Assembly (NCBI GenBank): GCA_035480035.1 | Contig: DATIID010000001.1 | Span: 137,323-201,322, forward strand | From: Candidatus Saccharimonadales bacterium | GTDB lineage: Bacteria; Patescibacteriota; Saccharimonadia; Saccharimonadales; OMJO01 | DNA: 64,000 nt | Reading direction: 5' to 3' | Part shown: piece by piece, positions 1 through 64,000 of the stretch | How positions within the stretch are numbered: the stretch's first letter is position 1 | Layout: every line of letters begins with the position of its first letter | Made by a program: the position numbers and the translations under genes | Notes under the pieces: model-generated | Seen by the model: the letters and a program-made list of their open reading frames with translations, nothing else | Database searches by the model: none | What the model was told of the DNA's origin: nothing

Positions 1-295
1 TTAGCCGTTGATCGTGTTCATCATAAAATTCTTGCCAGACTTCATGTTTTTGGTTATCCGGCAGTTCATCATAGTACTTGTGCCACGCGGATTGGATTTC
101 GGCCAAAGACTTGCCCGATGCGCTCAATTCATACATAAAACGCTGGTGTTTGCTGCGATGCTTAACGGTCTCCACTTCAGCTAGTTCGGCCCTGGCATTC
201 GGCTCATGGGCGAAGGAGTTATGGATTTTTTGACGGATTAGCTTAACGGCTGGGCTGCTATCGTCATTAGAGTTTTTATGATCTGTGTTTGACAT
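1..295 (-). CDS. hypothetical protein (N-terminal part; ORF runs off the left edge)
   Basis: ATG at 295-293 opens an uninterrupted reverse frame to position 1 (98 codons, MSNTDHKNSNDDSSPAVKLIRQK...). Absent from the ORF track because no stop lies in the window. No family recognised. Confidence 0.35.
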   Translation of the reverse strand, partial: MSNTDHKNSNDDSSPAVKLIRQKIHNSFAHEPNARAELAEVETVKHRSKHQRFMYELSASGKSLAEIQSAWHKYYDELPDNQKHEVWQEFYDEHDQRL

Positions 296-376
296 AAAGC
301 GTTAGCGCTGTATTAACAGAGTTAAGTATAGTACAATAGCGCATGATTACCTATAGATTAACAGAGGTAAATATTT

Positions 377-463
377 GCCGGGGTGGCGGAATTGGTAGAC
401 GCGCTGGACTCAAAATCCAGTGGTAGCAATACCATGCGGGTTCAAGTCCCGCCCCCGGCACCA
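377..463 (+). tRNA. tRNA-Leu (anticodon CAA)
   Basis: Acceptor GCCGGGG/CCCCGGC, anticodon stem CTGGA/TCCAG with loop CT-CAA-AA, long variable arm, T-loop GGTTCAAGTCC, encoded CCA. Confidence 0.9.
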
Positions 464-469
464 ATCTCG

Positions 470-742
470 ATGAGTAATTTTCTAGTCAAAATTGAAGTTT
501 ACCCGAAAGACGGTATGCCTGACCCGAAATCGTCTGATGAACAGCGACGACTCGATATATTATTTCCTGAATCGAGTTCGCGCGATTTAAAAATTCGAAA
601 ATTGATAACATTCGTAATAGAAGCGCCTGAGTCAAACCTTGTTCCAGAAATAGCACTAAACTTATGTAAGGATATTTTAGCCCAACCAGTGCTTGAAGAT
701 TATGACATCACCACCATTGAGCCCTACATTGAATCGTTATAA
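470..742 (+). CDS. purS: PurS-like small protein (FGAM synthase PurS family)
   Basis: The track ORF 383..742 overlaps the tRNA, so I take the in-frame ATG at 470. FLVKIEVYPKDGMPDPK...DLKIRKLITFVIE...LCKDILAQPVLEDYDITTIE lines up with the Bacillus PurS pattern (KVxVxLKxxVLDPQG...VRxGKxxELxxE...MCEKLLANxVIEDY). Confidence 0.5.
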   Translation: MSNFLVKIEVYPKDGMPDPKSSDEQRRLDILFPESSSRDLKIRKLITFVIEAPESNLVPEIALNLCKDILAQPVLEDYDITTIEPYIESL

Positions 743-1518
743 ATGGCAGTCGTCAGAGCCTGGAATGGTTTGGTCGGGTTTTGGAGCCACCAGACGGCTG
801 AACTGGCAGCTGTTTTGACTTGCCAATTATCGCGAACGTCCGGAGTTGTACTTATTTGACCACCGACGGCCACCATTATTTGGTCATAGTGTTTGGTCAT
901 TATATTAATGGGATAGGACTGCGAAAAATCAGCCAATAGGTCAACTAGTCTCAGTAATGGCATGGTATAAGTAATTGGCTGGGGATATTTAAGAGCTTTA
1001 ACTAGCCGTTGTAGCTGCGATAAAGATAATACTAAGGTTACATTACCACGATTGATAAGTGGTGCCGGATTCGATGTCAAATAATCAACAGCATCTTTTG
1101 TCAGAGTAACATGTCCGGCGTGTTTTGACAGAAATTTTTCAATGATAATCGCCGTTTCGCTATTGCGACCTAAATCACCAGCTATCAAGGTACCGTCTGC
1201 CCAGTTGGCTTGATCCAGAAATTCAGACAAGGCCGATTGGGCGAAACTACCGCTAGGTGTATTTGCTGCAAATTCGCTAGCATCTAATACTTTGCCAACT
1301 GTTTTTTTTAGGGCTTGAGGCAATAAAACCCGAACCATGCCGACGCCGGCTTGCTCGGCGACTGTAAAAGCTTCAGCTGGAGCGGCAAAGCCGTATAAAT
1401 TACCTCCAATGATTAATAATTTGCCGGCTTGTCGCTTATTCTCAGGTCGACTCCAAATTAAATCAGAATAAAGCGGTTTATCGGCCGACTGTTTATGCCA
1501 ATATGTATGATCCATCAC
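724..1518 (-). CDS. YjeF C-terminal / carbohydrate-kinase-fold protein (NAD(P)HX dehydratase-like, divergent)
   Basis: LLIIGGN...GVGMVRVLLP...LIAGDLGRNSET...LTKDAVDYL resembles the ribokinase-like YjeF_C fold. The C-terminal GGxGD motif is not evident. Confidence 0.4.
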   Translation of the reverse strand: MMDHTYWHKQSADKPLYSDLIWSRPENKRQAGKLLIIGGNLYGFAAPAEAFTVAEQAGVGMVRVLLPQALKKTVGKVLDASEFAANTPSGSFAQSALSEFLDQANWADGTLIAGDLGRNSETAIIIEKFLSKHAGHVTLTKDAVDYLTSNPAPLINRGNVTLVLSLSQLQRLVKALKYPQPITYTMPLLRLVDLLADFSQSYPINIMTKHYDQIMVAVGGQISTTPDVRDNWQVKTAASSAVWWLQNPTKPFQALTTAIYNDSM

Positions 1519-2209
1519 TGTGTTTCAGTTTATAAACCACGTTTTTACGCTCCACCACAATTGGCCACTTCTGACCCCGCGCATGATCAAACAACTCTCG
1601 TGTTGGGTTAAATGCGATCGGATGCTCGACTATCTCCATCATTGGGATATCACTGCGTGAATCGCCAATGGCATAACTGTCAGTCATTGATAAATCGTGT
1701 TTTTCAACAAACTGTCTTAGGCTGGCTTTTTTATCGTGGCTGGCGACGTCTTTGGTACCAATAAACCGGCCGACTCCTCGGTGGTAATAACTGCCGACCC
1801 AATCATCAAAACCATGTTGTTTAGCAATAATGCCAACCAGTTCGTCGTGTGAACCGGAGATGGCCAATAACCAGTAACCTTCACTCTTGAATTGATAGAC
1901 CAGATCGCGGGTATAGGTGTAAACCTGTTCTTTATATTCATCGGCGACCTCTCGAGCTATTCGATCAAAGACCGACGGTTTTAAGTCATTAAGTGCTTTT
2001 TCATAAAATTTGACCAAAAATTGCTCATAATCCTCAAATGCATCTGGGTGCTCACGTCGTTTCCAAACCATGCGTTGGCCATGGATTTGCTCCTCGGCAT
2101 CAATTCCCAAGTGTCCTTTTTTAGCCAAACGATCAACCACGGCATGGTACAACTGCCAGCGAACCAGAGTCCCGTCGATATCAAACACCGCAAATTTTCG
2201 TTGGCTCAT
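1493..2209 (-). CDS. HAD-superfamily hydrolase, subfamily IB (SerB-like)
   Basis: Motif I FDIDGTL near the N-terminus, motif IV GDSRSDIPM, 238 aa. Confidence 0.7.
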   Translation of the reverse strand: MSQRKFAVFDIDGTLVRWQLYHAVVDRLAKKGHLGIDAEEQIHGQRMVWKRREHPDAFEDYEQFLVKFYEKALNDLKPSVFDRIAREVADEYKEQVYTYTRDLVYQFKSEGYWLLAISGSHDELVGIIAKQHGFDDWVGSYYHRGVGRFIGTKDVASHDKKASLRQFVEKHDLSMTDSYAIGDSRSDIPMMEIVEHPIAFNPTRELFDHARGQKWPIVVERKNVVYKLKHSDGSYILA

Positions 2210-3000
2210 AACGCTAAATCAATACTAATTGGGCAATGGTCAGAACCCATCACGTCTGCGTGAATATCAGCCGCTTTAACCTTGGACTTCAAACTGTCTG
2301 ACACTAAAAAGTAGTCAATTCGCCAGCCGACATTTCGAGCCCTGGCATTTGCCCAGTGGGTCCACCAAGTGTAATGGCCGTTGCCTTGATGAAACATACG
2401 GTAGGTATCAATAAAGCCATGATCGACCATGGCTTGAAAACCAGAGCGCTCTTCATCAGTGAAACCACGTTTACCAATATTTTCCTTTGGTCGGGCTAAA
2501 TCCTCTTCAGTATGGGCGACGTTGAGGTCACCACAGAAAATGACTGGTTTGTTCTGTTCGAGTCGCTGACAATAAGCAATAAAGGCTTTATCCCAAGTCA
2601 CCCTAAGTGGCACACGACTCAGATCGTCCTTAACATTAACTGTATAAACCGTAACAATAAAAAACTTATCGAACTCAACGGTAATTACCCGCCCTTCCTT
2701 GTTGGCGTCGCCATAAGTATCGCCTTCAACATGGTATTTTTGTATTAAATCTGTCGGTAGGCCATTAATTACATTAAGCGGTTTTAGTTTAGTGAAAACG
2801 GCGGTACCACTATAACCTTTTTTCTCAGCTGAGCTCCAATATTCATGATAATCCTTTAGGTCCAACTCGGCTTGACCTTGCATAGCTTTGGTTTCTTGCA
2901 AGCATAAGATGTCCGGCTGGTACTTCTTTATGAAATCCGGAAAAGCGCCTTTATTAACCACGGCACGAATACCATTAACGTTCCACGAATAAATCTTCAT
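2206..3000 (-). CDS. xth: exodeoxyribonuclease III
   Basis: MKIYSWNVNGIRA...LCLQETK...GDLNVAH...SDHCP, the canonical ExoIII/AP-endonuclease motifs. 264 aa. Confidence 0.9.
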   Translation of the reverse strand: MKIYSWNVNGIRAVVNKGAFPDFIKKYQPDILCLQETKAMQGQAELDLKDYHEYWSSAEKKGYSGTAVFTKLKPLNVINGLPTDLIQKYHVEGDTYGDANKEGRVITVEFDKFFIVTVYTVNVKDDLSRVPLRVTWDKAFIAYCQRLEQNKPVIFCGDLNVAHTEEDLARPKENIGKRGFTDEERSGFQAMVDHGFIDTYRMFHQGNGHYTWWTHWANARARNVGWRIDYFLVSDSLKSKVKAADIHADVMGSDHCPISIDLAL

Positions 3001-3038
3001 AACTTAATTATAACTGTTTATAGAGTTTCTTAACAGAT

Positions 3039-3129
3039 TGGCGGAGAGGGAGGGATTCGAACCCTCGATACCCTTGCGGATATACCACCTTTCCAAGGTG
3101 GCGCACTAGACCAACTATGCGACCTCTCC
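3039..3129 (-). tRNA. tRNA-Ser (anticodon GGA)
   Basis: Reverse complement GGAGAGG...CCACC-TT-GGA-AA-GGTGG, long variable arm, GGTTCGAATCC T-loop, CCTCTCC-G-CCA 3' end. Confidence 0.9.
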
Positions 3130-3171
3130 CTGATCAGTAGAAGTATACCTAAAAATACTACATTTAACACC

Positions 3172-3201
3172 TTGCTGCCGATTGCTAAATCGGACTACAA
3201 T
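3172..3201 (+). promoter_or_regulatory. sigma70-like promoter, leaderless-type geometry
   Basis: TTGCTG (3172-3177), N18, TACAAT (3196-3201), then only 8 nt to ATG 3210 with no SD. Confidence 0.45.
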
Positions 3202-3209
3202 ACCATGTA

Positions 3210-4094
3210 ATGCCAATCATTCAACTCAAAGACGTATCCAAACTATACGGCTTCGGCGATGCCACTAACGTGGCACTCGAAGAAATTAACTTGGATGTTA
3301 ACCGAGGTGAGATGGTGGCCGTTATGGGGCCGAGCGGTTCTGGCAAGTCAACTCTGATGAACATTATTGGGTTACTCGACCGACCGACTCATGGTGAATA
3401 TTACCTAAACGGTCGGTCAGTGTCCCGCTTGCGACCCAACCAACAAGCCAAATACCGTCGGGATACCATTGGTTTTGTTTTTCAGTCATTTAACTTGTTA
3501 CCGAAATTAAATGTTTTAGAAAATGTTGCCTTACCGCTGACTTACAAAGGTATCACCCAAACTCGCCGCCTAAAACGAGCCTCGACGATTTTAGAATTGG
3601 TTGGCCTGCGCGACCGTGAATACTATATGCCCAAACAGCTTAGCGGTGGTCAAGCCCAACGGGTAGCTATTGCCCGCGCCTTAGTTAATAATCCTCATCT
3701 GATTATTGCTGATGAACCGACCGGTAATCTGGATAGTGAATCCAGCCGCTTGGTCATGGAGTTGCTCAGTGATATTCACGCTGATGGTAATACGATACTA
3801 ATTGTAACCCATAACCCAGAGGTCACACGGTTTGCTACTAGAGTAGTGTTTATGCGTGACGGCATCGTGGTGGCTGATGAACAATCAGCAATTGGCGAAG
3901 TCCCCAAAATGGTGCGGCGTAACCTTTACTTTCGTCCGCAAACTACGATTGATGATCAGCTTGCTGGTGTATCGAGTCTGATGAAAGCCTTGCCTCAAAA
4001 AGCTAATCCCAAAAAATTGGTTAAAAAACGCAAGCCCAGGTCCAAAAAAGCTACTTATAAACCGCGTGTCAAAAAAGCTAAGGCTCGAAACTAA
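3210..4094 (+). CDS. ABC transporter ATP-binding protein (MacB/LolD type) with Lys-rich C-terminal tail
   Basis: Walker A GPSGSGKST, signature LSGGQAQR, Walker B LIIADEPTGNLD. The tail reads KKLVKKRKPRSKKATYKPRVKKAKARN. Confidence 0.85.
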   Translation: MPIIQLKDVSKLYGFGDATNVALEEINLDVNRGEMVAVMGPSGSGKSTLMNIIGLLDRPTHGEYYLNGRSVSRLRPNQQAKYRRDTIGFVFQSFNLLPKLNVLENVALPLTYKGITQTRRLKRASTILELVGLRDREYYMPKQLSGGQAQRVAIARALVNNPHLIIADEPTGNLDSESSRLVMELLSDIHADGNTILIVTHNPEVTRFATRVVFMRDGIVVADEQSAIGEVPKMVRRNLYFRPQTTIDDQLAGVSSLMKALPQKANPKKLVKKRKPRSKKATYKPRVKKAKARN

Positions 4095-5323
4095 TGCAGT
4101 TTGGCAATAATCTCAAGATGGCGTTATCGTCAATCCGCGGATCGAAATGGCGCAGTGTCCTAACAATGATGGGCATTATCATCGGTGTCGTCAGTGTAGT
4201 CACGACGGTCAGCTTGGGCGAAGGCGTGCGTCAACAAATTGCCGGTCAAATCAAACATGTTGGCCAGGACCTAATTACTATCCGTGCCGGTAAAACAATT
4301 AATCGCGACAATCACGGCAACATTACAAGTGTTAATTTACCGGCCACCTTTGCGACCACTGCACTTTCGGAGGGCGATTATTACATCGTTAAAAGCGTGC
4401 CGGGTGTTAAATTGGTATCACCGTTTGATTTAGTTAACGGTACTGTCACAGTCGACGGTCGGACATTTAATAATGGTTTAGTTATCGCTACTTCTGAGGC
4501 AGTGCCTGAATTACTTAATCAACGTGTGGAATTTGGTGCATTCTTTAGTCCAAGCGATGCTAATCAGTACGTCGCTGTGATTGGCCAGACGGTGGCGCGT
4601 GAACTGTTTCATGAAAACGTACCGCTTGGCAAAATGTTCCAAATGCGCGGCCAAAATTTTGTCGTCGGCGGTATTTTCGAAAGATTCGACAACAGTCCTT
4701 TGGCGCCCAACTCCGACTACAACTCAGCTATCTTTATCCCTTACGCTACTGGCAAGCATTTAACACTTGACCAAACCCAAATTTACCAAATACTAGTCAA
4801 GCCAAATGATCCAAAGCAAACTAACCAAACTGCAAGTGCTATTACGGCCGCCTTAGCTTCCAATCACGGTAATCAAACCGACTTTACAGTCTTAAAGCAA
4901 TCCGAAACTTTAGCCGTGGCCAATAAAGTTTTCGATCTATTGACCAGTTTGATTGCCGGCATTGCCGCCATTTCGTTAATTGTCGGCGGCATTGGCATTA
5001 TGAACATTATGTTTGTGTCTGTAACCGAACGGACCCGTGAAATTGGCGTTCGTAAGGCGGTCGGTGCGACCAACCGTCAACTACTAAACCAATTCATGAT
5101 TGAAGCCGCCGTAATTAGTGTCGTTGGCGGTATCTTAGGTGTATTGGTTTCGATTTTGGTCGATTTCTTAATTCGGATTTTTACCAATCTACAACCAATA
5201 ATTACTGTGCCAATAATGTTTATCGCAGTTGGCATGGCACTAATGATTGGGGTTCTATTTGGCATTGCCCCGGCTGTCAAAGCCTCGCGTAAAGACCCGA
5301 TTGAAGCCTTGCGCTACGAGTAA
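4094..5323 (+). CDS. ABC transporter permease (MacB/FtsX family)
   Basis: N-terminal TM, large periplasmic-type domain, C-terminal FtsX-like region (GIGIMNIMFVSVTERTREIGVRKAVGA). Its ATG overlaps the upstream TAA. Confidence 0.8.
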   Translation: MQFGNNLKMALSSIRGSKWRSVLTMMGIIIGVVSVVTTVSLGEGVRQQIAGQIKHVGQDLITIRAGKTINRDNHGNITSVNLPATFATTALSEGDYYIVKSVPGVKLVSPFDLVNGTVTVDGRTFNNGLVIATSEAVPELLNQRVEFGAFFSPSDANQYVAVIGQTVARELFHENVPLGKMFQMRGQNFVVGGIFERFDNSPLAPNSDYNSAIFIPYATGKHLTLDQTQIYQILVKPNDPKQTNQTASAITAALASNHGNQTDFTVLKQSETLAVANKVFDLLTSLIAGIAAISLIVGGIGIMNIMFVSVTERTREIGVRKAVGATNRQLLNQFMIEAAVISVVGGILGVLVSILVDFLIRIFTNLQPIITVPIMFIAVGMALMIGVLFGIAPAVKASRKDPIEALRYE

Positions 5324-6021
5324 GCCTTAATAACTAATAATTGATCAACTGTCACGAATTGATAACCTTGTCTCTTCAATTCCTCGATAATTAATCTAAC
5401 AGCTTCCACTGTTTGGTGCCGGTTGCCGCCGCGGGCATCAAAACCATCATGAAAGATAATGATTGCACCAGGGCGAACTTTTTTGAGCGTCCGTTTAGCC
5501 ATAATTTTAGCTGAGGGCTGAAAAACTTCTAGTTCATGGCCAAAACGCCCAGATACAATTTGTAAGCCCTTTTGCTTAACGGTGGTCATTAGCATCGGCT
5601 GACGCCAAAGCCATGGCGGTCGGAATAAGGCAGGTGTTTGGCCAATTGTCTTGTTAATCAAGACTTGGGTTTTATCAATTTGATGTCGGTAACTTGGTTC
5701 AATGAAGTAACGACCAAACTGATGCGACCAACCATGGTTACCAATGGTGTGGCCAGTTTGAGCGACTCGTTTTACGATTTCCGGGTAACGCTCAACACAT
5801 TTACCAACCATAAAAAACGTAGCTTTAACTTTTTGTCGGTCCAATATATCAAGCAACGCAGAGGTATAAGGTTCATTGGGCCCATCATCAAAAGTTAAGG
5901 CTACCACTTTTTGCTTGGTTTTAACTTGGTATGGGAAACTGCCGAACACTTGCGAAAATGGTGACATAAACAACCAGTAAATTAGAACTAGCGACACTAC
6001 AATAATAACTAGTAGCAACAT
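5314..6021 (-). CDS. polysaccharide deacetylase (NodB homology domain)
   Basis: ALTFDDGPNEPYT...ATFFMVG...GNHGWSH motifs with an N-terminal TM. Confidence 0.8.
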   Translation of the reverse strand: MLLLVIIVVSLVLIYWLFMSPFSQVFGSFPYQVKTKQKVVALTFDDGPNEPYTSALLDILDRQKVKATFFMVGKCVERYPEIVKRVAQTGHTIGNHGWSHQFGRYFIEPSYRHQIDKTQVLINKTIGQTPALFRPPWLWRQPMLMTTVKQKGLQIVSGRFGHELEVFQPSAKIMAKRTLKKVRPGAIIIFHDGFDARGGNRHQTVEAVRLIIEELKRQGYQFVTVDQLLVIKAYS

Positions 6022-6920
6022 TATGGTTTTTTCTTATCTTTATCAATGGCGCGAGAAGTGTCCTTAATAACTCGAGTTGTCTCGTGCACGACATAATGAC
6101 GGGCGTTATGTTGGGTAATTACTAGCGTCAACAAAAAGCCGATAATTGCCGCATTAAACAAGGATAGAATTTTGGGACTAAAATCGTTTCGAAAATGCGG
6201 TGCTGAACCCAAGATGCGTCGTTTAAAGATGCGATTCAAGTTGTACTCTAAAACGTAATAAATCAAAAATGATACAAAGAAGTTATATATAAAACCGCGA
6301 GCTAAACGGCGCGCTGAGGTCAGAGTTGGGTTGCCGTTGGCGAAAACTACCCGGCCTTGTTTACGCAAGTTGCGTAGTAAGTCCAACTCGTCACCACCTT
6401 GAGTTAGTGTGGTGTTGTAGCCGTGCCAGGCTGATTTTTTAAAGGCAATGTTAGTGGCCGTAGCGTAATAAGTCCGACCGGTGACGCGGTATATCGTGCT
6501 TATCAAGCCAAACAATAAATACGGATAGATTAAACCCCAAATCGGGCCATCACTATAGTGGCATGAGCCAACCACAGCGACAGCATCCTTGTGAATCGAA
6601 AAAGTGCCATCAATTCGTGATAGCCAATCTACTCGAAATTGCGTGTCGGCATCAGTTGAGATAACAATCTCGCCCTGAGCCACTTCTGTACCCCTTTGTC
6701 GAGCGTTACAAACACCTGGGTTTTTTTCTTCCACAACATTAGCTCCCAGACTACGGGCTATTTCGGCCGTCGCGTCCGACGAGTTATTATCAACCACGAT
6801 TATTTCAAAACGGCCGGCGAAGTTTTGACGCTTCAAGGACAATAATGTTTCAGCAATGTATGGCGCTTCGTTGTAGGCCGGGATAACTACACTAAAACGC
6901 GGCAGACTTTTATGCTTCAT
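6021..6920 (-). CDS. glycosyltransferase family 2
   Basis: FSVVIPAYNE...VVDNNSSD...STDADT (DxD-type). The start is probably the MKHK Met at 6920 rather than 6971. Confidence 0.75.
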   Translation of the reverse strand: MKHKSLPRFSVVIPAYNEAPYIAETLLSLKRQNFAGRFEIIVVDNNSSDATAEIARSLGANVVEEKNPGVCNARQRGTEVAQGEIVISTDADTQFRVDWLSRIDGTFSIHKDAVAVVGSCHYSDGPIWGLIYPYLLFGLISTIYRVTGRTYYATATNIAFKKSAWHGYNTTLTQGGDELDLLRNLRKQGRVVFANGNPTLTSARRLARGFIYNFFVSFLIYYVLEYNLNRIFKRRILGSAPHFRNDFSPKILSLFNAAIIGFLLTLVITQHNARHYVVHETTRVIKDTSRAIDKDKKKP

Positions 6921-7037
6921 AGTAGAACTAAGTGTAACAAAAGGCATTATTGTACAAAATACTACATGCAAAGACTTTTGCCTTTTTCGCTTATGCTTTG
7001 TATACTCAAGTTATATTAAAAGATAAGGGTAATAACT

Positions 7038-7241
7038 ATGGCCAAGAAATCATTAACTATTAAAACTTTACGCGAGGCTCAGCGAGTCATTCTAGCGACC
7101 ACCTCACTCCTGGTGACTGGTCTAGTAATTATATTCATTGGTTGGGTAATCGAAGGCAATGCCGGACAACTACTGATTGGCTTTGGCTCAGCCATGCTAT
7201 TAATTAGCGCCATCCTTTATTGGGGCGAAATCCACAAATAA
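7038..7241 (+). CDS. small membrane protein, hypothetical
   Basis: 67 aa with two hydrophobic helices. No family recognised. Confidence 0.3.
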   Translation: MAKKSLTIKTLREAQRVILATTSLLVTGLVIIFIGWVIEGNAGQLLIGFGSAMLLISAILYWGEIHK

Positions 7242-7265
7242 ACAGAAGTTAACATTTAGCTAGCT

Positions 7266-7721
7266 CTATTCAACAATCAAAGTACCAATCATTGATGTAT
7301 TGAGGTGGTTATGATAGCCATGGCTTCCAGTGGTGGTTACGGTTATGGTTTGGCTTTGGCCAGGTTCAATTAAGCCAATGTTTATTTCTGGGTCATCAGT
7401 GTGTACTGGGTGGGGATCAGAATCAAATTGGATTGGCTCGGACGAGTTGTTCTTAACTGTTAGTTTGCCACCCGATTTGATGGTTGTGGTGCTAGGTGAA
7501 AACCCATCGTTGTTATAAGTAATCGTGGCCGCACTAACGGTAGATGAATTATTGGGATTTTGAGTTGTAGTATTTGACGTCGTGTTTGAAGTGGTAGATT
7601 GCTGAGTTGTTGTAGTTGAACTATTTGAACTAGTTTTAGTTTTGTGTTTGCTGTAATACCAAGCGCCACCACCTGCACCCACCAAAATGATTATTACTAC
7701 TACGATTAGACCACTTTTCAT
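7266..7721 (-). CDS. secreted/anchored cupredoxin-like domain protein with S/T/N-rich linker
   Basis: N-terminal TM/signal, a long STN-rich low-complexity linker, and a C-terminal beta-sandwich-like segment (TIKSGGKLTVKNNSSEPIQFDSDPHPVH...PGQSQTITV). AAGGAG RBS lies 5 nt upstream. Confidence 0.45.
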   Translation of the reverse strand: MKSGLIVVVIIILVGAGGGAWYYSKHKTKTSSNSSTTTTQQSTTSNTTSNTTTQNPNNSSTVSAATITYNNDGFSPSTTTIKSGGKLTVKNNSSEPIQFDSDPHPVHTDDPEINIGLIEPGQSQTITVTTTGSHGYHNHLNTSMIGTLIVE

Positions 7722-7783
7722 GATGTCTCCTTAAAGTCTTATTACTGTATTTATATTAACTTAATATTGGCTTAGAACGACAA

Positions 7784-8245
7784 CTAACGATCAAATTTAG
7801 TGGCGGCCTGAGCGGCCCTCTCCTGTTCGTGTTTTTTAAGGTCGGCTCGTTTGTCATAAAGCTTCTTGCCTCGCCCAGCGGCAATCTTTAGTTTGATAAA
7901 ACGACCTTTAGTAATCAGTTCCAGTGGCACAATTGTTAAACCCTGTTGCTTAGCAGTGATCAAGTCGTCAATTTCCTTGCGTTTGGCAAGTAGCTTGCGA
8001 GTTCGAGTTTGGTCCTGATCAACTAATCTGACAGCATTAGTGCCGGTAATTGTGGCATTAATTAGCCATAGTTCATTGTCTTTCACAGTTACATAGGCAC
8101 CCCGCAAATGGCCATGCCCCATTCTTAATGCCTTGACTTCAGCTCCAGTTAGTTCTAAACCGACAATTAAAGAGTCACCCAAATCATAATCATGCCGGGC
8201 GCGTCGATTGAGGATAATCTTAGTTAGGCTAGATTTTTTCTTCAT
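7784..8245 (-). CDS. smpB: SsrA-binding protein SmpB
   Basis: NRRARHDYDL...LTGAEVKALR...TRTRKLLAKRKEI, 153 aa. Confidence 0.9.
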   Translation of the reverse strand: MKKKSSLTKIILNRRARHDYDLGDSLIVGLELTGAEVKALRMGHGHLRGAYVTVKDNELWLINATITGTNAVRLVDQDQTRTRKLLAKRKEIDDLITAKQQGLTIVPLELITKGRFIKLKIAAGRGKKLYDKRADLKKHEQERAAQAATKFDR

Positions 8246-8254
8246 AGCATAACC

Positions 8255-8304
8255 ATTGTACCTCAGAAATACTTATAGACAAAGACATATTAATATAGTA
8301 TAAT
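8255..8304. promoter_or_regulatory. divergent -10 boxes, both leaderless-type
   Basis: Minus strand: TACAAT (8260-8255), 9 nt, ATG 8245. Plus strand: TATAAT (8299-8304), 7 nt, ATG 8312. Confidence 0.4.
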
Positions 8305-8311
8305 AATACTT

Positions 8312-9304
8312 ATGGAATTGCCGAATTATTTTATTGAGGAATCTGATAACCGACTGGAGTCAGCCGGCTTTAACGAGCAAAGACTACCTGATTTCCAAAT
8401 TCCCGAAATTCAACACGCCGATAACGGCCCAAATCAACTAGTGTCTTATCAGGTTTTTGGAGATCGTGGTGCTCCTAACTTGATCGTTGAATCAACCACT
8501 TTCTTTACCTACTTGAAAAATGAACACGAAAGTGTTCGCTTGCTAAGTAAGCGACAAGTACTTGGCCCTAATTTTGCTATTGTGGCAATTGATTCTTATG
8601 ATCCAGCTGAAAAGTTTAGCCACGCTGAACGTAAAGAGATAGCCCATGGCTCATTTGCGCCATTATCACAACGTGAGTTAGCCGTGCTGGATCAGCTAAA
8701 CCCTGGCGCTGACCAAAATATCTACAGTTATGGCTACTCAATGGCTGCTGACGTGGCTGTTCAGTTAGCCAATGACAGTCAATTTAACCCTAATCGAGGC
8801 ACTCATGATATAAAGGCGGTCGGGGCGATTGAAATGGCCCGTTCTGTTGATCGCAGTATGTTAGCGGTTATGGGGGCAATGAATTCATCAGGTAAGCGAT
8901 TACCAGAAAATATCATGGATAGTCGAATGCCGGCATTGGAAGAGGCTTGGGGTATAGATGGTCAAGATAAGTATAAAAAGGCAGTTAAAGGTCAAGTTAA
9001 CTCAAGTGTTATAAAATATATTTTAGCTGGTCCTGCTAACAACATTGCCATGGGTCGTGGTTTTGGTACCGATACCTCAACCCAACAATTAACCGAATTA
9101 CTGATCAATAAATCAATGCCAGTCTTGGTTGGCCGCCAGCGACAGTCGACGGTTTGCCCAAGCGAGGTATTTGATAGATTATCAGACTACACTGATCGGG
9201 CGGATCTAACTCTACTCGAAGAGGATAACGATCACTCAGCTGACGATAATTTACGTCTAGCGGCTGCTAGAATTCTTTACTTTGCTTCTGAAGTTGCGGC
9301 TTGA
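8312..9304 (+). CDS. hypothetical protein, alpha/beta-hydrolase-like
   Basis: Possible nucleophile elbow YGYSMAAD and a late DHSADD His. No confident family. Confidence 0.3.
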   Translation: MELPNYFIEESDNRLESAGFNEQRLPDFQIPEIQHADNGPNQLVSYQVFGDRGAPNLIVESTTFFTYLKNEHESVRLLSKRQVLGPNFAIVAIDSYDPAEKFSHAERKEIAHGSFAPLSQRELAVLDQLNPGADQNIYSYGYSMAADVAVQLANDSQFNPNRGTHDIKAVGAIEMARSVDRSMLAVMGAMNSSGKRLPENIMDSRMPALEEAWGIDGQDKYKKAVKGQVNSSVIKYILAGPANNIAMGRGFGTDTSTQQLTELLINKSMPVLVGRQRQSTVCPSEVFDRLSDYTDRADLTLLEEDNDHSADDNLRLAAARILYFASEVAA

Positions 9305-10449
9305 GTATTTAGCTGATTAGCTCGGGTAAATTCTGATTTGGCGACGTTCCAAAGCGATGGATCATGGGCTTTTTCCTTACGCCAATACCACCATTCCACA
9401 CCCCAAGCGTCAATTGTTCTAAGACCAGTATCTTCAGCGTAACGAAAGCGTTTTTGTAGACGATCGGCATTCATTGATTTATTCTGCTCAGGGATTGACG
9501 CAATATCGTTCATGGCAAAACCATTCGGCAACCAGGGTTCCATCTGTAGTTCATGAATGACCAGTGGCTTACCGTGGATCAACTCACCCAATCCACCCAA
9601 GAAACCATAAAACCACGGCGGATATGGATATTCAAAGTAACGATGCATCACCGTATAATCAAACACTCGTTTATAGACAGCTACCGCGTAAATATCCGGC
9701 GTTGGCTCGCCAATTGGCACACCGCCCCAGTTATTACTACGAGTTACCACGATTGGTTTGGTTGGATCCAGTCGTCTGACCAAATTGTATTCGGTCACCA
9801 ACCGGTTGCGATCAAAATTAGTACATTCGCCAAAAATGGTCATGAAAAATTCGTTTTCGACCTGATAACTAATCAGGGCTGGACTGTTTTTATAGCGCTC
9901 AACCACTGCGGTCATAAAACTCCTTAGTTGGGGATACCATACCGATTCTGGTTCGCTGGCTGCCCAAGTCGGCATATGACATTCTGGCCAACGGGGTTGC
10001 CTAAGGCCAACCGCCAAATCAACTTTGGCACCAGCGGCTTCGGCTTTGGTAAATTGCCAGTCGAGTTGGCTAAAATCATAAGTACCAGGTGTTTTCTCGA
10101 TGTCGTCCCAATAACTGACTAAACGAAAACGTCGAACACCCAATTCATCAATAATGGCCTGCATGGTTTGTTTGGGGTCAAGACCAAAAAAAGCCGCATA
10201 ACGCGGAATAAATGTCACGCCAAGAGTTAGCGGTTCGTGACGATGCCTTTGGAGGTACCAATATGAAATGCCGTAACTGCCACTAACTAAAATCGTTACG
10301 ATAACCATCAGAATAATAACTAAGCGCTGCCACAAACTACGACGCCACCAGTCCCACAGATTAATCGATGAAGAATAAAACTTTGATTGAACCACCCGAT
10401 GTTTGATGGTGTTATTAACAGATTTGGCGTTTCGTTTGGTTTGAGGCAT
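9277..10449 (-). CDS. membrane-anchored glycoside hydrolase, clan GH-A TIM barrel (GH5/GH42-like)
   Basis: N-terminal TM, W..IE..PGTYDF..LD pattern, and acid/base-type YQVENEFF motif. Confidence 0.5.
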   Translation of the reverse strand: MPQTKRNAKSVNNTIKHRVVQSKFYSSSINLWDWWRRSLWQRLVIILMVIVTILVSGSYGISYWYLQRHRHEPLTLGVTFIPRYAAFFGLDPKQTMQAIIDELGVRRFRLVSYWDDIEKTPGTYDFSQLDWQFTKAEAAGAKVDLAVGLRQPRWPECHMPTWAASEPESVWYPQLRSFMTAVVERYKNSPALISYQVENEFFMTIFGECTNFDRNRLVTEYNLVRRLDPTKPIVVTRSNNWGGVPIGEPTPDIYAVAVYKRVFDYTVMHRYFEYPYPPWFYGFLGGLGELIHGKPLVIHELQMEPWLPNGFAMNDIASIPEQNKSMNADRLQKRFRYAEDTGLRTIDAWGVEWWYWRKEKAHDPSLWNVAKSEFTRANQLNTQAATSEAK

Positions 10450-10466
10450 TTGGTAAAATTAATCCA

Positions 10467-11312
10467 GTGACACAAAAAGCATTAACATTATCGTTGATTA
10501 TACCGGCTTACAATGAAGAAAACCATTTAAAAGCCTGTTTAGAAGCAATCGCTAATCAAATCGTTCTACCAGATGAAGTTATTGTCGTGGACAATAACTC
10601 AACCGATAAAACCGCTCAGATCGCCCGACAATTCCCTTTTGTAAAGTTTCTCAAGGAGCATCAGCAAGGCTTATATTTTGCCCGCCAGCGTGGCCTGAAT
10701 GCTGCTACAAGTGAGATTCTCGGTCGGATTGATGCTGACACGATTATTGATGAAAATTGGACCCAGGCTGTTATTTCAGCGTTTCAAAACCCGACTATCT
10801 CTGCTGTCAGTGGTCCGGTTGGTTATCATGATATGCCGTTCCCGCAATTTACTCGTGGTGTCGAGGACATTTTTCTGAGATTGGCTAAAGCTGGACATTA
10901 CCACTTTCTGATGGGTGCCAATATGGCGATTCGGAGTTCGACGTGGCAGTTAATTAAAAATGATCTCTGTAACAAACCGTTTATCTTCGAAGACATTGAT
11001 CTTGCCATTCATCTGACCAGCCATCACTTTTTACCAACCTATGTAACGCAAATGATGGCGCATGTGTCATCCAGGCGGCTTCAAGATCGGCCAAACGACT
11101 TTTTGCGTTATATCGGTGGCCATTCTCGTACCCTTGAGTATCATTATTTAACGACACCGCCTGGTGTTCATTTGTCAGAAACAGCTCTAGCGGCCACTTA
11201 TTTCCTAATAAAACCTTTGCACATGGCCTTTGATCCGAAATTACGGCGACCAAGTCTGGCTTATCTACTTGAAAGCCGTCAGGCTCGACCTGATCCAATG
11301 ATGGTTAGTTAG
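10467..11312 (+). CDS. glycosyltransferase family 2
   Basis: LSLIIPAYNE...VVDNNSTDKT...RIDADT. GTG start lies 7 nt after TGgTAAAAT (10451-10459). Confidence 0.75.
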   Translation: MTQKALTLSLIIPAYNEENHLKACLEAIANQIVLPDEVIVVDNNSTDKTAQIARQFPFVKFLKEHQQGLYFARQRGLNAATSEILGRIDADTIIDENWTQAVISAFQNPTISAVSGPVGYHDMPFPQFTRGVEDIFLRLAKAGHYHFLMGANMAIRSSTWQLIKNDLCNKPFIFEDIDLAIHLTSHHFLPTYVTQMMAHVSSRRLQDRPNDFLRYIGGHSRTLEYHYLTTPPGVHLSETALAATYFLIKPLHMAFDPKLRRPSLAYLLESRQARPDPMMVS

Positions 11313-11883
11313 CGTTATTTGAAGTGTAACCACCGTATTGATTTTTGGTTGGTTGACAGTTATGCCAAAGTCCGCGGTTTTGTTGGCGAGCAGTGGTTTG
11401 AGCGGCCAGGAATTGATCGGATTTAGTAAATGGAAAACTGGTGTAAGCAAAACCGTAACCTTGTTTAATGATCTCGAGATTTACTAATGTGCCATTGGGC
11501 AAATAAATATAACGAAGCAACCGATTATAACGGTCTCGATTCGACGATAATGGGTCTGATTCTAGCCGCACGGAGTTACTACCAATTAATTGTTTAGTGA
11601 AGCTGGCCGCAGCTTGACCAAAACATTGGACAGCTTTACGCGGATCATGGGTCTCTGGAGTATCAACACCAATAAACCGGATTTTCTCGCGTGTACCATT
11701 CATATTAACATCGATGGTATCGCCATCATCAAAATGAACCACCGAGTACAAACCGGGCTGCGATTTCTCTAATACTTGTGCCGGTGCTTTAGTCCAACCA
11801 TAATGTTGAGCCAGCAACAGCCCTAATCCAATAATTAATGCTACAAGGCCGCTGGCATGACGACGTTTCAATGAACGTTTCAT
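11305..11883 (-). CDS. thermonuclease (staphylococcal nuclease homologue), membrane-anchored
   Basis: DGDTIDV...IRFIGVDTPE...NRLLRYIYL...GYG pattern of the SNase fold. Confidence 0.8.
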   Translation of the reverse strand: MKRSLKRRHASGLVALIIGLGLLLAQHYGWTKAPAQVLEKSQPGLYSVVHFDDGDTIDVNMNGTREKIRFIGVDTPETHDPRKAVQCFGQAAASFTKQLIGSNSVRLESDPLSSNRDRYNRLLRYIYLPNGTLVNLEIIKQGYGFAYTSFPFTKSDQFLAAQTTARQQNRGLWHNCQPTKNQYGGYTSNNAN

Positions 11884-12453
11884 CTAGTAATCAATACCCT
11901 TATTGGCTAAATATTTATCGTCAAAATGATGCTTTAGCTTGGTCATATCGGTAGCGATATCAACCTTATTAAGGAGTTTCTTGGGGAAATTACGCCCTGT
12001 TAAGCAAAGACTCGTCTTGACTGACTTGTTGTTGATTAAATCACTGAGTTGTTGCTCAGTAATCAAACTATCGTGCACGGCATTATTGATCTCGTCGCAT
12101 ATCACCAAGTCGTATTTGCCGCTAGTTACACAATTGAGTGCTTTGTTATAAGTATCCAACGCTGCTTGATGATGCTGGGCTTCAGTTATGTGTTTATCAC
12201 TTAAATCACCGGCCTTATAGAAACCCTTGCCACCTTTGTAAAAATATAGCTGGTCTTTGAAGGTTGGCAAGATATCACGGATAAACACATGTTCACCAAC
12301 GCCCCAATATTTGATGAACTGGATAAAGGCCACTTTATGGCGGTTACCGAGTGCTCGCACCATTAGACCAAGGCTGGCACTAGTTTTGCCCTTCCCTTCG
12401 CCAGTATAGACAATTACCACTGACGGCTTGTTTTTATAATCCTCAAACGCCAT
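11884..12453 (-). CDS. cobO: cob(I)yrinic acid a,c-diamide adenosyltransferase (CobA/CobO/BtuR type)
   Basis: VYTGEGKGKTSASLGLMVRALG...VAFIQFIK...VICDEIN...LTGR...KGIDY, collinear with Salmonella CobA including the C-terminal GIDY. Confidence 0.85.
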   Translation of the reverse strand: MAFEDYKNKPSVVIVYTGEGKGKTSASLGLMVRALGNRHKVAFIQFIKYWGVGEHVFIRDILPTFKDQLYFYKGGKGFYKAGDLSDKHITEAQHHQAALDTYNKALNCVTSGKYDLVICDEINNAVHDSLITEQQLSDLINNKSVKTSLCLTGRNFPKKLLNKVDIATDMTKLKHHFDDKYLANKGIDY

Positions 12454-12499
12454 AACTATAGGTTAGTATAGCTTAATGACCATGGCTGATTGGTTAAAT

Positions 12500-12949
12500 T
12501 TAAATCGTGGCTTCTTCTAAGGAGTTAACATCAGCCATCATCATTATCATACGACTTACCCTAACTCTTTGAGTATATTGATTGGCATTAACCGACTTCT
12601 TCCACTGCTCACGGACATCTTTAAAAGTTATGTCTTGATCGATTTTGGCTTCGGTTGAGTCGTCAAAGTTCACAAAAGGAAAAATATCCGGTTGGTCTGG
12701 GTCATAAGCTTGTTGCCACTTTTTTTCGGCAGCGACCATAACTTCTTGTTCAAAAACTGGCGCGGGTTTGTTATCAGAGTCACGAATCACCTCGTCAACA
12801 GCTAAAGGACCTAGCACCGATACATGTCTCATTAATGCCTGATGCATCAATTCTGTATTTTCATAGATGGCTGACTGGAGATTTTCCAAAGCTTGAGCAC
12901 GCTCAGGCCGCAAGTCATTGATGATAAAATGTGGTCGATTTCTCTCCAT
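12500..12949 (-). CDS. hypothetical acidic protein
   Basis: 149 aa with no TM. Strong GGGAGGTGG SD 5 nt upstream. No family recognised. Confidence 0.4.
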   Translation of the reverse strand: MERNRPHFIINDLRPERAQALENLQSAIYENTELMHQALMRHVSVLGPLAVDEVIRDSDNKPAPVFEQEVMVAAEKKWQQAYDPDQPDIFPFVNFDDSTEAKIDQDITFKDVREQWKKSVNANQYTQRVRVSRMIMMMADVNSLEEATI

Positions 12950-12969
12950 AAAGCCACCTCCCTTACACC

Positions 12970-12999
12970 GTTATAATAACACACATAGTGTAATGTCAA
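12970..12999 (-). promoter_or_regulatory. sigma70-like promoter for 12500..12949
   Basis: TTGACA (12999-12994), N18, TATAAC (12975-12970), followed by an SD-containing leader. Confidence 0.45.
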
Positions 13000-13007
13000 C
13001 AATAACT

Positions 13008-13250
13008 TTATTTAACCAGTTTTTTGTCGCGGAGTAAAAGATCTATTTGAGGTCTGTTAAAGCCAATCACAATGGTTCCGTCAATATCAATCACCGGCAC
13101 TCCCATTTGGCCGGATTTGGCCACCGCTTCATGTGCGGCTTGGAGATCTTCTTCGACGTTAACATCACGATATTTAACACCAAGTTTATCGAAGTAAGCT
13201 TTAGCCATATGGCAAAAGCCACACCAAGTAGTTGAATAGACGGTTATCAT
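13008..13250 (-). CDS. glutaredoxin-like protein (NrdH/YruB type)
   Basis: VYSTTWCGFCHMAKAYF (CxxC) ...GVPVIDIDG, 80 aa. Confidence 0.75.
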   Translation of the reverse strand: MITVYSTTWCGFCHMAKAYFDKLGVKYRDVNVEEDLQAAHEAVAKSGQMGVPVIDIDGTIVIGFNRPQIDLLLRDKKLVK

Positions 13251-13257
13251 AGGTGTT

Positions 13258-13279
13258 AGTATAGCAGATTTGCTATACT
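13258..13279. promoter_or_regulatory. back-to-back extended -10 promoters in a 35-bp intergenic gap
   Basis: Minus strand: TGcTATACT (13266-13258), 7 nt, ATG 13250. Plus strand: TGcTATACT (13271-13279), 6 nt, ATG 13286. No SD on either side. Confidence 0.5.
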
Positions 13280-13285
13280 GGCGGC

Positions 13286-13936
13286 ATGACTGATGATGAA
13301 GTTAAGACGCGTCGATTGCCAAAGTTAAACTGGTGGTTTGGGCTAATTACGTTTTTACTAGGTATTATCTGCTTCATTGCTTTCCGCTTTGCGACTTTTA
13401 AGAGTGACAATGTCCATTATCACGCTAATTTTGCTCTCTATATCAATGACCAACGCGATGAATTTAAGAACTTCACCTTTTATGAAGAGGTTGCAGCTTG
13501 TACAAGTAATAACTTAGATAACCCTAAAACTCGGGTCCACATGCACGATCAAAACAATGGTTTGGTCCATGTGCATGCCCACACGGTAACCTGGGCTCAA
13601 TTTTTTGATAACCTGGGCTACGTGTTGGGCGACAAGCTTGTTGAAACCGATAACGGCGTTTATGTTGATGGTCAAAACAGCGAGCAACTAACTTTTGTGT
13701 TAAACGGTCAAAAAATCACAGATGTAGCCAATCGGGTGATTAGGAGCGAAGATCGACTGCTGATTAATTATGGTCGTGATGACAGCAGCACTATTACCAA
13801 ACACTACGATAGCGTGCCAACTGATGCTCACCGAGCAAACACCGAAAGCGATCCAGCCACCTGTAGTGGTTCAACCAAATTGACAACTTGGGAGCGGCTA
13901 AAAGAGTCCGCGGGCTTTAGTCCAACTTCACACTAA
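13286..13936 (+). CDS. membrane-anchored hypothetical protein with His clusters
   Basis: One N-terminal TM. HYHANF and VHMHDQNNGLVHVHAH motifs. No family named with confidence. Confidence 0.4.
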   Translation: MTDDEVKTRRLPKLNWWFGLITFLLGIICFIAFRFATFKSDNVHYHANFALYINDQRDEFKNFTFYEEVAACTSNNLDNPKTRVHMHDQNNGLVHVHAHTVTWAQFFDNLGYVLGDKLVETDNGVYVDGQNSEQLTFVLNGQKITDVANRVIRSEDRLLINYGRDDSSTITKHYDSVPTDAHRANTESDPATCSGSTKLTTWERLKESAGFSPTSH

Positions 13937-14924
13937 GTCGGTTTTGATAGGTCTTGGCGACTAGGTTTGTCATTGACCAGCGAAAATAAGTATCGGGCAA
14001 ATCAGCTAGATTACTCCTAGTCTTGAGTTTGGCTGAAGCGGCTTGATTATAGTATTTGATAAGATCTAGCGAACCATTTATAGCACCGCTATCAAAAAGT
14101 AGTTCGATGATGCGAGAATTAGATTTTCGGGCATCGCTTTTTAATAAAGCTCTAAGAGTTGGTGCTTGCTTGGATTTGAGAGCCAGTAATAATGGCATAG
14201 TGTAAACACCTTCGCTAATATCATTGCCGACTGGTTTGCCGATTAACTGTGGTGTTGACAGTAGGTCAAGCAAATCGTCAATTGACTGGAAAGCCATACC
14301 GAAATTATCGCCGAAAGCCCCGTAATTATTAATTTGGGCCGGGCTTAAACCACCGCAGATTGCGCCTAATCGACAAGCGGTTTCAAATAAAGCGGCAGTT
14401 TTACCACTATGTGCTAGAGCCAGCGAGCGCGTTGTTCGATTTAGATTGTGTTCATCGCCGATTTCGCGACTTTGGCCATCACACAAGCTAATCATTGCTT
14501 GACCAATTAATCCAGCGGCCGTTTGGTTAATTTGGGCTGCCCGACTGAAGGCCAATCCAAATAAATAATCGCCGATCAAAATGGCATGGTTATCACCTTC
14601 ACGACCATTGATGGTCGGCTTACCCCAACGCATCATAGCGTGATCCATGATGTCGTCATGGATCAAACTAGCAATATGTAATAACTCAATCGCAACGCAA
14701 CCGTCTATAACTGTTCTATTTATGGCTTTATTATGACTGCGTACGATAGCTAACAACAAAGCTGGTCTCAAACGTTTGCTATGTGCCTTGAGCAAACGTT
14801 TGACTGGTTGACGGATGTAGGGGTTATTGGTAAGAATTGAAACTTCGAGCTGATGCTCAACTCGATTGATATAACTATCTAATTTGGGCAAGCCCAACAC
14901 GGCTGCCATGTCTAGCTTCTTCAT
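13917..14924 (-). CDS. polyprenyl diphosphate synthase (trans-IPPS)
   Basis: First Asp-rich motif LIHDDIMD and second motif SIDDLLD, 335 aa. Confidence 0.85.
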   Translation of the reverse strand: MKKLDMAAVLGLPKLDSYINRVEHQLEVSILTNNPYIRQPVKRLLKAHSKRLRPALLLAIVRSHNKAINRTVIDGCVAIELLHIASLIHDDIMDHAMMRWGKPTINGREGDNHAILIGDYLFGLAFSRAAQINQTAAGLIGQAMISLCDGQSREIGDEHNLNRTTRSLALAHSGKTAALFETACRLGAICGGLSPAQINNYGAFGDNFGMAFQSIDDLLDLLSTPQLIGKPVGNDISEGVYTMPLLLALKSKQAPTLRALLKSDARKSNSRIIELLFDSGAINGSLDLIKYYNQAASAKLKTRSNLADLPDTYFRWSMTNLVAKTYQNRLSVKLD

Positions 14925-15032
14925 CGAGCTTAATTATACATTGCCTCTGACAGTTATCCTTAAGATGTCCGAAGTCAGCATAGTATAGTTACCTAATAAT
15001 AGTTGTATGTATATAATGGTAACGAAGTGCTT

Positions 15033-15929
15033 ATGACTAAACGCAAAAATAAGCTTAACCAGGGATGGCTCGTACTAATAATTATTTTGGGCCTAATTGA
15101 CTTCGGCTTGCTCATCAGAAAATTACTGCATGGCCATAACGTCGGGTTGTTTAATCCCAAAGGACGGATTGCCGAGCAACAACATAGCTTAATGATCTAC
15201 GTCGCAGTCGTTATGCTCATAATTGCTATACCCTCAGTTCTGCTACTTTACTTCATTGCTTGGAAATACCGGGAATCCAACACCAAAGCCACCTACGATC
15301 CTGATATGCGCCGTAGTAGATGGTTTGATTTTAGCGCATGGGCGGTCCCCACGGTATTTATGTTGTTGCTAGCCTCTGCGATGATCCCTGCTAGTCATAG
15401 GCTTCAGCCACGAAAACTAATCGCTTCTGACGCTAAACCCCTGACTATCCAAGTAATATCAATGCGTTGGAAATGGTTATTTATATATCCCGATCAAAAA
15501 ATTGCGACGATCAATTTCGTTCAGCTTCCTTTAAATACACCAGTAACATTTGAGATGACGGCTGACGAAACACCAATGAGTTCATTTTGGATTCCGAATC
15601 TCGGCGGTCAACTGTATACCATGACTAGTCATGTTAATCGGCTAAATCTGATAGCTAATACACCTGGCGATTATCCAGGTAGTTCAGCCGAGCTAAATGG
15701 AGCTGGCTTTGCCGGGATGAAATTTACGGCTCGCGCTAGTTCTATGGAAAATTTTGATAATTGGGTGCAATCAGTAAAGCAGTCTCCAGAAGTTCTCGAT
15801 GCTACTGGATACCAGAGTTTATTGAAACCCAGTGAATATAACCCGGCCTCCTTTTACTCGGCAGTTGAGCCCAATCTATATACTTATGTAATAAGCAAAT
15901 ACGAAGGGCCCGGAGGACATAAGCACTAA
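15033..15929 (+). CDS. cyoA: cytochrome o-type quinol oxidase subunit II
   Basis: Two N-terminal TMs plus a cupredoxin domain lacking CuA ligands (SAELNGAGFAGMKF, compare E. coli CyoA SASYSGPGFSGMKF). I use ATG 15033 instead of the track's TTG at 15003. Confidence 0.85.
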   Translation: MTKRKNKLNQGWLVLIIILGLIDFGLLIRKLLHGHNVGLFNPKGRIAEQQHSLMIYVAVVMLIIAIPSVLLLYFIAWKYRESNTKATYDPDMRRSRWFDFSAWAVPTVFMLLLASAMIPASHRLQPRKLIASDAKPLTIQVISMRWKWLFIYPDQKIATINFVQLPLNTPVTFEMTADETPMSSFWIPNLGGQLYTMTSHVNRLNLIANTPGDYPGSSAELNGAGFAGMKFTARASSMENFDNWVQSVKQSPEVLDATGYQSLLKPSEYNPASFYSAVEPNLYTYVISKYEGPGGHKH

Positions 15930-15931
15930 AG

Positions 15932-18022
15932 ATGAAAGAATTACTCTTGGGTAAGTTGAATTTGGAAGCGCTACCACACGAATGGTTTACCATCGGTGGA
16001 TCGTTAGCTTTTTTCACACTGGCTTTATTTGCCGCTCTGGTAGTTACCCGAACCAAGGGTTGGAAGTGGCTCTGGAAAGAATGGCTGACTTCGGTTGACC
16101 CTAAGAAGATTGGCATTATGTACTTTCTAGTTGGTGGTTTTATGCTACTGCGAGGTGGGCTAGACGCAATTATGATCTGGCTGCAGCAGGCCATATCAGT
16201 CGGTGGATCGCATGGCTATCTCTCAGCTGATCATTTTCAACAGATTTTTACAGCCCACGGCAATATCATGGTTTTCTTTGTGGCCATGGCCTTCGTTTTT
16301 GGGTTTATCAACTACATTGTACCGTTACAAATCGGTGCTCGTGATCTGGCATCACCGTTTTTGAATTCGCTGGGATTTTGGCTGTTTGTCGGCGGTGTGG
16401 TAATGGTGAATATGTTTTTCCTACTTGGTGGGCAATACGCGGCGACGGGGTGGCTGGCGGTACAACCATTAGCCGCCAAGGCGTTTAGCCCAGGCGTCGG
16501 GGTGGATTATTGGATATGGAGTCTGCAGATTTCTGGGGTCGGTACGACACTTGGTGCCATAAACTTTATAATGACGATTCTAAAAATGCGGGCTCCGGGA
16601 ATGACCTTGAGCAAGATGCCAATGTTTACTTGGGGATCGCTGTGCAGCATGATTATGGCGGTAACCGTGTTCCCATTACTTACTGCCACACTATTCTTGG
16701 TGTTTTTTGATCGATATTTGGGCACACATTTCTTTACCACTGGTGCCGGTGGTGACCCGATGATGTATACCAATCTTATCTGGATGTGGGGACACCCGGA
16801 AGTGTACATCTTAATGCTGCCGTCCTTCGGTATATTTTCAGAAGTAGTCTCGACGTATAGTCGTAAGGCTATAGCTAGTTATTGGACAAACGTACTCGGT
16901 ATGATCGGTGTCTCAGCATTAGCACTTTCGGTCTGGCTTCACCACTTCTTTACTATGGGTGCCAGTGCTGACGTAAACGCATTCTTTGGTGTTATGACAA
17001 TGATAATTGCCATTCCAACGTCGGTATTGGTGTTTACTTGGATTGCCACAATGTATAAAGGGCGGATACGGTTTGATACGCCAATGCTGTGGTTCCTTGG
17101 CTTTATTGCTATCTTTGCCATCGGCGGAATGGCTGGAGTTATGTTGGCGGTGCCACCAGTTGACTTCCAACTCCACAATAGCCTGTTCCTAGTGGCCCAC
17201 TTCCATTCTATGGTCATAGGTGGCGTACTGTTTGGTGTTTTCTGCGGAATAAACTACTGGTTTCCAAAGATTACCGGGCTAAAATTAAACGAACGACTCG
17301 GACGGTATGCATTTTGGTGCTGGATGGTTGGCTTCTGTCTGTCATTTATCCCAATGTACGTGCTAGGACTTATGGGAGCGACCAGACGGCTTGATCATTA
17401 CGACGCTTCCACCGGCTGGCAGCCACTGTTTATCCTTATGTTTATAGGTGGGATTGTCATCGCGATTGGTACAGCCATGCAGCTGGCCCAGATTCTCGCC
17501 ACGGTTATTCAAAAGAGACAACTGCGTGACACAACCGGCGATCCTTGGGATGGACGAACTCTGGAATGGGCTACGGCTTCACCGCCACAGTTTTACAATT
17601 TCACAGTTATTCCGCATGTTAAAACCCGTGATGCTTATTTTGAAATGAAACGTCAAGGTTTGCTAAAACCCGCCTATGAAGATATCCATATTCCCAAGCA
17701 TACGGCGGCTGGTATTTATATTGCTGGCTTTGCCTTCTTGGCGGGCTTTGCCTTTGTTTGGGAAATTGTCTGGCTGGCGGTAGCATCAATAATCGGTATT
17801 ATCATAGTCTTTGTTATTCGGGCGTTCAACGAAGATATTGAGTATACCGTATCAGCGGCCGAAGTGCGTCAACTTGAGGAGGCTAGGCACAAGAAAACCA
17901 CTGAGGTTAGTCGTAAAGAGACTGACGATACCGATGAAGACATGGGTCTATTTGAACTAATAAAGGTTGCCTTTGCCTTTGCTATGGATGTAATCAGGAA
18001 AAAACGGTGGCGCAAATGGTAA
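15932..18022 (+). CDS. cyoB: cytochrome o-type quinol oxidase subunit I
   Basis: Heme-copper oxidase subunit I signatures (WMWGHPEVYILMLP, HHFFTMG, VAHFH). 696 aa with a charged C-terminal extension. Confidence 0.9.
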   Translation: MKELLLGKLNLEALPHEWFTIGGSLAFFTLALFAALVVTRTKGWKWLWKEWLTSVDPKKIGIMYFLVGGFMLLRGGLDAIMIWLQQAISVGGSHGYLSADHFQQIFTAHGNIMVFFVAMAFVFGFINYIVPLQIGARDLASPFLNSLGFWLFVGGVVMVNMFFLLGGQYAATGWLAVQPLAAKAFSPGVGVDYWIWSLQISGVGTTLGAINFIMTILKMRAPGMTLSKMPMFTWGSLCSMIMAVTVFPLLTATLFLVFFDRYLGTHFFTTGAGGDPMMYTNLIWMWGHPEVYILMLPSFGIFSEVVSTYSRKAIASYWTNVLGMIGVSALALSVWLHHFFTMGASADVNAFFGVMTMIIAIPTSVLVFTWIATMYKGRIRFDTPMLWFLGFIAIFAIGGMAGVMLAVPPVDFQLHNSLFLVAHFHSMVIGGVLFGVFCGINYWFPKITGLKLNERLGRYAFWCWMVGFCLSFIPMYVLGLMGATRRLDHYDASTGWQPLFILMFIGGIVIAIGTAMQLAQILATVIQKRQLRDTTGDPWDGRTLEWATASPPQFYNFTVIPHVKTRDAYFEMKRQGLLKPAYEDIHIPKHTAAGIYIAGFAFLAGFAFVWEIVWLAVASIIGIIIVFVIRAFNEDIEYTVSAAEVRQLEEARHKKTTEVSRKETDDTDEDMGLFELIKVAFAFAMDVIRKKRWRKW

Positions 18023-18615
18023 CACACGAAATAAGTGTTAACGAAAAACACGAAGCTGAGTATAACGATAGAATTATGTTCGGTTTCTGGGTTTATTTGA
18101 TGACTGATCTCTTAATGTTTTCGGTCCTATTTTCGGTCTTTGCGGTGTTACATGACTCTACATTCGGTGGCGAGTCGGGCCACCAGTTGTTCAGCTTGCC
18201 GTTTGTATTAACCGAAACTTTGATTTTGCTAACTAGTAGTTTTACGGTCGGCATTGGCATGATAGCGGCACGGCGCAGCCAGCAGCTCCAGACAATCATC
18301 TGGTTCGGCATAACGTTCCTGCTAGGTGTAGCGTTTTTGACGATGGAGCTAACTGAATTTGTAGCGCTTTTCAGGGAAGGTCACACCTTACAAAGTAACG
18401 CTTTCTTGTCCTCGTTCTTTGTGTTGGTGGGTACACACGGATTACACATAACATCGGGATTACTTTGGATGTTGATTACAATGATTTTTGTAGTGAAGCG
18501 AGGACTTAACCCGCACCTAGTTCGAAAATTGACCATGCTTAGTCTGTTTTGGCACTTTCTAGATATCGTGTGGATCTTTATCTTTACTATTGTGTATTTG
18601 AGGGCTTTCGTATGA
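18007..18615 (+). CDS. cyoC: cytochrome o-type quinol oxidase subunit III
   Basis: Five-TM subunit III pattern (FWVYLMTD...VGTHGLHITSG...LFWHFLDIVW). Confidence 0.85.
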   Translation: MAQMVTHEISVNEKHEAEYNDRIMFGFWVYLMTDLLMFSVLFSVFAVLHDSTFGGESGHQLFSLPFVLTETLILLTSSFTVGIGMIAARRSQQLQTIIWFGITFLLGVAFLTMELTEFVALFREGHTLQSNAFLSSFFVLVGTHGLHITSGLLWMLITMIFVVKRGLNPHLVRKLTMLSLFWHFLDIVWIFIFTIVYLRAFV

Positions 18616-19307
18616 GCGATACCTCACATAGCCAGAATAGCAAACCGATGCCAGAACATGGAACCACTAAGGCCTATGTGGTTGGATTTATAATATCTCT
18701 GATCTTTACGTTTATACCGTATTACTTGGTGGTCCATCATAACTTTTCTGGTTCGGTACTACTGGCAACGATATTAGGGTTTGCGGTCCTGCAGATGATT
18801 ATTCAAGTAACCTTTTTCTTGCATCTGGGCCGAGGGCCAAAACCCAAATGGAATTTATTCTTTTTCATATCCACGGTGGGAATCATATTAGTTGTGGTGG
18901 GTGGTTCCATAATGATCATCAACAACTTGCACTACAATATGTCGCCAGGAGACCAGCTACAGAAACTGGTTGGCGATGAGGCCATTTACCAAATCGGTGG
19001 CGCCAAGACTGGCGCATGCCAAGGGCAGCATCACAATCATAAGGCCACGATCAAAAATGGCCGGGTAAATCCTGCCCATACGCTTGCGAGCAAGTGTGAT
19101 ACTCTGACGTTCATTAATGAAGATAGCAACCCGCGTTCAATCGCTTTCGGAGCGTACCCACAACATAAGGCCTATGCTGGCGAAATTGACCTATCACTTC
19201 CTAAAGGCTATAGCCAAACAATAACGTTGTCCGAACCAGGCTCATTTAAATTCTACGATCGTCAGCACACTCAATCATCCGGCGACTTTAATGTAAGCCC
19301 GCGATGA
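18612..19307 (+). CDS. cyoD: quinol oxidase subunit IV (CyoD) fused to a C-terminal cupredoxin-like domain
   Basis: From ATG 18612, the first ~110 aa form a three-TM CyoD (YVVGFIISLIFTFIPYY...FLHLG). About 120 further aa resemble the C-terminus of the 7266..7721 protein. The track start at 18549 overlaps cyoC and is rejected. Confidence 0.7.
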   Translation: MSDTSHSQNSKPMPEHGTTKAYVVGFIISLIFTFIPYYLVVHHNFSGSVLLATILGFAVLQMIIQVTFFLHLGRGPKPKWNLFFFISTVGIILVVVGGSIMIINNLHYNMSPGDQLQKLVGDEAIYQIGGAKTGACQGQHHNHKATIKNGRVNPAHTLASKCDTLTFINEDSNPRSIAFGAYPQHKAYAGEIDLSLPKGYSQTITLSEPGSFKFYDRQHTQSSGDFNVSPR

Positions 19308-20182
19308 CAATGGGCATGGTCATTAGTAAATTTAAGACCTATCTTTCACTTACTAAGCCGGGGATTATTCGGGGTAACTTAATGTTGGCCACCGCTGGAT
19401 TTTTATTAGCTTCAAAAAGCCAAATCGACTGGGGTAATTTAGCCACAGTCCTAGTTAGCATTATGCTAATCATTGCTTCGGCCTGCGTTTTTAATAATTT
19501 TATTGACCGGGAAATTGATAAAAAAATGGCCCGAACCCAGAAAAGAGCTTTAGTTAACGGCTTGGTAAGTGGTCGTAATGCACTGATCTATGCCTCGATA
19601 TTGGGCTTGGCTGGTTTAATTATTTTAGCCAAATACACCAATGGTTTAACTTTCTTGGCCGGCACCATTGGTTTTGTTGACTATGTCGTGATTTATGGCT
19701 TAGCCAAACGTCGATCAACCCTTAGTACATTAATTGGTAGTATATCCGGTGCTATGCCCTTAGTTGCTGGTTATTTAGCTGTAACTAACCATTTTAATGC
19801 TGTGGTAATAGTTTTGTTCTTGATAATGGTGTTTTGGCAAATGGCTCATTTTTTTGCCATTGCTATCTATCGTTATGATGATTATAAGGCGGCTGGTCTG
19901 CCGGTTTTGCCTGTCAAAAAGACTATTAAATCGGCCAAACAGCAGATCATCAGTTATATAGTTGCTTACGATTTGTCCATTTTATACCTTGGCTACTCAG
20001 CCAAAATGAGTAAAATCTACTTCATAGTTGCTGGATTGATGGGTTTATGGTGGCTGGTTTTAGGGATTAAGCTTTGGCCAAATAAAGACGATCAAACATG
20101 GGGAAAACGCATGTTTCTTGTGTCGCTTGTGGAAATTACGTTATTTTCAATACTGCTTTCGGTTGATGCATTTTTCAAATAA
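19304..20182 (+). CDS. cyoE: protoheme IX farnesyltransferase (heme O synthase)
   Basis: UbiA-family polytopic protein (NNFIDREIDKKMARTQKRAL), placed directly after cyoD. Confidence 0.85.
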   Translation: MTMGMVISKFKTYLSLTKPGIIRGNLMLATAGFLLASKSQIDWGNLATVLVSIMLIIASACVFNNFIDREIDKKMARTQKRALVNGLVSGRNALIYASILGLAGLIILAKYTNGLTFLAGTIGFVDYVVIYGLAKRRSTLSTLIGSISGAMPLVAGYLAVTNHFNAVVIVLFLIMVFWQMAHFFAIAIYRYDDYKAAGLPVLPVKKTIKSAKQQIISYIVAYDLSILYLGYSAKMSKIYFIVAGLMGLWWLVLGIKLWPNKDDQTWGKRMFLVSLVEITLFSILLSVDAFFK

Positions 20183-20200
20183 AACTTGTATGCTGTTAGT

Positions 20201-20467
20201 ATGATTATTATCCTTCATATCATGTCTGCCCTGGTTAGCTTATTAATGGCTAGTTATTTACTCTTCAAGCCGTCTAAAAGGCTTTTTAAAACCACCAATA
20301 CTTTAACTGTGACAACAGTCGCTAGCGGTACTTACTTGGTTTGGAGTCGGCATTCATCCATCTTATCGGCATGCATGGCTGGTTTAGTTTATTTGAGTTT
20401 GATCTCCATATCTCTATTTTTAACTCATGCTCGCTTGAATCGAATAAAAGTTGTCAGTGAAGATTAA
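20201..20467 (+). CDS. small membrane protein, hypothetical
   Basis: About 88 aa from ATG 20201 (the track uses TTG 20186). Three hydrophobic segments. Follows cyoE. Confidence 0.3.
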   Translation: MIIILHIMSALVSLLMASYLLFKPSKRLFKTTNTLTVTTVASGTYLVWSRHSSILSACMAGLVYLSLISISLFLTHARLNRIKVVSED

Positions 20468-20504
20468 CTCCGCTTAATAATTTTGCATAACCGTCTTAAA
20501 AAAC

Positions 20505-20534
20505 TTGCAGCTCCCCTGTTATAACTGATATACT
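20505..20534 (+). promoter_or_regulatory. atp operon promoter, leaderless-type
   Basis: TTGCAG (20505-20510), N18, TGaTATACT (-10 at 20529-20534), then 8 nt to ATG 20543. Confidence 0.5.
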
Positions 20535-20542
20535 GCCTTGGA

Positions 20543-20848
20543 ATGGGAAGAGTGAGCACCAAACCTAAAGCACCTTCAAGTGCTTCGAATAAAGATGAAA
20601 TTGCGCGACTGGCAGCTGCAGCCACTTCTAAACAGCAATTTGTTAACTCGGCTATGGACATGGGTTGGCGAATGGCCATTAGCGTAATTGTGCCGGTCAT
20701 CATCGGCAGTTGGCTCGATCACAAATACCACACCTCACCATCATGGACTTTAGTTTCACTATTTGTGGCGGTCACGTTAGCCGTTATGGTAGTGATGAAA
20801 ACGATCAAAGATCTTAATAACAGCCAAACTAATCGGAAAGCTAGGTAA
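20543..20848 (+). CDS. AtpZ/AtpI-like small membrane protein
   Basis: First gene of the atp operon. Two TMs with the GSWLDHKY...P motif typical of the AtpZ family. Confidence 0.5.
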   Translation: MGRVSTKPKAPSSASNKDEIARLAAAATSKQQFVNSAMDMGWRMAISVIVPVIIGSWLDHKYHTSPSWTLVSLFVAVTLAVMVVMKTIKDLNNSQTNRKAR

Positions 20849-20850
20849 AA

Positions 20851-21669
20851 ATGTCATTGTTTGCACTTGCTGCTGAATCTGGTCCAGTCGTCCATATTAC
20901 GCCAGTGACACTTTTTAATATCCATGGCTGGCCGATTACTAACTCGATGCTGTTTGCTTGGTTATGCTCGCTGGTGATTAGTTATGTATTGATTATGACT
21001 GCCCGGCGTCTAACCCTGCGACCCAAAGCTGGCTTCAGCCAAATTGTCGAGGCCGGCACTGAATTTATAACAGATGTAGTACAAAATAGCTTGGGTAGCC
21101 GCGAGTTGGCCATCAAATACTCACCTTACTTCACCGGCATCTTCTTTTTCATTGCATTTAGTAGTATTTTTGGTCTATTGCCAGGCGTCGGCGAAGCCTT
21201 TACTTATCATGGTCAGCCAATTTTTCGAGCCTTCACGGCCGATTTAAACGGTACTTTAGCAACCGCGGCAGTCTCGTTAATTATGGTCCAGTACTTTGCG
21301 ATTAAAGAATCTGGCATTATTCGTCACCTGCGGCACTATTTTGCTGGCAAATTGTGGAATCCGGCAACATATTTAGTTGGTGTGTATGAAGTGCTTAATG
21401 AATTTATTCGTTTATTTAGCTTGTCTCTTCGATTGTTTTTAAATATTGCCATCGGTGAAATTATTATTTCAGTATTTGCCTATCTAGGTAAATTTGCGGC
21501 ACCGATTACCTCGCTACCCTTTTTATTACTTGAGCTAGGAGTTTGCTTACTTCAAGCCTATATTTTTGTTATGCTAAGCGTTACTTATTTGTCTCTGGCA
21601 ATTAACCACGCCGATGAGGAAATTGAGACCCATGGTAATATTGCTGACATCAAGGCATCAGGAGAATGA
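20851..21669 (+). CDS. atpB: F0 ATP synthase subunit a
   Basis: Polytopic protein with the conserved LSLRLFLNIAIGE arginine helix. Confidence 0.9.
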   Translation: MSLFALAAESGPVVHITPVTLFNIHGWPITNSMLFAWLCSLVISYVLIMTARRLTLRPKAGFSQIVEAGTEFITDVVQNSLGSRELAIKYSPYFTGIFFFIAFSSIFGLLPGVGEAFTYHGQPIFRAFTADLNGTLATAAVSLIMVQYFAIKESGIIRHLRHYFAGKLWNPATYLVGVYEVLNEFIRLFSLSLRLFLNIAIGEIIISVFAYLGKFAAPITSLPFLLLELGVCLLQAYIFVMLSVTYLSLAINHADEEIETHGNIADIKASGE

Positions 21670-21713
21670 ATGAAATTAAGCATTAATAATTTAACTAATG
21701 AGGAGAAAAGCTA

Positions 21714-21947
21714 ATGTTATATCTAGCGGAACTAACCGGAAATGTCGAGGTTGTTGGTAAGGGTCTAATGCTGGGAGCCGGTATGATTGGCCCCGGTATT
21801 GGTGTAGGGCTAATTGGCAACAGTTTCATGAATGCAGTTGGACGCAATCCAGAGTCGGCCAAATTCTTGGGCCAGATTTTAGTATTTGTGGCGATTGTTG
21901 AACTCATGGCGCTACTAGTCTTTGCTTCACTGTTTATCATTAAGTAA
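21714..21947 (+). CDS. atpE: F0 ATP synthase subunit c
   Basis: 77-aa hairpin with GRNPE loop and carboxylate in AIVELMAL. No Na+-type Q...ES/T signature. Confidence 0.9.
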   Translation: MLYLAELTGNVEVVGKGLMLGAGMIGPGIGVGLIGNSFMNAVGRNPESAKFLGQILVFVAIVELMALLVFASLFIIK

Positions 21948-21966
21948 CTTAGGGTTTTAAGAATAT

Positions 21967-22506
21967 ATGATTTTGACTTTTGTAGCCGAAGCTTCCAGTA
22001 GCGGATCACCGCTGGCCGCTTTGGGCGTCAGCCTAAAAACCTTCGTGATTCAGTTAATTACTTTTGTCCTGGTCTTTTTAGTACTCAAACGATTCGCTTT
22101 TAAACCGATTACCAAACTACTCGAGGAACGCCGCAAAGTGATTGACGACGGTGTTAAGGCTGGTCAAAAGCTGGCGGCTGATCAAGCTGAGTTTGAAAAA
22201 AAGATGGCTGACGCAACTCGTGATGCGCGCCACGAGGCCGATAAGATTATTGCCAATGGCCACAAAGAAGCTCGCGAGATTATTCGTGAGGCCGAAAAAG
22301 TCGCCGGTCGTAAAGCCGAAGGCATTATTAGCGACGCTGAAGTTCGGATTGCCGAAGAAGCTGCCCACTCGCGACGCAAGCTTGAAAAAGAGATTGTCGG
22401 CCTAATCTCCGAAGCGACCGAAGCAATTGTTGGTGAGAAAATCGATAGCAAAAAAGACGCCGCTCTCATTGACCGAGTTATGAAGGGATTAAATAAAAAA
22501 TCATGA
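21967..22506 (+). CDS. atpF: F0 ATP synthase subunit b
   Basis: One TM followed by a long charged helix. Operon position. Ends at TGA. Confidence 0.85.
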   Translation: MILTFVAEASSSGSPLAALGVSLKTFVIQLITFVLVFLVLKRFAFKPITKLLEERRKVIDDGVKAGQKLAADQAEFEKKMADATRDARHEADKIIANGHKEAREIIREAEKVAGRKAEGIISDAEVRIAEEAAHSRRKLEKEIVGLISEATEAIVGEKIDSKKDAALIDRVMKGLNKKS

Positions 22507-22910
22507 ATCAGTCCAGGCATCACATGGCCGAAGTGATTGGCGCAAAAACTCTTAAGATTAATGATACGCGCTCATTAGCTAAAGAAATTGCCGCTTTTTT
22601 ATTGGTTGAACACCGCACTAGTGAGCTTGATTCCCTACTCCGCGATATTGTTCAATATCGAGCCGACCATGGTGTTGTTGAAGCAGTTGCCGTCAGTGTT
22701 GAAGGATTGGATGATGCAGTTAAGAAAGATATTCGTAATTTTTTGCACAACGAATTTCCGAAGGCTAAGACATTAGCCTGGCACGATAAACTTGACCCAG
22801 ATGTAGTTGGGGGTCTTAAGGTTGAACTGCCCAATGAGCAATTGGATATCACTACTAGAGCTAAACTCGATACTTTTAAACGGTTAACCGGCGCAGGACA
22901 GGAGCTTTAA
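22503..22910 (+). CDS. atpH: F1 ATP synthase subunit delta (OSCP), short form
   Basis: The C-terminal part matches OSCP ([10 protein letters not shown]...[12 protein letters not shown]...LDIT). The region before it is only ~58 aa. Confidence 0.7.
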
Positions 22911-24487
22911 TGCAGGACGTTTCGATTCAAGATCTAGCCAAAGAAATCCGTGACGCCATTGCTGAACTTAAAACTCGTCCGGAAATTGAAAAAGTTGGTG
23001 TGGTGACACGAGTTGGTGACGGTGTCGCCTGGATTTACGGTCTGACTAATTGTGGTTATAACGAAATGATTGACATTGTTGCCATTGACGGTACGCGAAT
23101 CACAGCTTTTGCTTTCAACCTTGGCGAGGATGAAATTGGCGCAGTCATTTTAGGTGACGACACCCAGATCAAGGCTAGTGCCAAAGCCCACTTGACTGGC
23201 AAAATTCTAGAGGTGCCAGTCGGACCAGAACTAGTCGGCCGAGTCGTCAATCCACTTGGTCAAGCTATGGATGGCAAAGGTGAAATCAAGGCTAAGTTAA
23301 CAAGTCCGGTTGAAAAGATTGCTCCTGGGGTTCTGGCTCGTAAAAGTGTCCACGAACCACTAATGACTGGTATTACTGCCGTTGATGCGATGGTACCGAT
23401 TGGCCGTGGCCAACGTGAATTAATTATTGGTGACCGCCAGACGGGCAAAACCGCAGTGGCGCTCGACACCATGATTAATCAGCACCGTCAAAACACCGAT
23501 GTGATTAACATCTATGTGGCGATTGGGCAGAAACTTAGTAAGGTAGCTCGTTTGGTTGAGCGACTGAAGCGTGAAGGTGTTATGGAACAAACCATTGTGG
23601 TGGCTACCAGTGCGGCTGATCCGGCCAGTCTGCAATACCTAGCTCCTTATGCCGGTTGTGCCATGGGCGAGTATTTTCGCGATAACAAAAGACACGCTTT
23701 AATTATTTACGATGACCTAAGTAAACATGCGGCTGCTTATAGGCAGATGAGTTTACTACTTCGTCGCCCACCCGGTCGTGAAGCCTACCCAGGCGATGTA
23801 TTTTACTTACACTCTCGATTACTCGAACGGGCCTCTAAACTCAGCGATAAATTGGGTGCTGGTTCTCTAACAGCCCTGCCAATCATCGAAACTCAAGCTG
23901 GTGACATCAGTGCCTATATCCCAACTAATGTTATTTCAATTACCGACGGCCAGATCTTTATGGAAACCGATTTGTTCTATCAAGGGATTCGACCAGCTAT
24001 TTCAGTTGGCCTGTCTGTTTCGCGCGTCGGTGGTAATGCTCAAACCAAAGCTGTTAAAAGCGTGGCTAAAAGTTTACGAATTGATCTGGCGCAGTTTCGA
24101 GAATTAGCAGCCTTTAGTCAATTCTCAACCGATCTTGATGCCGATACACGTCATCGAATTGAGCGTGGCCAGCGTTTAACCGAATTACTAAAGCAGCCCC
24201 AGTTTCAACCTTATGCCATTTGGCAACAATATGCTGCATTATTAGCGGCCGAAAACGGTTGTTTTGATGCGGTGCCAATCGAGAGAGTTAAAACCGTTGA
24301 AGCTAACCTGCTGCGTGAACTTAAGCACGACAACCCAAAGCTGGTCGAGAAAATTAATACTGGCGATGAACCCGACGACCAAACCAAGAAAGTAATCGTT
24401 GATATGGCTAACAAAATTGCGATTAGCTATAAAGTCGAAGACAAGCCAGAAGCTAAAGAAAATACTTCAGAAAAGGTTGAGGTATAA
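22910..24487 (+). CDS. atpA: F1 ATP synthase subunit alpha
   Basis: Walker A GDRQTGKT and the highly conserved alpha sequence throughout. Confidence 0.95.
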
Positions 24488-24789
24488 TGGGACTGACAAA
24501 CCGAATTGGTCCTCCATTTAGTGGCTCTGAGCGTGCCTTAGCTGCTTTTAATAATGCATCCTACTTATCGATTACGATGGGGCTTGAATTAGATAAAGAT
24601 ACAGGTAACATCACTACTTCTGCCCCAGGCAGTGAAAATCCGGAACCTCTTGTGGGCAGTCCGGGCGAAGTTATGACTGATCCGCGATTTTATATACCTA
24701 GAGTAATTAATGAAGCAGATCGGATAGATTTAGCTTTTACGCTGGGCTACTGTTTAGCAAAACTTGAAAGTGTGAATCAAAATGGCTAA
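24487..24789 (+). CDS. orphan ORF between atpA and atpG (100 aa)
   Basis: ATG overlaps the atpA TAA (TAATG). Its stop lies 8 nt inside atpG. No family recognised. Confidence 0.45.
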   Translation: MGLTNRIGPPFSGSERALAAFNNASYLSITMGLELDKDTGNITTSAPGSENPEPLVGSPGEVMTDPRFYIPRVINEADRIDLAFTLGYCLAKLESVNQNG

Positions 24790-25651
24790 TACAATTACCC
24801 TTAAGCGTCGGATTAGCTCCGTTAAAAACACGCGGCAAATTACCAAAGCCATGGAGTTAGTAGCTGCTAGTAAAATGCGTCGAGCTCAGGAAAGTGCTTT
24901 GCATGGTCGAGCTTATCGAGAAGCTGCGCACGAGTTACTAACCAAGTTAGGTCAAATCATCGAAGTCGACCAACATCCGCTTTATGTTAAACGGGCGGTC
25001 AAAACTAGGGTTTATGTAGTTATTACTAGTAACCGTGGTCTGGCCGGAGCTTACAACTCCAACATTATTCGAATGCTGTCACGAGCTATAATTGAAGACC
25101 AAAGAAATCATATCAATTCCCAAGTCATTGCCATTGGTAAACAAGTCGCAAATTTTGCGCGGCGAGTTGAAGGCGTTGAGTTATTGGCGGCCTACTCTGG
25201 TTTTGGCGACCATCCAACAGCTAACGACATTCGGCCAATACTTAATCAAGTGGTGGAGCTTTACACTGAGCAAAAAGCCGATGACATCAAACTACTCTAC
25301 ACTACTTTCCAATCCAACCTGGTTCAAACACCGACTAACTTAGCGTTACTGCCGGCCATTTTCGAAGCTGGCGAAAATATCGACAAAACCATTAACAGTG
25401 TCACGTTTGAGCCATCAATCGAGGCGGTTCTAGATAACGTCACTGTACGACTCTTGGAAGTTCAACTCTGGCAAGCTATGCTGGAAAGTGTCGCTTCTGA
25501 GCATTCCATGCGGATGATGGCCATGAAAAATGCTACCGACAACGCATCAGATTTGATTGATGACTTGACGCTAGCTTTCAACACGGCGCGGCAAGCGGCG
25601 ATTACCCAAGAGTTAGCCGAAATAACAGGTGGTGCGGAGGCCATAAAATGA
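24782..25651 (+). CDS. atpG: F1 ATP synthase subunit gamma
   Basis: MANTITLKRRISSVKNTRQITKAMELVAASKMRRAQ...ITQELAEI, 289 aa, full length. Confidence 0.9.
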   Translation: MANTITLKRRISSVKNTRQITKAMELVAASKMRRAQESALHGRAYREAAHELLTKLGQIIEVDQHPLYVKRAVKTRVYVVITSNRGLAGAYNSNIIRMLSRAIIEDQRNHINSQVIAIGKQVANFARRVEGVELLAAYSGFGDHPTANDIRPILNQVVELYTEQKADDIKLLYTTFQSNLVQTPTNLALLPAIFEAGENIDKTINSVTFEPSIEAVLDNVTVRLLEVQLWQAMLESVASEHSMRMMAMKNATDNASDLIDDLTLAFNTARQAAITQELAEITGGAEAIK

Positions 25652-26115
25652 GCTTAGGCGAACAAATTAGATCACTTGAACCGGCTGATGCTTTGTGGAA
25701 TGCCATTGCTGATACAAATTTAGGCTTAGTCGACGGCGAAACCCTAATTGGCGGTGCCGAGGCACGACTGGGCTATCCGTTGGCGGGTCAAATAAGGACT
25801 GATTTGTTAAGCTTGGCCGATGGTGAGGTTACGCACTATAAGGAGACTGTACACCCCGGGTACTTAATTATAGATAAGGATGAATATTGGCTCGATAATT
25901 ACTGTGAACCACTGACACCTGATGAAGCAATGCAATTTGCCAATCAAGAAGTATTGGACTATTTGTCAGAACGTGCAATTAAGCACGCTCTACTTCAGAT
26001 AAAAGAAGAAAAACCACACCTAATGCAAAGCGATCTTAAAGCAAAAAGAATGGCTGAGCTAGCAACAGAATTTGCCTTGGGAATAAAACCAATTTTTGAA
26101 ATGGTAGAGGAGTAG
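25648..26115 (+). CDS. orphan ORF between atpG and atpD (155 aa)
   Basis: ATGA overlap with the atpG stop. Ends 3 nt before the atpD ATG and carries its GAGGAG SD. Acidic. No family recognised. Confidence 0.45.
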   Translation: MSLGEQIRSLEPADALWNAIADTNLGLVDGETLIGGAEARLGYPLAGQIRTDLLSLADGEVTHYKETVHPGYLIIDKDEYWLDNYCEPLTPDEAMQFANQEVLDYLSERAIKHALLQIKEEKPHLMQSDLKAKRMAELATEFALGIKPIFEMVEE

Positions 26116-27509
<1,394 letters not shown>

Positions 27510-27510
<1 letters not shown>

Positions 27511-27752
27511 TGCCTAATGGTGAACTAAGTCAGCCGGATATTAATAGACTAGCACTTGAGCAGCACATGCGAGCTATCAAGGATACTGATGAATTTGGTT
27601 ATCCAAAAGAAGGAATCGAGCATCATCCTATTGCAGCTCAAATCGCTGGTAAATGGGCAGTGGCTGAAGCCCGCGATTCAGATGGCCCCACTCAATTATT
27701 TGGCTATGATGACAACGAGGAGTTTAGACAGGTTCAGCTAGGAGAAGCTTAG
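27510..27752 (+). CDS. orphan ORF between atpD and atpC (80 aa)
   Basis: ATG overlaps the atpD TAA (TAATG). Acidic. No family recognised. Confidence 0.45.
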
Positions 27753-27759
27753 TAAAGCT

Positions 27760-28188
27760 ATGATCAGACTTGAGTTGATTACATTAAATGGTTCTAAATT
27801 TGCTGGTGATGTTTATGAGGTGCTGTTGCCGACCCTAGATGGCCGGATTGGTGTTTTAGATCACCATATGCCCTTAATTAGTGTTGCCATACCTGGAGTA
27901 ATTAGTATTAGACGAAAAAGCACCGATCGTGATGATTATATGGAGCACTATGCCACCAACGGTGGGGTCATTGAAGTCGAGGATAATGTGTTGCGGGTTC
28001 TGGTTGACGAAGCTGACCATGAAGAAGAAATCAACGAACAAGAAATTCAAAAGGCTATGGCCGAAGCCCAACGCCTAAAGGCTGAGGCCAAAGACCATGT
28101 AACTGCGGAGCAGGCACAAAGTATTATTGATCATAATCAAGCCCGTCTACGTGTAGCTGGACTTAAACGTCGGAAATCCCACCATTGA
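27760..28188 (+). CDS. atpC: F1 ATP synthase subunit epsilon
   Basis: N-terminal beta-sandwich pattern (LPTLDGRIGVLDHHMPLIS) plus a C-terminal helical hairpin, 142 aa. Confidence 0.85.
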   Translation: MIRLELITLNGSKFAGDVYEVLLPTLDGRIGVLDHHMPLISVAIPGVISIRRKSTDRDDYMEHYATNGGVIEVEDNVLRVLVDEADHEEEINEQEIQKAMAEAQRLKAEAKDHVTAEQAQSIIDHNQARLRVAGLKRRKSHH

Positions 28189-28528
28189 GCAATTGCTCTA
28201 GTTGATGTGACTCTCGAAGAGGTTCGGCAACGTCAATTATAACTTCCGCAGCTCCCCTTAGCACCGATAAAGCAATGACGCCGCGAAATTGGTCGGGCGA
28301 CAAGTCAGGCCGGCCGTTCTTATCAAAGCTTAAAGAGCGGTTTGAGCCAATTTCTTTGTAAACATGTTTGATTGTGTCGTGGATTCTCTTATATAGAGTG
28401 GGGTTGGAGATTTTAAGAGATTCGTCGATGTAGCTAATGGTAACAGAATCGAGTATCGATTCATGGTCAGATGAATCTTCAACCAAAGGTAGATACTTTA
28501 CTAATCCTTCGAGCTCACTTTCCACCAT
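28163..28528 (-). CDS. hypothetical acidic protein
   Basis: 121 aa with an AAGGAG SD 7 nt upstream. Its 3' end overlaps atpC by 26 nt. No family recognised. Confidence 0.4.
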   Translation of the reverse strand: MVESELEGLVKYLPLVEDSSDHESILDSVTISYIDESLKISNPTLYKRIHDTIKHVYKEIGSNRSLSFDKNGRPDLSPDQFRGVIALSVLRGAAEVIIDVAEPLRESHQLEQLLNGGISDV

Positions 28529-28678
28529 ATAGCGTCTCCTTGTAATTTAATGGTACCACATATAGTGCTATTGCCAAAATTTTAAGTTTGGAGTAAAGTT
28601 ATACCGTTTGTGAGTTAAAGATAGAAAATAATGGAAAAGACTGATCAAATGAGAGAGATTAACGGAGGTGATTTTATA

Positions 28679-29623
28679 ATGCCAAAACTAGAAATTCAGA
28701 GAATTAATACGGGTCTCGGTTTTGGAGAAGGCTCGATCACTTACTCAGAAAGAATTGATCAAGTTGGCGAACAAAAAATCAAGGCCGTAGAATCGGCCAT
28801 TAATTCTGGTGAGTTACTAGTGCCAATTGATACTGATTCTGATAGTCAAGTGATCGATGATGATGGTTGCGGCGACGGTCGGGTGGTACGTCGAATTTTT
28901 CACGGCGAAGTTGAAAAAAAGCATTCTTTGAGAAGGCCAAAAGTATTTGGCGGTGGGCCAGCTATGGCAGCAGCTAGTATAATCGGTCTTGGTGACGCCG
29001 AAAATCAAGGTTTACAAGAATTATTTTCGAATGGAATAAGTTCATTAAAAGCTTCAAAAATTGATTTTGGCGGACATACAGATAGCCATTCTCATGGACC
29101 AAACTGTGGTTGTGGCGCACTGGATAAAGCTCCGGAGGTGATTACCAATGTTGCCAAGTATGCTGATTCAATAAAGAATTCTATTATTGGTCTTGGTGAG
29201 GATACTACAGATTTGGATGAAGTTTTGGATAATTATAGGAACTACGCCGCCAAAATCGCGGAGCACAACGCGGATTATTCCGGAGCAGCTGTAATGTCGG
29301 AAATCATCGAAAGTGGAAAAATTGTCAAAGAGCTTGACGGGACACATAACGAGATGTTTATCGTTGTAAATTTCGTAGATGGACAAACCATTGATCAAGA
29401 GAAGGTTCGCGAATTAAGTGATGGTGATATCCAGGTTTTTGCGGTTGATGCTTGGCGACTTTATGATATTGCAGACCGACTTTATGACGGTGAGCCACAA
29501 GCTACAAAACACCAAGCTTTACTTGGTGAATTGGCATATACTCTTGGTGTTTCGGCCACTTTAACAAAAGGTGACTTGCCGGTATATGCTGTAACTCCAC
29601 GGACCGAACTGGTTACGGCGTAA
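28679..29623 (+). CDS. hypothetical protein with CxDxR...H...C(x)C signature (possible Zn enzyme)
   Basis: GGAGGTG SD 8 nt upstream of ATG 28679 (the track start 28631 is also possible). Motifs are DDDGCGDGRVV and FGGHTDSHSHGPNCGCGALD. Confidence 0.45.
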   Translation: MPKLEIQRINTGLGFGEGSITYSERIDQVGEQKIKAVESAINSGELLVPIDTDSDSQVIDDDGCGDGRVVRRIFHGEVEKKHSLRRPKVFGGGPAMAAASIIGLGDAENQGLQELFSNGISSLKASKIDFGGHTDSHSHGPNCGCGALDKAPEVITNVAKYADSIKNSIIGLGEDTTDLDEVLDNYRNYAAKIAEHNADYSGAAVMSEIIESGKIVKELDGTHNEMFIVVNFVDGQTIDQEKVRELSDGDIQVFAVDAWRLYDIADRLYDGEPQATKHQALLGELAYTLGVSATLTKGDLPVYAVTPRTELVTA

Positions 29624-29662
29624 AATTGACAATTATATTTGTGATAGCGCAAAAAAGTATTA

Positions 29663-29671
29663 TGCTATAGT
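29663..29671 (+). promoter_or_regulatory. extended -10 element upstream of the MIP channel gene
   Basis: TGcTATAGT. The leader contains a GGAGGG SD before ATG 29698. Confidence 0.35.
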
Positions 29672-29697
29672 CATAACTAATTGGAGGGTTTAAACAA

Positions 29698-30423
29698 ATG
29701 TTTGGACGTAATAAGGTAGCCATGATTGTGGCTGAATTTCTTGGTACCGCGATTTTGGCGGTAGCCGTTTTTTCAATGTCAAGGTATAGTGGTGCTCTAC
29801 CGTTCTTACCTTCACCGGCTTTCATTGCTGGTTTGACGGCTGGACTGATGGTACTGGTAGTCGGTGACATATCCGGTGCTCACATCAACCCGGCTGTAAC
29901 CTATGGTTTATGGACAGTCCGAAAAATTAGTACTTACCAAGCAGTTGTTTATATCACCGCTCAAATGTTGGGTGGTCTGGCCGCTTGGCAATTACTCAAA
30001 TATTTAGCGGTCGATAGCCGAGCTCCGCTGATGGATATTGCTGGCAAAAATATCGATGTTAAAGTGATGATCGCCGAAGGCCTGGGAGCATTCGTATTCA
30101 TAACGGGCGTAGCCGCCGCAGTCTATAAAAAGTTTGATGGCTTACAAAAAGCTTTTACGATTGGGGCTTCACTGACACTCGGTATTCTAGTCGCTTCTAT
30201 TTTTTCAAATGGCGTCGTTAACCCAGCCGTAGCGGTCGGCATACGTTCGTTCAATGTATCCTACGTTGTCGGTCCGTTAGTTGGCGCAGCAGTCGCTACT
30301 AACCTTTACGCATTACTATTTGCTCCTCAGGAAGCTAGAACATCATTGGTTCGACGAGCAGTTAGTGCCACCCGACGGTCAACTCCACGGGCTCGTGGTG
30401 GTTCAACACGTCGTCGACGCTAA
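29698..30423 (+). CDS. MIP-family channel (aquaporin/glycerol facilitator) with Arg-rich tail
   Basis: Two NPA boxes (HINPAVT, VNPAVAVG) and six TMs. The tail reads RRAVSATRRSTPRARGGSTRRRR. Confidence 0.85.
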   Translation: MFGRNKVAMIVAEFLGTAILAVAVFSMSRYSGALPFLPSPAFIAGLTAGLMVLVVGDISGAHINPAVTYGLWTVRKISTYQAVVYITAQMLGGLAAWQLLKYLAVDSRAPLMDIAGKNIDVKVMIAEGLGAFVFITGVAAAVYKKFDGLQKAFTIGASLTLGILVASIFSNGVVNPAVAVGIRSFNVSYVVGPLVGAAVATNLYALLFAPQEARTSLVRRAVSATRRSTPRARGGSTRRRR

Positions 30424-30425
30424 AA

Positions 30426-33400
30426 CTAAGAATTTTTTAGTAGATCTTCTTCGAACTGTAAAATACCTTGGAGATTTTGGGGATACATACTAGTATCTGG
30501 CAAATCAAGCTGCATTACACAGTTCCAAACGGCTTGGACGAGTGAAGCCAGTCGTGTCAGGTCGTCGGGTGTAGGTAGATAGGTCAGCGTCAACTTAGCC
30601 TTGGCATCGGCTTCGACGTATATCATCTGTCCAATTATTTCGCCCTTAACTTTTACGCCTGGATCTAATTTAAGTAAAAGAGCATAAAACATCAATTGAA
30701 GTTTGTGCCGCCAGGCTCGTACGCCATCATTACCCGAGGTCAGCGACAACGAGTTAAGCGGCCGCCCGGTTTTATAGTCCTGAACAATTGTATTTTCACC
30801 AGTCATATCCAATACATCTAACTTACCGCCAATTTTGGCGGTGTTACTGAGTATTTCGGTTATGTTGTACTCGGGTCGTGCGCCAATACTAAACTCCCAA
30901 TTATGTTTCTCCATGAAACGATTAAGTACTCGATGTCCAAGCGTGAGCCGTTTTTGGTAATCAGTTTCTGGTAGTCCCTGATCGAGCAGTGATTGATCAA
31001 ATCGAGCTAGTACTTTGGCGATATTAAAGTCGCTAGCATTATGAAGTAATAGAGCTTCTTCTAGAGCATCATGTACTGCGGTGCCCATGGCAGCTGATGG
31101 CGTCTTGGCTTCTGGCAGTCGAAGTAAATTCCGCTCCTTAAAATGCTGAGGACCGCCCCTGGTCACGTCCAAGAAGTTGATTAGATTCGAAACATTTAAA
31201 TGGTAAGTCTCAAGCCGCGGTTTCAATAATCTTAATTCATTGGATTGATCTAACCTTGGCCATAGCAGGGTTCGCTCGAGTACTTGGGCAAGTTCTTTGC
31301 CAGTGCTGGCTGGCTGATCGGTAATCGGTATGGCGTTGAGTGACTTAGCGGCCGGCACATTGTCGCCGGTTGGCGATGTATTGAAAGATCCAAATATCAA
31401 AGTGCTCTTAGCTCGGGTAGCCGCTACATACATCAACCGGACATAATCGTCGGCGTCGTCTTCAGCCGGTCGGAGTGGCAGATTGGCCGGCGGGATTCGT
31501 CCGTATGAGCGGGGCGACCATTCGCTTTCGACGGTGTCAATGATAATCACCGTATCAAATTCCAGACCCTTGGCTTTATGAACGCTCAACAGTTCAACAC
31601 AGTGTTCGCCACTGACAAATGGAGAAGTGTCGCTAATGACTTTATTATTCTCGATCATCAGATCAACGAATTGTACAAACGTTTCAACTTTGGCGACGCC
31701 GATTGATCGGAATTCACTAATTAGACCCCGTAGTAGCTGTACGGCCGACAACGTTTCTATATACGATTCGGCCATCATCTTACTTTTAAAGAAGTAATTG
31801 CGTACAGGGCTATCCAATAGATCGTTGTCTCGCAACCCCAAAATATATTCAACAACAACCATTAATGGCTCGCTAGCGCTGAGCTCGACTAACCAATTTA
31901 GCCAAGCACCGATTGCAGATAACTGTTTTTGTTTACTGGCTGACAGTCCGCTTAGCCAATCGTAGGTTTTCTGTTGATCGACCGCAAACTGCCAGAGTCG
32001 CTCGGACTTAATGCCCCACATTGGATGGCGCAAAGTTTGATTTAATAATTGATTAACTGAGCTGATTTCCCCTCTTTTTATATGTACGATTAGTTTCAGG
32101 ATAATGTAGAGCTGTTCAACCACCGGCTGCTCGAGAATGTTGTTGTTTTGTTCGTAATCAATCGGTATAGCTTTAGTGTGCAATAACATAGCAATATCAC
32201 GTAGGCTGCTATGATGACGAGCCAAAACAGCGACACTGCCCTTTTCTAACAACTGACCAGCCATATCAGCTAAATTATCCAATTGTTCCTGGCGGCTGCG
32301 ATAGCTACGGGTTTCAATCAAACCTTTGATTTTGGGTGAATTAACTGCCACCAGCTTTTTAGAAAGATCAGGACGTTCAGTAACTAGTCGATAACTGGCA
32401 TGCTCAATAATAGTTTTAACACTGTCTAAAACCGCTTGAGTTGAACGATAGTTATCGGTTAATACCACCGTTTTAGCACTCGGATATTGTCTAGTAAAGC
32501 CAAGCATATTACTTAACTCAGCACCCTGGAACTTAAAGATTGATTGGTCGTCATCGCCAACCGCCATAATGTTTGGGCTATCGAGCTCGACATTATCGGC
32601 AATGAGGTGGGCTAGCCTTAGTTGGGCAGCGTTGGTATCCTGAAACTCGTCAATTAACACATATTGAAATTGCTCTTGTAAACTGGCTCGCAGATCTTCG
32701 CGTTGCTCAATTTGGCCTATAACCTCAACTAGCATATCGGCATAGTCATAGTATCCGCGTCGATGTAGTCGGTCGCGATACTGCTCATATGCATCGGCAA
32801 TGGCCAACCACCACAGATTACGCTTTCTCTCGTCAAACATCGCGTATTGACCGTCGTGCTTTTGTAACCAACGAGATTTCCACTTGCTGATAGCGACAGT
32901 TTTGCCAGTATTCATATATTCACGACTAGCCCGTGCATGGCTGTCCGAAATTATAGTCTGAAGTGAACTAAGTGGTGTTATTAGTTTGTCAACTGTTTGC
33001 GCCGGCAAGGCTGCAACAATATTGTCAATTTGTTGGAGACTTTTAGGACTAACAGTAATCTGCCCCAAATCAGCCATTATTGGTTCAATGATATCTAGAT
33101 AAGCCAGATTAGCGGCAATTAAGGCCCGGAGTTTATCCGGTGTTAAACCAGCTTCTTTAGCTAGGTTAATCGCTGCTGAAACTTCGCGGATTAGAGTAAA
33201 TTGACCGGCAAACTTTAATGCCAACGGGTGTTCAGTCGGCAGATTGTTTAGTATTTGTTGCAAGACTTCCAGCTGAATGGCATCAGCCGCAATATCCAAC
33301 TGAGCGCCTTTCCAAAAGTACTCTGGGAATCGATTCATAATATCAGCCGCCAAGCCATGGAAAGTCTTTACCGCTACACTATGAGCTTCCTCTCCAATAA

Positions 33401-33632
33401 TATTAAGTAATCGTTGTTTCATATTATCGGTGGCTTTGTTTGTAAAAGTCAGACACAATATGCCCTCCGGGTAAATGTCACTTTTTAACAAGATGTTTGC
33501 TACCCGCATGCTTAATAGTTGGGTTTTGCCAGTGCCGGGCCCGGCAATTACCAATACTGGACCGTTAATACTATCGACTGCTTGACGTTGGCGAGAATTT
33601 AATTTGGCGTATTGTTTATCAAAACTATTCAC
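30426..33632 (-). CDS. UvrD/PcrA-family helicase fused to a RecB-type PD-(D/E)XK nuclease
   Basis: Walker A AGPGTGKT, motif II LIDEFQDTN, and a C-terminal nuclease motif GGKLDVLD...IVQDYKTG...QLMFYALL. 1068 aa with a GTG start. Confidence 0.8.
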   Translation of the reverse strand: MNSFDKQYAKLNSRQRQAVDSINGPVLVIAGPGTGKTQLLSMRVANILLKSDIYPEGILCLTFTNKATDNMKQRLLNIIGEEAHSVAVKTFHGLAADIMNRFPEYFWKGAQLDIAADAIQLEVLQQILNNLPTEHPLALKFAGQFTLIREVSAAINLAKEAGLTPDKLRALIAANLAYLDIIEPIMADLGQITVSPKSLQQIDNIVAALPAQTVDKLITPLSSLQTIISDSHARASREYMNTGKTVAISKWKSRWLQKHDGQYAMFDERKRNLWWLAIADAYEQYRDRLHRRGYYDYADMLVEVIGQIEQREDLRASLQEQFQYVLIDEFQDTNAAQLRLAHLIADNVELDSPNIMAVGDDDQSIFKFQGAELSNMLGFTRQYPSAKTVVLTDNYRSTQAVLDSVKTIIEHASYRLVTERPDLSKKLVAVNSPKIKGLIETRSYRSRQEQLDNLADMAGQLLEKGSVAVLARHHSSLRDIAMLLHTKAIPIDYEQNNNILEQPVVEQLYIILKLIVHIKRGEISSVNQLLNQTLRHPMWGIKSERLWQFAVDQQKTYDWLSGLSASKQKQLSAIGAWLNWLVELSASEPLMVVVEYILGLRDNDLLDSPVRNYFFKSKMMAESYIETLSAVQLLRGLISEFRSIGVAKVETFVQFVDLMIENNKVISDTSPFVSGEHCVELLSVHKAKGLEFDTVIIIDTVESEWSPRSYGRIPPANLPLRPAEDDADDYVRLMYVAATRAKSTLIFGSFNTSPTGDNVPAAKSLNAIPITDQPASTGKELAQVLERTLLWPRLDQSNELRLLKPRLETYHLNVSNLINFLDVTRGGPQHFKERNLLRLPEAKTPSAAMGTAVHDALEEALLLHNASDFNIAKVLARFDQSLLDQGLPETDYQKRLTLGHRVLNRFMEKHNWEFSIGARPEYNITEILSNTAKIGGKLDVLDMTGENTIVQDYKTGRPLNSLSLTSGNDGVRAWRHKLQLMFYALLLKLDPGVKVKGEIIGQMIYVEADAKAKLTLTYLPTPDDLTRLASLVQAVWNCVMQLDLPDTSMYPQNLQGILQFEEDLLKNS

Positions 33633-33639
33633 AATTTAT

Positions 33640-33721
33640 ATTGTACTGGTTTAATGTCTGACTAGGTACTAACTATATCCGGTTTAATCTCAGTTAATTT
33701 TCAGCCCAAAAGGCCTACAAT
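33640..33721. promoter_or_regulatory. divergent leaderless-type -10 boxes
   Basis: Minus strand: TACAAT (33645-33640), 7 nt, GTG 33632. Plus strand: TACAAT (33716-33721), 6 nt, ATG 33728. Confidence 0.4.
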
Positions 33722-33727
33722 AATGTT

Positions 33728-34408
33728 ATGCGTATTTTAGTTGTTGAGGACGAGCATAAGATTGCTAATGCTGTTAAGCGTGGCTTGGAACAACATACTT
33801 TTGCAGTTGATGTGGCTTATGATGGCGATCAGGGTTTAACTATGGCCATGACCGAACCGTATGACTTAATAATCTTGGATCGTATGCTACCTGGGTCAAT
33901 AGACGGACTTGGTATTTTAAAATCATTGCGCACCAACCAGAAACACGTACCTGTTTTATTCTTAACCGCCAAAGATCGAATACTGGATCGAAGTGACGGT
34001 CTAAACGCCGGTGCCGACGACTATTTAGTTAAACCCTTTGCTTTTGTTGAGTTAATCGCGCGGGTACGGGCCTTATTGCGTCGGCCACCGACGTCCATTC
34101 AAAACAGCCTAAGCTATAATGATTTAAGCCTTGATGCCGAACAATTTGTAGTGCGGCGCAATCATCAGCCAATCGAACTTACCACTCGGGAATTTGCCTT
34201 ACTTGAGTATTTGATGCGCAATGCGGAGCGAATTGTTACTAAGGATGCAATTATGCAACACGTTTGGAATTATGACGCCGATATATTACCTAACACAGTT
34301 GAGGTTTATATTGGCTACCTTAGAAACAAGATCGATAAACCATTCGAAAGCTCTAATCTAATCCATACTCGTCGTGGTTTCGGCTATTTCTTTGGGATTA
34401 AAAACTAA
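33728..34408 (+). CDS. OmpR-family response regulator
   Basis: Receiver domain (ILVVEDE...DLIILDRMLP...TAKD) plus a winged-helix domain (LTTREFALLEYL...VEVYIGYLRNK). Confidence 0.9.
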   Translation: MRILVVEDEHKIANAVKRGLEQHTFAVDVAYDGDQGLTMAMTEPYDLIILDRMLPGSIDGLGILKSLRTNQKHVPVLFLTAKDRILDRSDGLNAGADDYLVKPFAFVELIARVRALLRRPPTSIQNSLSYNDLSLDAEQFVVRRNHQPIELTTREFALLEYLMRNAERIVTKDAIMQHVWNYDADILPNTVEVYIGYLRNKIDKPFESSNLIHTRRGFGYFFGIKN

Positions 34409-35422
34409 ATGTTTCATAAAACCTCGCTTCGGCTAACTGGACTTTATCTGACAATAATTATGGTTATTAGTGTTTGTTTTAGTGTGACGGTTTATCATTT
34501 ATCAACTGAAGAACTTAATCATGGCTTTTCAAGACAGCAACAACTAATCGATCATTTACCAAGTTATGGCTTGGGCGGTAATATTCGTAATCAACTAATG
34601 AATCAACACGAACGTGATGTTGATGAAGCCAATAACCGAATAATTACTCGTTTAGTTATCACGAATCTTTTAATTTTAATGATTGGTGGCATCTTGAGCT
34701 ATTACTTAGCCCGAAGCAGCCTTAAACCGATTGAAGATGCCCACGAGGCTCAAAGTCGCTTTACAGCCGATGCTAGTCATGAACTTCGGACACCCTTAGC
34801 CGCTATGCAAACTGAGATAGAGGTCGCGTTGATGAAACCGCGCCTCAAGTTATCAGAGGCAAAAGAACAACTTAAGAGTAACCTAGATGAGATCGGTAAG
34901 CTAAATCAGCTCACTGACAGGTTGCTTCGTTTAGCTAGACTTGACCACAATGGCTTAAATAAAGAAAAAATTGAAATTCAAAAGATTATTAATTTAGCCA
35001 TGACTCGACTTTTGCCGACAGCCGAAGTTAAACATATTTTAATTGAAGCCCAAAACATTCAACCACTCAGGGTGGTTGGAGATGAAACTAGTTTGATCGA
35101 ATTATTGATGATTATTTTAGACAATGCCATAAAGTACAGCCCACCCAAATCACAAATTGAGCTGACGGTTAAAAAACAATTACAGCACGCAGTTATAACC
35201 ATTAATGACCACGGTATTGGCATTAAAGACGTCGACCAGGGCCATATCTTTGATCGCTTTTATCGAGCTGATAGTGCTCGAAATAAAAACCACCTCGCCG
35301 GCTATGGCTTGGGTCTGGCGATGGCCAAAAGCATTGTCGATCATCACGCTGGTCAAATAACGGTTAATAGTGTGTTTGGCCAGGGTTCAGTTTTTACAGT
35401 TCGTTTACCGCTAGCGACTTAA
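34409..35422 (+). CDS. sensor histidine kinase
   Basis: Two TMs, H-box FTADASHELRTPL, N box LDNAIKYS, G boxes DHGIGI and GYGLGLAM. Confidence 0.85.
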   Translation: MFHKTSLRLTGLYLTIIMVISVCFSVTVYHLSTEELNHGFSRQQQLIDHLPSYGLGGNIRNQLMNQHERDVDEANNRIITRLVITNLLILMIGGILSYYLARSSLKPIEDAHEAQSRFTADASHELRTPLAAMQTEIEVALMKPRLKLSEAKEQLKSNLDEIGKLNQLTDRLLRLARLDHNGLNKEKIEIQKIINLAMTRLLPTAEVKHILIEAQNIQPLRVVGDETSLIELLMIILDNAIKYSPPKSQIELTVKKQLQHAVITINDHGIGIKDVDQGHIFDRFYRADSARNKNHLAGYGLGLAMAKSIVDHHAGQITVNSVFGQGSVFTVRLPLAT

Positions 35423-35424
35423 GC

Positions 35425-36030
35425 CTAACGGTGTCGTTTAGATCGAGCCAGCAACCATACCAGCGAAGCGATAACTAGAAACATAGCCGAATAAAATCCG
35501 ACTTCACCATACAATTCGACTTTATAGCCTTCATTGAAGTTAAAGTAGAAATAAGCCACAGTGGTAGAGGTGTAGGCAGCGATACTCAGGGCTGCAGTAC
35601 CAAATATCGCTGTTCGACTAGCTGCAATGGCCGACACGACGATTGGTATTAAATACAAAACAACTGCCCGGCTAGCCATGCCTCGCTGAGTATAAACCTG
35701 ATAACTCGCAAAACTAATATCTGCCAAGATCAAGGTTAATAGCAAAAGTTTATAAACACCAACAGTGCGTATTCGAGTTCGAGCCATAAACCAAATAATT
35801 ACAACTATTGTTAGAAAAACGGCCGTTGATACCCAGCGGCGAAAAACAGCTTGAGGTGTTATCAATTTGGCCGCATCATAAGCAATTATTTGAATAATAA
35901 CGGCCAAAATATAAACAAAGTGTGCCCGAGTAGCGCGGATTAAGCCGACGTGCAGGTCGCTGTGGTTAGTCGATTTCATAACTAAAGGATAAGCGTATTG
36001 AAACATGTGGTGGCTAAAGGTGTCAACCAA
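35425..36030 (-). CDS. polytopic membrane protein, hypothetical
   Basis: About six hydrophobic segments. No family recognised. Confidence 0.35.
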   Translation of the reverse strand: MVDTFSHHMFQYAYPLVMKSTNHSDLHVGLIRATRAHFVYILAVIIQIIAYDAAKLITPQAVFRRWVSTAVFLTIVVIIWFMARTRIRTVGVYKLLLLTLILADISFASYQVYTQRGMASRAVVLYLIPIVVSAIAASRTAIFGTAALSIAAYTSTTVAYFYFNFNEGYKVELYGEVGFYSAMFLVIASLVWLLARSKRHR

Positions 36031-36036
36031 CCATAA

Positions 36037-37245
36037 TTATGTACGGGTGGTTAATTTCTTGATGGCCAACATTAAAGCAGCCTCTTTTAAACTAACCGAT
36101 TTAGCTGTTGATAAATTGTAAGTTGCATCAATAGCCGGGCGCAGATATTCTTCTAATCGTAAATTTACCTGGGCTTCAGACCATTTTTGGTGATTTGTAT
36201 TCTGGAGCCATTCAAGATAACTAACTATCACACCGCCGGAATTAGCAATAATGTCTGGCAAAATAGCCACACCGTTATTGTCTAATATTTCACCGGCTTC
36301 ATCATCGATGGGTCCATTAGCTAGTTCCATAATTAAATTGCTGTTCAGCTGATTGACATTTTTGGATGTAATTGCGCCCCCGAGAGCAGCCAGTACAAGC
36401 ACATCAACTGGCTGATTGAGTATTGCTTCAGCTGGCATGACTTCTATGCCCAGTTCTGAAAATTGAACAAAGTTATGACCGGCTGATTTAAATTTGGCTA
36501 AGCGTTTAGCCGATAAGCCATTATCCGAGACTAAAGTAGCAGAAGAATCGCTTGCCGCTTTCAATTTCCATTTTGGCTGTTCTTGCTCAGCGATTAAAGC
36601 GAAATAACTACCAACATTACCAAACCCCTGGACGGCATAGTCTAAACTTGCCGATCTTTTAGACAACCTCAGATATTCTTTAAGTATTGCAACTCCGCCT
36701 CGTCCGGTCGCCGCCTCACGACCTTGGCTGCCACCTTTTGCTAAACTTTTACCGGTAAAACTGGCGCCAGATTGATCGCCACTAATTTTGGCATACTCAT
36801 CAACCATCCAGTCGATTACTTGAGCATCAGTATTTACATCTGGCGCTGGGATATCTTGATCTGGTCCAATGTTGGTTGCTAAACCCTTAACATAGGCTCG
36901 ACTGAGTTCTTCTAATTCTGATTTAGACAATACTTTTGGGTTAACTCGAACGCCACCCTTACCACCGCCCAGCGGTAAGCCAACGGCCGCAGTCTTTAGG
37001 CTCATGAGTAGCGCCAGTGCTTTAACTTCATCCAGTTGGACTTCAGGGTGAAAGCGGACACCACCTTTATATGGGCCCAGCCGATTATTGTGCTGGACGC
37101 GGTATGCCGGTAGCCTTTTCCCAGATGATAATTCAATCTCGAATTCATGGACATGGTCATTTTTTAGCAATTTATCAATTTGTGCTTGATTTAGACCCAA
37201 TTGACGACCAACTTGTTGAACTAAATACTGTGTACTTTTGAGCAT
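36037..37245 (-). CDS. gdhA: Glu/Leu/Phe/Val dehydrogenase family (glutamate dehydrogenase-like)
   Basis: GPYKGGVRFHP and LPLGGGKGG catalytic motifs plus a Rossmann GFGNVG motif. Confidence 0.8.
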   Translation of the reverse strand: MLKSTQYLVQQVGRQLGLNQAQIDKLLKNDHVHEFEIELSSGKRLPAYRVQHNNRLGPYKGGVRFHPEVQLDEVKALALLMSLKTAAVGLPLGGGKGGVRVNPKVLSKSELEELSRAYVKGLATNIGPDQDIPAPDVNTDAQVIDWMVDEYAKISGDQSGASFTGKSLAKGGSQGREAATGRGGVAILKEYLRLSKRSASLDYAVQGFGNVGSYFALIAEQEQPKWKLKAASDSSATLVSDNGLSAKRLAKFKSAGHNFVQFSELGIEVMPAEAILNQPVDVLVLAALGGAITSKNVNQLNSNLIMELANGPIDDEAGEILDNNGVAILPDIIANSGGVIVSYLEWLQNTNHQKWSEAQVNLRLEEYLRPAIDATYNLSTAKSVSLKEAALMLAIKKLTTRT

Positions 37246-37307
37246 AATATAATTGATTCCTGAGCCTGCTAATTGTAACTAAATAATTTTGTCTAACCAA
37301 ACTCTGA

Positions 37308-37335
37308 TTGACTAGTGTTGATAAAGTATTAGAAT
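37308..37335 (+). promoter_or_regulatory. sigma70-like promoter, near-leaderless
   Basis: TTGACT (37308-37313), N16, TAGAAT (37330-37335), then 9 nt to ATG 37345 with no SD. Confidence 0.5.
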
Positions 37336-37344
37336 AGCTAAGTT

Positions 37345-38202
37345 ATGTTAAAAGTAGCAATTCAAGGTGCCCAAGGTTCGTTCCATGAGCTAGCCGCTCA
37401 GCGGTACTTTGGCAAAAAAGTGCCAATAGTTTACTGTGATACTTTTAAAGCAGTTTTTGATGCTATCCATGATAATACGGCGTCCGCTGCGGTTGTGGCG
37501 ATTGGCAATAGCCACTATGGTGATATTGATCAAGTTTACGATCGACTGATTGCTAACAATTTAAACCCCAAATCAAAGCTAAAATACTGGATAAGCGGTG
37601 AAGTTTACATAAATATTGAACAATGCCTGCTGGGCGTACCAGGCACAACCTTAAAAACCATCACTGAAGTCCACTCCCAAGCGCCGGCCCTAGGACAGTG
37701 TTTTAATTTTTTGCATACCCGTTTGAGCGGAGTTTTACATGTTGAACAAGATGATACTGCCAAAAGCGCATTACTGGTTAGTCAGTGGCAAGATCCAACA
37801 AAAGCGGCGATTGCCAGTCGAACGGCGGCTAAACTTTATAATCTAAAAGTAATTGCCAGTGCTATTCAAGATCATAAAGTAAATATCACTCGGTTTTTAA
37901 TCATTGAAACTTCCGCTATGCACGATTTAGCCGACAGTAACAAAACTTCACTGTTACTAAAAACCAGTCACCAACCTGGCTCCTTAGCCAAAGCTCTGGT
38001 ATTGTTTAGTGATTTTGACATTAACCTGAGTTATCTACAATCAGTACCGATTCCCCATCAGCCATTTCAATATCGTTTTTATATTGATATGGAAGCCGGT
38101 CTAGAAGACAAACGCGTCGTTAAAGCTTTAAAAGTATTACGCTTAGCAGACTATAAGATAGATGTACTTGGTAGCTACAAAAAGGCGAAATTCCCCAATT
38201 AA
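37345..38202 (+). CDS. pheA: prephenate dehydratase with ACT domain
   Basis: VAIQGAQGSFHE...NITRFLII...SLLLKTSHQPGSLAKAL pattern, 285 aa. Confidence 0.8.
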   Translation: MLKVAIQGAQGSFHELAAQRYFGKKVPIVYCDTFKAVFDAIHDNTASAAVVAIGNSHYGDIDQVYDRLIANNLNPKSKLKYWISGEVYINIEQCLLGVPGTTLKTITEVHSQAPALGQCFNFLHTRLSGVLHVEQDDTAKSALLVSQWQDPTKAAIASRTAAKLYNLKVIASAIQDHKVNITRFLIIETSAMHDLADSNKTSLLLKTSHQPGSLAKALVLFSDFDINLSYLQSVPIPHQPFQYRFYIDMEAGLEDKRVVKALKVLRLADYKIDVLGSYKKAKFPN

Positions 38203-38227
38203 AACTTCGGCAAAATAAAGCCTAAAT

Positions 38228-38247
38228 AATGTCAACATTTTGACATT
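38228..38247. repeat. perfect inverted repeat AATGTCAA-N4-TTGACATT
   Basis: Read directly. It shares the 11-mer ATAATGTCAAC (38226-38236) with 44328-44338. Confidence 0.6.
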
Positions 38248-38267
38248 GATATGTTAGGCTGTAATAG

Positions 38268-39224
38268 ATGAAATTGGTTGTTCAAATTCCGTGTCTTAAT
38301 GAACAAGACACTCTGCCGCTAGTTATTAACTCCATTCCCAAGAAAATTGTTGGAATTGATAAAATTGAGATCTTAGTCATAGATGATGGTTCGACCGATA
38401 AAACGATCGCGGTTGCTAAAAAATTAGGTGTTAAACACTTCGTTCATCATACCCGCAACATGGGATTAGCCAAATCGTTTTCAGACGGTGTTATGAAAGC
38501 TTTAGAAATGGGTGCTGATATTGTGGTTAATACCGATGGCGATAACCAGTACCCTCAAGCTGACATACCTAAACTCGTTAAACCAATTATTGATGGCCGG
38601 GCTGACATTGTAGTTGCTAACCGACAAGTCAATCAAATTCGTGAGTTTTCGTGGGCCAAGAAGGGCTTGCAACTGCTTGGTAGTAAGGTAGTTAACTTAG
38701 CTGCTGGAACTGATATACCTGATGCCGCCAGTGGTTTCCGAGCTTATTCACGCGAATCAGTAATAGCCCTAAATATCATTACCCGATTCAGTTATTGCAT
38801 GGAAACGATTATACAGGCCGGTAATAAACGATTAGCAATTACCAGTATACCGATTAAAACCAATGCCAAAACCCGGCCATCACGATTATTTAAGTCGACT
38901 CCCGAACATGTTTTTAAATCAACGGTCGCCATTTTGCGCTCCCTAACCATGTATAAACCATATTTACTGTTTATTACACTAGGTACGCTCTTTTTGGCTT
39001 TAGGCTCAGTACCGTTTTTACGTTACCTGTGGTTTTATTTTCACCATGACTCTGACGGACACATTCAATCGTTAGTCATTGGCGGCTTGTTACTAACTTG
39101 TTCGTTACTATCTTATGTTTTAGGGGTAATTGCTGACCTAGTTAGGATTAATCGAATCCTAATTGAAGACCAATTGACAGTCTCGAAACGCGAACACCTA
39201 AAATCATTTAGGGCCAATAATTAA
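38268..39224 (+). CDS. glycosyltransferase family 2 (polyprenol-phosphate sugar transferase-like)
   Basis: VVQIPCLNE...VIDDGSTDKT...NTDGDNQY, with C-terminal TMs like Dpm1/GtrB-type enzymes. Confidence 0.8.
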   Translation: MKLVVQIPCLNEQDTLPLVINSIPKKIVGIDKIEILVIDDGSTDKTIAVAKKLGVKHFVHHTRNMGLAKSFSDGVMKALEMGADIVVNTDGDNQYPQADIPKLVKPIIDGRADIVVANRQVNQIREFSWAKKGLQLLGSKVVNLAAGTDIPDAASGFRAYSRESVIALNIITRFSYCMETIIQAGNKRLAITSIPIKTNAKTRPSRLFKSTPEHVFKSTVAILRSLTMYKPYLLFITLGTLFLALGSVPFLRYLWFYFHHDSDGHIQSLVIGGLLLTCSLLSYVLGVIADLVRINRILIEDQLTVSKREHLKSFRANN

Positions 39225-40715
39225 TCGCTGTAGTACTGAACGGGCATCACTATTAAGTCGATTAACCGTTGTATTAGGCCAATACCACGATGAATCACTT
39301 CTTAAAATATAGACACCAATTCCGCCGCCCTGAGTAATTAAAATTAGCCCAGCCAAAATCACACTTGCTAGCTTAAGTTTAGTAGCACCACTAAACAGTT
39401 TGTTAATACCTAGACCAAATAATAGATACAAAATTGGCAGTACCGGTATAAGGTAACGGCCTTGGATAGCCACAGCTAGTCCCAAATGCACAAAATCGAC
39501 ATAGTTTTGGAGCCATAGCGTTGTTATGTATATGATGGCAACGACAATTAGTAGATTAAGATGATACTTTTTTCGTAAACTACTTTGCCACCAAATAAAG
39601 CACAGGCTGCCAATACCAATAGTTATAACTGACAAATATCGGACAAGACGATAAGGTTGTCCGGTCTTGAAGTTGGAACTAGAGCCATTTAAGGTGTAGA
39701 ACAAATCATTGCTAATTTGTTTTAGCCACGTACGAATAGTGTAATTAATCGGATTAGTCGAAACCGTTGGTAGTTTGTGGTTTAGTTTATCTTGATGAGT
39801 TTGATAATTGCGAAGCCAAGAACCATTATCCCTACACTTCTCAACACTTAACACTTGATCGCATTCCGGTGTGGGAGTGTGATAGCGGATAGTGTTAAGA
39901 CCATAACGCTCAAAAAATAGACCGCTCAACACAACGATGATCAACACCAGTAAAGTTTGTTGAAGATGACTTATAACATGCCAACTTAAGACAAAAGACT
40001 TAAACCGACTAGTCTTCGGCTTACTAAACCAAGTTTTCCAGATCTGGTAGACGAGCACGACAGCCACACCTAAACCAATCGGCAAGAAGGCGTATTTAAC
40101 CAGTGAACCAAATAACAGGGCAATTATTAATTGACAAAACTTTTTCAGATCTAGAGTTTTGTGAGTGGCTAGCGTTTGACCGATTTGCTGGCTGAGTAGC
40201 AAAGTTATCGCCACCATTAAAAATAGCAAGTTATCATAGTTGATCTGAGCCGCCAGAAACGGCACCACAGGTGTTAATACAAAGATAGCCAATACCACGT
40301 GCACTAACGCCCTAGGGGCTTTGGTATTTAACAATACCTTACGGTAGATAATTAAACCTAGACCAAATAGAATCACACTAATTAAACGTAGTGAAATCAC
40401 TTGAATGGTTTCGGACTGAGTAAATAGAACGATTATTCGATAATAAAAACTCAGCAAATAATGATACATATACGATGGGTCACGACTAACTGCCCCAAAA
40501 ACCGCACTGCCATCTGGCTGACGGGACCAAAATGGCGATAGATGATGTGCGTATAGGCGGATAATACTCAAATGGTTATTCTCATCAAATGCCATCGAGA
40601 ATAAGCCGGATAACGCAATCCAAGCCGCTTGAATGACGAATAAAACAAGGGTTGCGTAAAAGAATTTAACTGACCTTAATACATCTAAAGTTTTTGCTAA
40701 CCCGCGCGACTTCAA
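39204..40715 (-). CDS. large polytopic membrane protein, GT-C-like (ArnT/PMT/DUF2142-like), paralog A
   Basis: At least 12 hydrophobic segments. MAFDENNH in the first loop, then RDPSYMYHYL and FVLTPVVPFLAAQINYDNL. Clear paralog of 44405..45901. TTG start with a GAGG SD. Confidence 0.45.
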   Translation of the reverse strand: MKSRGLAKTLDVLRSVKFFYATLVLFVIQAAWIALSGLFSMAFDENNHLSIIRLYAHHLSPFWSRQPDGSAVFGAVSRDPSYMYHYLLSFYYRIIVLFTQSETIQVISLRLISVILFGLGLIIYRKVLLNTKAPRALVHVVLAIFVLTPVVPFLAAQINYDNLLFLMVAITLLLSQQIGQTLATHKTLDLKKFCQLIIALLFGSLVKYAFLPIGLGVAVVLVYQIWKTWFSKPKTSRFKSFVLSWHVISHLQQTLLVLIIVVLSGLFFERYGLNTIRYHTPTPECDQVLSVEKCRDNGSWLRNYQTHQDKLNHKLPTVSTNPINYTIRTWLKQISNDLFYTLNGSSSNFKTGQPYRLVRYLSVITIGIGSLCFIWWQSSLRKKYHLNLLIVVAIIYITTLWLQNYVDFVHLGLAVAIQGRYLIPVLPILYLLFGLGINKLFSGATKLKLASVILAGLILITQGGGIGVYILRSDSSWYWPNTTVNRLNSDARSVLQRLIIGPK

Positions 40716-40825
40716 GCCGATTCCTCTCTATTTGTTCACTTATCTACCATACTAACTTATTACCATCATGAAGGCCAAATCCAAGATTTAGCTTAATTTA
40801 GCTGATTTAATTGTAAGATAGGTAG

Positions 40826-41698
40826 GTGAAATCAATTAAACGATGGCTAAGTATCGCCACTTTACTTTTAGTAGCCGTGGCTTTTACTTATTATTGGCGA
40901 GCTCACCCTGAACTAAACCAGAACTTGAGTCGTCTATCAACTCTTACTTTTACTAAGGTGATATTACTCTACGGATTAATGTTGGTAGTGCTAGTTGGGA
41001 TTTATGACACAATTCTTAAGTTATGTCGTAAATCGATACCCCTACAAGAACATACCCAGTTAACTATTTATTCGTCGATTGCTAATTTTTTTGGTCCATT
41101 GCAAAGCGGTCCAGGCGTTAGGTCAATTTATCTAAAACAAAAACACCAAGTTAAATTTAAGGATTACGCGACAGCCACGGTGATTTACTATTTAATGTTT
41201 GCAGGTATTAGTGGTTTAGCCTTAATCAGTGGACTGCGTCCAATTTGGCTAGCTCTAATCATAGTCGTAGTGGTGGCTTTAATCGTTTTGGTTTTATATC
41301 TAAGTATTGGTCGTTACCGTCCCCAGTTAATTAAAGACGATTATTCACTAAGTCTTTTAAGTCGTTTAGCGCTAATTACATTTGCCCAAGTTTTATTAGT
41401 TAGTTTGATATATTTTATTGAGCTTAAAAGCATTAACTCTCACATTAATTTTTCACAAGCAATAGTTTATACGGGTGCCGCTAATTTTTCGTTATTTGTT
41501 TCGTTGACGCCAGGTGCACTCGGTTTTCGAGAATCATTTTTATTATTCTCGCAGCACTTGCACCACATCAACGCCAGCACCATCATTATTGCCAATGTAA
41601 TTGATCGCGCCGCTTACATAACCTTTCTAGCTGGGTTGTTTATAGTCGCTATGGCGCTGCATGCCAAAAGTAAAATTTCAGCTAAGGCAGTTGCTTGA
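40826..41698 (+). CDS. flippase-like / LPG-synthase-TM-family membrane protein
   Basis: Eight hydrophobic segments with general UPF0104-like architecture. GTG start 6 nt after TAAGAT (40814-40819). Confidence 0.35.
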   Translation: MKSIKRWLSIATLLLVAVAFTYYWRAHPELNQNLSRLSTLTFTKVILLYGLMLVVLVGIYDTILKLCRKSIPLQEHTQLTIYSSIANFFGPLQSGPGVRSIYLKQKHQVKFKDYATATVIYYLMFAGISGLALISGLRPIWLALIIVVVVALIVLVLYLSIGRYRPQLIKDDYSLSLLSRLALITFAQVLLVSLIYFIELKSINSHINFSQAIVYTGAANFSLFVSLTPGALGFRESFLLFSQHLHHINASTIIIANVIDRAAYITFLAGLFIVAMALHAKSKISAKAVA

Positions 41699-42749
41699 TT
41701 AGTTTGTTTAGTTTATCAGCCAGAATTTTATTAGAAAAATTGACCAGATAAAGTTTTTGACCAGACTTGCCAATTTGGTTTAATTGCTTAGGGTGATCAA
41801 AAGCCCAAATAATTGCCTCGACCAAAGCATGACTATCAGCTAGCGGTACCTTTAAGCAATTATTCTTGTCTTTAAATAAATCTGACGCCAGATTGTTTCC
41901 GACAAGAGTTGGTTTGCTACTGGCCAGAAACTGATAGGTTTTGCCGGTTATGACGTACTTAGCTTGGTTAGTATTGCCAAACGGCCCACCCAAACATAAA
42001 TCAGCCTGTTGGATAATTGGTGGTAACTTATCAAACTTTACCCAAGACTGGTATTTAATATTGGCACCCTGCCCGACTGCCTTATCAATCATCATTTGAG
42101 TCCGTTGGTTACCGCCAATTATCCTAAATTCAATTGGCCGATCTTTTAATGTCTCGGCAGCCGCTAAGACATATTCAAGACCATGCAACGGTAGCATGTT
42201 GCCATAATAAAAAACTGAAAATTTAGTGGTTGTTTTTAATGATTCGTTGCCAAGCCTTAAAAATAAATTCTCATCGGTACTCACCGGCAAAGCAACAAAT
42301 TTTTCTTGGGGTAATGCCAGTAGTTTAGAGCTGTAATCAGCGTGAACGTCAGTGTCCGCTAACACGTATCGACAGCCATTAAGTAACTGTCGGTAGAAGC
42401 GCTTTAGAAGTGATTTTGGGATTAACTTTACCCAAAACTCTGGTCTTGGCTCGGCCAGCCATTCCAATGGATTAACAAACTCGTCATAGATCAAGGGTCT
42501 CGGCCAACTCAGCAGTTTAACAAATGGTAAAATTTCATATCCTCGAAAGGTCAACACATAAATGTCCGGACGTTGTGTTAGGCGTAGCCAAATTAATTTG
42601 ACCATAACCTCCGGATAACGTAACCAGTTAGTCTGACGGTTTTTGATAATTGTTATTTCAATTGACTGATTTAGCGCTAGAGCTCGACGTAGCGTCACTG
42701 CTCGAACATAGTCAGGTTGTTTATAACAGGTAATAATTGCCAAACGCAT
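41682..42749 (-). CDS. glycosyltransferase, GT-B fold (GT1/GT4-like)
   Basis: The C-terminal half has the nucleotide-sugar-binding pattern (GGPFGN...KTYQFLAS.KP). 355 aa. Confidence 0.55.
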   Translation of the reverse strand: MRLAIITCYKQPDYVRAVTLRRALALNQSIEITIIKNRQTNWLRYPEVMVKLIWLRLTQRPDIYVLTFRGYEILPFVKLLSWPRPLIYDEFVNPLEWLAEPRPEFWVKLIPKSLLKRFYRQLLNGCRYVLADTDVHADYSSKLLALPQEKFVALPVSTDENLFLRLGNESLKTTTKFSVFYYGNMLPLHGLEYVLAAAETLKDRPIEFRIIGGNQRTQMMIDKAVGQGANIKYQSWVKFDKLPPIIQQADLCLGGPFGNTNQAKYVITGKTYQFLASSKPTLVGNNLASDLFKDKNNCLKVPLADSHALVEAIIWAFDHPKQLNQIGKSGQKLYLVNFSNKILADKLNKLIKQLP

Positions 42750-42799
42750 TGCTATATTATGTTTGGCGAGTCCTAAATTACCAAGTACTTAAGTGTGGA

Positions 42800-43015
42800 T
42801 TACCTTATCCGCTTAACTGAATCTTGGGCCCGTTTTTCGGCTTCGTCAGCCTGGCGGCCTTGACGATCTAAGCCCGCAGCTTCAGATTCGAGTTGTGCAG
42901 CCGCTCGTTCCATATCGCTAACCGACTGTCGCATTGAATTAGCTTGCACCCGGTGTTGGCGGGCTTGTTGACGAGCTTGTTGAGCAGCGTTTCTAGCATG
43001 ATTTCCAGCAGCCAT
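42800..43015 (-). CDS. small Gln/Arg/Ala-rich coiled-coil protein
   Basis: AAGGAGG SD 4 nt before ATG 43015 (the track start 43033 is less likely). MAAGNHARNAAQQARQQARQHRV...; locally GC-rich. Confidence 0.4.
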   Translation of the reverse strand: MAAGNHARNAAQQARQQARQHRVQANSMRQSVSDMERAAAQLESEAAGLDRQGRQADEAEKRAQDSVKRIR

Positions 43016-43078
43016 AGATCCTCCTTGCAACACATATAATAAATCAAACTGGACTTTAAAGCAGTTAGATAGATTACA

Positions 43079-44299
43079 TCAAAAAGCAGTTAGTCCGAGC
43101 GGTGAGCCCAGACCTGTAGGTCCGTCATAGCCAACTGTGCCTTGGCACAAATACATACCACAACCACCATTCTGCCCGGTAGTTATATCATGGAGATTAA
43201 CGCCATAGTTTTGATTGTTATAAGTATATGTAACTGGTTGATTCAGGTTTTCAAAATTATTGGCTAAGCCATAAATACCAGCAATTAGAGGTGCCGCTAA
43301 ACTGGTGCCGCCAACTTGAAACCAACCGCGGTAGCCACTATAGCCATAAGAGTCGTAAATAGCAGCCCCAGTGTTTGGGTCGGCATCAGCACTGACGTCG
43401 GTGTTAGTGCGATGAGTGCACGGTGTGTCTGTTTGAAAAGTTGGTTTAAGCTCGTAGCGGCTGCAACCACTGCCACCGTCTGACCAAACCGTTTCAGACA
43501 ACCAATGATTTTGAGTATCAATATTTAAAGTAGTACCGCCAACTGAGATAACATTCGGTGAGCTGGCTGGATAACTGTTTACAAAACCGCTGTCACCCGA
43601 ACTAAATATAAAAGCGATGCCTGGATAATTGAAGTGTGAATCAAAGGTGCTTTCACTGCTAAACTCATTCGAACCATAAGAATTAGAGATGATATTAGCA
43701 CCTAATAAACGGGCTCGATCAACGGCTTTCATTAAATTGGTGTAACTTGAGCTTGAGGCTTCAACAAGGATTAGTTTACAATTTTGGCAAATTTGGTGAG
43801 CGGTCTGAACATCTAAAGCTATCTCTAGTGCCCAACCAGAATTGCGTGATGGATAGCTAGTTCCACCATTCTGGTTAACTTTTAGAAAACAACTAGTTGT
43901 AACAGTGCCTTTGCACAACGGAAAACTAGGCAGTCCGAAGGTTTGGTTGTAAAGTGCTAGGTCATTGACGATATTGGGGTTGTCGTAAGCAGCCACGACC
44001 GCAATGGTTGCTGGGTGGGCGCTGGTAGCTGGTAATTGATAGGCTGTATGAAATTGAGTTGGACTGTAGCCAGTCGGCCCGCTGGTAACATCGGGAGTAT
44101 TAGATTGATTACTGACCACTTTGGCAAAACAATGCATGGCGCTGGTAACCGGCTTATTGCAAACGCCTAAACGGCTACCTTTTAATAACTTTGGGTGATA
44201 TTGGTTGGGCGTCGAAGATTTGGCCATAACGCTTGCCCCAACACCGGTCAAACCTAAGACGGTGATGACCGACAAAACAACGGTTTGTATTTTTTTCAT
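43079..44299 (-). CDS. secreted S53 (sedolisin/kumamolisin-like) serine peptidase
   Basis: Signal peptide, FSSGDSGF and GGTSLAAPLIAGI motifs. 406 aa. Confidence 0.65.
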   Translation of the reverse strand: MKKIQTVVLSVITVLGLTGVGASVMAKSSTPNQYHPKLLKGSRLGVCNKPVTSAMHCFAKVVSNQSNTPDVTSGPTGYSPTQFHTAYQLPATSAHPATIAVVAAYDNPNIVNDLALYNQTFGLPSFPLCKGTVTTSCFLKVNQNGGTSYPSRNSGWALEIALDVQTAHQICQNCKLILVEASSSSYTNLMKAVDRARLLGANIISNSYGSNEFSSESTFDSHFNYPGIAFIFSSGDSGFVNSYPASSPNVISVGGTTLNIDTQNHWLSETVWSDGGSGCSRYELKPTFQTDTPCTHRTNTDVSADADPNTGAAIYDSYGYSGYRGWFQVGGTSLAAPLIAGIYGLANNFENLNQPVTYTYNNQNYGVNLHDITTGQNGGCGMYLCQGTVGYDGPTGLGSPLGLTAF

Positions 44300-44337
44300 T
44301 TGACATTATGATAGCGCTTATGTTCCTATAATGTCAA
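44300..44337. repeat. 10-bp inverted repeat TTGACATTAT-N18-ATAATGTCAA spanning the peptidase promoter
   Basis: Read directly (44300-44309 and 44328-44337). Confidence 0.6.
44308..44337 (-). promoter_or_regulatory. sigma70-like promoter, leaderless-type
   Basis: TTGACA (44337-44332), N18, TATCAT (44313-44308), then 8 nt to ATG 44299. Confidence 0.5.
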
Positions 44338-44404
44338 CTTGGTTTGAACCGAATTAATTAAATGCTTATGTCTATAGTAAAATAACAATAGTACTATAAA
44401 AGCG

Positions 44405-45901
44405 GTGGTTAAATTTTATCAACAAACAGTTAAATTTATCGGTTCTAAAAGTTTTTTTGTTGTAATTCTGCTTATTTTTGGATTCAGTGCTGGCTGGTTG
44501 GCTGTATCGTCACGTTATCCAATGGCTTTTGACGAGGACTACCACTTAGGTTTAATACAGTTACACGCCCAGCAAAACAGTCCGATTTTTACTCATCAGC
44601 CAACTGGTGTTGCCCGCTATGGTGCCCTAACACGTGATCCGTCTTATCTTTATCATTATCTGATGAGCTGGCCTTATCGCTGGCTGAACCACACTAACAT
44701 TAGCGTTAGCCACCTTATCGTGACCTTACGATTTATAAATATTGGTTTGTTTATGGCTAGTTTAGTAGTATTTCGAAAATTATTTTCGAGTCTGCGGGCT
44801 TCACCGCAAATTATTAACATTAGTTTTTTGTTTTTTGTGTTAACACCGGTCGTACCACTGTTAGCGGCTCATATTAACTATGACAACCTGCAGATTTTAC
44901 TGTTGGCGATCGTATTGTTATTAATGATTAAATTTAAGCTATCGTTAGCTAAAAAACCAGACGGGTCATCGCTTATTAACGCTCTAACTATCAGTTTGCT
45001 TGGCTGCTTAGTAAAGTTCACGTTTTTACCATTTCTAACTGCGATAGTAATTTATATGGTGATAGAGCTGGTCAGTCATCAACGTCGTAATTTATTGGCC
45101 AAGTTTAAAACCGACTTTAAAGCCAAGCCAGTCCACCGGCAGATAGTCTTGATGAGTGGTTTAGTGTTGGCTACGGCATTATTTATCAACACCTACGGCG
45201 TTAACTTGATCAAGTACCATAATCCAGTTCCACAATGCGGTCAGGTCTTGGGGGTTGAACGCTGTGCGGCTTACCCGCCCTGGAACCGTAACCATCTGGC
45301 CGCTCTAACTAACACTGGTGTCGATCCAAGTCCTTTGCGTTTTTCGGTTGGCTGGATTTGGGGTATGTTTGACCGTTTGTTTTTTACAATTAATGGCCAC
45401 GGTCAAACGGCCGACAACACCAATTATTTGGCACCGATAATGGCAGGCATGGCCATATTAATCATTGTATTTGGTGTCTATTTGTTGATTAAACATGGTC
45501 GGGAAATTCTTGCTAAAGATCCAATTCTAAACCTAATTTTATTCGTCAGTATCGTCTATATCATGTCGCTGTGGGGTCGTAATTATCATGACTACCTTAA
45601 TTTAGGCCGAATGGTAGCAATTAATGGCCGTTACTTAGTGCCAGTGATTCTACCTTTTTATATCCTGCTGGCTCAAGCTTATCAACGCCATCTGGCTGGC
45701 CAGGTTAAAGCCAAAGCCATACTGCTACTAGCGGCTTGTCTAGCTTTTAGCCAAGGCGGCGGTGTAATCAGTTTTATGTATTACAGTAACCCAGATTGGT
45801 ATTGGCCCCATGATCAGTTTGTTAACCAAATTAACAGCGACGCCAAGCGATTAGTTAAACCGCTCTTTGTCGCTGGTAATTGGCCGTATCACCGGCGCTA
45901 A
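44405..45901 (+). CDS. large polytopic membrane protein, GT-C-like, paralog B
   Basis: MAFDEDYH, RDPSYLYHYL and FVLTPVVPLLAAHINYDNL are collinear with 39204..40715. GTG start. Confidence 0.45.
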   Translation: MVKFYQQTVKFIGSKSFFVVILLIFGFSAGWLAVSSRYPMAFDEDYHLGLIQLHAQQNSPIFTHQPTGVARYGALTRDPSYLYHYLMSWPYRWLNHTNISVSHLIVTLRFINIGLFMASLVVFRKLFSSLRASPQIINISFLFFVLTPVVPLLAAHINYDNLQILLLAIVLLLMIKFKLSLAKKPDGSSLINALTISLLGCLVKFTFLPFLTAIVIYMVIELVSHQRRNLLAKFKTDFKAKPVHRQIVLMSGLVLATALFINTYGVNLIKYHNPVPQCGQVLGVERCAAYPPWNRNHLAALTNTGVDPSPLRFSVGWIWGMFDRLFFTINGHGQTADNTNYLAPIMAGMAILIIVFGVYLLIKHGREILAKDPILNLILFVSIVYIMSLWGRNYHDYLNLGRMVAINGRYLVPVILPFYILLAQAYQRHLAGQVKAKAILLLAACLAFSQGGGVISFMYYSNPDWYWPHDQFVNQINSDAKRLVKPLFVAGNWPYHRR

Positions 45902-45944
45902 TGATTAAACTTTACAGAGTTACTCTGCTTAACTAACCATTAAC

Positions 45945-46250
45945 CTAATCGTCGTTGTCCCAACGATTGTGGTCAGAACCCTTGTGATGACAATCTTTAT
46001 GGTGGTGGTGTTGTTGGCTACACTCATTCTTCATCCACCATTTATTACCATCTCGTTCATCATCATTTCGATCCCAACGATTCATCCAAAAGCAACCATG
46101 GTGTTCGTCATTGTCGTGATGGCGACTCATGTTATTGTCGCTGTGCCAATCGTTATGCATACCAGTCGCCCCAACTATACCTGGCGACGCGACTAACAAT
46201 AACGTTAGTGAACTGGCGATAGTTCCGCCCAATCGAATTAATTGTTTCAT
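45945..46250 (-). CDS. secreted His/Asp/Asn/Trp-rich small protein
   Basis: Signal peptide followed by ~70 aa (HNDWHSDNN...HHDNDEHHGCFW...NRWDRNDDE...QQHHHHKDCHH...NRWDNDD). AAGGAGGGGAG SD. Confidence 0.5.
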   Translation of the reverse strand: MKQLIRLGGTIASSLTLLLVASPGIVGATGMHNDWHSDNNMSRHHDNDEHHGCFWMNRWDRNDDERDGNKWWMKNECSQQHHHHKDCHHKGSDHNRWDNDD

Positions 46251-46380
46251 ACTCCCCTCCTTAGTTTATGACCTTATAGCTAAGTTTAGCCTTTATCTTT
46301 ATACCGAATCATCACGCTGAAGTATGTAATATACATCACAACCTAATTCAGGTGGCTTGCAAGTTTTTATCAAGTTAGCC

Positions 46381-46761
46381 TTATTGTCTCAAGTTGCGCC
46401 AGCCACCCGCTTGGTTGTTGGCAACTACCGCTTTGATGAGGTTAACAAAAGCTGAAGAGTTAATCGGTTGATTTTCATAAATTTGAATTGCTCGAGCTGT
46501 GGCATTATCTTGGCCTTGATTAATTAGACCCTCGGGATCCGGTGCGATTGGGTCATAAATAAAAATATTGACGTGATCTTTAGTGGCCAATATGGCACAG
46601 ACATTGCCCCTAAAGGTAAAGTACGGACGATTAGTGAACTTAATAGTTTCGACAATACTCGGCTCAGCTTCGTGAATTAATAGTCTAATTTGCTGACAAA
46701 TTTCTTGCTGCCAGGATGGTAAGGAGTTTATGTAGCTGTCAATTCGTTTATCTTTAGTCAT
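46381..46761 (-). CDS. DUF1801 (YdhG-like) domain protein
   Basis: IDSYINSLPSWQQEICQQIRLLIHEAEP...ETIKF pattern. 126 aa. Confidence 0.55.
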   Translation of the reverse strand: MTKDKRIDSYINSLPSWQQEICQQIRLLIHEAEPSIVETIKFTNRPYFTFRGNVCAILATKDHVNIFIYDPIAPDPEGLINQGQDNATARAIQIYENQPINSSAFVNLIKAVVANNQAGGWRNLRQ

Positions 46762-46785
46762 AAATTGTATGTATCAATATCACTT

Positions 46786-46860
46786 TGGCTGGGGAGGAGG
46801 GATTCGAACCCCCGAATGCCAGTACCAAAAACTGGTGCCTTACCACTTGGCCACTCCCCA
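46786..46860 (-). tRNA. tRNA-Gln (anticodon UUG)
   Basis: Reverse complement TGGGGAG...CCAGT-TT-TTG-GT-ACTGG...GGTTCGAATCC...CTCCCCA-G-CCA, 75 nt. Confidence 0.9.
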
Positions 46861-46961
46861 TCACCGCCCATGAGACAAACCTACGGTTTTTCTCATCGCG
46901 CCGGGCAAATGGAATACATTTGCATCGGGCTGCTCTTTTCCCTTGAAAAGTAACAGTTAAC
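46861..46961 (-). ncRNA. candidate structured 5' leader / small RNA co-transcribed with tRNA-Gln
   Basis: Three tight hairpins (46870-46896, 46905-46923, 46935-46950). A possible minus-strand promoter reads TTGAGT (46996-46991), N17, TAAAAT (46973-46968). No known RNA family recognised. Confidence 0.2.
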
Positions 46962-47002
46962 AGGTTGATTTTAACCTAACAGTGGTATTTACTCAAGCAG
47001 TA

Positions 47003-47030
47003 TTAACTTGTTTGAGGTATTTGCTAAACT
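47003..47030 (+). promoter_or_regulatory. extended -10 promoter, leaderless-type
   Basis: TTAACT (47003-47008), N16, TGcTAAACT (-10 at 47025-47030), then 6 nt to ATG 47037. Confidence 0.4.
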
Positions 47031-47036
47031 GATGTT

Positions 47037-47894
47037 ATGAGGGTCGTTGAACCGGCAAATTTTAAAAGACGTCGGATTAAGTTACATGCTAAAGTCACCG
47101 CAGTCTGGCTTATCTTTGCGCTATTGATTGGACTTGGTGGCTACAGTCTCTGGCAGCTCAGCCAACCATCATCGTCGCCAAAACGACGTAATGACAAGCC
47201 GACAGTTAAAGCTGAATCGACAACTGTTCCAACACCCAAACCACCAAAGACTTTTACCGGCGAGCAATTTAAGCAACTTTATCACTCAATTACCTACCCT
47301 AATACCCAGCCGTTGGTTGGGACAAACGAAATCACTGGCAATTCCTTGGCCGACCAGCGGATTCGACAATTAGCCCAACAAGCCGGTTATAGACCAACAT
47401 CATATCCGATTAATCCAATCCTTAAAATTCCAGGTATGGAATCACCCGACAATCAGTTGCAACCACAGGCGCTCAGTGCTTGGCTTGATTTGAAAGCCAT
47501 GGCTGAGCAAGAGCTCATACCAATTAAGATTATTTCGGCCTTTCGGACAATTGACTATCAGCGTCAATTATTTCTAAGCCGCTTACTATCACCAACAGTT
47601 ACCCCTGAAACAATTGCGGCTGGTCAATCAGACCAAGCTGTCGAAGTTACATTGCATTTAACGGCAGTACCTGGCTATTCACGCCATCACACTGGTTATA
47701 CCGTCGATTTTGGTTGTGATGATGGTAGCTCAACTTTTGCTAAAAGCATTTGTTTTAGTTGGCTAAATGCCAATAATTACCTAAATGCCAAAGAGCGTGG
47801 CTGGATACCCAGCTATCCGCCTGGCGCTAATGAGCAAGGACCGGAACCTGAACCATGGGAATATGTCTGGGTGGGACGCGACAAGTTAGTCTAA
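47037..47894 (+). CDS. D-alanyl-D-alanine carboxypeptidase family (VanY / peptidase M15B), membrane-anchored
   Basis: SAFRTIDYQRQLF and PGYSRHHTGYTVDF (H..G..D metal site). Confidence 0.7.
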   Translation: MRVVEPANFKRRRIKLHAKVTAVWLIFALLIGLGGYSLWQLSQPSSSPKRRNDKPTVKAESTTVPTPKPPKTFTGEQFKQLYHSITYPNTQPLVGTNEITGNSLADQRIRQLAQQAGYRPTSYPINPILKIPGMESPDNQLQPQALSAWLDLKAMAEQELIPIKIISAFRTIDYQRQLFLSRLLSPTVTPETIAAGQSDQAVEVTLHLTAVPGYSRHHTGYTVDFGCDDGSSTFAKSICFSWLNANNYLNAKERGWIPSYPPGANEQGPEPEPWEYVWVGRDKLV

Positions 47895-47942
47895 ACTCTT
47901 AAGGTTGCGCTTTTTAATGCCCTTAGTTACAGTTGATGTACT

Positions 47943-48869
47943 ATGTCAAAACAAACTAAAAATCCAGCTGATTATATCGAGACGCTTTACATGAACGGTT
48001 TGCATGGCCGAATGTTATTTTTGCCATCATCTACTAAAAAGAAACGCGAAATACTACTGGTTTACGGTCACCACGCCAGTCTGGAACGAATGTTTGGTTT
48101 GGCCGAAGAATTTAGCAAATATGGTAACGTCACAATGCCTGACCTACCCGGCTTTGGCGGTATGCAGAGTTTTTATAAAATTAAAGAAAAACCGACTCTC
48201 GATAATCTAGCCGATTATTTGGCGGCGTTTATCAAACTGCGCTTTAAGCGAAAGCGACTGACAATTATGGGTATGTCGTTTGGTTTTTTGGTAGCTACCC
48301 GGATGTTACAAGTCTATCCTGAGCTGGTCGATAAAGTTGATCTGCTAATTAGTATTGTCGGCTTTGCCCACAAAGATGATTTTCGTTTCAAGCGCCGCAA
48401 TTATTTATTAATGCGCTATACTTCAAGTTTTTTCTCAAATTATTTACCATCTAAGTTTGTCCAGCACTTTATTATGCGAGGTCCTATTATTCGGAAAGTT
48501 TATCAACTCCAAGCTGATAGTCATAGTAAGTTAAAAGATGCTGATAAAGTCGAACAACAGCGTCGAATTGATTTCGAAATTGTGCTTTGGCAAATCAATG
48601 ATGTTCGAACTTACATGGACACCACAATTACGATGTTCACGATTGACTTGTGCAAATCCCAAGTTGACTTGCCGCTACACCACATTGAGGTCAAACATGA
48701 TCGGTATTTAAACAACCGAATCGTCGAGCAGCATTTAAAGGTTATTTATAGCCAAGTTGATATTATCAAGACCTCGCTCGAGGCTCACGCTCCAACGGTT
48801 ATCGCTGACGCCAAAGATGCTGCACCTTTTGTACCAACCAAACTACGGCGATTATTAGCTAAGTCCTAA
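47943..48869 (+). CDS. alpha/beta hydrolase
   Basis: LLVYGHHAS oxyanion region and GMSFG nucleophile elbow. Confidence 0.55.
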   Translation: MSKQTKNPADYIETLYMNGLHGRMLFLPSSTKKKREILLVYGHHASLERMFGLAEEFSKYGNVTMPDLPGFGGMQSFYKIKEKPTLDNLADYLAAFIKLRFKRKRLTIMGMSFGFLVATRMLQVYPELVDKVDLLISIVGFAHKDDFRFKRRNYLLMRYTSSFFSNYLPSKFVQHFIMRGPIIRKVYQLQADSHSKLKDADKVEQQRRIDFEIVLWQINDVRTYMDTTITMFTIDLCKSQVDLPLHHIEVKHDRYLNNRIVEQHLKVIYSQVDIIKTSLEAHAPTVIADAKDAAPFVPTKLRRLLAKS

Positions 48870-48890
48870 CCTGTTATACTAAATGCAAGT

Positions 48891-49997
48891 ATGAAAATCG
48901 GTCTAGTCTGTCCGTACAATATATTTAAAGGTGGTGGTGTACAGGAATGTGTCCTGGCATTACAAAAAGAGCTGTCTAGACGTGGTCACCAGGTTCATAT
49001 TATTACACCAACGCCGCGTGACCATCCAGCCAAAGTGCCCGAATCAATAATCCTGCTTGGTACGGCCGCTAACGTTAAGTCTTTTCACACTACTGCCCAA
49101 GTGTCGGCTAGCGTTAACACTGATTTGGTTGATGCAGCGCTGGAAAAATATGATTTTGATATTTTGCATTTTCATGAACCTTGGGTACCAATTCTAAGCC
49201 GCCAAATCCTGACGCGCAGTCGTAGTAAAAATATTGCGACATTTCACGCTAAATTACCCGACACCGTGATGTCACGGACCATCGAACGGGTTATTACGCC
49301 CTACACCCGCTCAATTTTAAAATACCTCGATGGTTTAACGGCAGTATCCGATGCCGGAGCCGAATTTGTTCATAGCTTGACAGATAAACCAGTCAAAATT
49401 ATTGCTAACGGCATAGACCTAAAATATTACCATCCGGACAAATCAATTGAAGAGCATCCAAAAACCATAGTCTATGTCGGTCGCTTAGAAAAGCGTAAGG
49501 GCGTGAAGTATTTACTGAACGCTTATTGGCTATTACTTCAAACCCGACCGGACGTTCGTCTGATAATTGCTGGTGATGGCGTTGATCGTCAAAAACTAGA
49601 AGACACGGTCGCTAATTGGCCAAGCGGTCAGGTCGAATTTCTCGGTTTTGTTAGCGATAAACAAAAATTACAATTAATTCAGCAGGCCGATGTTTTCTGT
49701 TCACCGGCCCGCTATGGTGAGAGTTTTGGTATCGTGCTACTAGAAGCTATGGCTTGTGGTACGCCAACTGTTGCCGGCGACAATCCAGGCTATCAAAGTG
49801 TCTTAAAAGACGAGGGTGCGTCGTCAATTGTTAACACCAAAGACAGTGATGCTTTTGCGGCCAAACTCGATCAATTTTTGTACGATGATAAATTACGCCA
49901 AGCTTGGAGTAGCTGGGCACTCAGCTATGTTAAGCAGTTTTCTTATACTAATATCGTTGATCAATACGAATCATTATATAAACAACTGGGCAGCTAA
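48891..49997 (+). CDS. glycosyltransferase family 4 (GT-B)
   Basis: KIGLVCPY..., GRLEKRKG, and the E(x7)E region SFGIVLLEAMACGTP. Confidence 0.8.
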   Translation: MKIGLVCPYNIFKGGGVQECVLALQKELSRRGHQVHIITPTPRDHPAKVPESIILLGTAANVKSFHTTAQVSASVNTDLVDAALEKYDFDILHFHEPWVPILSRQILTRSRSKNIATFHAKLPDTVMSRTIERVITPYTRSILKYLDGLTAVSDAGAEFVHSLTDKPVKIIANGIDLKYYHPDKSIEEHPKTIVYVGRLEKRKGVKYLLNAYWLLLQTRPDVRLIIAGDGVDRQKLEDTVANWPSGQVEFLGFVSDKQKLQLIQQADVFCSPARYGESFGIVLLEAMACGTPTVAGDNPGYQSVLKDEGASSIVNTKDSDAFAAKLDQFLYDDKLRQAWSSWALSYVKQFSYTNIVDQYESLYKQLGS

Positions 49998-49999
49998 AT

Positions 50000-51163
50000 A
50001 TGAAAATCGGTTTTGTACTGGACGATAGTTTAGATAAGGCCGATGGTGTCCAGCAATATATCTTAACCTTGGGTCGCTGGTTTACGCAGCATGGCCATGA
50101 AGTTCATTATTTGGTTGGCCAAACCGCGCGTCGTGACATTAAACACGTCCATAGTTTAAGCCGTAATCTGCAGGTTCATTTTAATCAAAACCGGATGTCG
50201 ACGCCTTTGCCAGCTGACAAGAATCAAATTAAAAAATTGCTTGAACAAGAACGATTTGATGTATTGCATGTCCAGCTGCCATATAGTCCATTGATGGCTG
50301 GACGGGTTATTCGAGCGGTCAGTCCTCAAACGGCTGTGGTTGGCACCTTTCATGTCATTCCGTTTTCGAAGCTAGAGAGTCGAGCTACACGGTTGTTGCG
50401 ACTTTGGCTGTGGCGAAACATCAAGCGTTTTGACGCAGTTGTTAGTGTGTCACTGCCGGCCCAAAAGTTTGCTCGGACAAAATTTAAGGTCAAGTCGCAA
50501 ATCTTACCAAACCCAGTTCAGATCTCAGCTTTTAATGGTGGCAAACGACTTAAAAAATATAGCGACGGCAAATTAAACATTGTTTTTTTGGGACGATTAG
50601 TCGAACGTAAAGGCTGTCTGCATTTACTTAAGGCCTTACAGCTTTTGCACGATCAGAATTCATTACTCAATGTTCGGGTTATAATTTGCGGCAAAGGACC
50701 ACTTGAGCAGACTCTTAAAAACTACGTTAAAGAGCACCGCTTAGCTAAAATTGTCCAGTTTGTCGGCTTTGTTAGTGAAGATGATAAACCAGATTATTTG
50801 GCATCAGCCGACTTAGCAGTTTTCCCCAGTCTTGGCGGTGAAAGCTTTGGTATTGTTTTGATTGAGGCCATGGCCGCCAGGTCAAAGATAGTTATAGCCG
50901 GTAATAATCCTGGCTATCATTCAATCTTGCACGATCGACCAAAACAACTGGTTGATCCGACCAATACCCTTCAATTCGCTAAAACCTTAAAACAATTTTT
51001 ATATACTAATAGTCTTCGGCGTCAATCGGAAATTTGGCAAGCTAATGAAGTTAAACGTTATGATGTGGCAGTTGTCGGTGGACAGTTACTCAAACTTTAT
51101 CAAGAGTTAGTTGCAAAACGCACCAACAATTCTCATAATAAAAGCGATGTTGATCAAAAATAA
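50000..51163 (+). CDS. glycosyltransferase family 4 (GT-B)
   Basis: GRLVERKG and SFGIVLIEAMAA. Tandem with the preceding GT4. Confidence 0.8.
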   Translation: MKIGFVLDDSLDKADGVQQYILTLGRWFTQHGHEVHYLVGQTARRDIKHVHSLSRNLQVHFNQNRMSTPLPADKNQIKKLLEQERFDVLHVQLPYSPLMAGRVIRAVSPQTAVVGTFHVIPFSKLESRATRLLRLWLWRNIKRFDAVVSVSLPAQKFARTKFKVKSQILPNPVQISAFNGGKRLKKYSDGKLNIVFLGRLVERKGCLHLLKALQLLHDQNSLLNVRVIICGKGPLEQTLKNYVKEHRLAKIVQFVGFVSEDDKPDYLASADLAVFPSLGGESFGIVLIEAMAARSKIVIAGNNPGYHSILHDRPKQLVDPTNTLQFAKTLKQFLYTNSLRRQSEIWQANEVKRYDVAVVGGQLLKLYQELVAKRTNNSHNKSDVDQK

Positions 51164-52220
51164 GGTCGAAGTATTAATTTCTAACAGAACTATTGTTAGG
51201 ATACTTGGCGTAATAATCTTGGTAATGCTAGTACTTCGATTCGTGGTCAACGTTGAACATGTTTTAGAATTGATTTTTATCGCCTTCTTTTTGAGCCTAG
51301 CGCTCAATCCGGTCGTTAGTTGGATATCTAGACAACTCCACCTAAAAAGTCGAGCAGCGGCTACTGGTATCGCCTACATCGCCGTGGTTGTCCTTCTAAG
51401 TGCCTTTGTGACAGCTGTTGTCCCACCGCTGGCCAAGCAAACCGTCGATTTCGTTCGTCAAGCTCCGGCTACAATTAGTTCACTAAAAGATGAGAATACC
51501 TCAGCTGGACGGTTTGTCGTGAAGTATAAGCTACAAGATAATATTGATGGTCTTAGTCAAAGCGTTCATGATCACACCAAAAATTTTCAAGAACCAGTTA
51601 TCTCCACGGCTACCAAAGTCGGTAGTGCCATGCTTTCAATATTAACCGTCTTTGTTTTAACTTTTATGATGCTAGTGGAAGGTCCGGTGTGGCTAAGAAG
51701 ATACTGGAAATTACACCCCAAATCACGACGTGAACACGATCAGGAATTAGCGTTTCGAATGTATCGAATAGTTACCGGTTATGTCAACGGTCAAGTTATC
51801 TTATCAACTTTAGCCGCCTTGATTACGCTAGTTGCCCTACTCATTACTAGTACTATATTGCATGTTTCAATTAATGTTGTAGCGCTGGCTGGAATTGTTT
51901 TTATAACTGGCTTAATCCCGATGATTGGACACATCATAGGTGGTGTAATTGTGGTTTTTGCCTGCCTACTAGTATCCGTTCCACTAGCTATCATTATTGG
52001 TTTGTTTATATTACTTCATCAACAAATTGAAAACGTGACCTTACAACCCTATATTCAGGCTAAATATAACGAGCTAACACCACTTCTGGTTTTTATTGCT
52101 GCGCTACTAGGCATTGGTTTGGGCGGCCTCCTCGGTGCTTTTGTGGCTATTCCAGCGGCTGGTTGCGCCAAAATACTGGCCGAAGATTATGTTGCCTCGA
52201 AAGGTATTTCTCAGGAGTAA
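51147..52220 (+). CDS. AI-2E family transporter (PerM/UPF0118)
   Basis: Eight-TM pattern with C-terminal GGLLGAFVAIP. I take ATG 51147 rather than 51111. Confidence 0.7.
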   Translation: MLIKNKVEVLISNRTIVRILGVIILVMLVLRFVVNVEHVLELIFIAFFLSLALNPVVSWISRQLHLKSRAAATGIAYIAVVVLLSAFVTAVVPPLAKQTVDFVRQAPATISSLKDENTSAGRFVVKYKLQDNIDGLSQSVHDHTKNFQEPVISTATKVGSAMLSILTVFVLTFMMLVEGPVWLRRYWKLHPKSRREHDQELAFRMYRIVTGYVNGQVILSTLAALITLVALLITSTILHVSINVVALAGIVFITGLIPMIGHIIGGVIVVFACLLVSVPLAIIIGLFILLHQQIENVTLQPYIQAKYNELTPLLVFIAALLGIGLGGLLGAFVAIPAAGCAKILAEDYVASKGISQE

Positions 52221-53608
52221 ACTCTTGACCAAACAGTGCCTTGGGCAGTATCGCGTACAACGACACCTTCTTCTAATAACTCTTTTCTGAGTTTATCAGC
52301 TATTAACCAATCTTGGGTTTCGCGAGCCGTTTGACGCTTAATAATTACCTCTTTTTGCTTTTCATTTATATCGTCGTTTTGGCCAAGCTTCAATCCGAAT
52401 AAACTATCAATTAGTTTGATGGCTTTAGTAATTGATTCGGTATCAATGCCCAGCTCTTCAACCGAATCAATCATCCGATTGATGATTGCCAAGGCCGTCG
52501 GTGTTTTTAGATCATCAGATAGCTGTTCATCAATTTCTTTAAATGATTGTTCGTAAAATTTAGCTAACTCCGCAGACTTAAAAGTTTGAAAGCGTAAATC
52601 GGCCCACTGTCTAAAACTAGTCAATCGGTTCTGACTAGCCTTCAGTAATTCCCAGGAGAAGTGGACTTGACTACGGTAATGGGCCTGCAGGATTAATAGT
52701 CGAAATGCCATGGGATCAAACTTTTTACTTATAACATCTTGCAGTGTATAAAAATTACTCGCTGATTTAGCCATTTTTTTGCCTTCAATTAAAACGTGCT
52801 CGTTGTGAATAAACCATTTGGCCATGGTTGGCTGGCTAAGTAAAGCGGTGCTTTGGGCAATCTCATTTTCATGATGTGGAAAAATTAAATCAACGCCACC
52901 GGTGTGAATATCAAATGGTATTTCTAAACTAGTTTCACTCATCGCTGAGCATTCAATATGCCAACCGGGCCGACCATCTATCGAGGCGTCGCCAATCTTA
53001 AAAGACCAAGCCGGCTCACTTGGTTTTGATTTTTTCCAAAGTGCGAAGTCATGGACTGAAGCTTTGTCATACTCATCGTTTTGAATGCGCTGATTACTGG
53101 TGTTGTCGGCAGTTATTTTAAGTAATTGACCATATGTTTTGCCGGCCTTTTGATAAGCTTCTATTGAAAAATACACACCATCATCAGCCAAGTAAGCGAA
53201 ACCGCCGTTGTAAAGCCTGGTAATTAAGGCTTGCATGTCATTAATGTGATCAGTTGCCCGCTGAAAATCCAAAACCGCGGCATCATTACCAATTAAAGCC
53301 ATGTCATTTAAAAATAAATCGATATATTTATCAGTTAGCTGCCGCAAAGCCTCAAGCGGCGGTTTATCAATAGTTTGACTGCGCTTAATAGTCTTATCAT
53401 CGACGTCGGTATAATTCATCACGTGATGCACATCATAGTTATTAAACTCAAGCACCCGGTGCAGAGTATCAGCAAAAATATAAGCGCTCAAATTACCAAT
53501 ATGGGCATGTTCATAAACTGTTGGTCCACACGAATAGATACGGACCATTTGCTCATTGATGGGGTTAAATTCTTCAACTTGGTGTGTAAGGGTATTATGT
53601 AGTCGCAT
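52211..53608 (-). CDS. cysS: cysteine--tRNA ligase
   Basis: CGPTVYEHAHIGN (HIGH) and KMAKS (KMSKS). 465 aa. Confidence 0.95.
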   Translation of the reverse strand: MRLHNTLTHQVEEFNPINEQMVRIYSCGPTVYEHAHIGNLSAYIFADTLHRVLEFNNYDVHHVMNYTDVDDKTIKRSQTIDKPPLEALRQLTDKYIDLFLNDMALIGNDAAVLDFQRATDHINDMQALITRLYNGGFAYLADDGVYFSIEAYQKAGKTYGQLLKITADNTSNQRIQNDEYDKASVHDFALWKKSKPSEPAWSFKIGDASIDGRPGWHIECSAMSETSLEIPFDIHTGGVDLIFPHHENEIAQSTALLSQPTMAKWFIHNEHVLIEGKKMAKSASNFYTLQDVISKKFDPMAFRLLILQAHYRSQVHFSWELLKASQNRLTSFRQWADLRFQTFKSAELAKFYEQSFKEIDEQLSDDLKTPTALAIINRMIDSVEELGIDTESITKAIKLIDSLFGLKLGQNDDINEKQKEVIIKRQTARETQDWLIADKLRKELLEEGVVVRDTAQGTVWSRVYS

Positions 53609-54605
53609 GATCTTTATCTAGATTATCGAGGAGTGCGGATGCTAAGGCAATACACTCTTTTTTAATTTCATTAATGGTTCGGCCATCGGTTACTTTAAAA
53701 CCGCTAGCGTAAGGGTGGCCACCGCCACCAAAGTGCTCTGCTAATTTATCGGCAATAGCTTTACCATAATTAGTTTTAATCTTGGCTGTAATTCGACCAT
53801 CTCGGTAAGTTTTAAAACCAATAGCGACATCCGTATTTTCACCAAATCGCATTTCATCCAAAACTAACATCGTGGGATTGTATAACGGGCTGTACTTTTC
53901 AATTTCAGACCAAGGAATAGTTATGGTGACAATACGATTATTGTCATAAAACTCAATTCGCTGAAGTAAACGGCCTTTATAAGCTAAAAGTTCTGGGCTC
54001 TTACGCATCATATTCCGCCGCGCGTCTTCAAGTTTGGCTAAACTGACTCCACCCTCAACTAACTCAGCGATAACTTTAATACTGTGAGCAGTCGTGCCTT
54101 CACTAACTAAACCGAGGCTGTCCGACATAATCGATACCGCCAAGAATTCTTTGGCCGCAAGATTAAGTGGCCACTTAAATTTTTGAGACAGGTCATAAAT
54201 TAATTCACCAGTAGCTACGGCTGGCTTGATGTGCTTAATGTCAGCAAAATCAATTGTTGGCGGTGAGCTGTGATGATCAATCACCAGGCACGGCTTTTGT
54301 TTAAGTAGGCTTTTGTTCGGGTCGTTACTTAAACGTTCTAATAAAACTTGAGCACTAGCATCAACGACTATGCTAGTGTCGAAATCTTTAGGCAATTGAT
54401 TATCAACCCGATCCCAGCCAGATAGATAGCGCAAATATGTTGGTATATCAACGCCGCAATACAGCGATGGTTGTTTATCCATGTCGCCCAATATTTGTTC
54501 GAGCGCTAAGGCACTGGCTAAACTGTCGCCATCTGGATTGTCGGCTTGGATAATCAAAATTTTTTGGTTATCATCGATTAATTTCTGGATAGCCGCGGTA
54601 CTCAT
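53595..54605 (-). CDS. nrnA: DHH-family phosphoesterase (NrnA-like)
   Basis: DGDSLAS, VIDHH and DHHA1 GGGHPYASG. Confidence 0.8.
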   Translation of the reverse strand: MSTAAIQKLIDDNQKILIIQADNPDGDSLASALALEQILGDMDKQPSLYCGVDIPTYLRYLSGWDRVDNQLPKDFDTSIVVDASAQVLLERLSNDPNKSLLKQKPCLVIDHHSSPPTIDFADIKHIKPAVATGELIYDLSQKFKWPLNLAAKEFLAVSIMSDSLGLVSEGTTAHSIKVIAELVEGGVSLAKLEDARRNMMRKSPELLAYKGRLLQRIEFYDNNRIVTITIPWSEIEKYSPLYNPTMLVLDEMRFGENTDVAIGFKTYRDGRITAKIKTNYGKAIADKLAEHFGGGGHPYASGFKVTDGRTINEIKKECIALASALLDNLDKDHATT

Positions 54606-55207
54606 AACTTGGTTCTGCCCTCTAATGCTCGGCCTAGCGTAATCAAATCGGCATACTCTAAATCCACACCAACCGGCAAGCCGCGAGCCAAACGGCTAAT
54701 TTTAACTGGTCGCTTACCAATTTGCTGTTGGATGTATAATGCTGTCGACTCGCCCTCTACACTGGCATTGGTAGCTAAAATTATTTCTTCAACTTGGTCA
54801 TTATCAAGACGTTTAATTAATTCAGCAATATGTAATTGTTCTGGGCCAACACCGTCGATTGGCGACACCAAACCACCAAGTACGTGGTAGGTACCCTTAA
54901 ACTGTCCAGTTTTTTCAAGCGCCATAATATCAAATGGTTCAGCTACCACAGCCACTATTTGTTTATTACGACGTGGATCACTATAAAGAGCTGATACATT
55001 TTGTCCTTTTTGGATTAACGCAAAAGTGATTGGGCAATAATCGACCTTGTCATGCAATTGAGCTAAATTTTGGCTAAGCTGGTTGGCATTTGTTGGATTA
55101 GCGCGTAATAAATGATAAGCATAGCGTTCAGCCGTGCGCGGCCCAACCCCGGGCAGGTTGCCGAGTGATTCAATCAACTCTAATAAGGCCGCTGGCAGGA
55201 CTGACAC
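54602..55207 (-). CDS. recR: recombination protein RecR (zinc-finger cysteines largely absent)
   Basis: LPGVGPRTAERYAYHLL HhH, Toprim (VVAEPFDIMALEKTGQFKGTYHVLGG), and a Walker-B-like tail. The C4 region reads YCPITFALIQKGQNVSALYSDPRR. Confidence 0.9.
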   Translation of the reverse strand: MSVLPAALLELIESLGNLPGVGPRTAERYAYHLLRANPTNANQLSQNLAQLHDKVDYCPITFALIQKGQNVSALYSDPRRNKQIVAVVAEPFDIMALEKTGQFKGTYHVLGGLVSPIDGVGPEQLHIAELIKRLDNDQVEEIILATNASVEGESTALYIQQQIGKRPVKISRLARGLPVGVDLEYADLITLGRALEGRTKL

Positions 55208-55220
55208 GGTTAGTTAACTC

Positions 55221-55514
55221 CTATAAACCAAGATCACCCAAAGCACCCATCATCGGTTGCATTTTCTCAGCGGCGACCTTTTGACTTTGATGAATGGCTT
55301 CTTTTACGGCATCTTCTAGCCAACGTTCCAGTTGACCAATATCGTCAAGGTCAACATATTCCGGATCAATGTGAATTTTTTTAATCTTTTGTTCACCAGT
55401 GATTTCCACTTTTACAGCACCATCACCTTGCTCTACGGTAATTGTCATTTTCTGTAGCTCTTTCTGCAGTTTTTTGACTTTCAGTAACATTTTAGCTTGA
55501 TCAAAACGACTCAT
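55221..55514 (-). CDS. ybaB: YbaB/EbfC nucleoid-associated protein
   Basis: 97 aa with KLQKELQKM...GDGAVKVEITG pattern. Classic dnaX-ybaB-recR neighbourhood. Confidence 0.85.
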   Translation of the reverse strand: MSRFDQAKMLLKVKKLQKELQKMTITVEQGDGAVKVEITGEQKIKKIHIDPEYVDLDDIGQLERWLEDAVKEAIHQSQKVAAEKMQPMMGALGDLGL

Positions 55515-55560
55515 TCGCTCTCCTAGTTAATTTTTCCTCTTATTATTGTATCAAAAGTGG

Positions 55561-56739
55561 TTAAAAACGCTGGGAAAATTCAGACCGTGTAGTGTGGGTA
55601 TTAGGCCACGCAATGAAATAATTATTAACTTGGTAAAACACAGTTAATAATACGGCTACCGTCATTAGAGTTGCGCCAATATTGCCCGCTAAAGGATTAC
55701 GTGGAAAAACCCTGAACCAGTCATCTAACATAAAGGCTAACCCGGCGGTTATGGTCAGGTAAATAATTGGCAAAATTAAAGCCAGTCCGACTGGGCCATC
55801 TAGTGACGCTAGTACCCAGCCAATTATTAGCGCGCAAATAACTAAGCGGTTGCGGTCGAGCGATAAATTATTAACACAAGCATAAATGCCTAATACCGCC
55901 ATCGCAGTGCTGAAGATATCAAGTAATGGTAAATGAGGGATAGATAAGTGGGCTGCTAAGTCGCTTCGAATAAAGATAGTAATCGGTACATGCCAAAAAT
56001 TATTAACAAAAGTTAGGATGCTGAAATGATTGGGTAGGCCAAAAACAGCTAAGATTATGCTTGGTTCACGCACAATTCCGTAAATTAACGGTATCAAAAA
56101 CACTGTAAAAATAAGGCCACAAGTCGCGATTAACCATTTTGGCAACTTTTTAACTTCTAAAATGATGGTGCTAGCTCGCAAGGCCAAAGCCAGGATTAAT
56201 AACCAGATAAGGCCGGGGATATACAGCATTAAGGCGGCACAAATGCTAAATAAGATTAATACCAAAAAGCGACGACGTGTCCGCATTAGCCAAACACTAA
56301 TTAAGATTGGTACAATAACTAGACTTTGTAAGATATCAGTTGTACCATAGCGCCCAGTCCTAAGTAACCAGCTGGATGAAACGAATAATAGTGTGCCAAG
56401 GGTGGCAATTCGTAAGCTATACCAAAAGCGGAGTAACCAATAAAACGCAACAACAACTGCCAAGGCCATTAACGCACTGAGTCGACGATTATTTACTAAA
56501 TTGTGATGATGTAGTTTTTGGCCAATGGTCAGAATCAAATTGTAGGGCATATTAATGGGATTATTAAAAATTTCTTTATATGACCAAATTCGTTGAGATA
56601 CCGCAATTTCTGCTGGGCTAGCACCATTGGTCAATGAACCAATTCGAAACATTAACAAACTGATAGCAAATAGTAGTCCGACTCCGCCAAACAAAATCGC
56701 TCGCCAACTAGCCGTCACATAAAACCACGACCTATTCAT
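55561..56739 (-). CDS. polytopic membrane protein, hypothetical (possibly GT-C-like)
   Basis: About 11 hydrophobic segments. TGtTAAGAT -10 (56755-56747) lies 7 nt upstream of ATG 56739. Confidence 0.35.
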   Translation of the reverse strand: MNRSWFYVTASWRAILFGGVGLLFAISLLMFRIGSLTNGASPAEIAVSQRIWSYKEIFNNPINMPYNLILTIGQKLHHHNLVNNRRLSALMALAVVVAFYWLLRFWYSLRIATLGTLLFVSSSWLLRTGRYGTTDILQSLVIVPILISVWLMRTRRRFLVLILFSICAALMLYIPGLIWLLILALALRASTIILEVKKLPKWLIATCGLIFTVFLIPLIYGIVREPSIILAVFGLPNHFSILTFVNNFWHVPITIFIRSDLAAHLSIPHLPLLDIFSTAMAVLGIYACVNNLSLDRNRLVICALIIGWVLASLDGPVGLALILPIIYLTITAGLAFMLDDWFRVFPRNPLAGNIGATLMTVAVLLTVFYQVNNYFIAWPNTHTTRSEFSQRF

Positions 56740-56769
56740 TAGTTTAATCTTAACATAACCATAATTTTA

Positions 56770-58128
56770 TTAATCAAAAGGCGTGGAGCTGTGTTTGGTA
56801 TCAATACTACGAAAACGCTGTTTTTCTCGGTCAAAGTAGAGTTCAGCCGCACCAGTTGGACCATTACGATGTTTCTTTACGAAAATATCTGTTAGGTTTT
56901 TGCGATCGGTATCCGGATTGTAATAATCTTCTCGATAGATAAAGGCCACTACGTCTGCATCTTGTTCAATCGAGCCCGACTCACGTAAGTCGGCCAGCTG
57001 AGGGATTTGTGGACTACGTGATTCTACTGAACGACTTAACTGACTTAGAGCTAGAACTGGCACATTGAGTTCACGGGCTATGCCTTTAAGGCCACGCGAA
57101 ATCTCGGATATTTCTTGTACCCGGTTGCCGTCACCATATGAGCGAGAAGAGCTGCTCATCAGTTGTAAGTAGTCAACAATTATAAGACCTAGTTCACGTT
57201 GATGTGCTTCACGACGGGCCTTGGTGCGGAGATCGCTAACCGTGATACTAGGTGAGTCGTCAATGTAGATCTGTGCTTCACTAAGAGTACCCATTGCCTG
57301 TCCAATTTTTTCAAAATCGGCATCTGTTAAATTACCAGTCCTAAGCGACCAGGCGTCAACACCAGATTCCATGGCCAGCATGCGATCAACCAACTGCTCC
57401 TTACTCATTTCTAAGCTAAATAGCAAGACTGGTAAGCTTGATTGCACGGCAACGTTATGAGCAATATTTAACGCCAAAGCAGTTTTGCCCATCGATGGTC
57501 GGGCGGCCAAAATAACTAAGTCGGAACGCTGTAAGCCAGCAAGAATGCCGTCCAGATCTTTAAAACCAGTCGGTACGCCGCGAATTTTACCCTTGTCTTT
57601 ATGAAGCTCATCTAGACGGTCAAAACTTTCGCTTAAAATCGTTTCCAGGCTAGTAACATCTTGTTTGAGGTGGCGCTGGCTAACTTCAAATAAACTAGTT
57701 TCAGCTTCTTCAATTAATTCTTGCAGGTTCTTGGCTTCGTCAAAGCCTAGGCCAACGATTGTTTCGGAAGCTTTAATTAAACGTCTTCGCAAAGCTTTTT
57801 GACTAACTATTTCGGCATACTGCTCAACATGTGCTGCCGTCGGTACAAAATTGGTTAACTCGGTTAAGTAAGACGACCCACCGACTAAATCTAAAAAACC
57901 AGTATTTTTTAGCTGATCAGTTAATGTTAAAACATCAATCGGACTGCGTTTGTCGTAAAGTGACATAGCTGCTTCAAAAATGCGTTTATGGCGTTCCTCG
58001 TAGAAGTCATCTTTAGTAACTACGTCGGCAATTTTGACAATGGCATCACTATCAATCAGAATGGCGCCGAGTAATGAGGCCTCGGCTTCAGCGTTTTGCG
58101 GCGGAATTTTAGCGACTGTTGGTTCCAT
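56770..58128 (-). CDS. dnaB: replicative DNA helicase DnaB
   Basis: PPQNAEAEASLLGAIL N-terminus and Walker A ARPSMGKTA. 452 aa. Confidence 0.95.
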   Translation of the reverse strand: MEPTVAKIPPQNAEAEASLLGAILIDSDAIVKIADVVTKDDFYEERHKRIFEAAMSLYDKRSPIDVLTLTDQLKNTGFLDLVGGSSYLTELTNFVPTAAHVEQYAEIVSQKALRRRLIKASETIVGLGFDEAKNLQELIEEAETSLFEVSQRHLKQDVTSLETILSESFDRLDELHKDKGKIRGVPTGFKDLDGILAGLQRSDLVILAARPSMGKTALALNIAHNVAVQSSLPVLLFSLEMSKEQLVDRMLAMESGVDAWSLRTGNLTDADFEKIGQAMGTLSEAQIYIDDSPSITVSDLRTKARREAHQRELGLIIVDYLQLMSSSSRSYGDGNRVQEISEISRGLKGIARELNVPVLALSQLSRSVESRSPQIPQLADLRESGSIEQDADVVAFIYREDYYNPDTDRKNLTDIFVKKHRNGPTGAAELYFDREKQRFRSIDTKHSSTPFD

Positions 58129-58150
58129 GCTACTTTTACTTCCCTAACTG

Positions 58151-59566
58151 TTAGGATTCTAGCACCTCAGCGTCACCAAAAATATTGCTTATGGTTGTTA
58201 TAGAATCGCTGGATTTAACTTTTGGTTGATTGATTGATCCATCGGTTTGGTTAACCATGAAGTCAATTTTATAATCGCGTCCGGTTATACGCCGGATGAT
58301 GCCAGCGATTATTTGCTTGTTTTTAGGCTCGTTTAATCGCTTTTGGTGAAAAGCAAATTCAAACTCTAAAATTAAGCTATCTGGCCCAGTTGTGGTTTGG
58401 GCCATTCGGGCAATGCTATATAAAGTATTATGATGTTTTTTAACTTCTTGTAAGACTTTTGGCCAAAGCTCGGTTGGCTCTAAATTTTCTAGATTGGCCG
58501 CTGGTTCATCAATAATTATTTGGTCAGCCGGCTTAAGCTCATCAATTGTTTTTGCGGGTGATTCTGATGGTTGCTTAGATTTAACGGCGGAGCCTGACTT
58601 CATCTCTGGTATTAATGCTGCTTCGACAAGAGCAATTTGTAAGGCTGCTGCTGGATCATGAGATGCTGGCACTTCAATTAATTGACGCATTAGCGTCGTT
58701 AGTTTGTTGTTCGGTAAAGCCAAGCTAGAGTCTAGCATTTCTCGACGAAGTTCATCACTAAGTTGTCTTGCCAATTGTTTTGGTGAGCTGCCGTAATCAA
58801 GTAGCTGACTCAACGAATTGATTACCAAGGCGCTATCATTATCAGACAAGCCATCAATCAACAATTTTATAGCTGACATGGGCGCAATGCCGAGCATTTG
58901 TCTAACCGTGTCCACCTCAAGCTGCCCTGGTGAATTACTCATTTGGTCTAACAAGCTAATACTGTCTCGAAATGAACCATAGCCATGCTCAGCTACTAAC
59001 TTTAGGGCATCATCAGAAATTGCAATTTTTTCATCGTCAGCTAATTGTCGCAAATACTTGGTAGCCGTCTGGTCTTCGATGGGTTTAAAATTGAAACGCT
59101 GGGTCCGACTGACGATGGTTTCAGGTAATTTGTGAGCCTCAGTTGTAGCTAAGATAAAAATTACGTGTTCTGGTGGCTCTTCAAGCGTTTTAAGCAACGC
59201 ATTAAAAGCCTCACGTGTTAGCATATGAACTTCATCTATGATATAGACCTTATACTTAGCACTGGTTGGTGCATTGTGGACCTTTTCACGCAATTCACGA
59301 ATCTCGTCGATTCGGCGATTACTGGCGGCATCAATTTCGATAATATCGAGTGGCGTACTTTGCTCATCGTAAGGCAAACCGTTAACTTCATAAGCCAAAA
59401 TTCGAGCCACACTGGTCTTACCGACACCGCGCGGGCCAGTAAACAAGTAAGCATGGCTAATCCGACCAGTTTTCAAGGCACTGTTCAGCGTCTTGGTAAT
59501 ATGATCCTGTCCAATTACCTCACTTAATTTTTTTGGCCGATGCTTACGGTATAATGCCTGCCCCAT
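58151..59566 (-). CDS. dnaX: DNA polymerase III subunit gamma/tau
   Basis: YRKHRP..., GPRGVGKTS, IIDEVHML, SRTQRF. TATAAT (59581-59576) lies 9 nt upstream of the ATG. Confidence 0.9.
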   Translation of the reverse strand: MGQALYRKHRPKKLSEVIGQDHITKTLNSALKTGRISHAYLFTGPRGVGKTSVARILAYEVNGLPYDEQSTPLDIIEIDAASNRRIDEIRELREKVHNAPTSAKYKVYIIDEVHMLTREAFNALLKTLEEPPEHVIFILATTEAHKLPETIVSRTQRFNFKPIEDQTATKYLRQLADDEKIAISDDALKLVAEHGYGSFRDSISLLDQMSNSPGQLEVDTVRQMLGIAPMSAIKLLIDGLSDNDSALVINSLSQLLDYGSSPKQLARQLSDELRREMLDSSLALPNNKLTTLMRQLIEVPASHDPAAALQIALVEAALIPEMKSGSAVKSKQPSESPAKTIDELKPADQIIIDEPAANLENLEPTELWPKVLQEVKKHHNTLYSIARMAQTTTGPDSLILEFEFAFHQKRLNEPKNKQIIAGIIRRITGRDYKIDFMVNQTDGSINQPKVKSSDSITTISNIFGDAEVLES

Positions 59567-59609
59567 ATAGCCTATATTATACCGCTTGGCTAGCTGTAGG
59601 ACTGTTGTG

Positions 59610-60299
59610 CTATTCGCCTATTGTCGGTGTTTCGAGCGAACTTTTGCTAAAGCCGGTTTCCAAAAAATATTTGGTAGCCGGAAGTTTATTGATAGTCCCG
59701 CCAGCTATCGCTGTCCAACCAATCGTCTCCAAGCCCGCATCGACAAGTCCTGGTGCATGTTTATCGACCATTGATTTCAGCATTAAAGTACCTAGTCCGC
59801 CAACAATCAATGTAGCACCGATTTTCGACTCGTCAGTTGGATGAATTTCGTGCCCCCGCCACTTAGCAGCTAGGCTACCGGTCGCATCAGCTATTTTTGG
59901 TAAAGCTACAGCCGCTGCTGCTGCAGTCGGTATGACGTTAACGTGTTGGAGTACCGCCAAACCAGCCAGCAACTCGACACCATCAGCAGTGACATCAAAG
60001 GCCTCGCCAACCTTACCCTTCGTGCCAGTTACGTCAGCCATTTTACCGTCGGCTACGTCACACAGCTTACCGGCGATAACTTTAGTTGTGCCTATGCCCT
60101 TTTGGCCGTTTGCAAAATCAGCCAAACCATTACTAATTAAGATAAAACCACTAAGTGTAATGGTGTTGCCAACTGTCGCGATACCTTTGGTTTTTTTAGC
60201 AATCTTTTGTAAGACGCTTAATTCATCATTAGCAACACCATCCCAATCATTCTGGTTGCCTTCGATTTGGTGCATTTTTTCAGCACTTCGCCTAAACAT
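59610..60299 (-). CDS. CDP-alcohol phosphatidyltransferase family protein
   Basis: DG(x2)A(x9)G(x3)D(x3)D signature is present as DGKMADVTGTKGKVGEAFDVTAD. Membrane protein. Confidence 0.5.
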   Translation of the reverse strand: MFRRSAEKMHQIEGNQNDWDGVANDELSVLQKIAKKTKGIATVGNTITLSGFILISNGLADFANGQKGIGTTKVIAGKLCDVADGKMADVTGTKGKVGEAFDVTADGVELLAGLAVLQHVNVIPTAAAAAVALPKIADATGSLAAKWRGHEIHPTDESKIGATLIVGGLGTLMLKSMVDKHAPGLVDAGLETIGWTAIAGGTINKLPATKYFLETGFSKSSLETPTIGE

Positions 60300-60305
60300 A
60301 GGTAT

Positions 60306-60314
60306 ATTATACCA
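60306..60314 (-). promoter_or_regulatory. perfect extended -10 (TGgTATAAT), leaderless-type
   Basis: -10 at 60311-60306, then 6 nt to ATG 60299, no SD. Confidence 0.45.
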
Positions 60315-60331
60315 GAATTAACGACCGTTGT

Positions 60332-60841
60332 CTATAAAGCGGCTTCTAGTGCGGCCCATTCAGCGTGTGTGTCATCTTCGGGGATATTGACGCTTACTTG
60401 ATCGCCAGGTTTAGCCTTAAAATAAGTTACACTAGCTAAAAGGACACGGTAGTCTTTACCATTAACGTCAACGAAATAGTGGCCATTCTCTTGTTTAAGG
60501 GCACCGACGACTTGTTTGCGTGGAATTGGTCCAATCTGTTTGTACATGAAGGCGCCGTCATCAGCAATTGTTAATTTCAGAATATCACCTTGAACTAATT
60601 TGGATTTGCTAGCGTAGTTAGCCGGAACGGGGTAAGTTTTACCATCTGAACCAACCATGCTCTGGCCATCAAAAACACCTTCTACAATTTTCCCAAGTGG
60701 TTCGTCTTTAATGTTGGCCGTAATTGTCTCATCTTCGCCAACTACACTAACAAGTAGTTCTTTAGCGGCTGCTAAAGAAGTTTCGGCCTCAGCAATTAAA
60801 GCCTTTAGGCGTTTTATTTGCTTGTCAGGTACATCTGCCAT
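60332..60841 (-). CDS. hypothetical protein (N-terminal coiled coil plus beta-rich C-terminus)
   Basis: 169 aa, directly downstream of rplL. No family recognised. Confidence 0.4.
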   Translation of the reverse strand: MADVPDKQIKRLKALIAEAETSLAAAKELLVSVVGEDETITANIKDEPLGKIVEGVFDGQSMVGSDGKTYPVPANYASKSKLVQGDILKLTIADDGAFMYKQIGPIPRKQVVGALKQENGHYFVDVNGKDYRVLLASVTYFKAKPGDQVSVNIPEDDTHAEWAALEAAL

Positions 60842-60986
60842 TTTATTATTGTTATCTCCCAGTGGGTAAGTTTTTTGTTTACCGTCACCTTAGCCTTACC
60901 GTATCATGGTTGCTACGTCAAGTCAAAACAAAATCCAAGCTGTGGAAAAGGCTGTTATCCAAGGGTCAGGTCAATTTTAGACTAGG

Positions 60987-61448
60987 CTAAGCTAGCTCGA
61001 CTGTTGCGCCAGCTTCTTCTAGTGTTTTCTTGGCGTTTTCGGCGTCGTCTTTTTTAGCTTTTTCTAGAACTGTCTTTGGTGCACCATCGACCAAGGCCTT
61101 GGCTTCACCTAGACCTAAGTTGGTTAGGTCCTTGACGGCTTTAATTACGGCAACCTTTTGAGCACCGGCATCCTTCAAGATAACATCATACTCGGACTTA
61201 GCTTCTTCAACTGGAGCAACATCAGCACCAGGAGCAGCAGCTACAATAGCAGCTGGAGCAGCGGCACTAACGCCCCAATATTCCTCTAAAAATTTAACAA
61301 ACTTACTAATCTCGAGGGCTGACATTTTGTCTAGCTCACTAACTAGTTTTTCAAACTCTTTAGGAGTAGCTACTTTATCAGCTTTTTTCTCAGCCTTCGC
61401 TTCCGCAGCTTCGACTACCGTCTCGTCTTTCTTATCTTCATCCGCCAT
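60987..61448 (-). CDS. rplL: 50S ribosomal protein L7/L12 with ~27-aa charged N-terminal extension
   Basis: The C-terminal domain [18 protein letters not shown]...[10 protein letters not shown] is canonical. AAGGAG SD 7 nt before ATG 61448 supports the long form. Confidence 0.9.
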
Positions 61449-61474
61449 AATTTTTCTCCTTTAATTTATACAAT

Positions 61475-62005
61475 TTAATTTAATGATTGGGCTCGGGCAT
61501 TTAAAACTTGTAAAACACCGCGTACATTGCCAGAAACGACATTTACAAAGCCACTTAATGGTGCGGCTAAAGTACCGACCAGCATACCACGCAACTGATC
61601 CTTGCTGGGTAAGCTAGCTAGGGCTTTAACATCATCAGTGCTAATAAAATTACCATCAGCAGTAATAGCTCCGACAAACTGCAGACTCGGTTGAGTTTTG
61701 GCAAAATTCGCAATAACCTGGGCTGGTGCAACTTCATCTTCTGAGTTGAAGGCATATAACAACATACCGTTTAAAGCGCTGATGTCAACATCTTTCAGGT
61801 TATCAGTGCTTTTTAAAGCTTTGATAACTAGGCGATTTTTAACGACCTGTACGGTAGTACCGTTGTCACGAGCTTGCTGGCGCAATTGCTGTAGGGCTTT
61901 AACTGGAGTGCCTTGATAAGCAGTTACGACAGTTAATTTAGAGTCAGCCAGTAACTGGCCAATTTCGGCGACAACTTCATTCTTCTTGTCTTTTGTTAAT
62001 GCCAT
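61475..62005 (-). CDS. rplJ: 50S ribosomal protein L10
   Basis: MALTKDKKNEVVAEI...QLRQQARDNG..VQVVKNRL pattern. 176 aa. Confidence 0.9.
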   Translation of the reverse strand: MALTKDKKNEVVAEIGQLLADSKLTVVTAYQGTPVKALQQLRQQARDNGTTVQVVKNRLVIKALKSTDNLKDVDISALNGMLLYAFNSEDEVAPAQVIANFAKTQPSLQFVGAITADGNFISTDDVKALASLPSKDQLRGMLVGTLAAPLSGFVNVVSGNVRGVLQVLNARAQSLN

Positions 62006-62016
62006 ATAATTAATTC

Positions 62017-62037
62017 CTTTTATCGACCTTTATCGAC
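62017..62037 (-). repeat. tandem direct repeat GTCGATAAAG / GTCGATAAAAG between the leader terminator and the rplJ RBS
   Basis: Read directly. On the plus strand it is CTTTTATCGAC-CTTTATCGAC. Confidence 0.6.
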
Positions 62038-62038
62038 T

Positions 62039-62064
62039 AAAAAAGTCCTTGGTAAACCAAAGAC
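62039..62064 (-). terminator. intrinsic terminator-like hairpin inside the rplJ leader
   Basis: Minus strand: GTCTTTGG-TTTA-CCAAGGAC followed by TTTTTT. The single non-Watson-Crick pair is G.U on the minus strand and C.A on the plus strand. Confidence 0.5.
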
Positions 62065-62144
62065 TTAAACATCATCAATAAATTTATGATTGCCTAGGCG
62101 ACATTATCAAGCTTTTGGCCGTCGCTGTCTTTGGTAACTGGTGA

Positions 62145-62173
62145 ATTATAGGTTATTTTAAGTTATTATTCAA
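62145..62173 (-). promoter_or_regulatory. sigma70-like promoter for rplJL
   Basis: TTGAAT (62173-62168), N17, TATAAT (62150-62145). Confidence 0.5.
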
Positions 62174-62708
62174 GCGTTTCTGTAACTTCAATATCAGTCA
62201 TTGCTTGATGCCCCAATTGATTAGTTAGTCCCGGGTCTTTTTTACGAGGTAAATACTGAAGGTAAAGCTCGGCCAGTGGGCTGCTTTCAATATTTTCTAA
62301 AATTTCCACTTCGGCATCTGAAAAGTCGTCTGGCATTGGCGGATAACCATTAGTCCAACTTAAAATCTTTCGGCTATAGTCTTCCTGATCAACTGGTAGC
62401 ATCATCTCTAATTTTCTATTAAGGATATCGTTAGCTCGAGCCAACAAACCAGCTTGGGTAATTTGGGCATCGCGCAGCTGATCGTTGGTTAAAAACTTAG
62501 TCGGTGCCCGACCGGTCATTAATTGTTGCACACCTTGACTGTAATGAAGCTTTAAAGCCAGATCAGGGTTATACCAAATGAAATCATAATCACATTCATC
62601 CGAAGGCCGGTGAGAGGTTTCGCCAAAAGTATCACCGAATTGATCGCCACCAACTCGGCTTATTCTTCGATCCGGCATATACACTTCCCGGTCAACCAGT
62701 TTTGCCAT
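62166..62708 (-). CDS. hypothetical acidic protein (180 aa)
   Basis: AAGGAG SD 7 nt upstream. No TM. No family recognised. Confidence 0.45.
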   Translation of the reverse strand: MAKLVDREVYMPDRRISRVGGDQFGDTFGETSHRPSDECDYDFIWYNPDLALKLHYSQGVQQLMTGRAPTKFLTNDQLRDAQITQAGLLARANDILNRKLEMMLPVDQEDYSRKILSWTNGYPPMPDDFSDAEVEILENIESSPLAELYLQYLPRKKDPGLTNQLGHQAMTDIEVTETLE

Positions 62709-62726
62709 ACGTGCACTCCTTTCAAT

Positions 62727-62753
62727 AAAAAGCGGCCCTGGCGGGCCGTTTTT
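62727..62753 (-). terminator. GC-rich intrinsic terminator (symmetric, bidirectional-looking)
   Basis: AAAAAG-CGGCCC-TGGC-GGGCCG-TTTTT. It sits 19 nt upstream of the 62708 start codon. Confidence 0.55.
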
Positions 62754-62861
62754 AGTTTGTTGACAATATTCTCTAGGCCCGCAGCTTAGTGCTGGTAATA
62801 ATCGAGTTAATAATGATTATTTGAGCCACGAAAACTATATTGCTCTTTAAAGCTTGGGATG

Positions 62862-63137
62862 TCAACCTGCCGACTCTTCAACAGGTATGACTCTGATTTC
62901 TGATTGGCCGACTACACTACCAACTTGCCATGCCTGATGTGGTACATCCCACCGACTTCTTATTGTTTCTTGATGACTTCCGGTTCTAGTTACACCTGTA
63001 ATCGGATCGTAATCCAAAACCATAGTGTCAGGATCCACATCCATTTCTTCACTGGGCACAACCACTGGCTGTGCTTCTATTTTTTGATTATTTACAAACG
63101 GATCACCACTCCATTCGCCTCTTGCCCATATACTCAT
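62862..63137 (-). CDS. hypothetical protein (91 aa)
   Basis: AAGGAG SD 6 nt upstream. No family recognised. Confidence 0.45.
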   Translation of the reverse strand: MSIWARGEWSGDPFVNNQKIEAQPVVVPSEEMDVDPDTMVLDYDPITGVTRTGSHQETIRSRWDVPHQAWQVGSVVGQSEIRVIPVEESAG

Positions 63138-63154
63138 ATTTTTCTCCTTAAATT

Positions 63155-63180
63155 AAAAACAAGCTTCGTTGAAGCCTGTT
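63155..63180 (-). terminator. intrinsic terminator / attenuator hairpin abutting the RBS of 62862..63137
   Basis: Minus strand: AACAGGCTTC-AAC-GAAGCTTGTT followed by TTT (63157-63155), giving the run TTTTT with the stem's last two T, then AATTTAAGGAG. The one non-canonical pair is G.U on the minus strand and A.C on the plus strand. Confidence 0.5.
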
Positions 63181-63287
63181 ATTTTGGACTGTACTAGCGA
63201 GCTTTAGATGCTCGAGGCTTCAACCATACTGAAGCACAGCCCTTGAAGGCTGAGTAGGAGCTGACTTAACAGGTTGAAAACTTTCAC
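63181..63287 (-). promoter_or_regulatory. leader with alternative hairpins and a 27-codon GTG mini-ORF
   Basis: Segments 63235-63230, 63224-63216 and 63180-63168 can pair 1:2 or 2:3. Mini-ORF GTG 63287 to TAA 63204 (VKVFNLLSQLLLSLQGLCFSMVEASSI). Confidence 0.4.
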
Positions 63288-63294
63288 AAATTGA

Positions 63295-63345
63295 ATCGTA
63301 CCACCAAATTAAGCTATTGACAATAGCTAAGTTTGAGCGTACATT
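63295..63345. promoter_or_regulatory. divergent overlapping promoters sharing a palindromic -35
   Basis: Plus strand: TTGACA (63317-63322), N17, TACATT (63340-63345). Minus strand: TTGTCA (63323-63318), N17, TACGAT (63300-63295). 17-bp perfect palindrome AGCTATTG-A-CAATAGCT at 63312-63328. Confidence 0.5.
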
Positions 63346-63466
63346 CTATGCTCGTGAGTAATTTCAATCATCTTGCCAAGACTACAAGTAACCGTATGTA
63401 CGGTTTCATTGTAATTGGCTAATGATTGGAGTTCCGCGAGACTAAAAAAATAAGCAAATCAAATCA
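63346..63466 (+). promoter_or_regulatory. structured leader (long irregular hairpin 63361-63432) with a GTG mini-ORF
   Basis: Helices are 63361-71/63422-32, 63375-79/63415-19, 63383-87/63409-13 and 63390-95/63400-05. GGAGTTCCG (63428-36) can alternatively pair with the terminator 5' arm. Mini-ORF GTG 63354 to TAA 63422. Confidence 0.4.
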
Positions 63467-63499
63467 CCGGACTCCAAACCAAAGGAGTCCGGTTTTTTT
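63467..63499 (+). terminator. strong intrinsic terminator immediately upstream of an RBS
   Basis: CCGGACTCC-AAACCAAA-GGAGTCCGG followed by TTTTTTT, then AAGGAG and ATG 63514. Confidence 0.75.
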
Positions 63500-63513
63500 A
63501 AGGAGAAGCAAAA

Positions 63514-63830
63514 TGGCTAAAGTGAGACGACAAAGATTTGACAATTTTGAACATTCTGCCAAAGATTTGGCAAGGGTCAGACTTGATTATAGTCGCGACG
63601 GAACATTCGACCTGGATTTAATGGAGGGTGTGTCCCAGTTTGCCCACGCTTTAGGCGTCTGTGCTATGTCAAAAGGACAGGGTTCCAGTCGTGCTCGACT
63701 AGAAGCCTTATCAATGAGAGCTATGCAAAACGCCGACAATGATTGGTCTACTTTGGCGGACCAATCTCAACAAATTGTAGTTGACGAATCTCCAACTGAG
63801 AGTATATTAGGGAATCGAGAACAGCAATGA
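63514..63830 (+). CDS. hypothetical protein (105 aa)
   Basis: AAGGAG SD 7 nt before ATG 63514. The track's 63426 start would read through the terminator and is rejected. Confidence 0.5.
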
Positions 63831-64000
63831 TACAAATAGAGGCTGGTGGTTCAGTTTTAGCTGAGACTTTACGGCAACCCATGGATCCGAAAATACTGGG
63901 AGGGTTAGCGGTAGGTAACTTCATCGATGAGACCGTACTACACACTGCCGAAAAACAACTCGAGAATTCATTACAAATGGCTAGTCGGGATGTAACCAGG
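63827..64000 (+). CDS. hypothetical protein (N-terminal part; runs off the right edge)
   Basis: ATGA overlap with the preceding stop. 58 open codons (MIQIEAGGSVLAETLRQPMDPK...) reach the window end. Confidence 0.4.
   Translation, partial: MIQIEAGGSVLAETLRQPMDPKILGGLAVGNFIDETVLHTAEKQLENSLQMASRDVTR

Follow-up and report, generated by a model that had tools for sequence, protein, structure and literature searches.

The window analysed here is a 64-kb stretch of DNA from a Candidatus Saccharimonadales MAG, a member of the Saccharibacteria (TM7) within the candidate phyla radiation (CPR), and its genome has a moderate GC content (43%). The original prediction listed 19 genes of this window with a -10 box a few nucleotides before the start codon, and every box, spacer and start codon matches the sequence exactly. 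They are given in Table 1 together with further boxes that the list did not contain and with contrasting genes that use a Shine-Dalgarno (SD) sequence. Some of the boxes are packed very closely. Only 17 nt separate the GT2 glycosyltransferase gene (box at 10451) from the divergent gene starting at 10449, and the boxes of the glutaredoxin-like and 216-aa protein genes stand back-to-back in an intergenic region of 35 nt. The box of the GT4 glycosyltransferase gene (48872) shares the last two bases of the preceding gene's stop codon, the gap being 21 nt.

Table 1. Boxes near start codons in the window, with SD-led genes for contrast. Signals are given as box, spacer, start codon; the origin is the earlier list (listed) or the present analysis (added).
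Signal	Gene	Coordinates	Strand	Remark	Origin
TACAAT, 8 nt, ATG	ABC transporter ATPase	3196..3212	+	profile aligned from residue 2-4	listed
TACAAT, 9 nt, ATG	smpB	8243..8260	-	profile alignment and orthologues	listed
TATAAT, 7 nt, ATG	330-aa protein, divergent from smpB	8299..8314	+	-35-like TAGACA 17 bp upstream	listed
TGgTAAAAT, 7 nt, GTG	GT2 glycosyltransferase	10451..10469	+	profile alignment and orthologues	listed
TGcTATACT, 7 nt, ATG	glutaredoxin-like protein	13248..13266	-	profile positions 1-73 of 74	listed
TGcTATACT, 6 nt, ATG	216-aa protein	13271..13288	+	sequence read directly	listed
TATAAT, 8 nt, ATG	polyprenyl diphosphate synthase	14922..14938	-	profile alignment	listed
TGaTATACT, 8 nt, ATG	first F-type atp operon gene (ATPase_gene1/AtpI-like)	20526..20545	+	profile alignment; -35-like TTGCAG 18 bp upstream	listed
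TACAAT, 7 nt, GTG	UvrD/PcrA-family helicase-nuclease (1068 aa)	33630..33645	-	profile alignment	listed
TACAAT, 6 nt, ATG	OmpR-family response regulator	33716..33730	+	profile aligned from residue 1	listed
TAGAAT, 9 nt, ATG	prephenate dehydratase	37330..37347	+	profile; TTGACT 16 bp upstream	listed
TAAGAT, 6 nt, GTG	membrane protein (weak MprF-like match)	40814..40828	+	profile alignment	listed
CATAAT, 6 nt, ATG	glycosyltransferase	42747..42761	-	weakest box, position 1 without T	listed
TATCAT, 8 nt, ATG	406-aa protein	44297..44313	-	TTGACA 18 bp upstream	listed
TGcTAAACT, 6 nt, ATG	D-Ala-D-Ala carboxypeptidase-like protein	47022..47039	+	profile alignment	listed
TGtTATACT, 10 nt, ATG	GT4 glycosyltransferase	48872..48893	+	profile aligned from residue 1	listed
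TGtTAAGAT, 7 nt, ATG	392-aa protein	56737..56755	-	sequence read directly	listed
TATAAT, 9 nt, ATG	dnaX	59564..59581	-	profile aligned from residue 3	listed
TGgTATAAT, 6 nt, ATG	CDP-alcohol phosphatidyltransferase-like protein	60297..60314	-	profile alignment	listed
TATAAT, 6 nt, ATG 3000		2998..3012	-	-10 box in 7/14 orthologues	added
TACTAT, 7 nt, GTG 44405		44392..44407	+		added
TACAGT, 9 nt, ATG 47943		47928..47945	+		added
weak boxes	genes starting at 38268 and 10449				added
TATACT, 11 nt, ATG 12453	cobO-like adenosyltransferase	12451..12470	-	orthologue conservation	added
AAGGAG, 5 nt, ATG 7721	second gene after smpB	7719..7735	-	SD, contrast	
AAGGAGGGGAG SD, ATG 46250		46248..46266	-	SD, contrast	
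L10 leader RNA	before SD-led rplJ-rplL	62030..62152	-	leadered mRNA, contrast	

The -10 element was scored as a loose pattern, TANNNT at a spacer of 6-10 nt, and as a strict pattern, TA[TAC][AC][AC]T. Chance levels were taken from mononucleotide shuffles, a first-order Markov model and other 5-nt offset bins. In the window, 24/47 unit-first genes carry the loose pattern where 8-10 are expected (8.4 +/- 2.6 from the shuffles, 10.0 +/- 2.8 from the Markov model and 7-12 from the other bins; z 5-6), and 16 carry the strict pattern where about 2 are expected (z ~10). Among internal genes of the window the loose pattern is found in 2/25, which is the chance level. A comparison set of 57 related Saccharibacteria loci, with 693 first genes from 45 sources, has the box in 280 first genes against 114-126 expected (z 15-17) and the strict pattern in 158 against ~25 (z 27-32). 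It had been proposed with the original prediction that the -10-to-start spacing be compared with a shuffled control, and by this comparison the boxes are enriched in both sets. The profile of the related loci is highest at spacer 6 (123, with a background of ~25 per position) and sharp over spacers 6-9, and 42 of the 45 sources, taken singly, lie above their own control offset. No peak was seen in 150 kb of E. coli put through the identical pipeline, where 8/84 genes have the pattern at the test offset and 8/84 at the control offset. The positional profile of the related loci likewise has no peak at spacers 20-30, where an archaeal-type (group D) TATA box would be expected at ~22-30 nt. The box is present at 22% of the genes classed as internal in the related loci and at 43% of the first genes; given these internal cases, the box is tied to unit starts less cleanly there than in the window, unless internal promoters are common.

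The sequence around the boxes resembles a promoter in features that were not selected for. Before the hexamer, T is found at -3 in 60% and G at -2 in 57% of cases, compared with background values of ~30% for T and ~17% for G, and the TG of this extended -10 element is located exactly at -15/-14. A weak TTG is present upstream at 17-bp spacing. A generic scan for combined -35 and -10 consensus sequences found 42 matches with 43.9 expected in shuffles, which is no enrichment, and so the -10 region alone carries the case. A pyrimidine precedes the start codon in 66% of the -10-type genes and in 49% of the SD genes (Fisher p = 8e-5), and this value reaches 80% among spacer-6 genes. The enrichment fits a Y(-1)R(+1) start-site preference in which the first transcribed base would be the A or G of the start codon. 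Genes with spacers 7-9 show no such enrichment (51-55% have a pyrimidine at -1), and some of their transcripts may therefore begin 1-3 nt before that codon. Spacers of 8-10 would allow a leader of 1-4 nt, and a short leader is possible for the cobO-like transcript given its 11-nt spacer. The sole TSS set found for a relative, that of N. lyticus, was inferred from RNA-seq coverage and is described as having a variable -10-to-TSS distance (PMC12641261), which counts against the leaderless reading. Start codons of the -10 group in the window are ATG (20) and GTG (4) with no others, and in the related loci 85% are ATG.

The absence of SD sequences from the 19 listed starts was borne out, as none lies within 4-12 nt; the sole GAGG nearby is 15 nt upstream of the start at 8245 and 5' of the -10 box. 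Nine other starts had been described as SD-led, and all have AAGGAG, GGAGG or AAGGAGG at 5-8 nt, although one of the ATG codons is at 63513 and not at 63514. SD sequences had also been ascribed to operon-internal genes. About half of these have a recognisable one; the rest do not, and many overlap the upstream stop codon instead. Pairing with the anti-SD at or below -4.4 kcal/mol was found for 8% of the -10-type genes, 18% of a coding control, 57% of the other first genes and 52% of the internal genes, with a canonical anti-SD assumed. The use of SD sequences by the remaining genes implies an anti-SD that is presumably functional. That a -10 box and an SD exclude each other is in part trivial, as the two take identical positions.

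Orthologues in the 57 Saccharibacteria loci keep the geometry while the flanking sequence diverges. Among the smpB orthologues, 26/30 carry a -10 box at spacer 5-10 and all lack an SD, and for the cobO-like gene the box is found at the same spacers in 28/31. The box is kept in 4/4 orthologues of the first atp gene, in 8/13 of the glutaredoxin-like gene and in 11/24 of the GT2 glycosyltransferase gene, the last with SD in none. Of the five atp-internal genes examined, four lack the box in every orthologue and atpG has it in 1/5; most of these orthologues have an SD. One related locus, L059, has TAGAAT, 7 nt and ATG at the glutaredoxin-like gene, a retained box TGCTATACT, 7 nt and GTG at the gene for the 216-aa protein, and TGATATACT, 7 nt and ATG at the first atp gene. 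The ATG at 230 that is called as a start in L059 falls within the promoter, and GTG 251 is likely the true start.

What we observe is the motif together with its placement, enrichment, conservation and promoter-like features, and from these we infer where transcription starts and how the mRNAs are translated. In about half of the transcription units a -10 box lies 6-10 bases before the start codon, and the mRNAs of these units very probably start at that codon without a leader. It is likely that sigma-70-type promoters place the transcription start at, or within 0-4 nt of, the start codon, giving leaderless mRNAs, and that the rest are translated by SD or coupling. The promoters would be of the housekeeping sigma-70 type, mostly extended -10 (TnTGnTAtaaT) with a weak or absent -35, and RNA polymerase would begin at, or 0-4 nt from, the A or G of the start codon. 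Such mRNAs would carry neither a 5' leader nor an SD site and, by analogy with Actinobacteria and Deinococcus, would have to use leaderless translation, with the ribosome and initiator tRNA binding to a 5'-terminal AUG or GUG. An AAGGAGG-type SD or stop/start coupling would serve the downstream cistrons and a minority of first ones, such as ribosomal protein genes. Two modes of initiation had been proposed with first cistrons largely leaderless; the two modes are supported by position, extended -10, -1 pyrimidine, conservation and anti-SD pairing, but the leaderless part amounts to about half of the first cistrons. Such an architecture is probably a trait of the whole sampled Saccharibacteria clade and not of the window genome alone, and it would let divergent genes stand 17-100 nt apart.

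Could the TA-rich element instead be a translation signal? It occupies the positions that an SD would take and is present at the internal-classed genes of related loci noted above, so that an AU-rich enhancer or a Bacteroidetes-like A-rich site on leadered mRNAs, with promoters further upstream, has to be considered. However, TAtaaT with TG at -15/-14 is a signature of polymerase contact and not of ribosome contact, the internal genes of the window use true SD sequences and nearly all lack the element, and the pyrimidine at -1 suits a transcription start. The divergent intergenic regions of 17 and 35 nt have no room for a leader, and these pairs cannot fit promoter plus leader outside coding sequence. 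We regard a non-SD translation signal as improbable.

The leaderless reading also depends on the start codons. Each of the 19 listed genes was taken to begin at the first start codon that follows an in-frame stop (longest ORF), starts of this kind are frequently wrong, and many over-extend in related loci; true starts could then lie downstream behind an ordinary SD, with the boxes serving as promoters of leadered mRNAs. Against this, the alignments to family profiles begin at residues 1-5 (ABC ATPase, SmpB, glutaredoxin, response regulator, PheA, GT4 and DnaX) and the N-termini of orthologues align at residues 1-3. A downstream in-frame start preceded by an SD was found only once among 25 genes, at codon 35 of the ABC ATPase (gene at 3210), and was rejected because the profile aligns from residue 2. 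Miscalled starts are thus a very improbable explanation. Chance matches picked by eye in AT-rich intergenic DNA are scarcely credible even though TANNNT is loose (in ~17-20% of upstream regions per 5-nt offset bin) and some listed boxes are weak (CATAAT, TAAGAT, TATCAT), as they are refuted by z scores of 5-10 in the window and 15-32 in the 57 loci against shuffles, Markov model and other offsets, by the sharp spacer-6 peak, by the agreement of 42/45 sources, by the flat E. coli control and by the geometry conserved in orthologues.

The leaderless architecture proposed here is of a known bacterial kind, GeneMarkS-2 group C, and involves no new mechanism. In Lomsadze et al. 2018 (PMC6028130), group C genomes are described as having a Pribnow box 6-8 nt from the start and a leaderless share of 25-50%, to which the share of ~40-50% found here is comparable. 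The same study assigns a motif at first genes only to promoters (group C) and a motif at both first and internal genes to a non-SD RBS (group B). Here the box is depleted at operon-internal genes in the window and in the related loci, and the group B type known from Bacteroidetes was rejected since internal genes of the window lack the motif and have an SD. As in group C and in the TA-led genes described by Zheng et al. 2011 (PMC3160421), TANNNT lies 6-8 (to ~10) nt before first genes while other genes have an SD at equal distance; unlike in those genomes, the middle of the box is informative (TAtaaT) and the GC content is moderate. The two surveys place the trait mainly in Actinobacteria (90% of genomes) and Deinococcus-Thermus (97%), and their main texts do not mention Saccharibacteria, Patescibacteria or CPR (PMC6028130, PMC3160421). 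No description of a leaderless-type architecture was found in the literature for the Saccharibacteria lineage.

About a quarter of M. tuberculosis genes have a mapped TSS that coincides with the start codon (Cortes et al. 2013, PMC3898074), whereas the present case comes from sequence features. Both share a TANNNT -10 without a conserved -35, a purine start with a pyrimidine at -1 and close divergent promoters, which are common in M. tuberculosis (PMC3898074). Ribosomal protein genes are not leaderless in M. tuberculosis (PMC3898074), and rplJ-rplL has an L10 leader and an SD here. The two differ in the TGn extension (7% of M. tuberculosis boxes, ~57% here) and in energy metabolism, where leaderless mRNAs are nearly absent in M. 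tuberculosis (PMC3898074) while the box of the atp operon is conserved in relatives of the window genome. The boxes also resemble the extended -10 (TGnTATAAT) sigma-70/sigma-A promoters of low-GC bacteria in having TnTGn and a weak, dispensable -35. In Firmicutes, extended -10 promoters normally drive leadered, SD-containing mRNAs. The boxes described here differ in that they abut the start codon.

We suggest tentatively, at somewhat less than an even chance, that extended -10-driven leaderless initiation is phylum-wide and dominant in Saccharibacteria, and possibly in CPR/Patescibacteria, covering ~40-50% of units including core energy genes (the atp operon). This dominant mode may be linked to the reduced CPR ribosome and to genome streamlining, with divergent genes only 17-35 nt apart. 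If this is true, group C biology would have a third major bacterial home, not yet described, in Saccharibacteria next to Actinobacteria and Deinococcus-Thermus, and many gene starts in CPR MAGs would be wrong where the gene finder has no leaderless model, L059 being an example. Start calling in Saccharibacteria and CPR metagenome assemblies should include leaderless starts. Genetic work with cultivable Saccharibacteria requires expression cassettes, and a native-style one would have an extended -10 box 6-7 nt before the ATG and no RBS. The architecture would account for the very short divergent intergenic regions of compact genomes. With it, an epibiotic lineage of reduced genome size would join the bacteria known for heavy use of leaderless mRNAs, which bears on ideas of an ancestral leaderless initiation and on the way in which minimal ribosomes start translation.

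All 19 of the -10 boxes listed in the original prediction were correct in coordinate and strand, together with their spacers and start codons, when read back from the sequence. Each start codon is the earliest ATG or GTG downstream of an in-frame stop, and for proteins that belong to a curated family the alignment to the profile opens within the first residues (see table). Among 25 genes with a -10 box 6-10 nt before the start codon (-10-type genes), a downstream in-frame start with a Shine-Dalgarno (SD) sequence was found within the first 50 codons in a single case, codon 35 of the ABC ATPase, and this codon was ruled out as the start because it conflicts with the profile alignment. The starts of the -10-type genes are therefore sound, given their position as the first start after a stop, the profile alignments and the near-absence of SD-led starts downstream. 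Further -10-type cases that had not been listed lie at 3000 (minus strand), 44405 and 47943; two others, at 38268 and 10449, are weak.

Positions of -10-type genes with profile support and of orphan ORFs in the atp operon
Feature	Position	Strand	Remark
ABC ATPase	start 3210		profile from residues 1-5
SmpB	start 8245		profile from residues 1-5
Glutaredoxin	start 13250		profile from residues 1-5
Response regulator	start 33728		profile from residues 1-5
Prephenate dehydratase	start 37345		profile from residues 1-5
GT4 transferase	start 48891		profile from residues 1-5
DnaX	start 59566		profile from residues 1-5
Orphan ORF, 100 aa	24487-24789	+	between atpA and atpG
Orphan ORF, 155 aa	25648-26115	+	between atpG and atpD
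Orphan ORF, 80 aa	27510-27752	+	between atpD and atpC

The spacing between box and start codon is a real excess and not the background of AT-rich sequence. Genes were called with a dicodon model. Those with a divergent upstream neighbour, or with one 25 nt or more away, were counted as first and all others as internal. The pattern TANNNT with a spacer of 6-10 nt precedes 24/47 first genes in the window, against 8.4+/-2.6 in mononucleotide shuffles, 10.0+/-2.8 in a first-order Markov simulation and 7-12 in other 5-nt offset bins. With the stricter pattern TA[TAC][AC][AC]T at the same spacers, 16 of the 47 were found where about 2 are expected (z about 10). Internal genes are at chance level (TANNNT in 2/25). 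Choosing the longest ORF is not the source of the signal, since the same pipeline applied to 150 kb of E. coli K-12 gave a flat result (8/84 vs 8/84 at the control offset). It is also conceivable that TAA and TAG stops ahead of a longest-ORF start imitate the box in frame, but this was rejected as spacer 6 peaks while spacers 3, 9 and 12 stay at background level or close to it, and it is further disfavoured by the occurrence of A or G at position 3 in only about 32% of the hexamers.

The matches were selected on TA...T alone. When aligned they show T (60%) and G (57%), both unselected, at the two extended -10 (TGn) positions, an extra T two bases further upstream, a box whose middle reads TAtaaT and, at 17-bp spacing, a weak TTG. 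A sigma-70 scan of 1-20000 that required both a -35 and a -10 element was not enriched (42 sites vs 43.9 in shuffles), and of the listed promoters it recovered only those of 8312 and of smpB (8245). The presence of TGn and the lack of enrichment when a good -35 is required indicate that the boxes are extended -10 promoters. Likewise unselected is the base before the start codon: 66% of the -10-type genes have a pyrimidine there, compared with 49% among SD genes (p = 8e-5), and at spacer 6 the share rises to 80%. A Y(-1)R(+1) preference at transcription start sites has been reported for M. tuberculosis (PMC3898074), and the 7th base after the hexamer is the usual initiation distance (PMC12641261). 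The pyrimidine fits transcription beginning on the first base (A or G) of the start codon, which is this 7th base. Pyrimidines at -1 are not enriched for spacers 7-9, so some of those transcripts may have a leader of 1-3 nt.

Two divergent gene pairs illustrate how little space is available. The start codons at 10449 and 10467, 17 nt apart (10450-10466), have -10 boxes that overlap one another, each on its own strand. The glutaredoxin-like gene (13250) and its neighbour at 13286 are separated by 35 nt (13251-13285), where two extended -10 boxes stand back to back as the inverted repeat AGTATAGCAgatTTGCTATACT. With gaps of this size the upstream part of either promoter lies within the opposite gene, and a leader cannot be accommodated. 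In a related MAG (L059, 230-253) the deposited or called start of a 216-aa protein, ATG 230, falls within its own promoter (atgTTTGCTATACTtgggacaGTG). The true start is likely GTG 251, located 7 nt past TGCTATACT, and ATG 230 would be an example of a miscall by a gene finder that has no model for leaderless starts.

The same arrangement was found in 57 loci with SmpB relatives of 50-77% identity, nearly all belonging to MAGs that carry the label Candidatus Saccharibacteria or Saccharimonadales. One protein of the window also has an identical counterpart, annotated as hypothetical, in a Candidatus Saccharimonadales MAG in NCBI. The 57 loci comprise 861 kb and 957 genes whose upstream sequence could be used. 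Plotted by position, TANNNT peaks sharply at spacer 6, with 123 genes vs ~25 at each background position, and forms a shoulder at spacers 7-9. At 6-10 nt the pattern precedes 280 of 693 first genes vs 114-126 expected (z 15-17), and the strict pattern 158 vs about 25 (z 27-32). The control offset was exceeded in 42/45 individual sources (mean 42% vs 16%). The state of the box is conserved gene by gene among orthologues. For smpB, the box precedes 26 of the 30 orthologues whose N-termini align, and none of them has an SD; the box is also present in 28/31 orthologues of a cobO-like gene and in 4/4 of the first atp operon gene. A further relative, L059, retains TGATATACT, 7 nt, ATG ahead of the atp operon. 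For genes internal to the atp operon the box is absent in four of the five examined (atpG 1/5) and most orthologues have an SD.

The atp operon of the window also contains three orphan ORFs, which abut or overlap their neighbours and have their own SD and a positive coding score. None of the three has a Pfam match and they share no similarity with one another. Core F-ATPase genes are directly adjacent at these junctions in most Saccharibacteria relatives, for example the locus L003. The 155-aa protein has homologues with 51-55% identity, and in L059 (5723-6468, 7861-8142) its homologue is likewise located between atpG and atpD, next to 93-aa ORFs. The three ORFs may encode lineage-specific accessory subunits or regulators of ATP synthase.

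Nine starts that had been set against the -10-type genes are indeed SD-led, with AAGGAG, GGAGG or AAGGAGG at 5-8 nt, and one of them, placed at 63514, was off by one (ATG 63513). The leaderless type makes up roughly half of the units in the window (24/47), and about 28% are SD-led. The others do not clearly belong to either type, and several of them are start miscalls that become SD-led after correction (28679, 43015, 63513). The share of genes with predicted anti-SD pairing (energy <= -4.4 kcal/mol, canonical anti-SD assumed) differs sharply between gene classes. It is 8% for -10-type genes, 18% for random coding sequence, 57% for other first genes and 52% for internal genes. That box and SD exclude each other is partly trivial, since both use the same positions. 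For a direct check of the anti-SD the 3' end of 16S rRNA was sought in the loci analysed, and none was present there.

Ribosomal protein genes retain a leader, as an L10 leader RNA at 62030-62152 is followed by an SD. This region (60987-62708, minus strand) has the L10 leader, rplJ and rplL without rplK-rplA upstream. The 180-aa protein upstream of rplJ-rplL (62166-62708) and a 91-aa protein (62862-63137) have no Pfam match, and L7/L12 has an N-terminal extension of ~30 residues ahead of the dimerisation domain. For the gene at 56770-58128 (minus strand), TAGAAT lies 26 nt upstream of ATG 58128 and the intervening stretch has no SD. Its mRNA may be short-leadered and SD-less, a third class besides leaderless and SD-led.

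The architecture of this Saccharibacteria window is that of GeneMarkS-2 group C. In the GeneMarkS-2 paper this group is described as having a Pribnow box 6-8 nt before first operon genes, SD elsewhere and 25-50% of units leaderless, and as known mainly from Actinobacteria and Deinococcus-Thermus (PMC6028130), whereas the lineage here is Saccharibacteria/CPR. Zheng et al. named such genes 'TA-led' (PMC3160421), and leaderless architecture has been verified in M. tuberculosis by TSS mapping (PMC3898074). Compared with M. tuberculosis, the TGn extension is far more frequent (about 57% vs 7%), and the atp operon is leaderless-type here, whereas the leaderless transcripts of M. tuberculosis are poor in energy genes. 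No description of leaderless genes in Saccharibacteria, Patescibacteria, CPR or TM7 was found in the main texts searched, so automated annotation may already handle these genomes accordingly in the absence of a published account. Searches combining those lineages with 'leaderless' returned reference-list or unrelated matches only, and a TM7x transcriptome preprint contains no TSS or promoter analysis.

We infer a mechanism in which the housekeeping sigma factor and RNA polymerase would bind the extended -10 box and transcription would begin from the start codon. The leaderless mRNA would then be translated from its 5'-terminal AUG or GUG without SD pairing, and later cistrons would use an SD or a stop/start overlap. 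Box enrichment, conservation among orthologues and anti-SD pairing, which are statistical and comparative sequence evidence, support the proposal of two initiation modes, leaderless and SD-led. The finding is of practical use for the annotation of gene starts in CPR genomes and for genetic tools.

Follow-up and report, generated by a model that had tools for sequence, protein, structure and literature searches.

Leader-peptide attenuation is a textbook mechanism, known mainly from Proteobacteria and Actinobacteria, in which it controls operons for amino-acid biosynthesis. The trp attenuator is the textbook case, and the enterobacterial leu (leuL), ilvGMEDA, and ilvBN leaders are leader-peptide attenuators as well. 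GUG is a weak start codon for leaderless mRNAs in some bacteria. In Corynebacterium glutamicum, leader peptides have been reported for trpE, leuA, ilvB, and aroF (PMC3890552), and the leader peptide of the ilvBNC attenuator, IlvL, is leaderless (PMC11857589). In mycobacteria, polycysteine leaderless short ORFs beginning with AUG or GUG attenuate the expression of the downstream operon (10.1101/834739).

The biosynthetic capacity of Saccharibacteria is generally reduced (PMC6609349), and in the literature library searched, no paper connects the group with regulation by attenuation or by leader peptides. The window analyzed here, a stretch of 64,000 nt of Saccharibacteria DNA, carries on its minus strand a leader followed by a 91-aa orphan gene (Table 1). 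The features of this leader indicate that it is probably a ribosome-mediated transcription attenuator of the leu/ilv type, with a leader peptide predicted to sense leucine in this genome. Judged from sequence, it is a new RNA family that has no Rfam match and a known mechanism.

Table 1. Coordinates of the leader, its promoter, the proposed helices, and adjacent features in the window.
Feature	Position	Strand	Description
Sigma-70-type promoter	63295..63323	minus	-35 TTGTCA 63323-63318, 17-nt spacer, extended -10 TGgTACGAT
-10 hexamer of leader promoter	63300-63295	minus	sequence scan
Predicted leaderless leader-peptide ORF	63204..63287	minus	GTG 63287, 27 codons, VKVFNLLSQLLLSLQGLCFSMVEASSI, TAA 63206-63204
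Control-codon run	63252..63260	minus	CUC CUA CUC (Leu10-12); Leu/Ile run in relatives at same position
Helix H0	63237..63252	minus	CAGCCU (63252-63247) with GGGCUG (63242-63237); in MFE fold
Long-range helix P1	63186..63242	minus	GGGCUGU (63242-63236) with ACAGUCC (63192-63186); RNAalifold prediction
Segment 1	63235-63230	minus	GCUUCA
Segment 2	63224-63216	minus	GUUGAAGCC
Segment 3	63180-63168	minus	AACAGGCUUCAAC
Segment 4	63167-63158	minus	GAAGCUUGUU
Hairpin 1:2 (protector/anti-antiterminator)	63217..63235	minus	GCUUCAG (63235-63229) with UUGAAGC (63223-63217)
Antiterminator 2:3	63168..63224	minus	GUUGAAGCCU (63224-63215) with AGGCUUCAAC (63177-63168)
Hairpin H3	63198..63214	minus	CGAGC (63214-63210) with GCUCG (63202-63198); mini-ORF stop UAA in loop
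Intrinsic terminator 3:4	63155..63180	minus	AACAGGCUUC-AAC-GAAGCUUGUU (63180-63158), then U run to 63155
Putatively regulated 91-aa orphan ORF	62862..63149	minus	SD AAGGAG 63149-63144, ATG 63137, end 62862
Rfam L10_leader (RF00557)	62030-62152		1 kb downstream of attenuator; terminator with 9-nt upstream complement

Organization of the leader

The -35 box of the leader promoter overlaps the -35 of a divergent promoter on the plus strand. The GTG of the mini-ORF begins 7 nt past the -10 box TACGAT, and the ORF contains seven Leu codons of five kinds (CTG, TTA, CTC, CTA, and CTT) and encodes a Leu-rich, moderately hydrophobic peptide. An earlier note on this DNA had described this spacing, the 27 codons, the Leu content, and the stop at 63204, and re-reading of the sequence showed these features, and all coordinates that it gave for the leader, to be correct on the minus strand. 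Three Leu codons form the putative control run, in which CUC is the rarest Leu codon of the long ORFs in the window (6% of Leu codons; CUA accounts for 18%), and further Leu codons follow at 63248-63246 (CUU) and 63239-63237 (CUG), the latter being invariant in the family of homologous leaders. In relatives, the same position holds LLL, IIIL, LIILL, IIILL, MIILL, IPIISI, or LLQIII, the run alternating between Leu (CUC, CUA, CUU) and Ile (AUU) codons while its place is fixed. In the MFE fold, CUCCU within the Leu run pairs with AAGGAG. Such anti-Shine-Dalgarno pairing was considered as the reason for conservation of the run and rejected because six relatives have AUU (Ile) runs without CUCCU, and a purely RNA-level reason of this kind is thus excluded by the switching between Leu and Ile at a fixed position.

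The scan for terminators detected the 3:4 hairpin, in which 10 bp, including one G.U, close a 3-nt loop, and the hairpin and U run proposed in the earlier note accordingly form a terminator-like site. The 2:3 pairing, first described as perfect over 9 bp, proved to be a perfect 10-mer and hence one base longer, and the 6-bp pairing of segments 1 and 2 consists of six Watson-Crick pairs plus one G.U. Three conserved helices, H0, P1, and H3, were absent from the earlier description. The 5' arm of H0 lies directly 3' of the control codons. P1 can be extended to 10 bp (63242-63233 with 63195-63186). Both segments 1 and 2 as well as H3 lie inside it, so that P1, the 1:2 hairpin, and H3 form a three-way junction. 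Of the trp-like four-segment switch suggested at first, the alternative structure stands; the four segments give way to a chain of H0, P1, 1:2, 2:3, and 3:4 together with H3, and the arrangement is leu/ilv-like in place of trp-like. On its own, the leader has an unremarkable MFE z-score (-1.3), as is expected for a switch.

When the 52 terminator-like hairpins on both strands of the window are ranked by the length of the perfect upstream complement of the 5' arm, that of the leader comes first with 10 nt and the terminator of the Rfam L10 leader second with 9 nt; the remaining 50 hairpins have complements of at most 7 nt. A descriptor scan of the 64 kb for a terminator with an upstream complement and a mini-ORF rich in branched-chain amino acid (BCAA) codons matched the minus-strand leader only.

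Conservation of the leader in related Saccharibacteria

The interval between thyX and rplJ contains a homologous leader in 14 other Saccharibacteria genomes as well, making 15 loci with that of the window. The set was drawn from 40 L10-anchored loci, for which a profile HMM and a covariance model (CM) return the same 15 leaders and one diverged copy, L034. When JGI metagenomes were scanned with a DNA pattern of the leader core, only two chance matches came up, both inside GC-rich coding sequence.

The mini-ORF is kept in 15/15 loci with 24-31 codons in one frame, the other two frames being open in one of the 15 each. The distance from its start to the anchor is 42, 45, 48, 51, 54, or 57 nt, changing in steps of 3 nt only, unlike the lengths of a non-coding control spacer (8, 9, 10, 11, 14, and 17 nt). 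For example, a 3-nt indel and synonymous changes separate the leaders of L006 and L009. The order of -35, 17 nt, -10, 7 nt, and start codon recurs in 11/15 loci, with no purine-rich Shine-Dalgarno sequence between the -10 box and the start, a layout that fits translation of the leader ORF from a leaderless mRNA with the start codon at the 5' end of the transcript. The H3 loop contains the stop codon in 11/15 loci, and the remaining four have it at the 3' end of segment 2.

The antiterminator helix 2:3 is kept in 15/15 loci with 8-12 bp; it is 89.7% paired with compensatory changes in 6/11 pairs, a result matched by only 1/500 shuffles, and the shuffle controls for this and the other helices overstate independence as the 15 leaders are related metagenome-assembled genome (MAG) or contig sequences. 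P1, 1:2, H3, and 3:4 are jointly 91.3% paired with 43 compensatory cells, and their covariation score was matched by 0/500 shuffles in an alignment that had been fitted to the model. Among the single helices, H0 is 94.4% paired across the 15 sequences vs. 27-49% in slide controls, with a change in L026 that is compensated on both sides; P1 is 98% paired, and in the diverged homologue L034 its arms are replaced by GGUCUUGUU and AACAAGACC with pairing retained. The 1:2 hairpin is 91.4% paired. Similarly, H3 is present in 15/15 leaders with unrelated sequences and with compensatory changes at all five modeled pairs. A terminator hairpin with a U run is found in 15/15 leaders (-7.4 to -13.2 kcal/mol), again with differing sequences, and shows compensatory changes at three pairs. 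The earlier note had named retention of the mini-ORF wherever the hairpins are kept, and covariation of the alternative pairings, as tests of its reading; the comparison of relatives bears out both, for the mini-ORF (15/15, in-frame length changes only) as for the antiterminator and the terminated-state helices.

Predicted mechanism and folding at the decision point

In the proposed mechanism, transcription would start at or beside the GTG at 63287, and the leader peptide would be translated from a leaderless mRNA. Where charged tRNA-Leu is plentiful, the ribosome would run to the UAA in the H3 loop and cover segment 2, allowing the 3:4 terminator to form and transcription to stop at ~63155, before the 91-aa gene. 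Where the charging of tRNA-Leu is low, the ribosome would linger at the CUC-CUA-CUC run and the following Leu codons, where it would cover the 5' strand of H0 and, farther along, that of P1 together with segment 1. The helices of the chain (H0, P1, 1:2, 2:3, and 3:4), which exclude one another, would then switch, segment 2 would pair with segment 3, no terminator would form, and RNA polymerase would read into the 91-aa gene in what may be a starvation response.

Equilibrium folding of the full-length transcript with ribosome masks gave a mixed and uninformative result in which the terminator stays likely; this is attributed to the kinetic nature of the decision, and folding at the decision point was used instead. 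With the ribosome at the stop codon, segment 2 is masked and the probability of 2:3 is 0.00 in 15/15 leaders; when the invariant CUG occupies the A site, 2:3 has a mean probability of 0.92. In the free, untranslated leader, equilibrium folding at the decision point favors 2:3 in most sequences (mean 0.72). The control run lies upstream of the helices, and with the A site on the third codon of the run, the leading edge of the ribosome barely reaches the edge of P1. As the stalled ribosome is only just at P1, the step from stalling to 2:3 would depend on the logic of the H0/P1 chain or on the later Leu codons.

Predicted target genes and neighboring elements

The genes that follow the leader are unrelated between lineages. 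For the 91-aa protein of the window, an exhaustive HMMER search found only three distant homologues (P0002-P0004), all of them syntenic, while a shared-word search returned only the protein itself and a comparison with known families gave no match and no recognizable link to leucine. Phage, defense, and other known families were considered for the cargo genes without a match, and the idea that these genes are remnants of IlvA or isopropylmalate synthase (IPMS) was dropped, tblastn giving nothing significant. In three of the 15 loci, the downstream gene is informative, and in all three, the control codons fit the enzyme. The peptide of L029 (...LLKQLLLSL...) precedes an HMGL-like/2-isopropylmalate-synthase-like enzyme and has Leu codons, and two peptides have Ile codons, namely that of L037 (...LIPIISI...), followed by a small ORF and then IlvA (TIGR01124, 686 bits vs. 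a cut-off of 411), and that of L043 (...LLQIII...), followed by a Thr-dehydratase-like pyridoxal-phosphate-dependent (PALP) enzyme.

Two more putative leaderless leader-peptide attenuators, Att2 (62865-62733) and Att3 (63317-63500), flank the Leu attenuator. The three, Att1 (Leu) ahead of the 91-aa gene, Att2 (Ile) ahead of a 180-aa gene, and Att3 (Ile/Val) ahead of 105- and 147-aa genes on the opposite strand, might tentatively be seen as the switches of a small BCAA-starvation regulon made up of the four lineage-specific orphan genes that lie between thyX and rplJ. On this possible reading, in an organism that relies on its host for amino acids, sensors of tRNA charging would serve as a read-out of supply from the host and not to tune biosynthesis, and would control fast-evolving genes, perhaps for host interaction or scavenging, the attenuator being a conserved module and its cargo exchangeable. 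An origin of the minus- and plus-strand leaders by inverted duplication was considered and rejected because their similarity is only weak (nhmmer E 0.01-0.02; CM E 0.08); most of it stems from an RBS that is identical and a promoter palindrome that is shared, and the proteins encoded downstream are not paralogues. An invertible segment or long-range pairing through a perfect 11-nt inverted repeat (63241-63231 / 63077-63067) was likewise rejected, as the repeat is kept in no relative and contigs run unbroken through it; the repeat is treated as chance or lineage-specific.

Alternative explanations

A switch made of RNA alone (riboswitch-like, protein-binding, or tRNA-binding), with the P1/1:2/H3 junction as its sensor, the choice between 2:3 and 3:4 as its expression platform, and the ORF as incidental, would be in keeping with an architecture in which a terminator follows a closed three-way junction and has a 5' arm complementary to an internal strand, with nucleotide conservation that is highest in P1 and the 1:2 hairpin and not in the region of the peptide N-terminal half, and with a cargo that varies by lineage, as for some riboswitch classes. 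Such a switch is nevertheless improbable given the conduct of the ORF, which is open at all 15 loci against one of the 15 for each other frame, changes its length in-frame only, keeps a constant spacing between the -10 box and its start, and stops at a place fixed relative to segment 2 and H3. In addition, the control run is kept as an amino-acid class (Leu or Ile) though its nucleotides vary (CUC vs. AUU), and the control codons match the downstream enzyme at each of the three informative loci. Rfam at the gathering score has no match in 63130-63330, amino-acid leader families (Leu_leader, Thr_leader, His_leader, Trp_leader, and others) and T-box included, and with permissive filters gives chance-level matches only, the best amino-acid leader being Thr_leader at 16.9 bits vs. 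a gathering score of 55, on the neighboring element 62723-62822.

Another explanation, that of a translation-coupled attenuator sensing general translation capacity or ribosome availability and not Leu or Ile, or of a terminated ~130-nt RNA that acts in trans as the main product, draws on the position of the leader, which is next to the rplJ-rplL operon at every locus, with no more than a very small ORF between leader and rplJ at several of them. It also draws on the requirement of leaderless initiation for 70S ribosomes (PMC9031893), on the read-through of an untranslated leader that equilibrium folding suggests, and, for an action in trans, on the precedent of the documented attenuator RNA rnTrpL (PMC6614838). 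The conserved run of BCAA codons, which in the window uses the rarest Leu codon, the fit of codon identity to the enzyme in L029, L037, and L043, and the fact that rplJ has an L10 leader and a promoter-like site of its own speak against general sensing and leave this explanation with a low probability.

The alternative raised in the earlier note, a functional small hydrophobic peptide such as a type I toxin or membrane peptide, with hairpins for mRNA stability or translational control, has in its favor the Leu-rich, moderately hydrophobic composition and a C-terminal motif (GLCF-x-x-VEA) conserved in the family, but is very improbable and was rejected. The N-terminal half of the peptide is conserved neither in sequence nor in length, and the hydrophobic run alternates between LLL and III as expected of control codons. 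The codons of the conserved C-terminal half fall in the 5' arm of P1 and in segments 1 and 2, and RNA pairing explains their conservation. Changes in these codons are offset by changes in the pairing strand: in L006 and L009, GAA has become AAA and a C in segment 3 has become U, and in L030, GAA has become GGA and a U has become C. Codons located in the loop of 1:2 are free to vary (S/T/N/A and M/T/I/N/L). The ORF contains no antisense promoter, there is no sign of an antisense RNA, and PADLOC gives no hit for the neighboring genes. Ribosome-mediated attenuation, the reading that the earlier note had put first, is supported by the conserved mini-ORF, the compensatory pairings, the leaderless geometry, and the control codons that fit the enzyme in three relatives.

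Significance

The leader adds a well-conserved, covariation-supported attenuator family in Saccharibacteria (Candidate Phyla Radiation), and the promoter-to-start spacing at 11 of the 15 loci adds comparative evidence for leaderless translation of regulatory mini-ORFs in the phylum. The sensor is far better conserved than its cargo, which includes IlvA and isopropylmalate-synthase-like enzymes in some genomes and unrelated orphan ORFs in others; in these host-dependent bacteria, the attenuator would mostly control genes of unknown function. The family can mark a set of "hypothetical" genes as candidates for a response to amino-acid starvation, and further copies can be found by annotators with model R1. 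It may also offer a handle on the sensing of nutrient supply in ultra-small, host-dependent bacteria.

Comparison with known attenuators and leaders

The Saccharibacteria leader resembles the enterobacterial leu and ilv attenuators in its short leader ORF with clustered Leu/Ile/Val control codons, rare ones included, in the intrinsic terminator directly ahead of the first gene, and in the use of one strand by both antiterminator and terminator, with an upstream protector helix and a predicted choice of fold by ribosome position. Its multi-helix chain is also like those of the his, thr, and ilv leaders. Unlike the enterobacterial leu and ilv leaders, to which it has no sequence or covariance-model similarity, it has a leader ORF that lacks a Shine-Dalgarno sequence and begins at the presumed 5' end of the transcript, a three-way junction closed by P1, and a stop codon in a hairpin loop; its host is a Saccharibacterium, and its cargo in the window is an orphan gene in place of a biosynthetic operon. 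The Rfam L10_leader (RF00557) is similar as a cis-acting leader in the same gene neighborhood, with a terminator that has an upstream complement, but it is a separate, protein-binding (L10/L12) element without a leader peptide.

The ilvBNC attenuator of C. glutamicum has, as is predicted for the Saccharibacteria leader, a leaderless leader peptide, BCAA control codons, and at least three hairpins (anti-antiterminator, antiterminator, and terminator), and differs in phylum and cargo, with no homology detected. The first hairpin of ilvBNC covers the start codon, which is not the case in the minus-strand leader but is so in the plus-strand Att3. The mycobacterial polycysteine system is similar in that its first cistron is a short ORF that starts with AUG or GUG and is leaderless, as predicted here, and in that the codons of one amino acid set downstream expression. 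Those ORFs sense cysteine and not branched-chain amino acids, and the Saccharibacteria leader, in contrast, has a canonical intrinsic terminator together with a covarying antiterminator.

Organization of the leader and its standing in the window

A direct check of the sequence confirmed every minus-strand part, with its coordinates, that the earlier note had listed for this leader, in which a Leu-rich mini-ORF runs across the first two of four segments pairing as protector (1:2), antiterminator (2:3) or terminator (3:4) ahead of a 91-aa orphan gene (see table). Segments 2 and 3 are complementary over a perfect 10-mer, and the minimum free energy (MFE) fold combines the 1:2 hairpin and the terminator with two further helices, H0 (CAGCCU/GGGCUG) and H3 (CGAGC/GCUCG). 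For this fold the z-score is a modest −1.3, as can be expected from an RNA with competing folds. The window has 52 terminator-like hairpins, counting both strands; when each was scanned for the longest perfect complement to its 5′ arm within 120 nt upstream, the leader terminator ranked first (10 nt) and that of the L10 leader, the positive control for the antiterminator scan, ranked second (9 nt), with the remaining 50 at 7 nt or less. The L10 leader, upstream of rplJ, is the only cis-regulatory Rfam family in the window, and an Rfam search assigned the present leader to no family. A descriptor requiring a terminator, a complementary stretch of 8 nt or more upstream, a mini-ORF ending at that stretch and at least four Leu/Ile/Val in six residues matched this leader alone in the 64 kb.

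In this Candidatus Saccharimonadales metagenome-assembled genome the genes are ordered rplA, tmk, dcd, a tmk-thyX fusion, orphans of 147 and 105 aa, a divergent promoter region, the 91-aa orphan, a 180-aa orphan, the L10 leader, rplJ and rplL. The −35 boxes of the divergent promoters overlap inside a palindrome, possibly a shared repressor operator, and both ribosome-binding sites (RBS) lie within an identical 11 nt; in relatives only the TTGTCAAT core is kept. A perfect 11-nt inverted repeat links the leader core to the 91-aa gene, whose copy offers the 5′ arm of P1, another leader helix, a better pairing partner than the 3′ arm in the leader itself; the repeat is not kept in relatives, L027 alone having an 8-mer. 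Contigs L002, L003 and L004, from three different sequencing runs, all have their first base at precisely 63242, where the P1 5′ arm opens with a G, and a fourth assembly contig crosses this position unbroken. This points to a variant in the population, or a branch point, a short way upstream within the part that encodes the leader peptide.

Positions of the leader, neighboring elements and features of related loci
Locus	Feature	Position	Strand	Remark
Window	Promoter TTGTCA-17-TGgTACGAT	63323-63295	minus	
Window	Mini-ORF, 27 codons	GTG 63287 to TAA 63206-63204	minus	GTG 7 nt past −10 hexamer
Window	Segment 1, GCUUCA	63235-63230	minus	
Window	Segment 2, GUUGAAGCC	63224-63216	minus	
Window	Segment 3, AACAGGCUUCAAC	63180-63168	minus	
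Window	Segment 4, GAAGCUUGUU	63167-63158	minus	
Window	U run, AAGGAG, ATG	ATG at 63137	minus	3′ of segment 4
Window	Inverted repeat, leader core GGCUGUGCUUC	63231-63241		
Window	Inverted repeat, gene copy GAAGCACAGCC	63067-63077		91-aa gene codons ~20-24
Window	Palindrome AGCTATTG-T-CAATAGCT	centre 63320 (region 63298-63342)		
Window	Identical 11 nt with RBS, UUUAAGGAGAA	63152-63142 and 63497-63507		
Window	L10 leader, RF00557	62030-62152		
Window	L10 leader terminator	62043-62066		
Window	Promoter-like site TTGAAT-17-TATAAT	62173-62145		within 3′ end of 180-aa gene
Window	Att2 candidate	62865-62733	minus	between 91-aa and 180-aa genes
Window	Att2 TTGACA	62865-62860	minus	
Window	Att2 mini-ORF VAQIIIINSIITSTKLRA	GTG 62829 to UAG 62775-62773	minus	
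Window	Att2 terminator	62748-62733	minus	
Window	180-aa gene	ATG at 62708	minus	preceded by RBS GAAAGGAG
Window	Att3 candidate	63317-63500 (region 63317-63513)	plus	ahead of divergent 105-aa and 147-aa genes
Window	Att3 mini-ORF VSNFNHLAKTTSNRMYGFIVIG (ending ...YGFIVIG)	GTG 63354 to stop 63420-63422	plus	
Window	Att3 long hairpin	63351-63441	plus	z about −7.5 to −8 (two folds)
Window	Att3 terminator	63466-63493	plus	
L034	Diverged leader homologue VCIIELMAHIFANNMTTLSLVINNLGLVARGEAK	3159-3322		
L015	Possible second attenuator MTHNAIIKVIVCSLSARL	3431-3539		between its two cargo genes
L037	Threonine ammonia-lyase IlvA, biosynthetic, full-length, after a small ORF	2206-3702		TIGR01124, 686 bits (cut-off 411); peptide MKRSYLIPIISITQLCF...
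L043	Threonine-dehydratase-like PLP enzyme	2577-3773		peptide ...ALLQIIINPRGLCF...
L029	Short HMGL-like protein	2210-3379		best match 2-isopropylmalate synthase, below equivalog cut-offs; peptide MRTNLLKQLLLSLNGLCF...

Homologous leaders in relatives

The 91-aa protein is nearly unique, as a word-seeded search across 5.8 billion proteins returned the query alone, exhaustive HMMER over 1.84 billion representatives gave two distant relatives and a profile search gave a third; it had no match in Pfam, NCBIfam, PHROGs or PADLOC. All three relatives are encoded between thyX and rplJ, as in the window, and their genes are preceded by sequence with clear homology to the leader of the window. With sampling made independent of the orphan gene, using loci around relatives of the window L10 protein in GTDB species representatives, a profile of four leaders added 11 loci in which the element precedes rplJ, and the 15 leaders (the window and 14 other Saccharibacteria loci) form the set compared here. 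A 15-sequence profile and covariance model found no more strong members among ~40 loci. One diverged homologue occurs in locus L034, where P1 reads GGUCUUGUU/AACAAGACC, a complete change of sequence with the pairing retained, and 2:3 is GGUGAAGCC/GGCUUCACC. Profile and covariance-model searches did not detect the leader in L011-L013, L019, L020, L022, L024, L025, L031 and others, including the relatives with the most similar L10 (72–77% identity), and with many close relatives lacking a detectable leader, its distribution is therefore patchy. Where a thyX fusion was found upstream in loci lacking a detectable leader, it lies 0.9–3.6 kb from rplJ; the fetched stretches of L011 and L012 contain no thyX-fusion gene.

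Conservation of RNA structure

The alternative pairings, for which the earlier note had called for covariation across homologues, are supported by it: the antiterminator is 89.7% paired in a MAFFT alignment vs 13–47% in slide controls, with both-sided changes in 6 of 11 pairs, a number reached by just 1 of 500 shuffles. Its compensatory changes include G-C to A-U (L006 and L009), A-U to G-C (L030) and U-A to C-G (L043). P1 and 1:2 are jointly 94.8% paired and H0 94.4%, and in L026, where GGGCUG carries a G-to-A change, compensating changes occur in the H0 5′ arm and also in the P1 3′ arm. An H3 hairpin of unrelated sequence and a terminator hairpin with a U run (−7.4 to −13.2 kcal/mol) are present in every leader. 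In the alignment fitted to the structure model (R1), pairing across P1, 1:2, H3 and 3:4 amounts to 91.3%, 43 cells are compensatory, covariation extends to all five pairs of H3 and the covariation score was reached by 0 of 500 shuffles, figures that are somewhat generous given the fitting and the relatedness of the sequences.

Leader peptide and control codons

The frame reading GGG-CUG-UGC-UUC (G-L-C-F) is open in all 15 leaders from the start codon to a stop just beyond segment 2 (24–31 codons), and frames 1 and 2 are each open in one leader only. The distance from start to this anchor takes six values (42, 45, 48, 51, 54 and 57 nt), every one a multiple of 3, and a non-coding spacer in the same leaders measures 8, 9, 10, 11, 14 or 17 nt. 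Starts are ATG in 13 loci and GTG in two, and the loop of H3 contains the stop codon in 11 loci; in the remaining four this codon is found where segment 2 ends on its 3′ side. In 11 of 15 loci the start stands exactly 7 nt past a TAnnnT/TATAAC hexamer, itself 17 nt past TTGTCA/TTGACA/TTGCTA, with no Shine-Dalgarno sequence between hexamer and start codon, a layout that supports, at the level of sequence, the leaderless geometry claimed earlier.

Every peptide carries a run of branched-chain residues 4–6 codons ahead of G-L-C-F. The run is LLL in the window, L005, L006, L009, L014, L015, L017 and L029, and elsewhere IIIL (L027), LIILL (L026), IIILL (L023), MIILL (L030), IPIISI (L037), LLQIII (L043) or SLLSL (L018). 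Its codons switch among CUC/CUA/CUU and AUU between leaders, and the CUCCU/AAGGAG anti-SD pairing of the window MFE fold therefore cannot explain its conservation. Among Leu codons of the long ORFs in the window CUC is rarest (6%) and CUA makes up 18%, so that rare codons in the run agree with classical control-codon logic. A switch working through RNA alone is unlikely in view of the conserved frame, start, stop and codon class.

Putatively regulated genes and interpretation

The genes behind the leader (its cargo) differ and are unrelated between lineages, most having no family match; that of the window lineage is the 91-aa orphan. The three informative loci (L037, L043 and L029) thus match codons to pathway, with Ile codons ahead of the enzyme that opens the Ile pathway and Leu codons ahead of the one that opens the Leu pathway. 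Solitary branched-chain-pathway enzymes stand directly between leader and rplJ in some Saccharibacteria; the L043 enzyme has an N-terminal extension of ~75 aa, with a motif (AYAGYPxIQE) also present in small ORFs of L026 and L030. The 91-aa orphan is not recognisable as a remnant of the IlvA, threonine-dehydratase-like or isopropylmalate-synthase-like enzymes.

A general sensor of translation capacity, or a terminated RNA acting in trans, would leave the match between control codons and enzymes unexplained and is quite improbable. The earlier note's alternative of a small membrane peptide, for example a type I toxin, or any functional peptide, is very improbable, as the conserved C-terminal half (GLCF..VEA) overlaps base-paired RNA, which accounts for its conservation, and the N-terminal half outside the control run is not conserved. 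Attenuation of the downstream gene, which the earlier note had proposed, is the probable reading, supported at the sequence level by the conserved frame, start, stop and codon class, the covariation of the helices and the codon–enzyme match.

Proposed mechanism

The attenuator would operate through helices that exclude one another along a chain (H0 / P1 / 1:2 / 2:3 / 3:4), for which we infer a transcription start, translation, termination and a response to starvation. Each of the 15 leaders was folded up to segment 3, the point of the termination decision. When a ribosome occupies the stop codon, the predicted 2:3 probability is 0.00 in 15 of 15 leaders because segment 2 is covered; the mean is 0.92 for an A site placed on the invariant CUG, 0.63 for one on the third codon of the run and 0.72 in free RNA. 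Completed translation would block the antiterminator, so that the terminator forms, and a ribosome held anywhere from the run to segment 1 would leave segment 2 free; these predicted probabilities make this the robust part of the model. The leading edge of a ribosome stalled at the run gets only to the first P1 base, and two routes are possible from there. The H0 5′ arm may be masked, allowing P1 to form as a 10-bp version that would overlap 1:2 by three pairs and free segment 2 (P1 with 2:3 would be a pseudoknot, beyond evaluation by the folding tools), or the effective stalls may occur at later Leu codons, CUU 63248-63246 and CUG 63239-63237.

Neighboring candidate attenuators

The leaderless attenuator design is present twice more within 1.3 kb, as candidates Att2 and Att3. 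In Att2, TTGACA is followed by a 17-nt spacer, CAATAT and, after 7 nt, GTG; the stop comes after GCGGGCC, which can pair with the terminator 5′ arm, and the RBS and 180-aa gene follow the terminator. Ile-rich leaderless mini-ORFs occur at the same position in L005 (MTLIIIETTISTPITG), L006 (MALCISEGIITTP) and L009 (MATGISAGIIITP). Att3 reads TTGACA-17-TACATT-8-GTG, and its mini-ORF lies within a very stable long hairpin whose 3′ arm could equally pair with the terminator 5′ arm; downstream of the terminator come an RBS and the 105-aa gene. L006 and L009 keep both the hairpin and the mini-ORF, which there ends in ...YGLIIVPS or ...YGLIFVPS.

Relation to known attenuators

The enterobacterial leu and ilv attenuators use the same mechanism as that proposed here. 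The element is a new RNA and leader-peptide family in a new phylum with unusual cargo; the mechanism itself is already established. In the literature searched, no paper connects Saccharibacteria or the Candidate Phyla Radiation with attenuation or leader peptides. An amino-acid sensor ahead of non-biosynthetic orphan genes is the unusual aspect, because cultivated Saccharibacteria are described as metabolically reduced and dependent on a host (PMC6609349). In its leaderless form the element resembles the ilvBNC attenuator of C. glutamicum (PMC11857589) and the leaderless polycysteine ORFs of mycobacteria, in which a 5′ AUG or GUG is used (10.1101/834739).

Follow-up and report, generated by a model that had tools for sequence, protein, structure and literature searches.

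The enterobacterial trp, leu, ilvGMEDA, ilvBN and his leaders are attenuators built on 1:2, 2:3 and 3:4 pairings, and their 5' UTR contains a Shine-Dalgarno sequence. The two leader RNAs described here, families A and B, run in opposite directions from one -35 element in a Saccharimonadia genome. They resemble the enterobacterial attenuators in their pairings, in having regulatory codons within a leader ORF and, by prediction, in a stop codon so placed that a terminating ribosome could mask segment 2, but they differ in that the mRNAs of both families appear to be leaderless. The Rfam models for the Leu, Thr and His leaders gave no match at the site, and elsewhere in the window Thr_leader matched at chance level.

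The closest known case is the leaderless ilvBNC attenuator of Corynebacterium glutamicum (IlvL, three-hairpin model), in which the leader peptide's start codon and the transcription start site are 1 nt apart (PMC11857589). With this attenuator and the actinobacterial ilvB and leuA attenuators (PMC1262725) the present locus has in common a (here predicted) transcription start at, or 1 nt before, the start codon of the peptide, a short peptide rich in Ile, Val and Leu, and a set of anti-antiterminator, antiterminator and terminator hairpins. Like the C. glutamicum attenuator, family A also sits before acetolactate synthase genes (24 contexts). In contrast to both, there is no similarity in sequence or to a covariance model, family A has a three-way junction and a peptide of 23-33 codons containing a run of Leu or Ile, roughly half of the family-A copies precede only small ORFs, the attenuator stands back-to-back with a second one in nine sequences, and the hosts are Patescibacteria instead of Actinobacteria. 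Mycobacterial leaderless mRNAs start with AUG or GUG, and the leaderless polycysteine uORF attenuators of mycobacteria (bioRxiv 10.1101/834739) are similar to the present ones in that a short AUG or GUG ORF comes first and its codon content sets downstream expression. Cysteine is sensed there, whereas leucine, isoleucine and valine would be sensed here, and an intrinsic terminator/antiterminator pair is evident here. As far as can be told from their sequences, A and B are classical leader-peptide attenuators in kind and new families in sequence and structure.

Divergent promoters with a common palindromic operator, and with a known dimeric repressor encoded alongside, are found in tetA/tetR and in lambda PR/PRM. 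The present site has the same back-to-back promoters with dyad symmetry between them, but outside the -35 core the relatives do not keep the symmetry, and there is no evident regulator. In the bidirectional promoters of Warman, Grainger and colleagues a -10 element is shared and the divergent starts are typically 18 bp, but also 10 or 23 bp, apart (bioRxiv 10.1101/2020.01.31.928960; PMC12825309); in E. coli, competition at such promoters matters only at high promoter activity (PMC12825309). As in those promoters, one pseudo-symmetric element is read on both strands here, and binding of one polymerase would exclude the other. There, however, each direction has its own -35, while at the present site both directions use a common -35 with the -10 elements on its outside, and the predicted starts are about 67 bp apart.

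The covariation of the RNAs, the in-frame peptides rich in Ile, Leu and Val and the linkage to ilv and leu genes, which are all described below, speak for a pair of attenuators rather than for a repressor switch. We consider it likely that the site consists of two back-to-back, ribosome-mediated leader-peptide transcription attenuators, the -35 hexamers of which have been fused into one.

The shared -35 element and its palindrome

The window, i.e. the whole stretch of 64 kb that was analysed, contains at 63312-63328 the sequence AGCTATTGACAATAGCT. Direct reading confirmed that it is a perfect palindrome of 17 bp (8+1+8), as stated in the original prediction. The TTGACA and TTGTCA hexamers at its centre, each 17 nt from TACATT or TACGAT, were likewise found as described, and a consensus scan lists both promoters. 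The plus promoter (TTGACA at 63317-63322, a spacer of 17 nt and TACATT at 63340-63345) is the better one, with 10/12 consensus matches, compared to 9/12 for the minus promoter (TTGTCA at 63323-63318, a spacer of 17 nt and TACGAT at 63300-63295). The distance between the two -10 elements is 39 bp and the predicted starts are 67 bp apart. With the -35 shared and the -10 elements so far from each other, the site is not a bidirectional promoter in the sense of Warman (definition in PMC12825309). The coordinates of all features are collected in Table 1.

Table 1. Features of the locus, in positions of the window; pairings, starts and translation modes are predictions
Feature	Position	Strand	Description
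Shared -35 core	63317..63323	both	TTGACAA on plus, TTGTCAA on minus
-10 of attenuator-A promoter	63295..63300	-	TACGAT; TG at 63303-63302, two bases before the -10
-10 of attenuator-B promoter	63340..63345	+	TACATT; GCG directly 5'
Leader peptide A	63204..63287	-	MKVFNLLSQLLLSLQGLCFSMVEASSI; 27-codon ORF, GTG start, TAA stop
Attenuator A, core	63148..63260	-	From covariance model and covariation
Attenuator A, P1	63242-63236 paired with 63192-63186	-	
Attenuator A, segments	Segment 1 63235-63230; segment 2 63225-63216; segment 3 63176-63168	-	
Attenuator A, P3	63214-63198	-	Variable hairpin
Attenuator A, terminator	63180-63158	-	Followed by U-run 63157-63148
Leader peptide B	63354..63422	+	MSNFNHLAKTTSNRMYGFIVIG; GTG start 8 nt after the -10, TAA stop, probably leaderless
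Attenuator B	63352..63500	+	From fold, terminator scan, nhmmer and duplex energy
Attenuator B, long hairpin	63352-63439	+	88 nt
Attenuator B, antiterminator strand	63426-63436	+	TTGGAGTTCCG
Attenuator B, terminator	63466-63493	+	Followed by T-run 63494-63500
ORF A	62862..63137	-	91 aa; first gene after attenuator A; Shine-Dalgarno AAGGAG 63149-63144
ORF B	63513..63830	+	105 aa; Shine-Dalgarno AAGGAG 63500-63505
ORF D	from 63827, past window end	+	147 aa; after ORF B

As bare patterns, neither the palindrome nor the hexamers are beyond chance. The consensus scan gave seven promoter-like sites in the 2-kb region when 4.7 +/- 2.3 were expected, the window holds six perfect palindromes (arms of 8 bp or more, spacer 0-3) compared to 5.2 +/- 2.7 in Markov simulations, and ATTGACAAT with at most one mismatch occurs 35 times (25.8 +/- 5.5 expected). 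The shared -35 arrangement was judged to be real because it is conserved across Saccharimonadia relatives. The central claim of the original prediction, two divergent promoters on a single -35, was upheld in that the geometry is kept in nine distinct sequences and both transcripts are conserved RNA families, and two divergent promoters of the sigma-70 type very probably do share this element. As both readings of the -35 occupy 63317-63323, two holoenzymes could not bind together, and the two polymerase orientations would therefore be mutually exclusive.

The fused TTGACAA/TTGTCAA core occurs in the window and in eight other Saccharimonadia sequences (L014, L017, L028, L032, L070, L077, L120 and L146). 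In these eight relatives the outward -10 elements recur at 17-18 nt, with a start codon 7-9 nt further, and every family-A copy with a TTGTCA -35 carries TTGACA-17/18-TA(C/A)A(T/G)T on the opposite strand of the same base pairs. The family-B leader is present in 8/9 of the fused sequences and decayed in L017. In two further loci the A/B pair has two distinct -35 hexamers, separated by 10 bp in L022 and by 4 bp in L026, and from this the fusion looks like a derived compaction.

The original prediction also proposed that a dimeric regulator bound to the palindrome would block both promoters. In favour of such an operator, the axis of the perfect 8+1+8 symmetry falls exactly on the shared -35, and the five positions beyond the core are all symmetric in the window compared to 8/40 in the relatives. 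The chance of this extension is about 1e-3 (3e-4 to 2e-3) per lineage, and the five extra symmetric pairs are unlikely to have arisen by drift alone. However, it is the flanking elements that are conserved and not the palindrome beyond TTGACAA, an outcome of the kind that the original prediction itself had listed as counting against it. The perfect arm, 8 bp in the window, is 3-4 bp in the relatives with fused promoters; the extension is absent from all eight of them, the conserved part being the 7-bp core only and the full 17-bp version unique to the window genome. The further copies that the original prediction had suggested looking for were not found: there is no second copy of AGCTATTGACAATAGCT within three mismatches and no cluster of half-sites in the 64-kb window, and the copy of ATTGACAAT at 29625 lacks a -10 at a distance of 16-18 nt. 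Neither the palindrome nor TTGACAAT gave any sign of a regulon in the 64-kb window. The flanking ORFs do not include an evident DNA-binding protein, with no DNA-binding domain matched in Pfam or PHROG, palindromes of such size are about as frequent in the window as expected by chance, and both units already have a regulatory device of their own. There is also a neutral route to a perfect palindrome, namely template-switch correction of a quasi-palindrome. An operator at this site, which could also act on top of attenuation, is in our opinion unlikely.

Compared to the relatives, the 17-bp perfect palindrome is a lineage-specific extension of a naturally palindromic -35 core, and attenuation by the two leaders would not need it. 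It is possible that the extra symmetry stems from template-switch correction or that it is a newly acquired binding site. An inverted duplication was rejected as its origin: a gapped alignment of the arms gave z values of 5-6, yet the ungapped symmetry at positions 9-45 from the centre (15/37) is within the range of the relatives (9-17/37). The arms are similar in the gapped alignment because the layout of promoter and leader is common to both sides.

Two leader RNA families

The minus-strand leader (63148-63287) is a member of an RNA family, here called A, that is conserved but not in Rfam. Its 86 distinct copies come from Saccharimonadia genomes and metagenomes. With blastn, 63131-63263 (minus) matched related genomes in at least 17 places, at a nucleotide identity of 74-78%. 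The places matching the minus leader lie in loci without ORFs A-D. The genome scan with L10 provided 40 loci, nearly all from Saccharimonadia MAGs. A covariance model (R1) recovered 18 copies in the genome loci, and some 50 more were located in metagenome loci by a pattern scan and then scored (58-109 bits). The scores of all these copies range from 58 to 112 bits; the window copy scores 110 bits. When the window and seven relatives were searched with Rfam 15 at the gathering threshold, tRNAs and the L10 leader alone passed, and the best sub-threshold matches in the window were freshwater-2 (18 bits) and Lig_thermometer (22 bits). Breaks in the Logan contigs coincide with the invariant attenuator core. 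An invertible segment was rejected as their cause, since no inverted copy of the 30-mer was found.

In the alignment, family A begins with a promoter, a start codon 6-10 nt past the -10, the mini-ORF and the invariant block GGGCUGUGCUUCA...GGUUGAAGCC, and continues with a variable hairpin, GCACAGCCC and a terminator, the 5' arm of which (GGCUUCAACC) is complementary to GGUUGAAGCC. The RNA has a conserved three-way junction of P1, P2 and P3. The terminated fold (P1, P2 and terminator) is 96.9% paired, with seven pairs changed on both sides and an equal result in 0/500 shuffles; the terminator helix shows compensatory changes in four pairs. The antiterminator, in which segment 2 pairs with segment 3 and which excludes the terminator, is 94.9% paired; five of its pairs have changed on both sides, and 0/500 shuffles equalled it.

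An in-frame ORF of 23-33 codons, starting 6-10 nt past a -10, is present in all 86 distinct copies. The window ORF starts about 7 nt after the -10, would be translated from a leaderless mRNA and has its Leu run (CTC CTA CTC) at 63260-63252. The run positions (-7 to -5 before an invariant CTG), which directly precede (S/G)-L-x-G-L-C-F, hold Ile, Leu or Val in 85-93% of the copies. These residues are encoded as either ATT or CTC, and this interchange points to selection on the codons rather than on the RNA. The stop codon lies in or beside P3, just past segment 2. In constraint folding, a ribosome footprint reaching P1 made the antiterminator the minimum-energy fold; with the A site on the second or third Leu of the run the footprint falls short and needs one or two codons more.

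The three-way junction and GGGCUGUGCUUCA, an invariant 13-nt block in which even third codon positions never vary, indicate constraint at the RNA level, and it could be argued that A and B are riboswitch-like elements which bind a metabolite or a protein, with the mini-ORFs incidental and no sensing by the ribosome. This would leave unexplained why 86/86 copies keep the frame, the start codon at the predicted +1 and the stop in or beside P3 despite indels, and why the run, unlike an RNA motif, keeps Ile, Leu or Val across codons as unrelated as ATT and CTC. The link to ilv and leu genes fits sensing of tRNA charging, and no Rfam riboswitch family matches. We regard such an element as highly improbable and keep to ribosome-mediated attenuation.

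The plus-strand leader (63354-63500) is a member of a second family, B, with 16 copies, which was found when the region upstream of family A in the relatives was read on its other strand, and by a profile search. It is not a paralogue of family A, the covariance model of which gives just 22.9 bits there. The nhmmer match of the window copy has E = 5.5e-24, and the fold of 63352-63515 compared to shuffles has z = -7.3, with a strong terminator behind the 88-nt hairpin. The layout TTGACA, 16-18 nt, TA(C/A/G/T)A(T/G/A)T, 7-9 nt and GTG is kept in 16/16 copies, the typical -10 being (GCG)TACATT, TACAGT or TAAAGT. All 16 also have a terminator and a GTG-started mini-ORF of 22-34 codons. The peptides end in ...YG(F/I)V(L/I)(I/M)..., and some have just two branched-chain codons (e.g. 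GFVRM and GIVCM); in the window the Phe-Ile-Val-Ile codons are at 63405-63416. The stop codon abuts a strand of the GGUUGGAR type, which pairs with the 5' arm of the terminator. The duplex of these two strands is predicted at -9 to -21 kcal/mol (z -2 to -5.6) in 13/16 copies and at -14.9 kcal/mol (p = 0.01) in the window, and the antiterminator strand covaries with the terminator sequence. With a stalled-ribosome footprint as the constraint, folding of B at equilibrium still ended in the terminator, because the 5' arm is able to pair around the footprint in silico.

Could the minus promoter with attenuator A be the only working one, the plus hexamers a by-product of the symmetry of TTGTCAA, and the plus leader a decaying relic or a small RNA from another start? 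This is suggested by L017, where the B side no longer has its GTG and does not match family B yet keeps TTGACA-17-TACATT, and by the near absence of detectable homologues for the genes on the plus side. Family B is, however, kept in 16 copies with an invariant TTGACA, a -10, 7-9 nt and a GTG, the antiterminator covaries with the terminator, the window copy matches strongly both by E value and by fold, and the plus promoter is the one closer to consensus. That only the minus side works is very unlikely, and both attenuators are probably functional. A further, Ile-rich attenuator unit at 62773-62865 is probably a third family (C).

Genes downstream of the proposed attenuators

The gene order of the window is rplA (-), tmk (-), dcd (-), tmk-thyX fusion (-), 147-aa ORF (+) and 105-aa ORF (+) up to the palindrome, and then 91-aa ORF (-), 180-aa ORF (-), L10 leader (-), rplJ (-) and rplL (-). 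The order rplA, dcd, tmk-thyX, gap, rplJ is kept in those Saccharimonadia loci that extend far enough upstream, where the gap before rplJ is 0.9-3.6 kb and ORFs A-D are absent. Among 5.8 billion proteins the 91-, 105- and 147-aa ORFs matched only themselves, and the 180-aa ORF has seven distant relatives. ORF B has a weak match (E = 2.6e-4) to an ORF at the same relative position in L120. A search of ORFs A-D against Pfam and PHROGs gave nothing beyond one sub-threshold match to DUF7380. The original prediction had described both downstream units as orphan genes with structured leaders; for the ORFs this stands, as they have no or only faint homologues, but the leaders belong to conserved families.

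The genes after family A were classifiable in 62 contexts. Twenty-four of these copies precede IlvB, IlvN, RidA or IlvA genes and seven precede LeuA/CimA genes of the HMGL type, so that ilv- or leu-type genes follow in 31/62; Pfam gave confirmation (TPP-enzyme for IlvB, ACT for IlvN, RidA, and PALP/Thr_dehydrat_C for IlvA). Another 28 precede small ORFs only and then L10/rplJ; the window is one of these 28, and in none of them does attenuator A lead into a biosynthetic gene. There is no ilv or leuA gene in the 64 kb of the window. Downstream of family B there are only small variable ORFs. Attenuators persist in genomes which have no biosynthetic genes at the locus.

Proposed mechanism and its meaning

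We propose that RNA polymerase holoenzyme binds TTGACAA/TTGTCAA in either orientation, one at a time. The start sites, placed by how far the conserved start codon lies from the -10, would be at about 63287 on the minus strand (A) and at about 63354 on the plus strand (B), and each leaderless mRNA would open directly with a GTG mini-ORF rich in branched-chain codons, the Leu run in A and Phe-Ile-Val-Ile in B. When charged tRNA is plentiful, the ribosome would reach the stop codon and mask the antiterminator strand (segment 2); the terminator could then form immediately ahead of the next gene's Shine-Dalgarno sequence and end transcription. With Leu, Ile or Val in short supply, the ribosome would stall upstream and open the anti-antiterminator, i.e. 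the P1/P2/P3 junction in A and the long hairpin in B. Segment 2, freed in this way, would pair with the 5' arm of the terminator and allow read-through into ORF A and ORF C or into ORF B and ORF D. In this scheme we infer the transcription starts, the leaderless translation, the response to amino acids and the exclusion of one polymerase by the other.

To our knowledge, regulation in the Patescibacteria (CPR) is almost unknown. In the open-access full texts of PubMed Central and bioRxiv we found no paper on attenuators, leader peptides or leaderless mRNA regulation in Saccharibacteria. The present work adds two RNA families absent from Rfam (86 distinct copies of A and 16 of B) and a probable third, all three with proposed mechanisms that can be tested, and the predicted use of leaderless AUG and GUG mRNAs in Saccharimonadia gains evidence. 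With its -35 fused and its -10 elements facing outward, the promoter architecture mirrors that of the bidirectional promoters known until now, in which the -10 is shared.

Many Saccharimonadia without ilv or leu genes at the locus, the present one among them, keep up to three intact branched-chain attenuators, each of which precedes a small, acidic and very fast-evolving ORF. The persistence of the attenuators without ilv or leu genes at the locus points to amino acid starvation as a signal for the expression of small proteins in these host-dependent bacteria. As a tentative extension, which we consider possible rather than probable, the sensor of tRNA charging may have been rewired in these episymbionts from biosynthesis to starvation-induced proteins, possibly directed at the host. 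The fused -35 would then act as a toggle, with the outputs of A and B mutually exclusive in each initiation event, and an acquired operator in the lineage of the window could add a further layer.

A third attenuator-like unit and tandem copies of attenuator A

A third attenuator-like unit was observed on the minus strand of the window (62709-62865), located between the 91-aa ORF (ORF A) and the 180-aa ORF (ORF C). It has its own promoter-like hexamers, a mini-ORF and a terminator (see table). The mini-ORF encodes MAQIIIINSIITSTKLRA, and the pairing of its 3' end, GCGGGCC, with the terminator's 5' arm has an energy of -17.2 kcal/mol. When the related loci were compared by eye, the same layout was seen to recur in L014 (MTHNAIIKVIVCSLSARL), L032 (MTKSKLVIEVVILPD) and L120 (MTRSIIIAIIAHPADARR).

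Attenuator A, the minus-strand leader RNA, is itself present in tandem, as two copies per locus, in the related loci L010 and L071. In L010 each copy is provided with a promoter, a leader peptide and a small ORF, and ilvB lies downstream. Downstream of the two copies in L071, nothing but small ORFs and L10 was detected.

Features of the window and of related loci
Feature	Location	Strand	Remarks
Ribosomal protein L10 leader (RF00557, 50.3 bits)	62030-62152	minus	upstream of rplJ
Promoter-like site TTGAAT-17-TATAAT	62173-62145	minus	at the L10 leader
Third unit, -35 TTGACA	62865-62860	minus	overlaps the ORF A stop codon
Third unit, -10 CAATAT and start codon	GTG at 62829	minus	CAATAT 17 nt after TTGACA, then 7 nt to GTG
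Third unit, terminator	62748-62733	minus	directly 5' of the ORF C Shine-Dalgarno sequence
GCG preceding the -10 in the window	63337-63339
Tandem attenuator A, L010	2022-2137 and 2463-2573
Tandem attenuator A, L071	10033-10146 and 10454-10566
Inserted genes, L005	3001-6767		thymidylate kinase; dCTP deaminase; 783-aa thymidylate kinase-ThyX fusion

Variable and conserved parts of the rplA-rplJ locus

Between tmk-thyX and rplJ lies a hypervariable gap of 0.9 to 3.6 kb (loci L010-L045, and the window from 62000 to 64000 and further). The ORFs that fill it are small, acidic and fast-evolving, and they differ from genome to genome. Seven distant relatives were found for the 180-aa ORF, one of them a 1589-aa protein with 17 matching stretches. 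The interval between rplA and rplJ also carries three inserted nucleotide-metabolism genes, seen in locus L005 just past the end of the window. The dcd and tmk-thyX genes occupy the same position in most of the Saccharimonadia loci which reach far enough upstream, and the separate thymidylate kinase was detected in only a few of these.

Assembly breaks and a sub-threshold Rfam match at attenuator A

In three of four samples, Logan contigs break with k-1 overlaps at window 63213-63242 (loci L002-L004 and L006-L008), every base there being the same as in the window. The break site falls in the same place as the invariant attenuator A core, and the breaks likely result from k-mers common to co-occurring Saccharimonadia, which cause the assembly graph to branch.

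The freshwater-2 motif of Rfam also gives a sub-threshold match over the 3' part of attenuator A (window 63135-63214, minus strand; 18 bits, E = 4.3), which is probably due to chance. The freshwater-2 motif, too, originates from environmental metagenomes.

GCG before the -10 hexamer

Many promoters of family A and of family B, the plus-strand leader, have GCG or CG directly 5' of the -10 hexamer (GCGTACATT, GCGTATAAC, GCGTAAAGT). The GCG or CG may represent, in these organisms, a feature akin to an extended -10.
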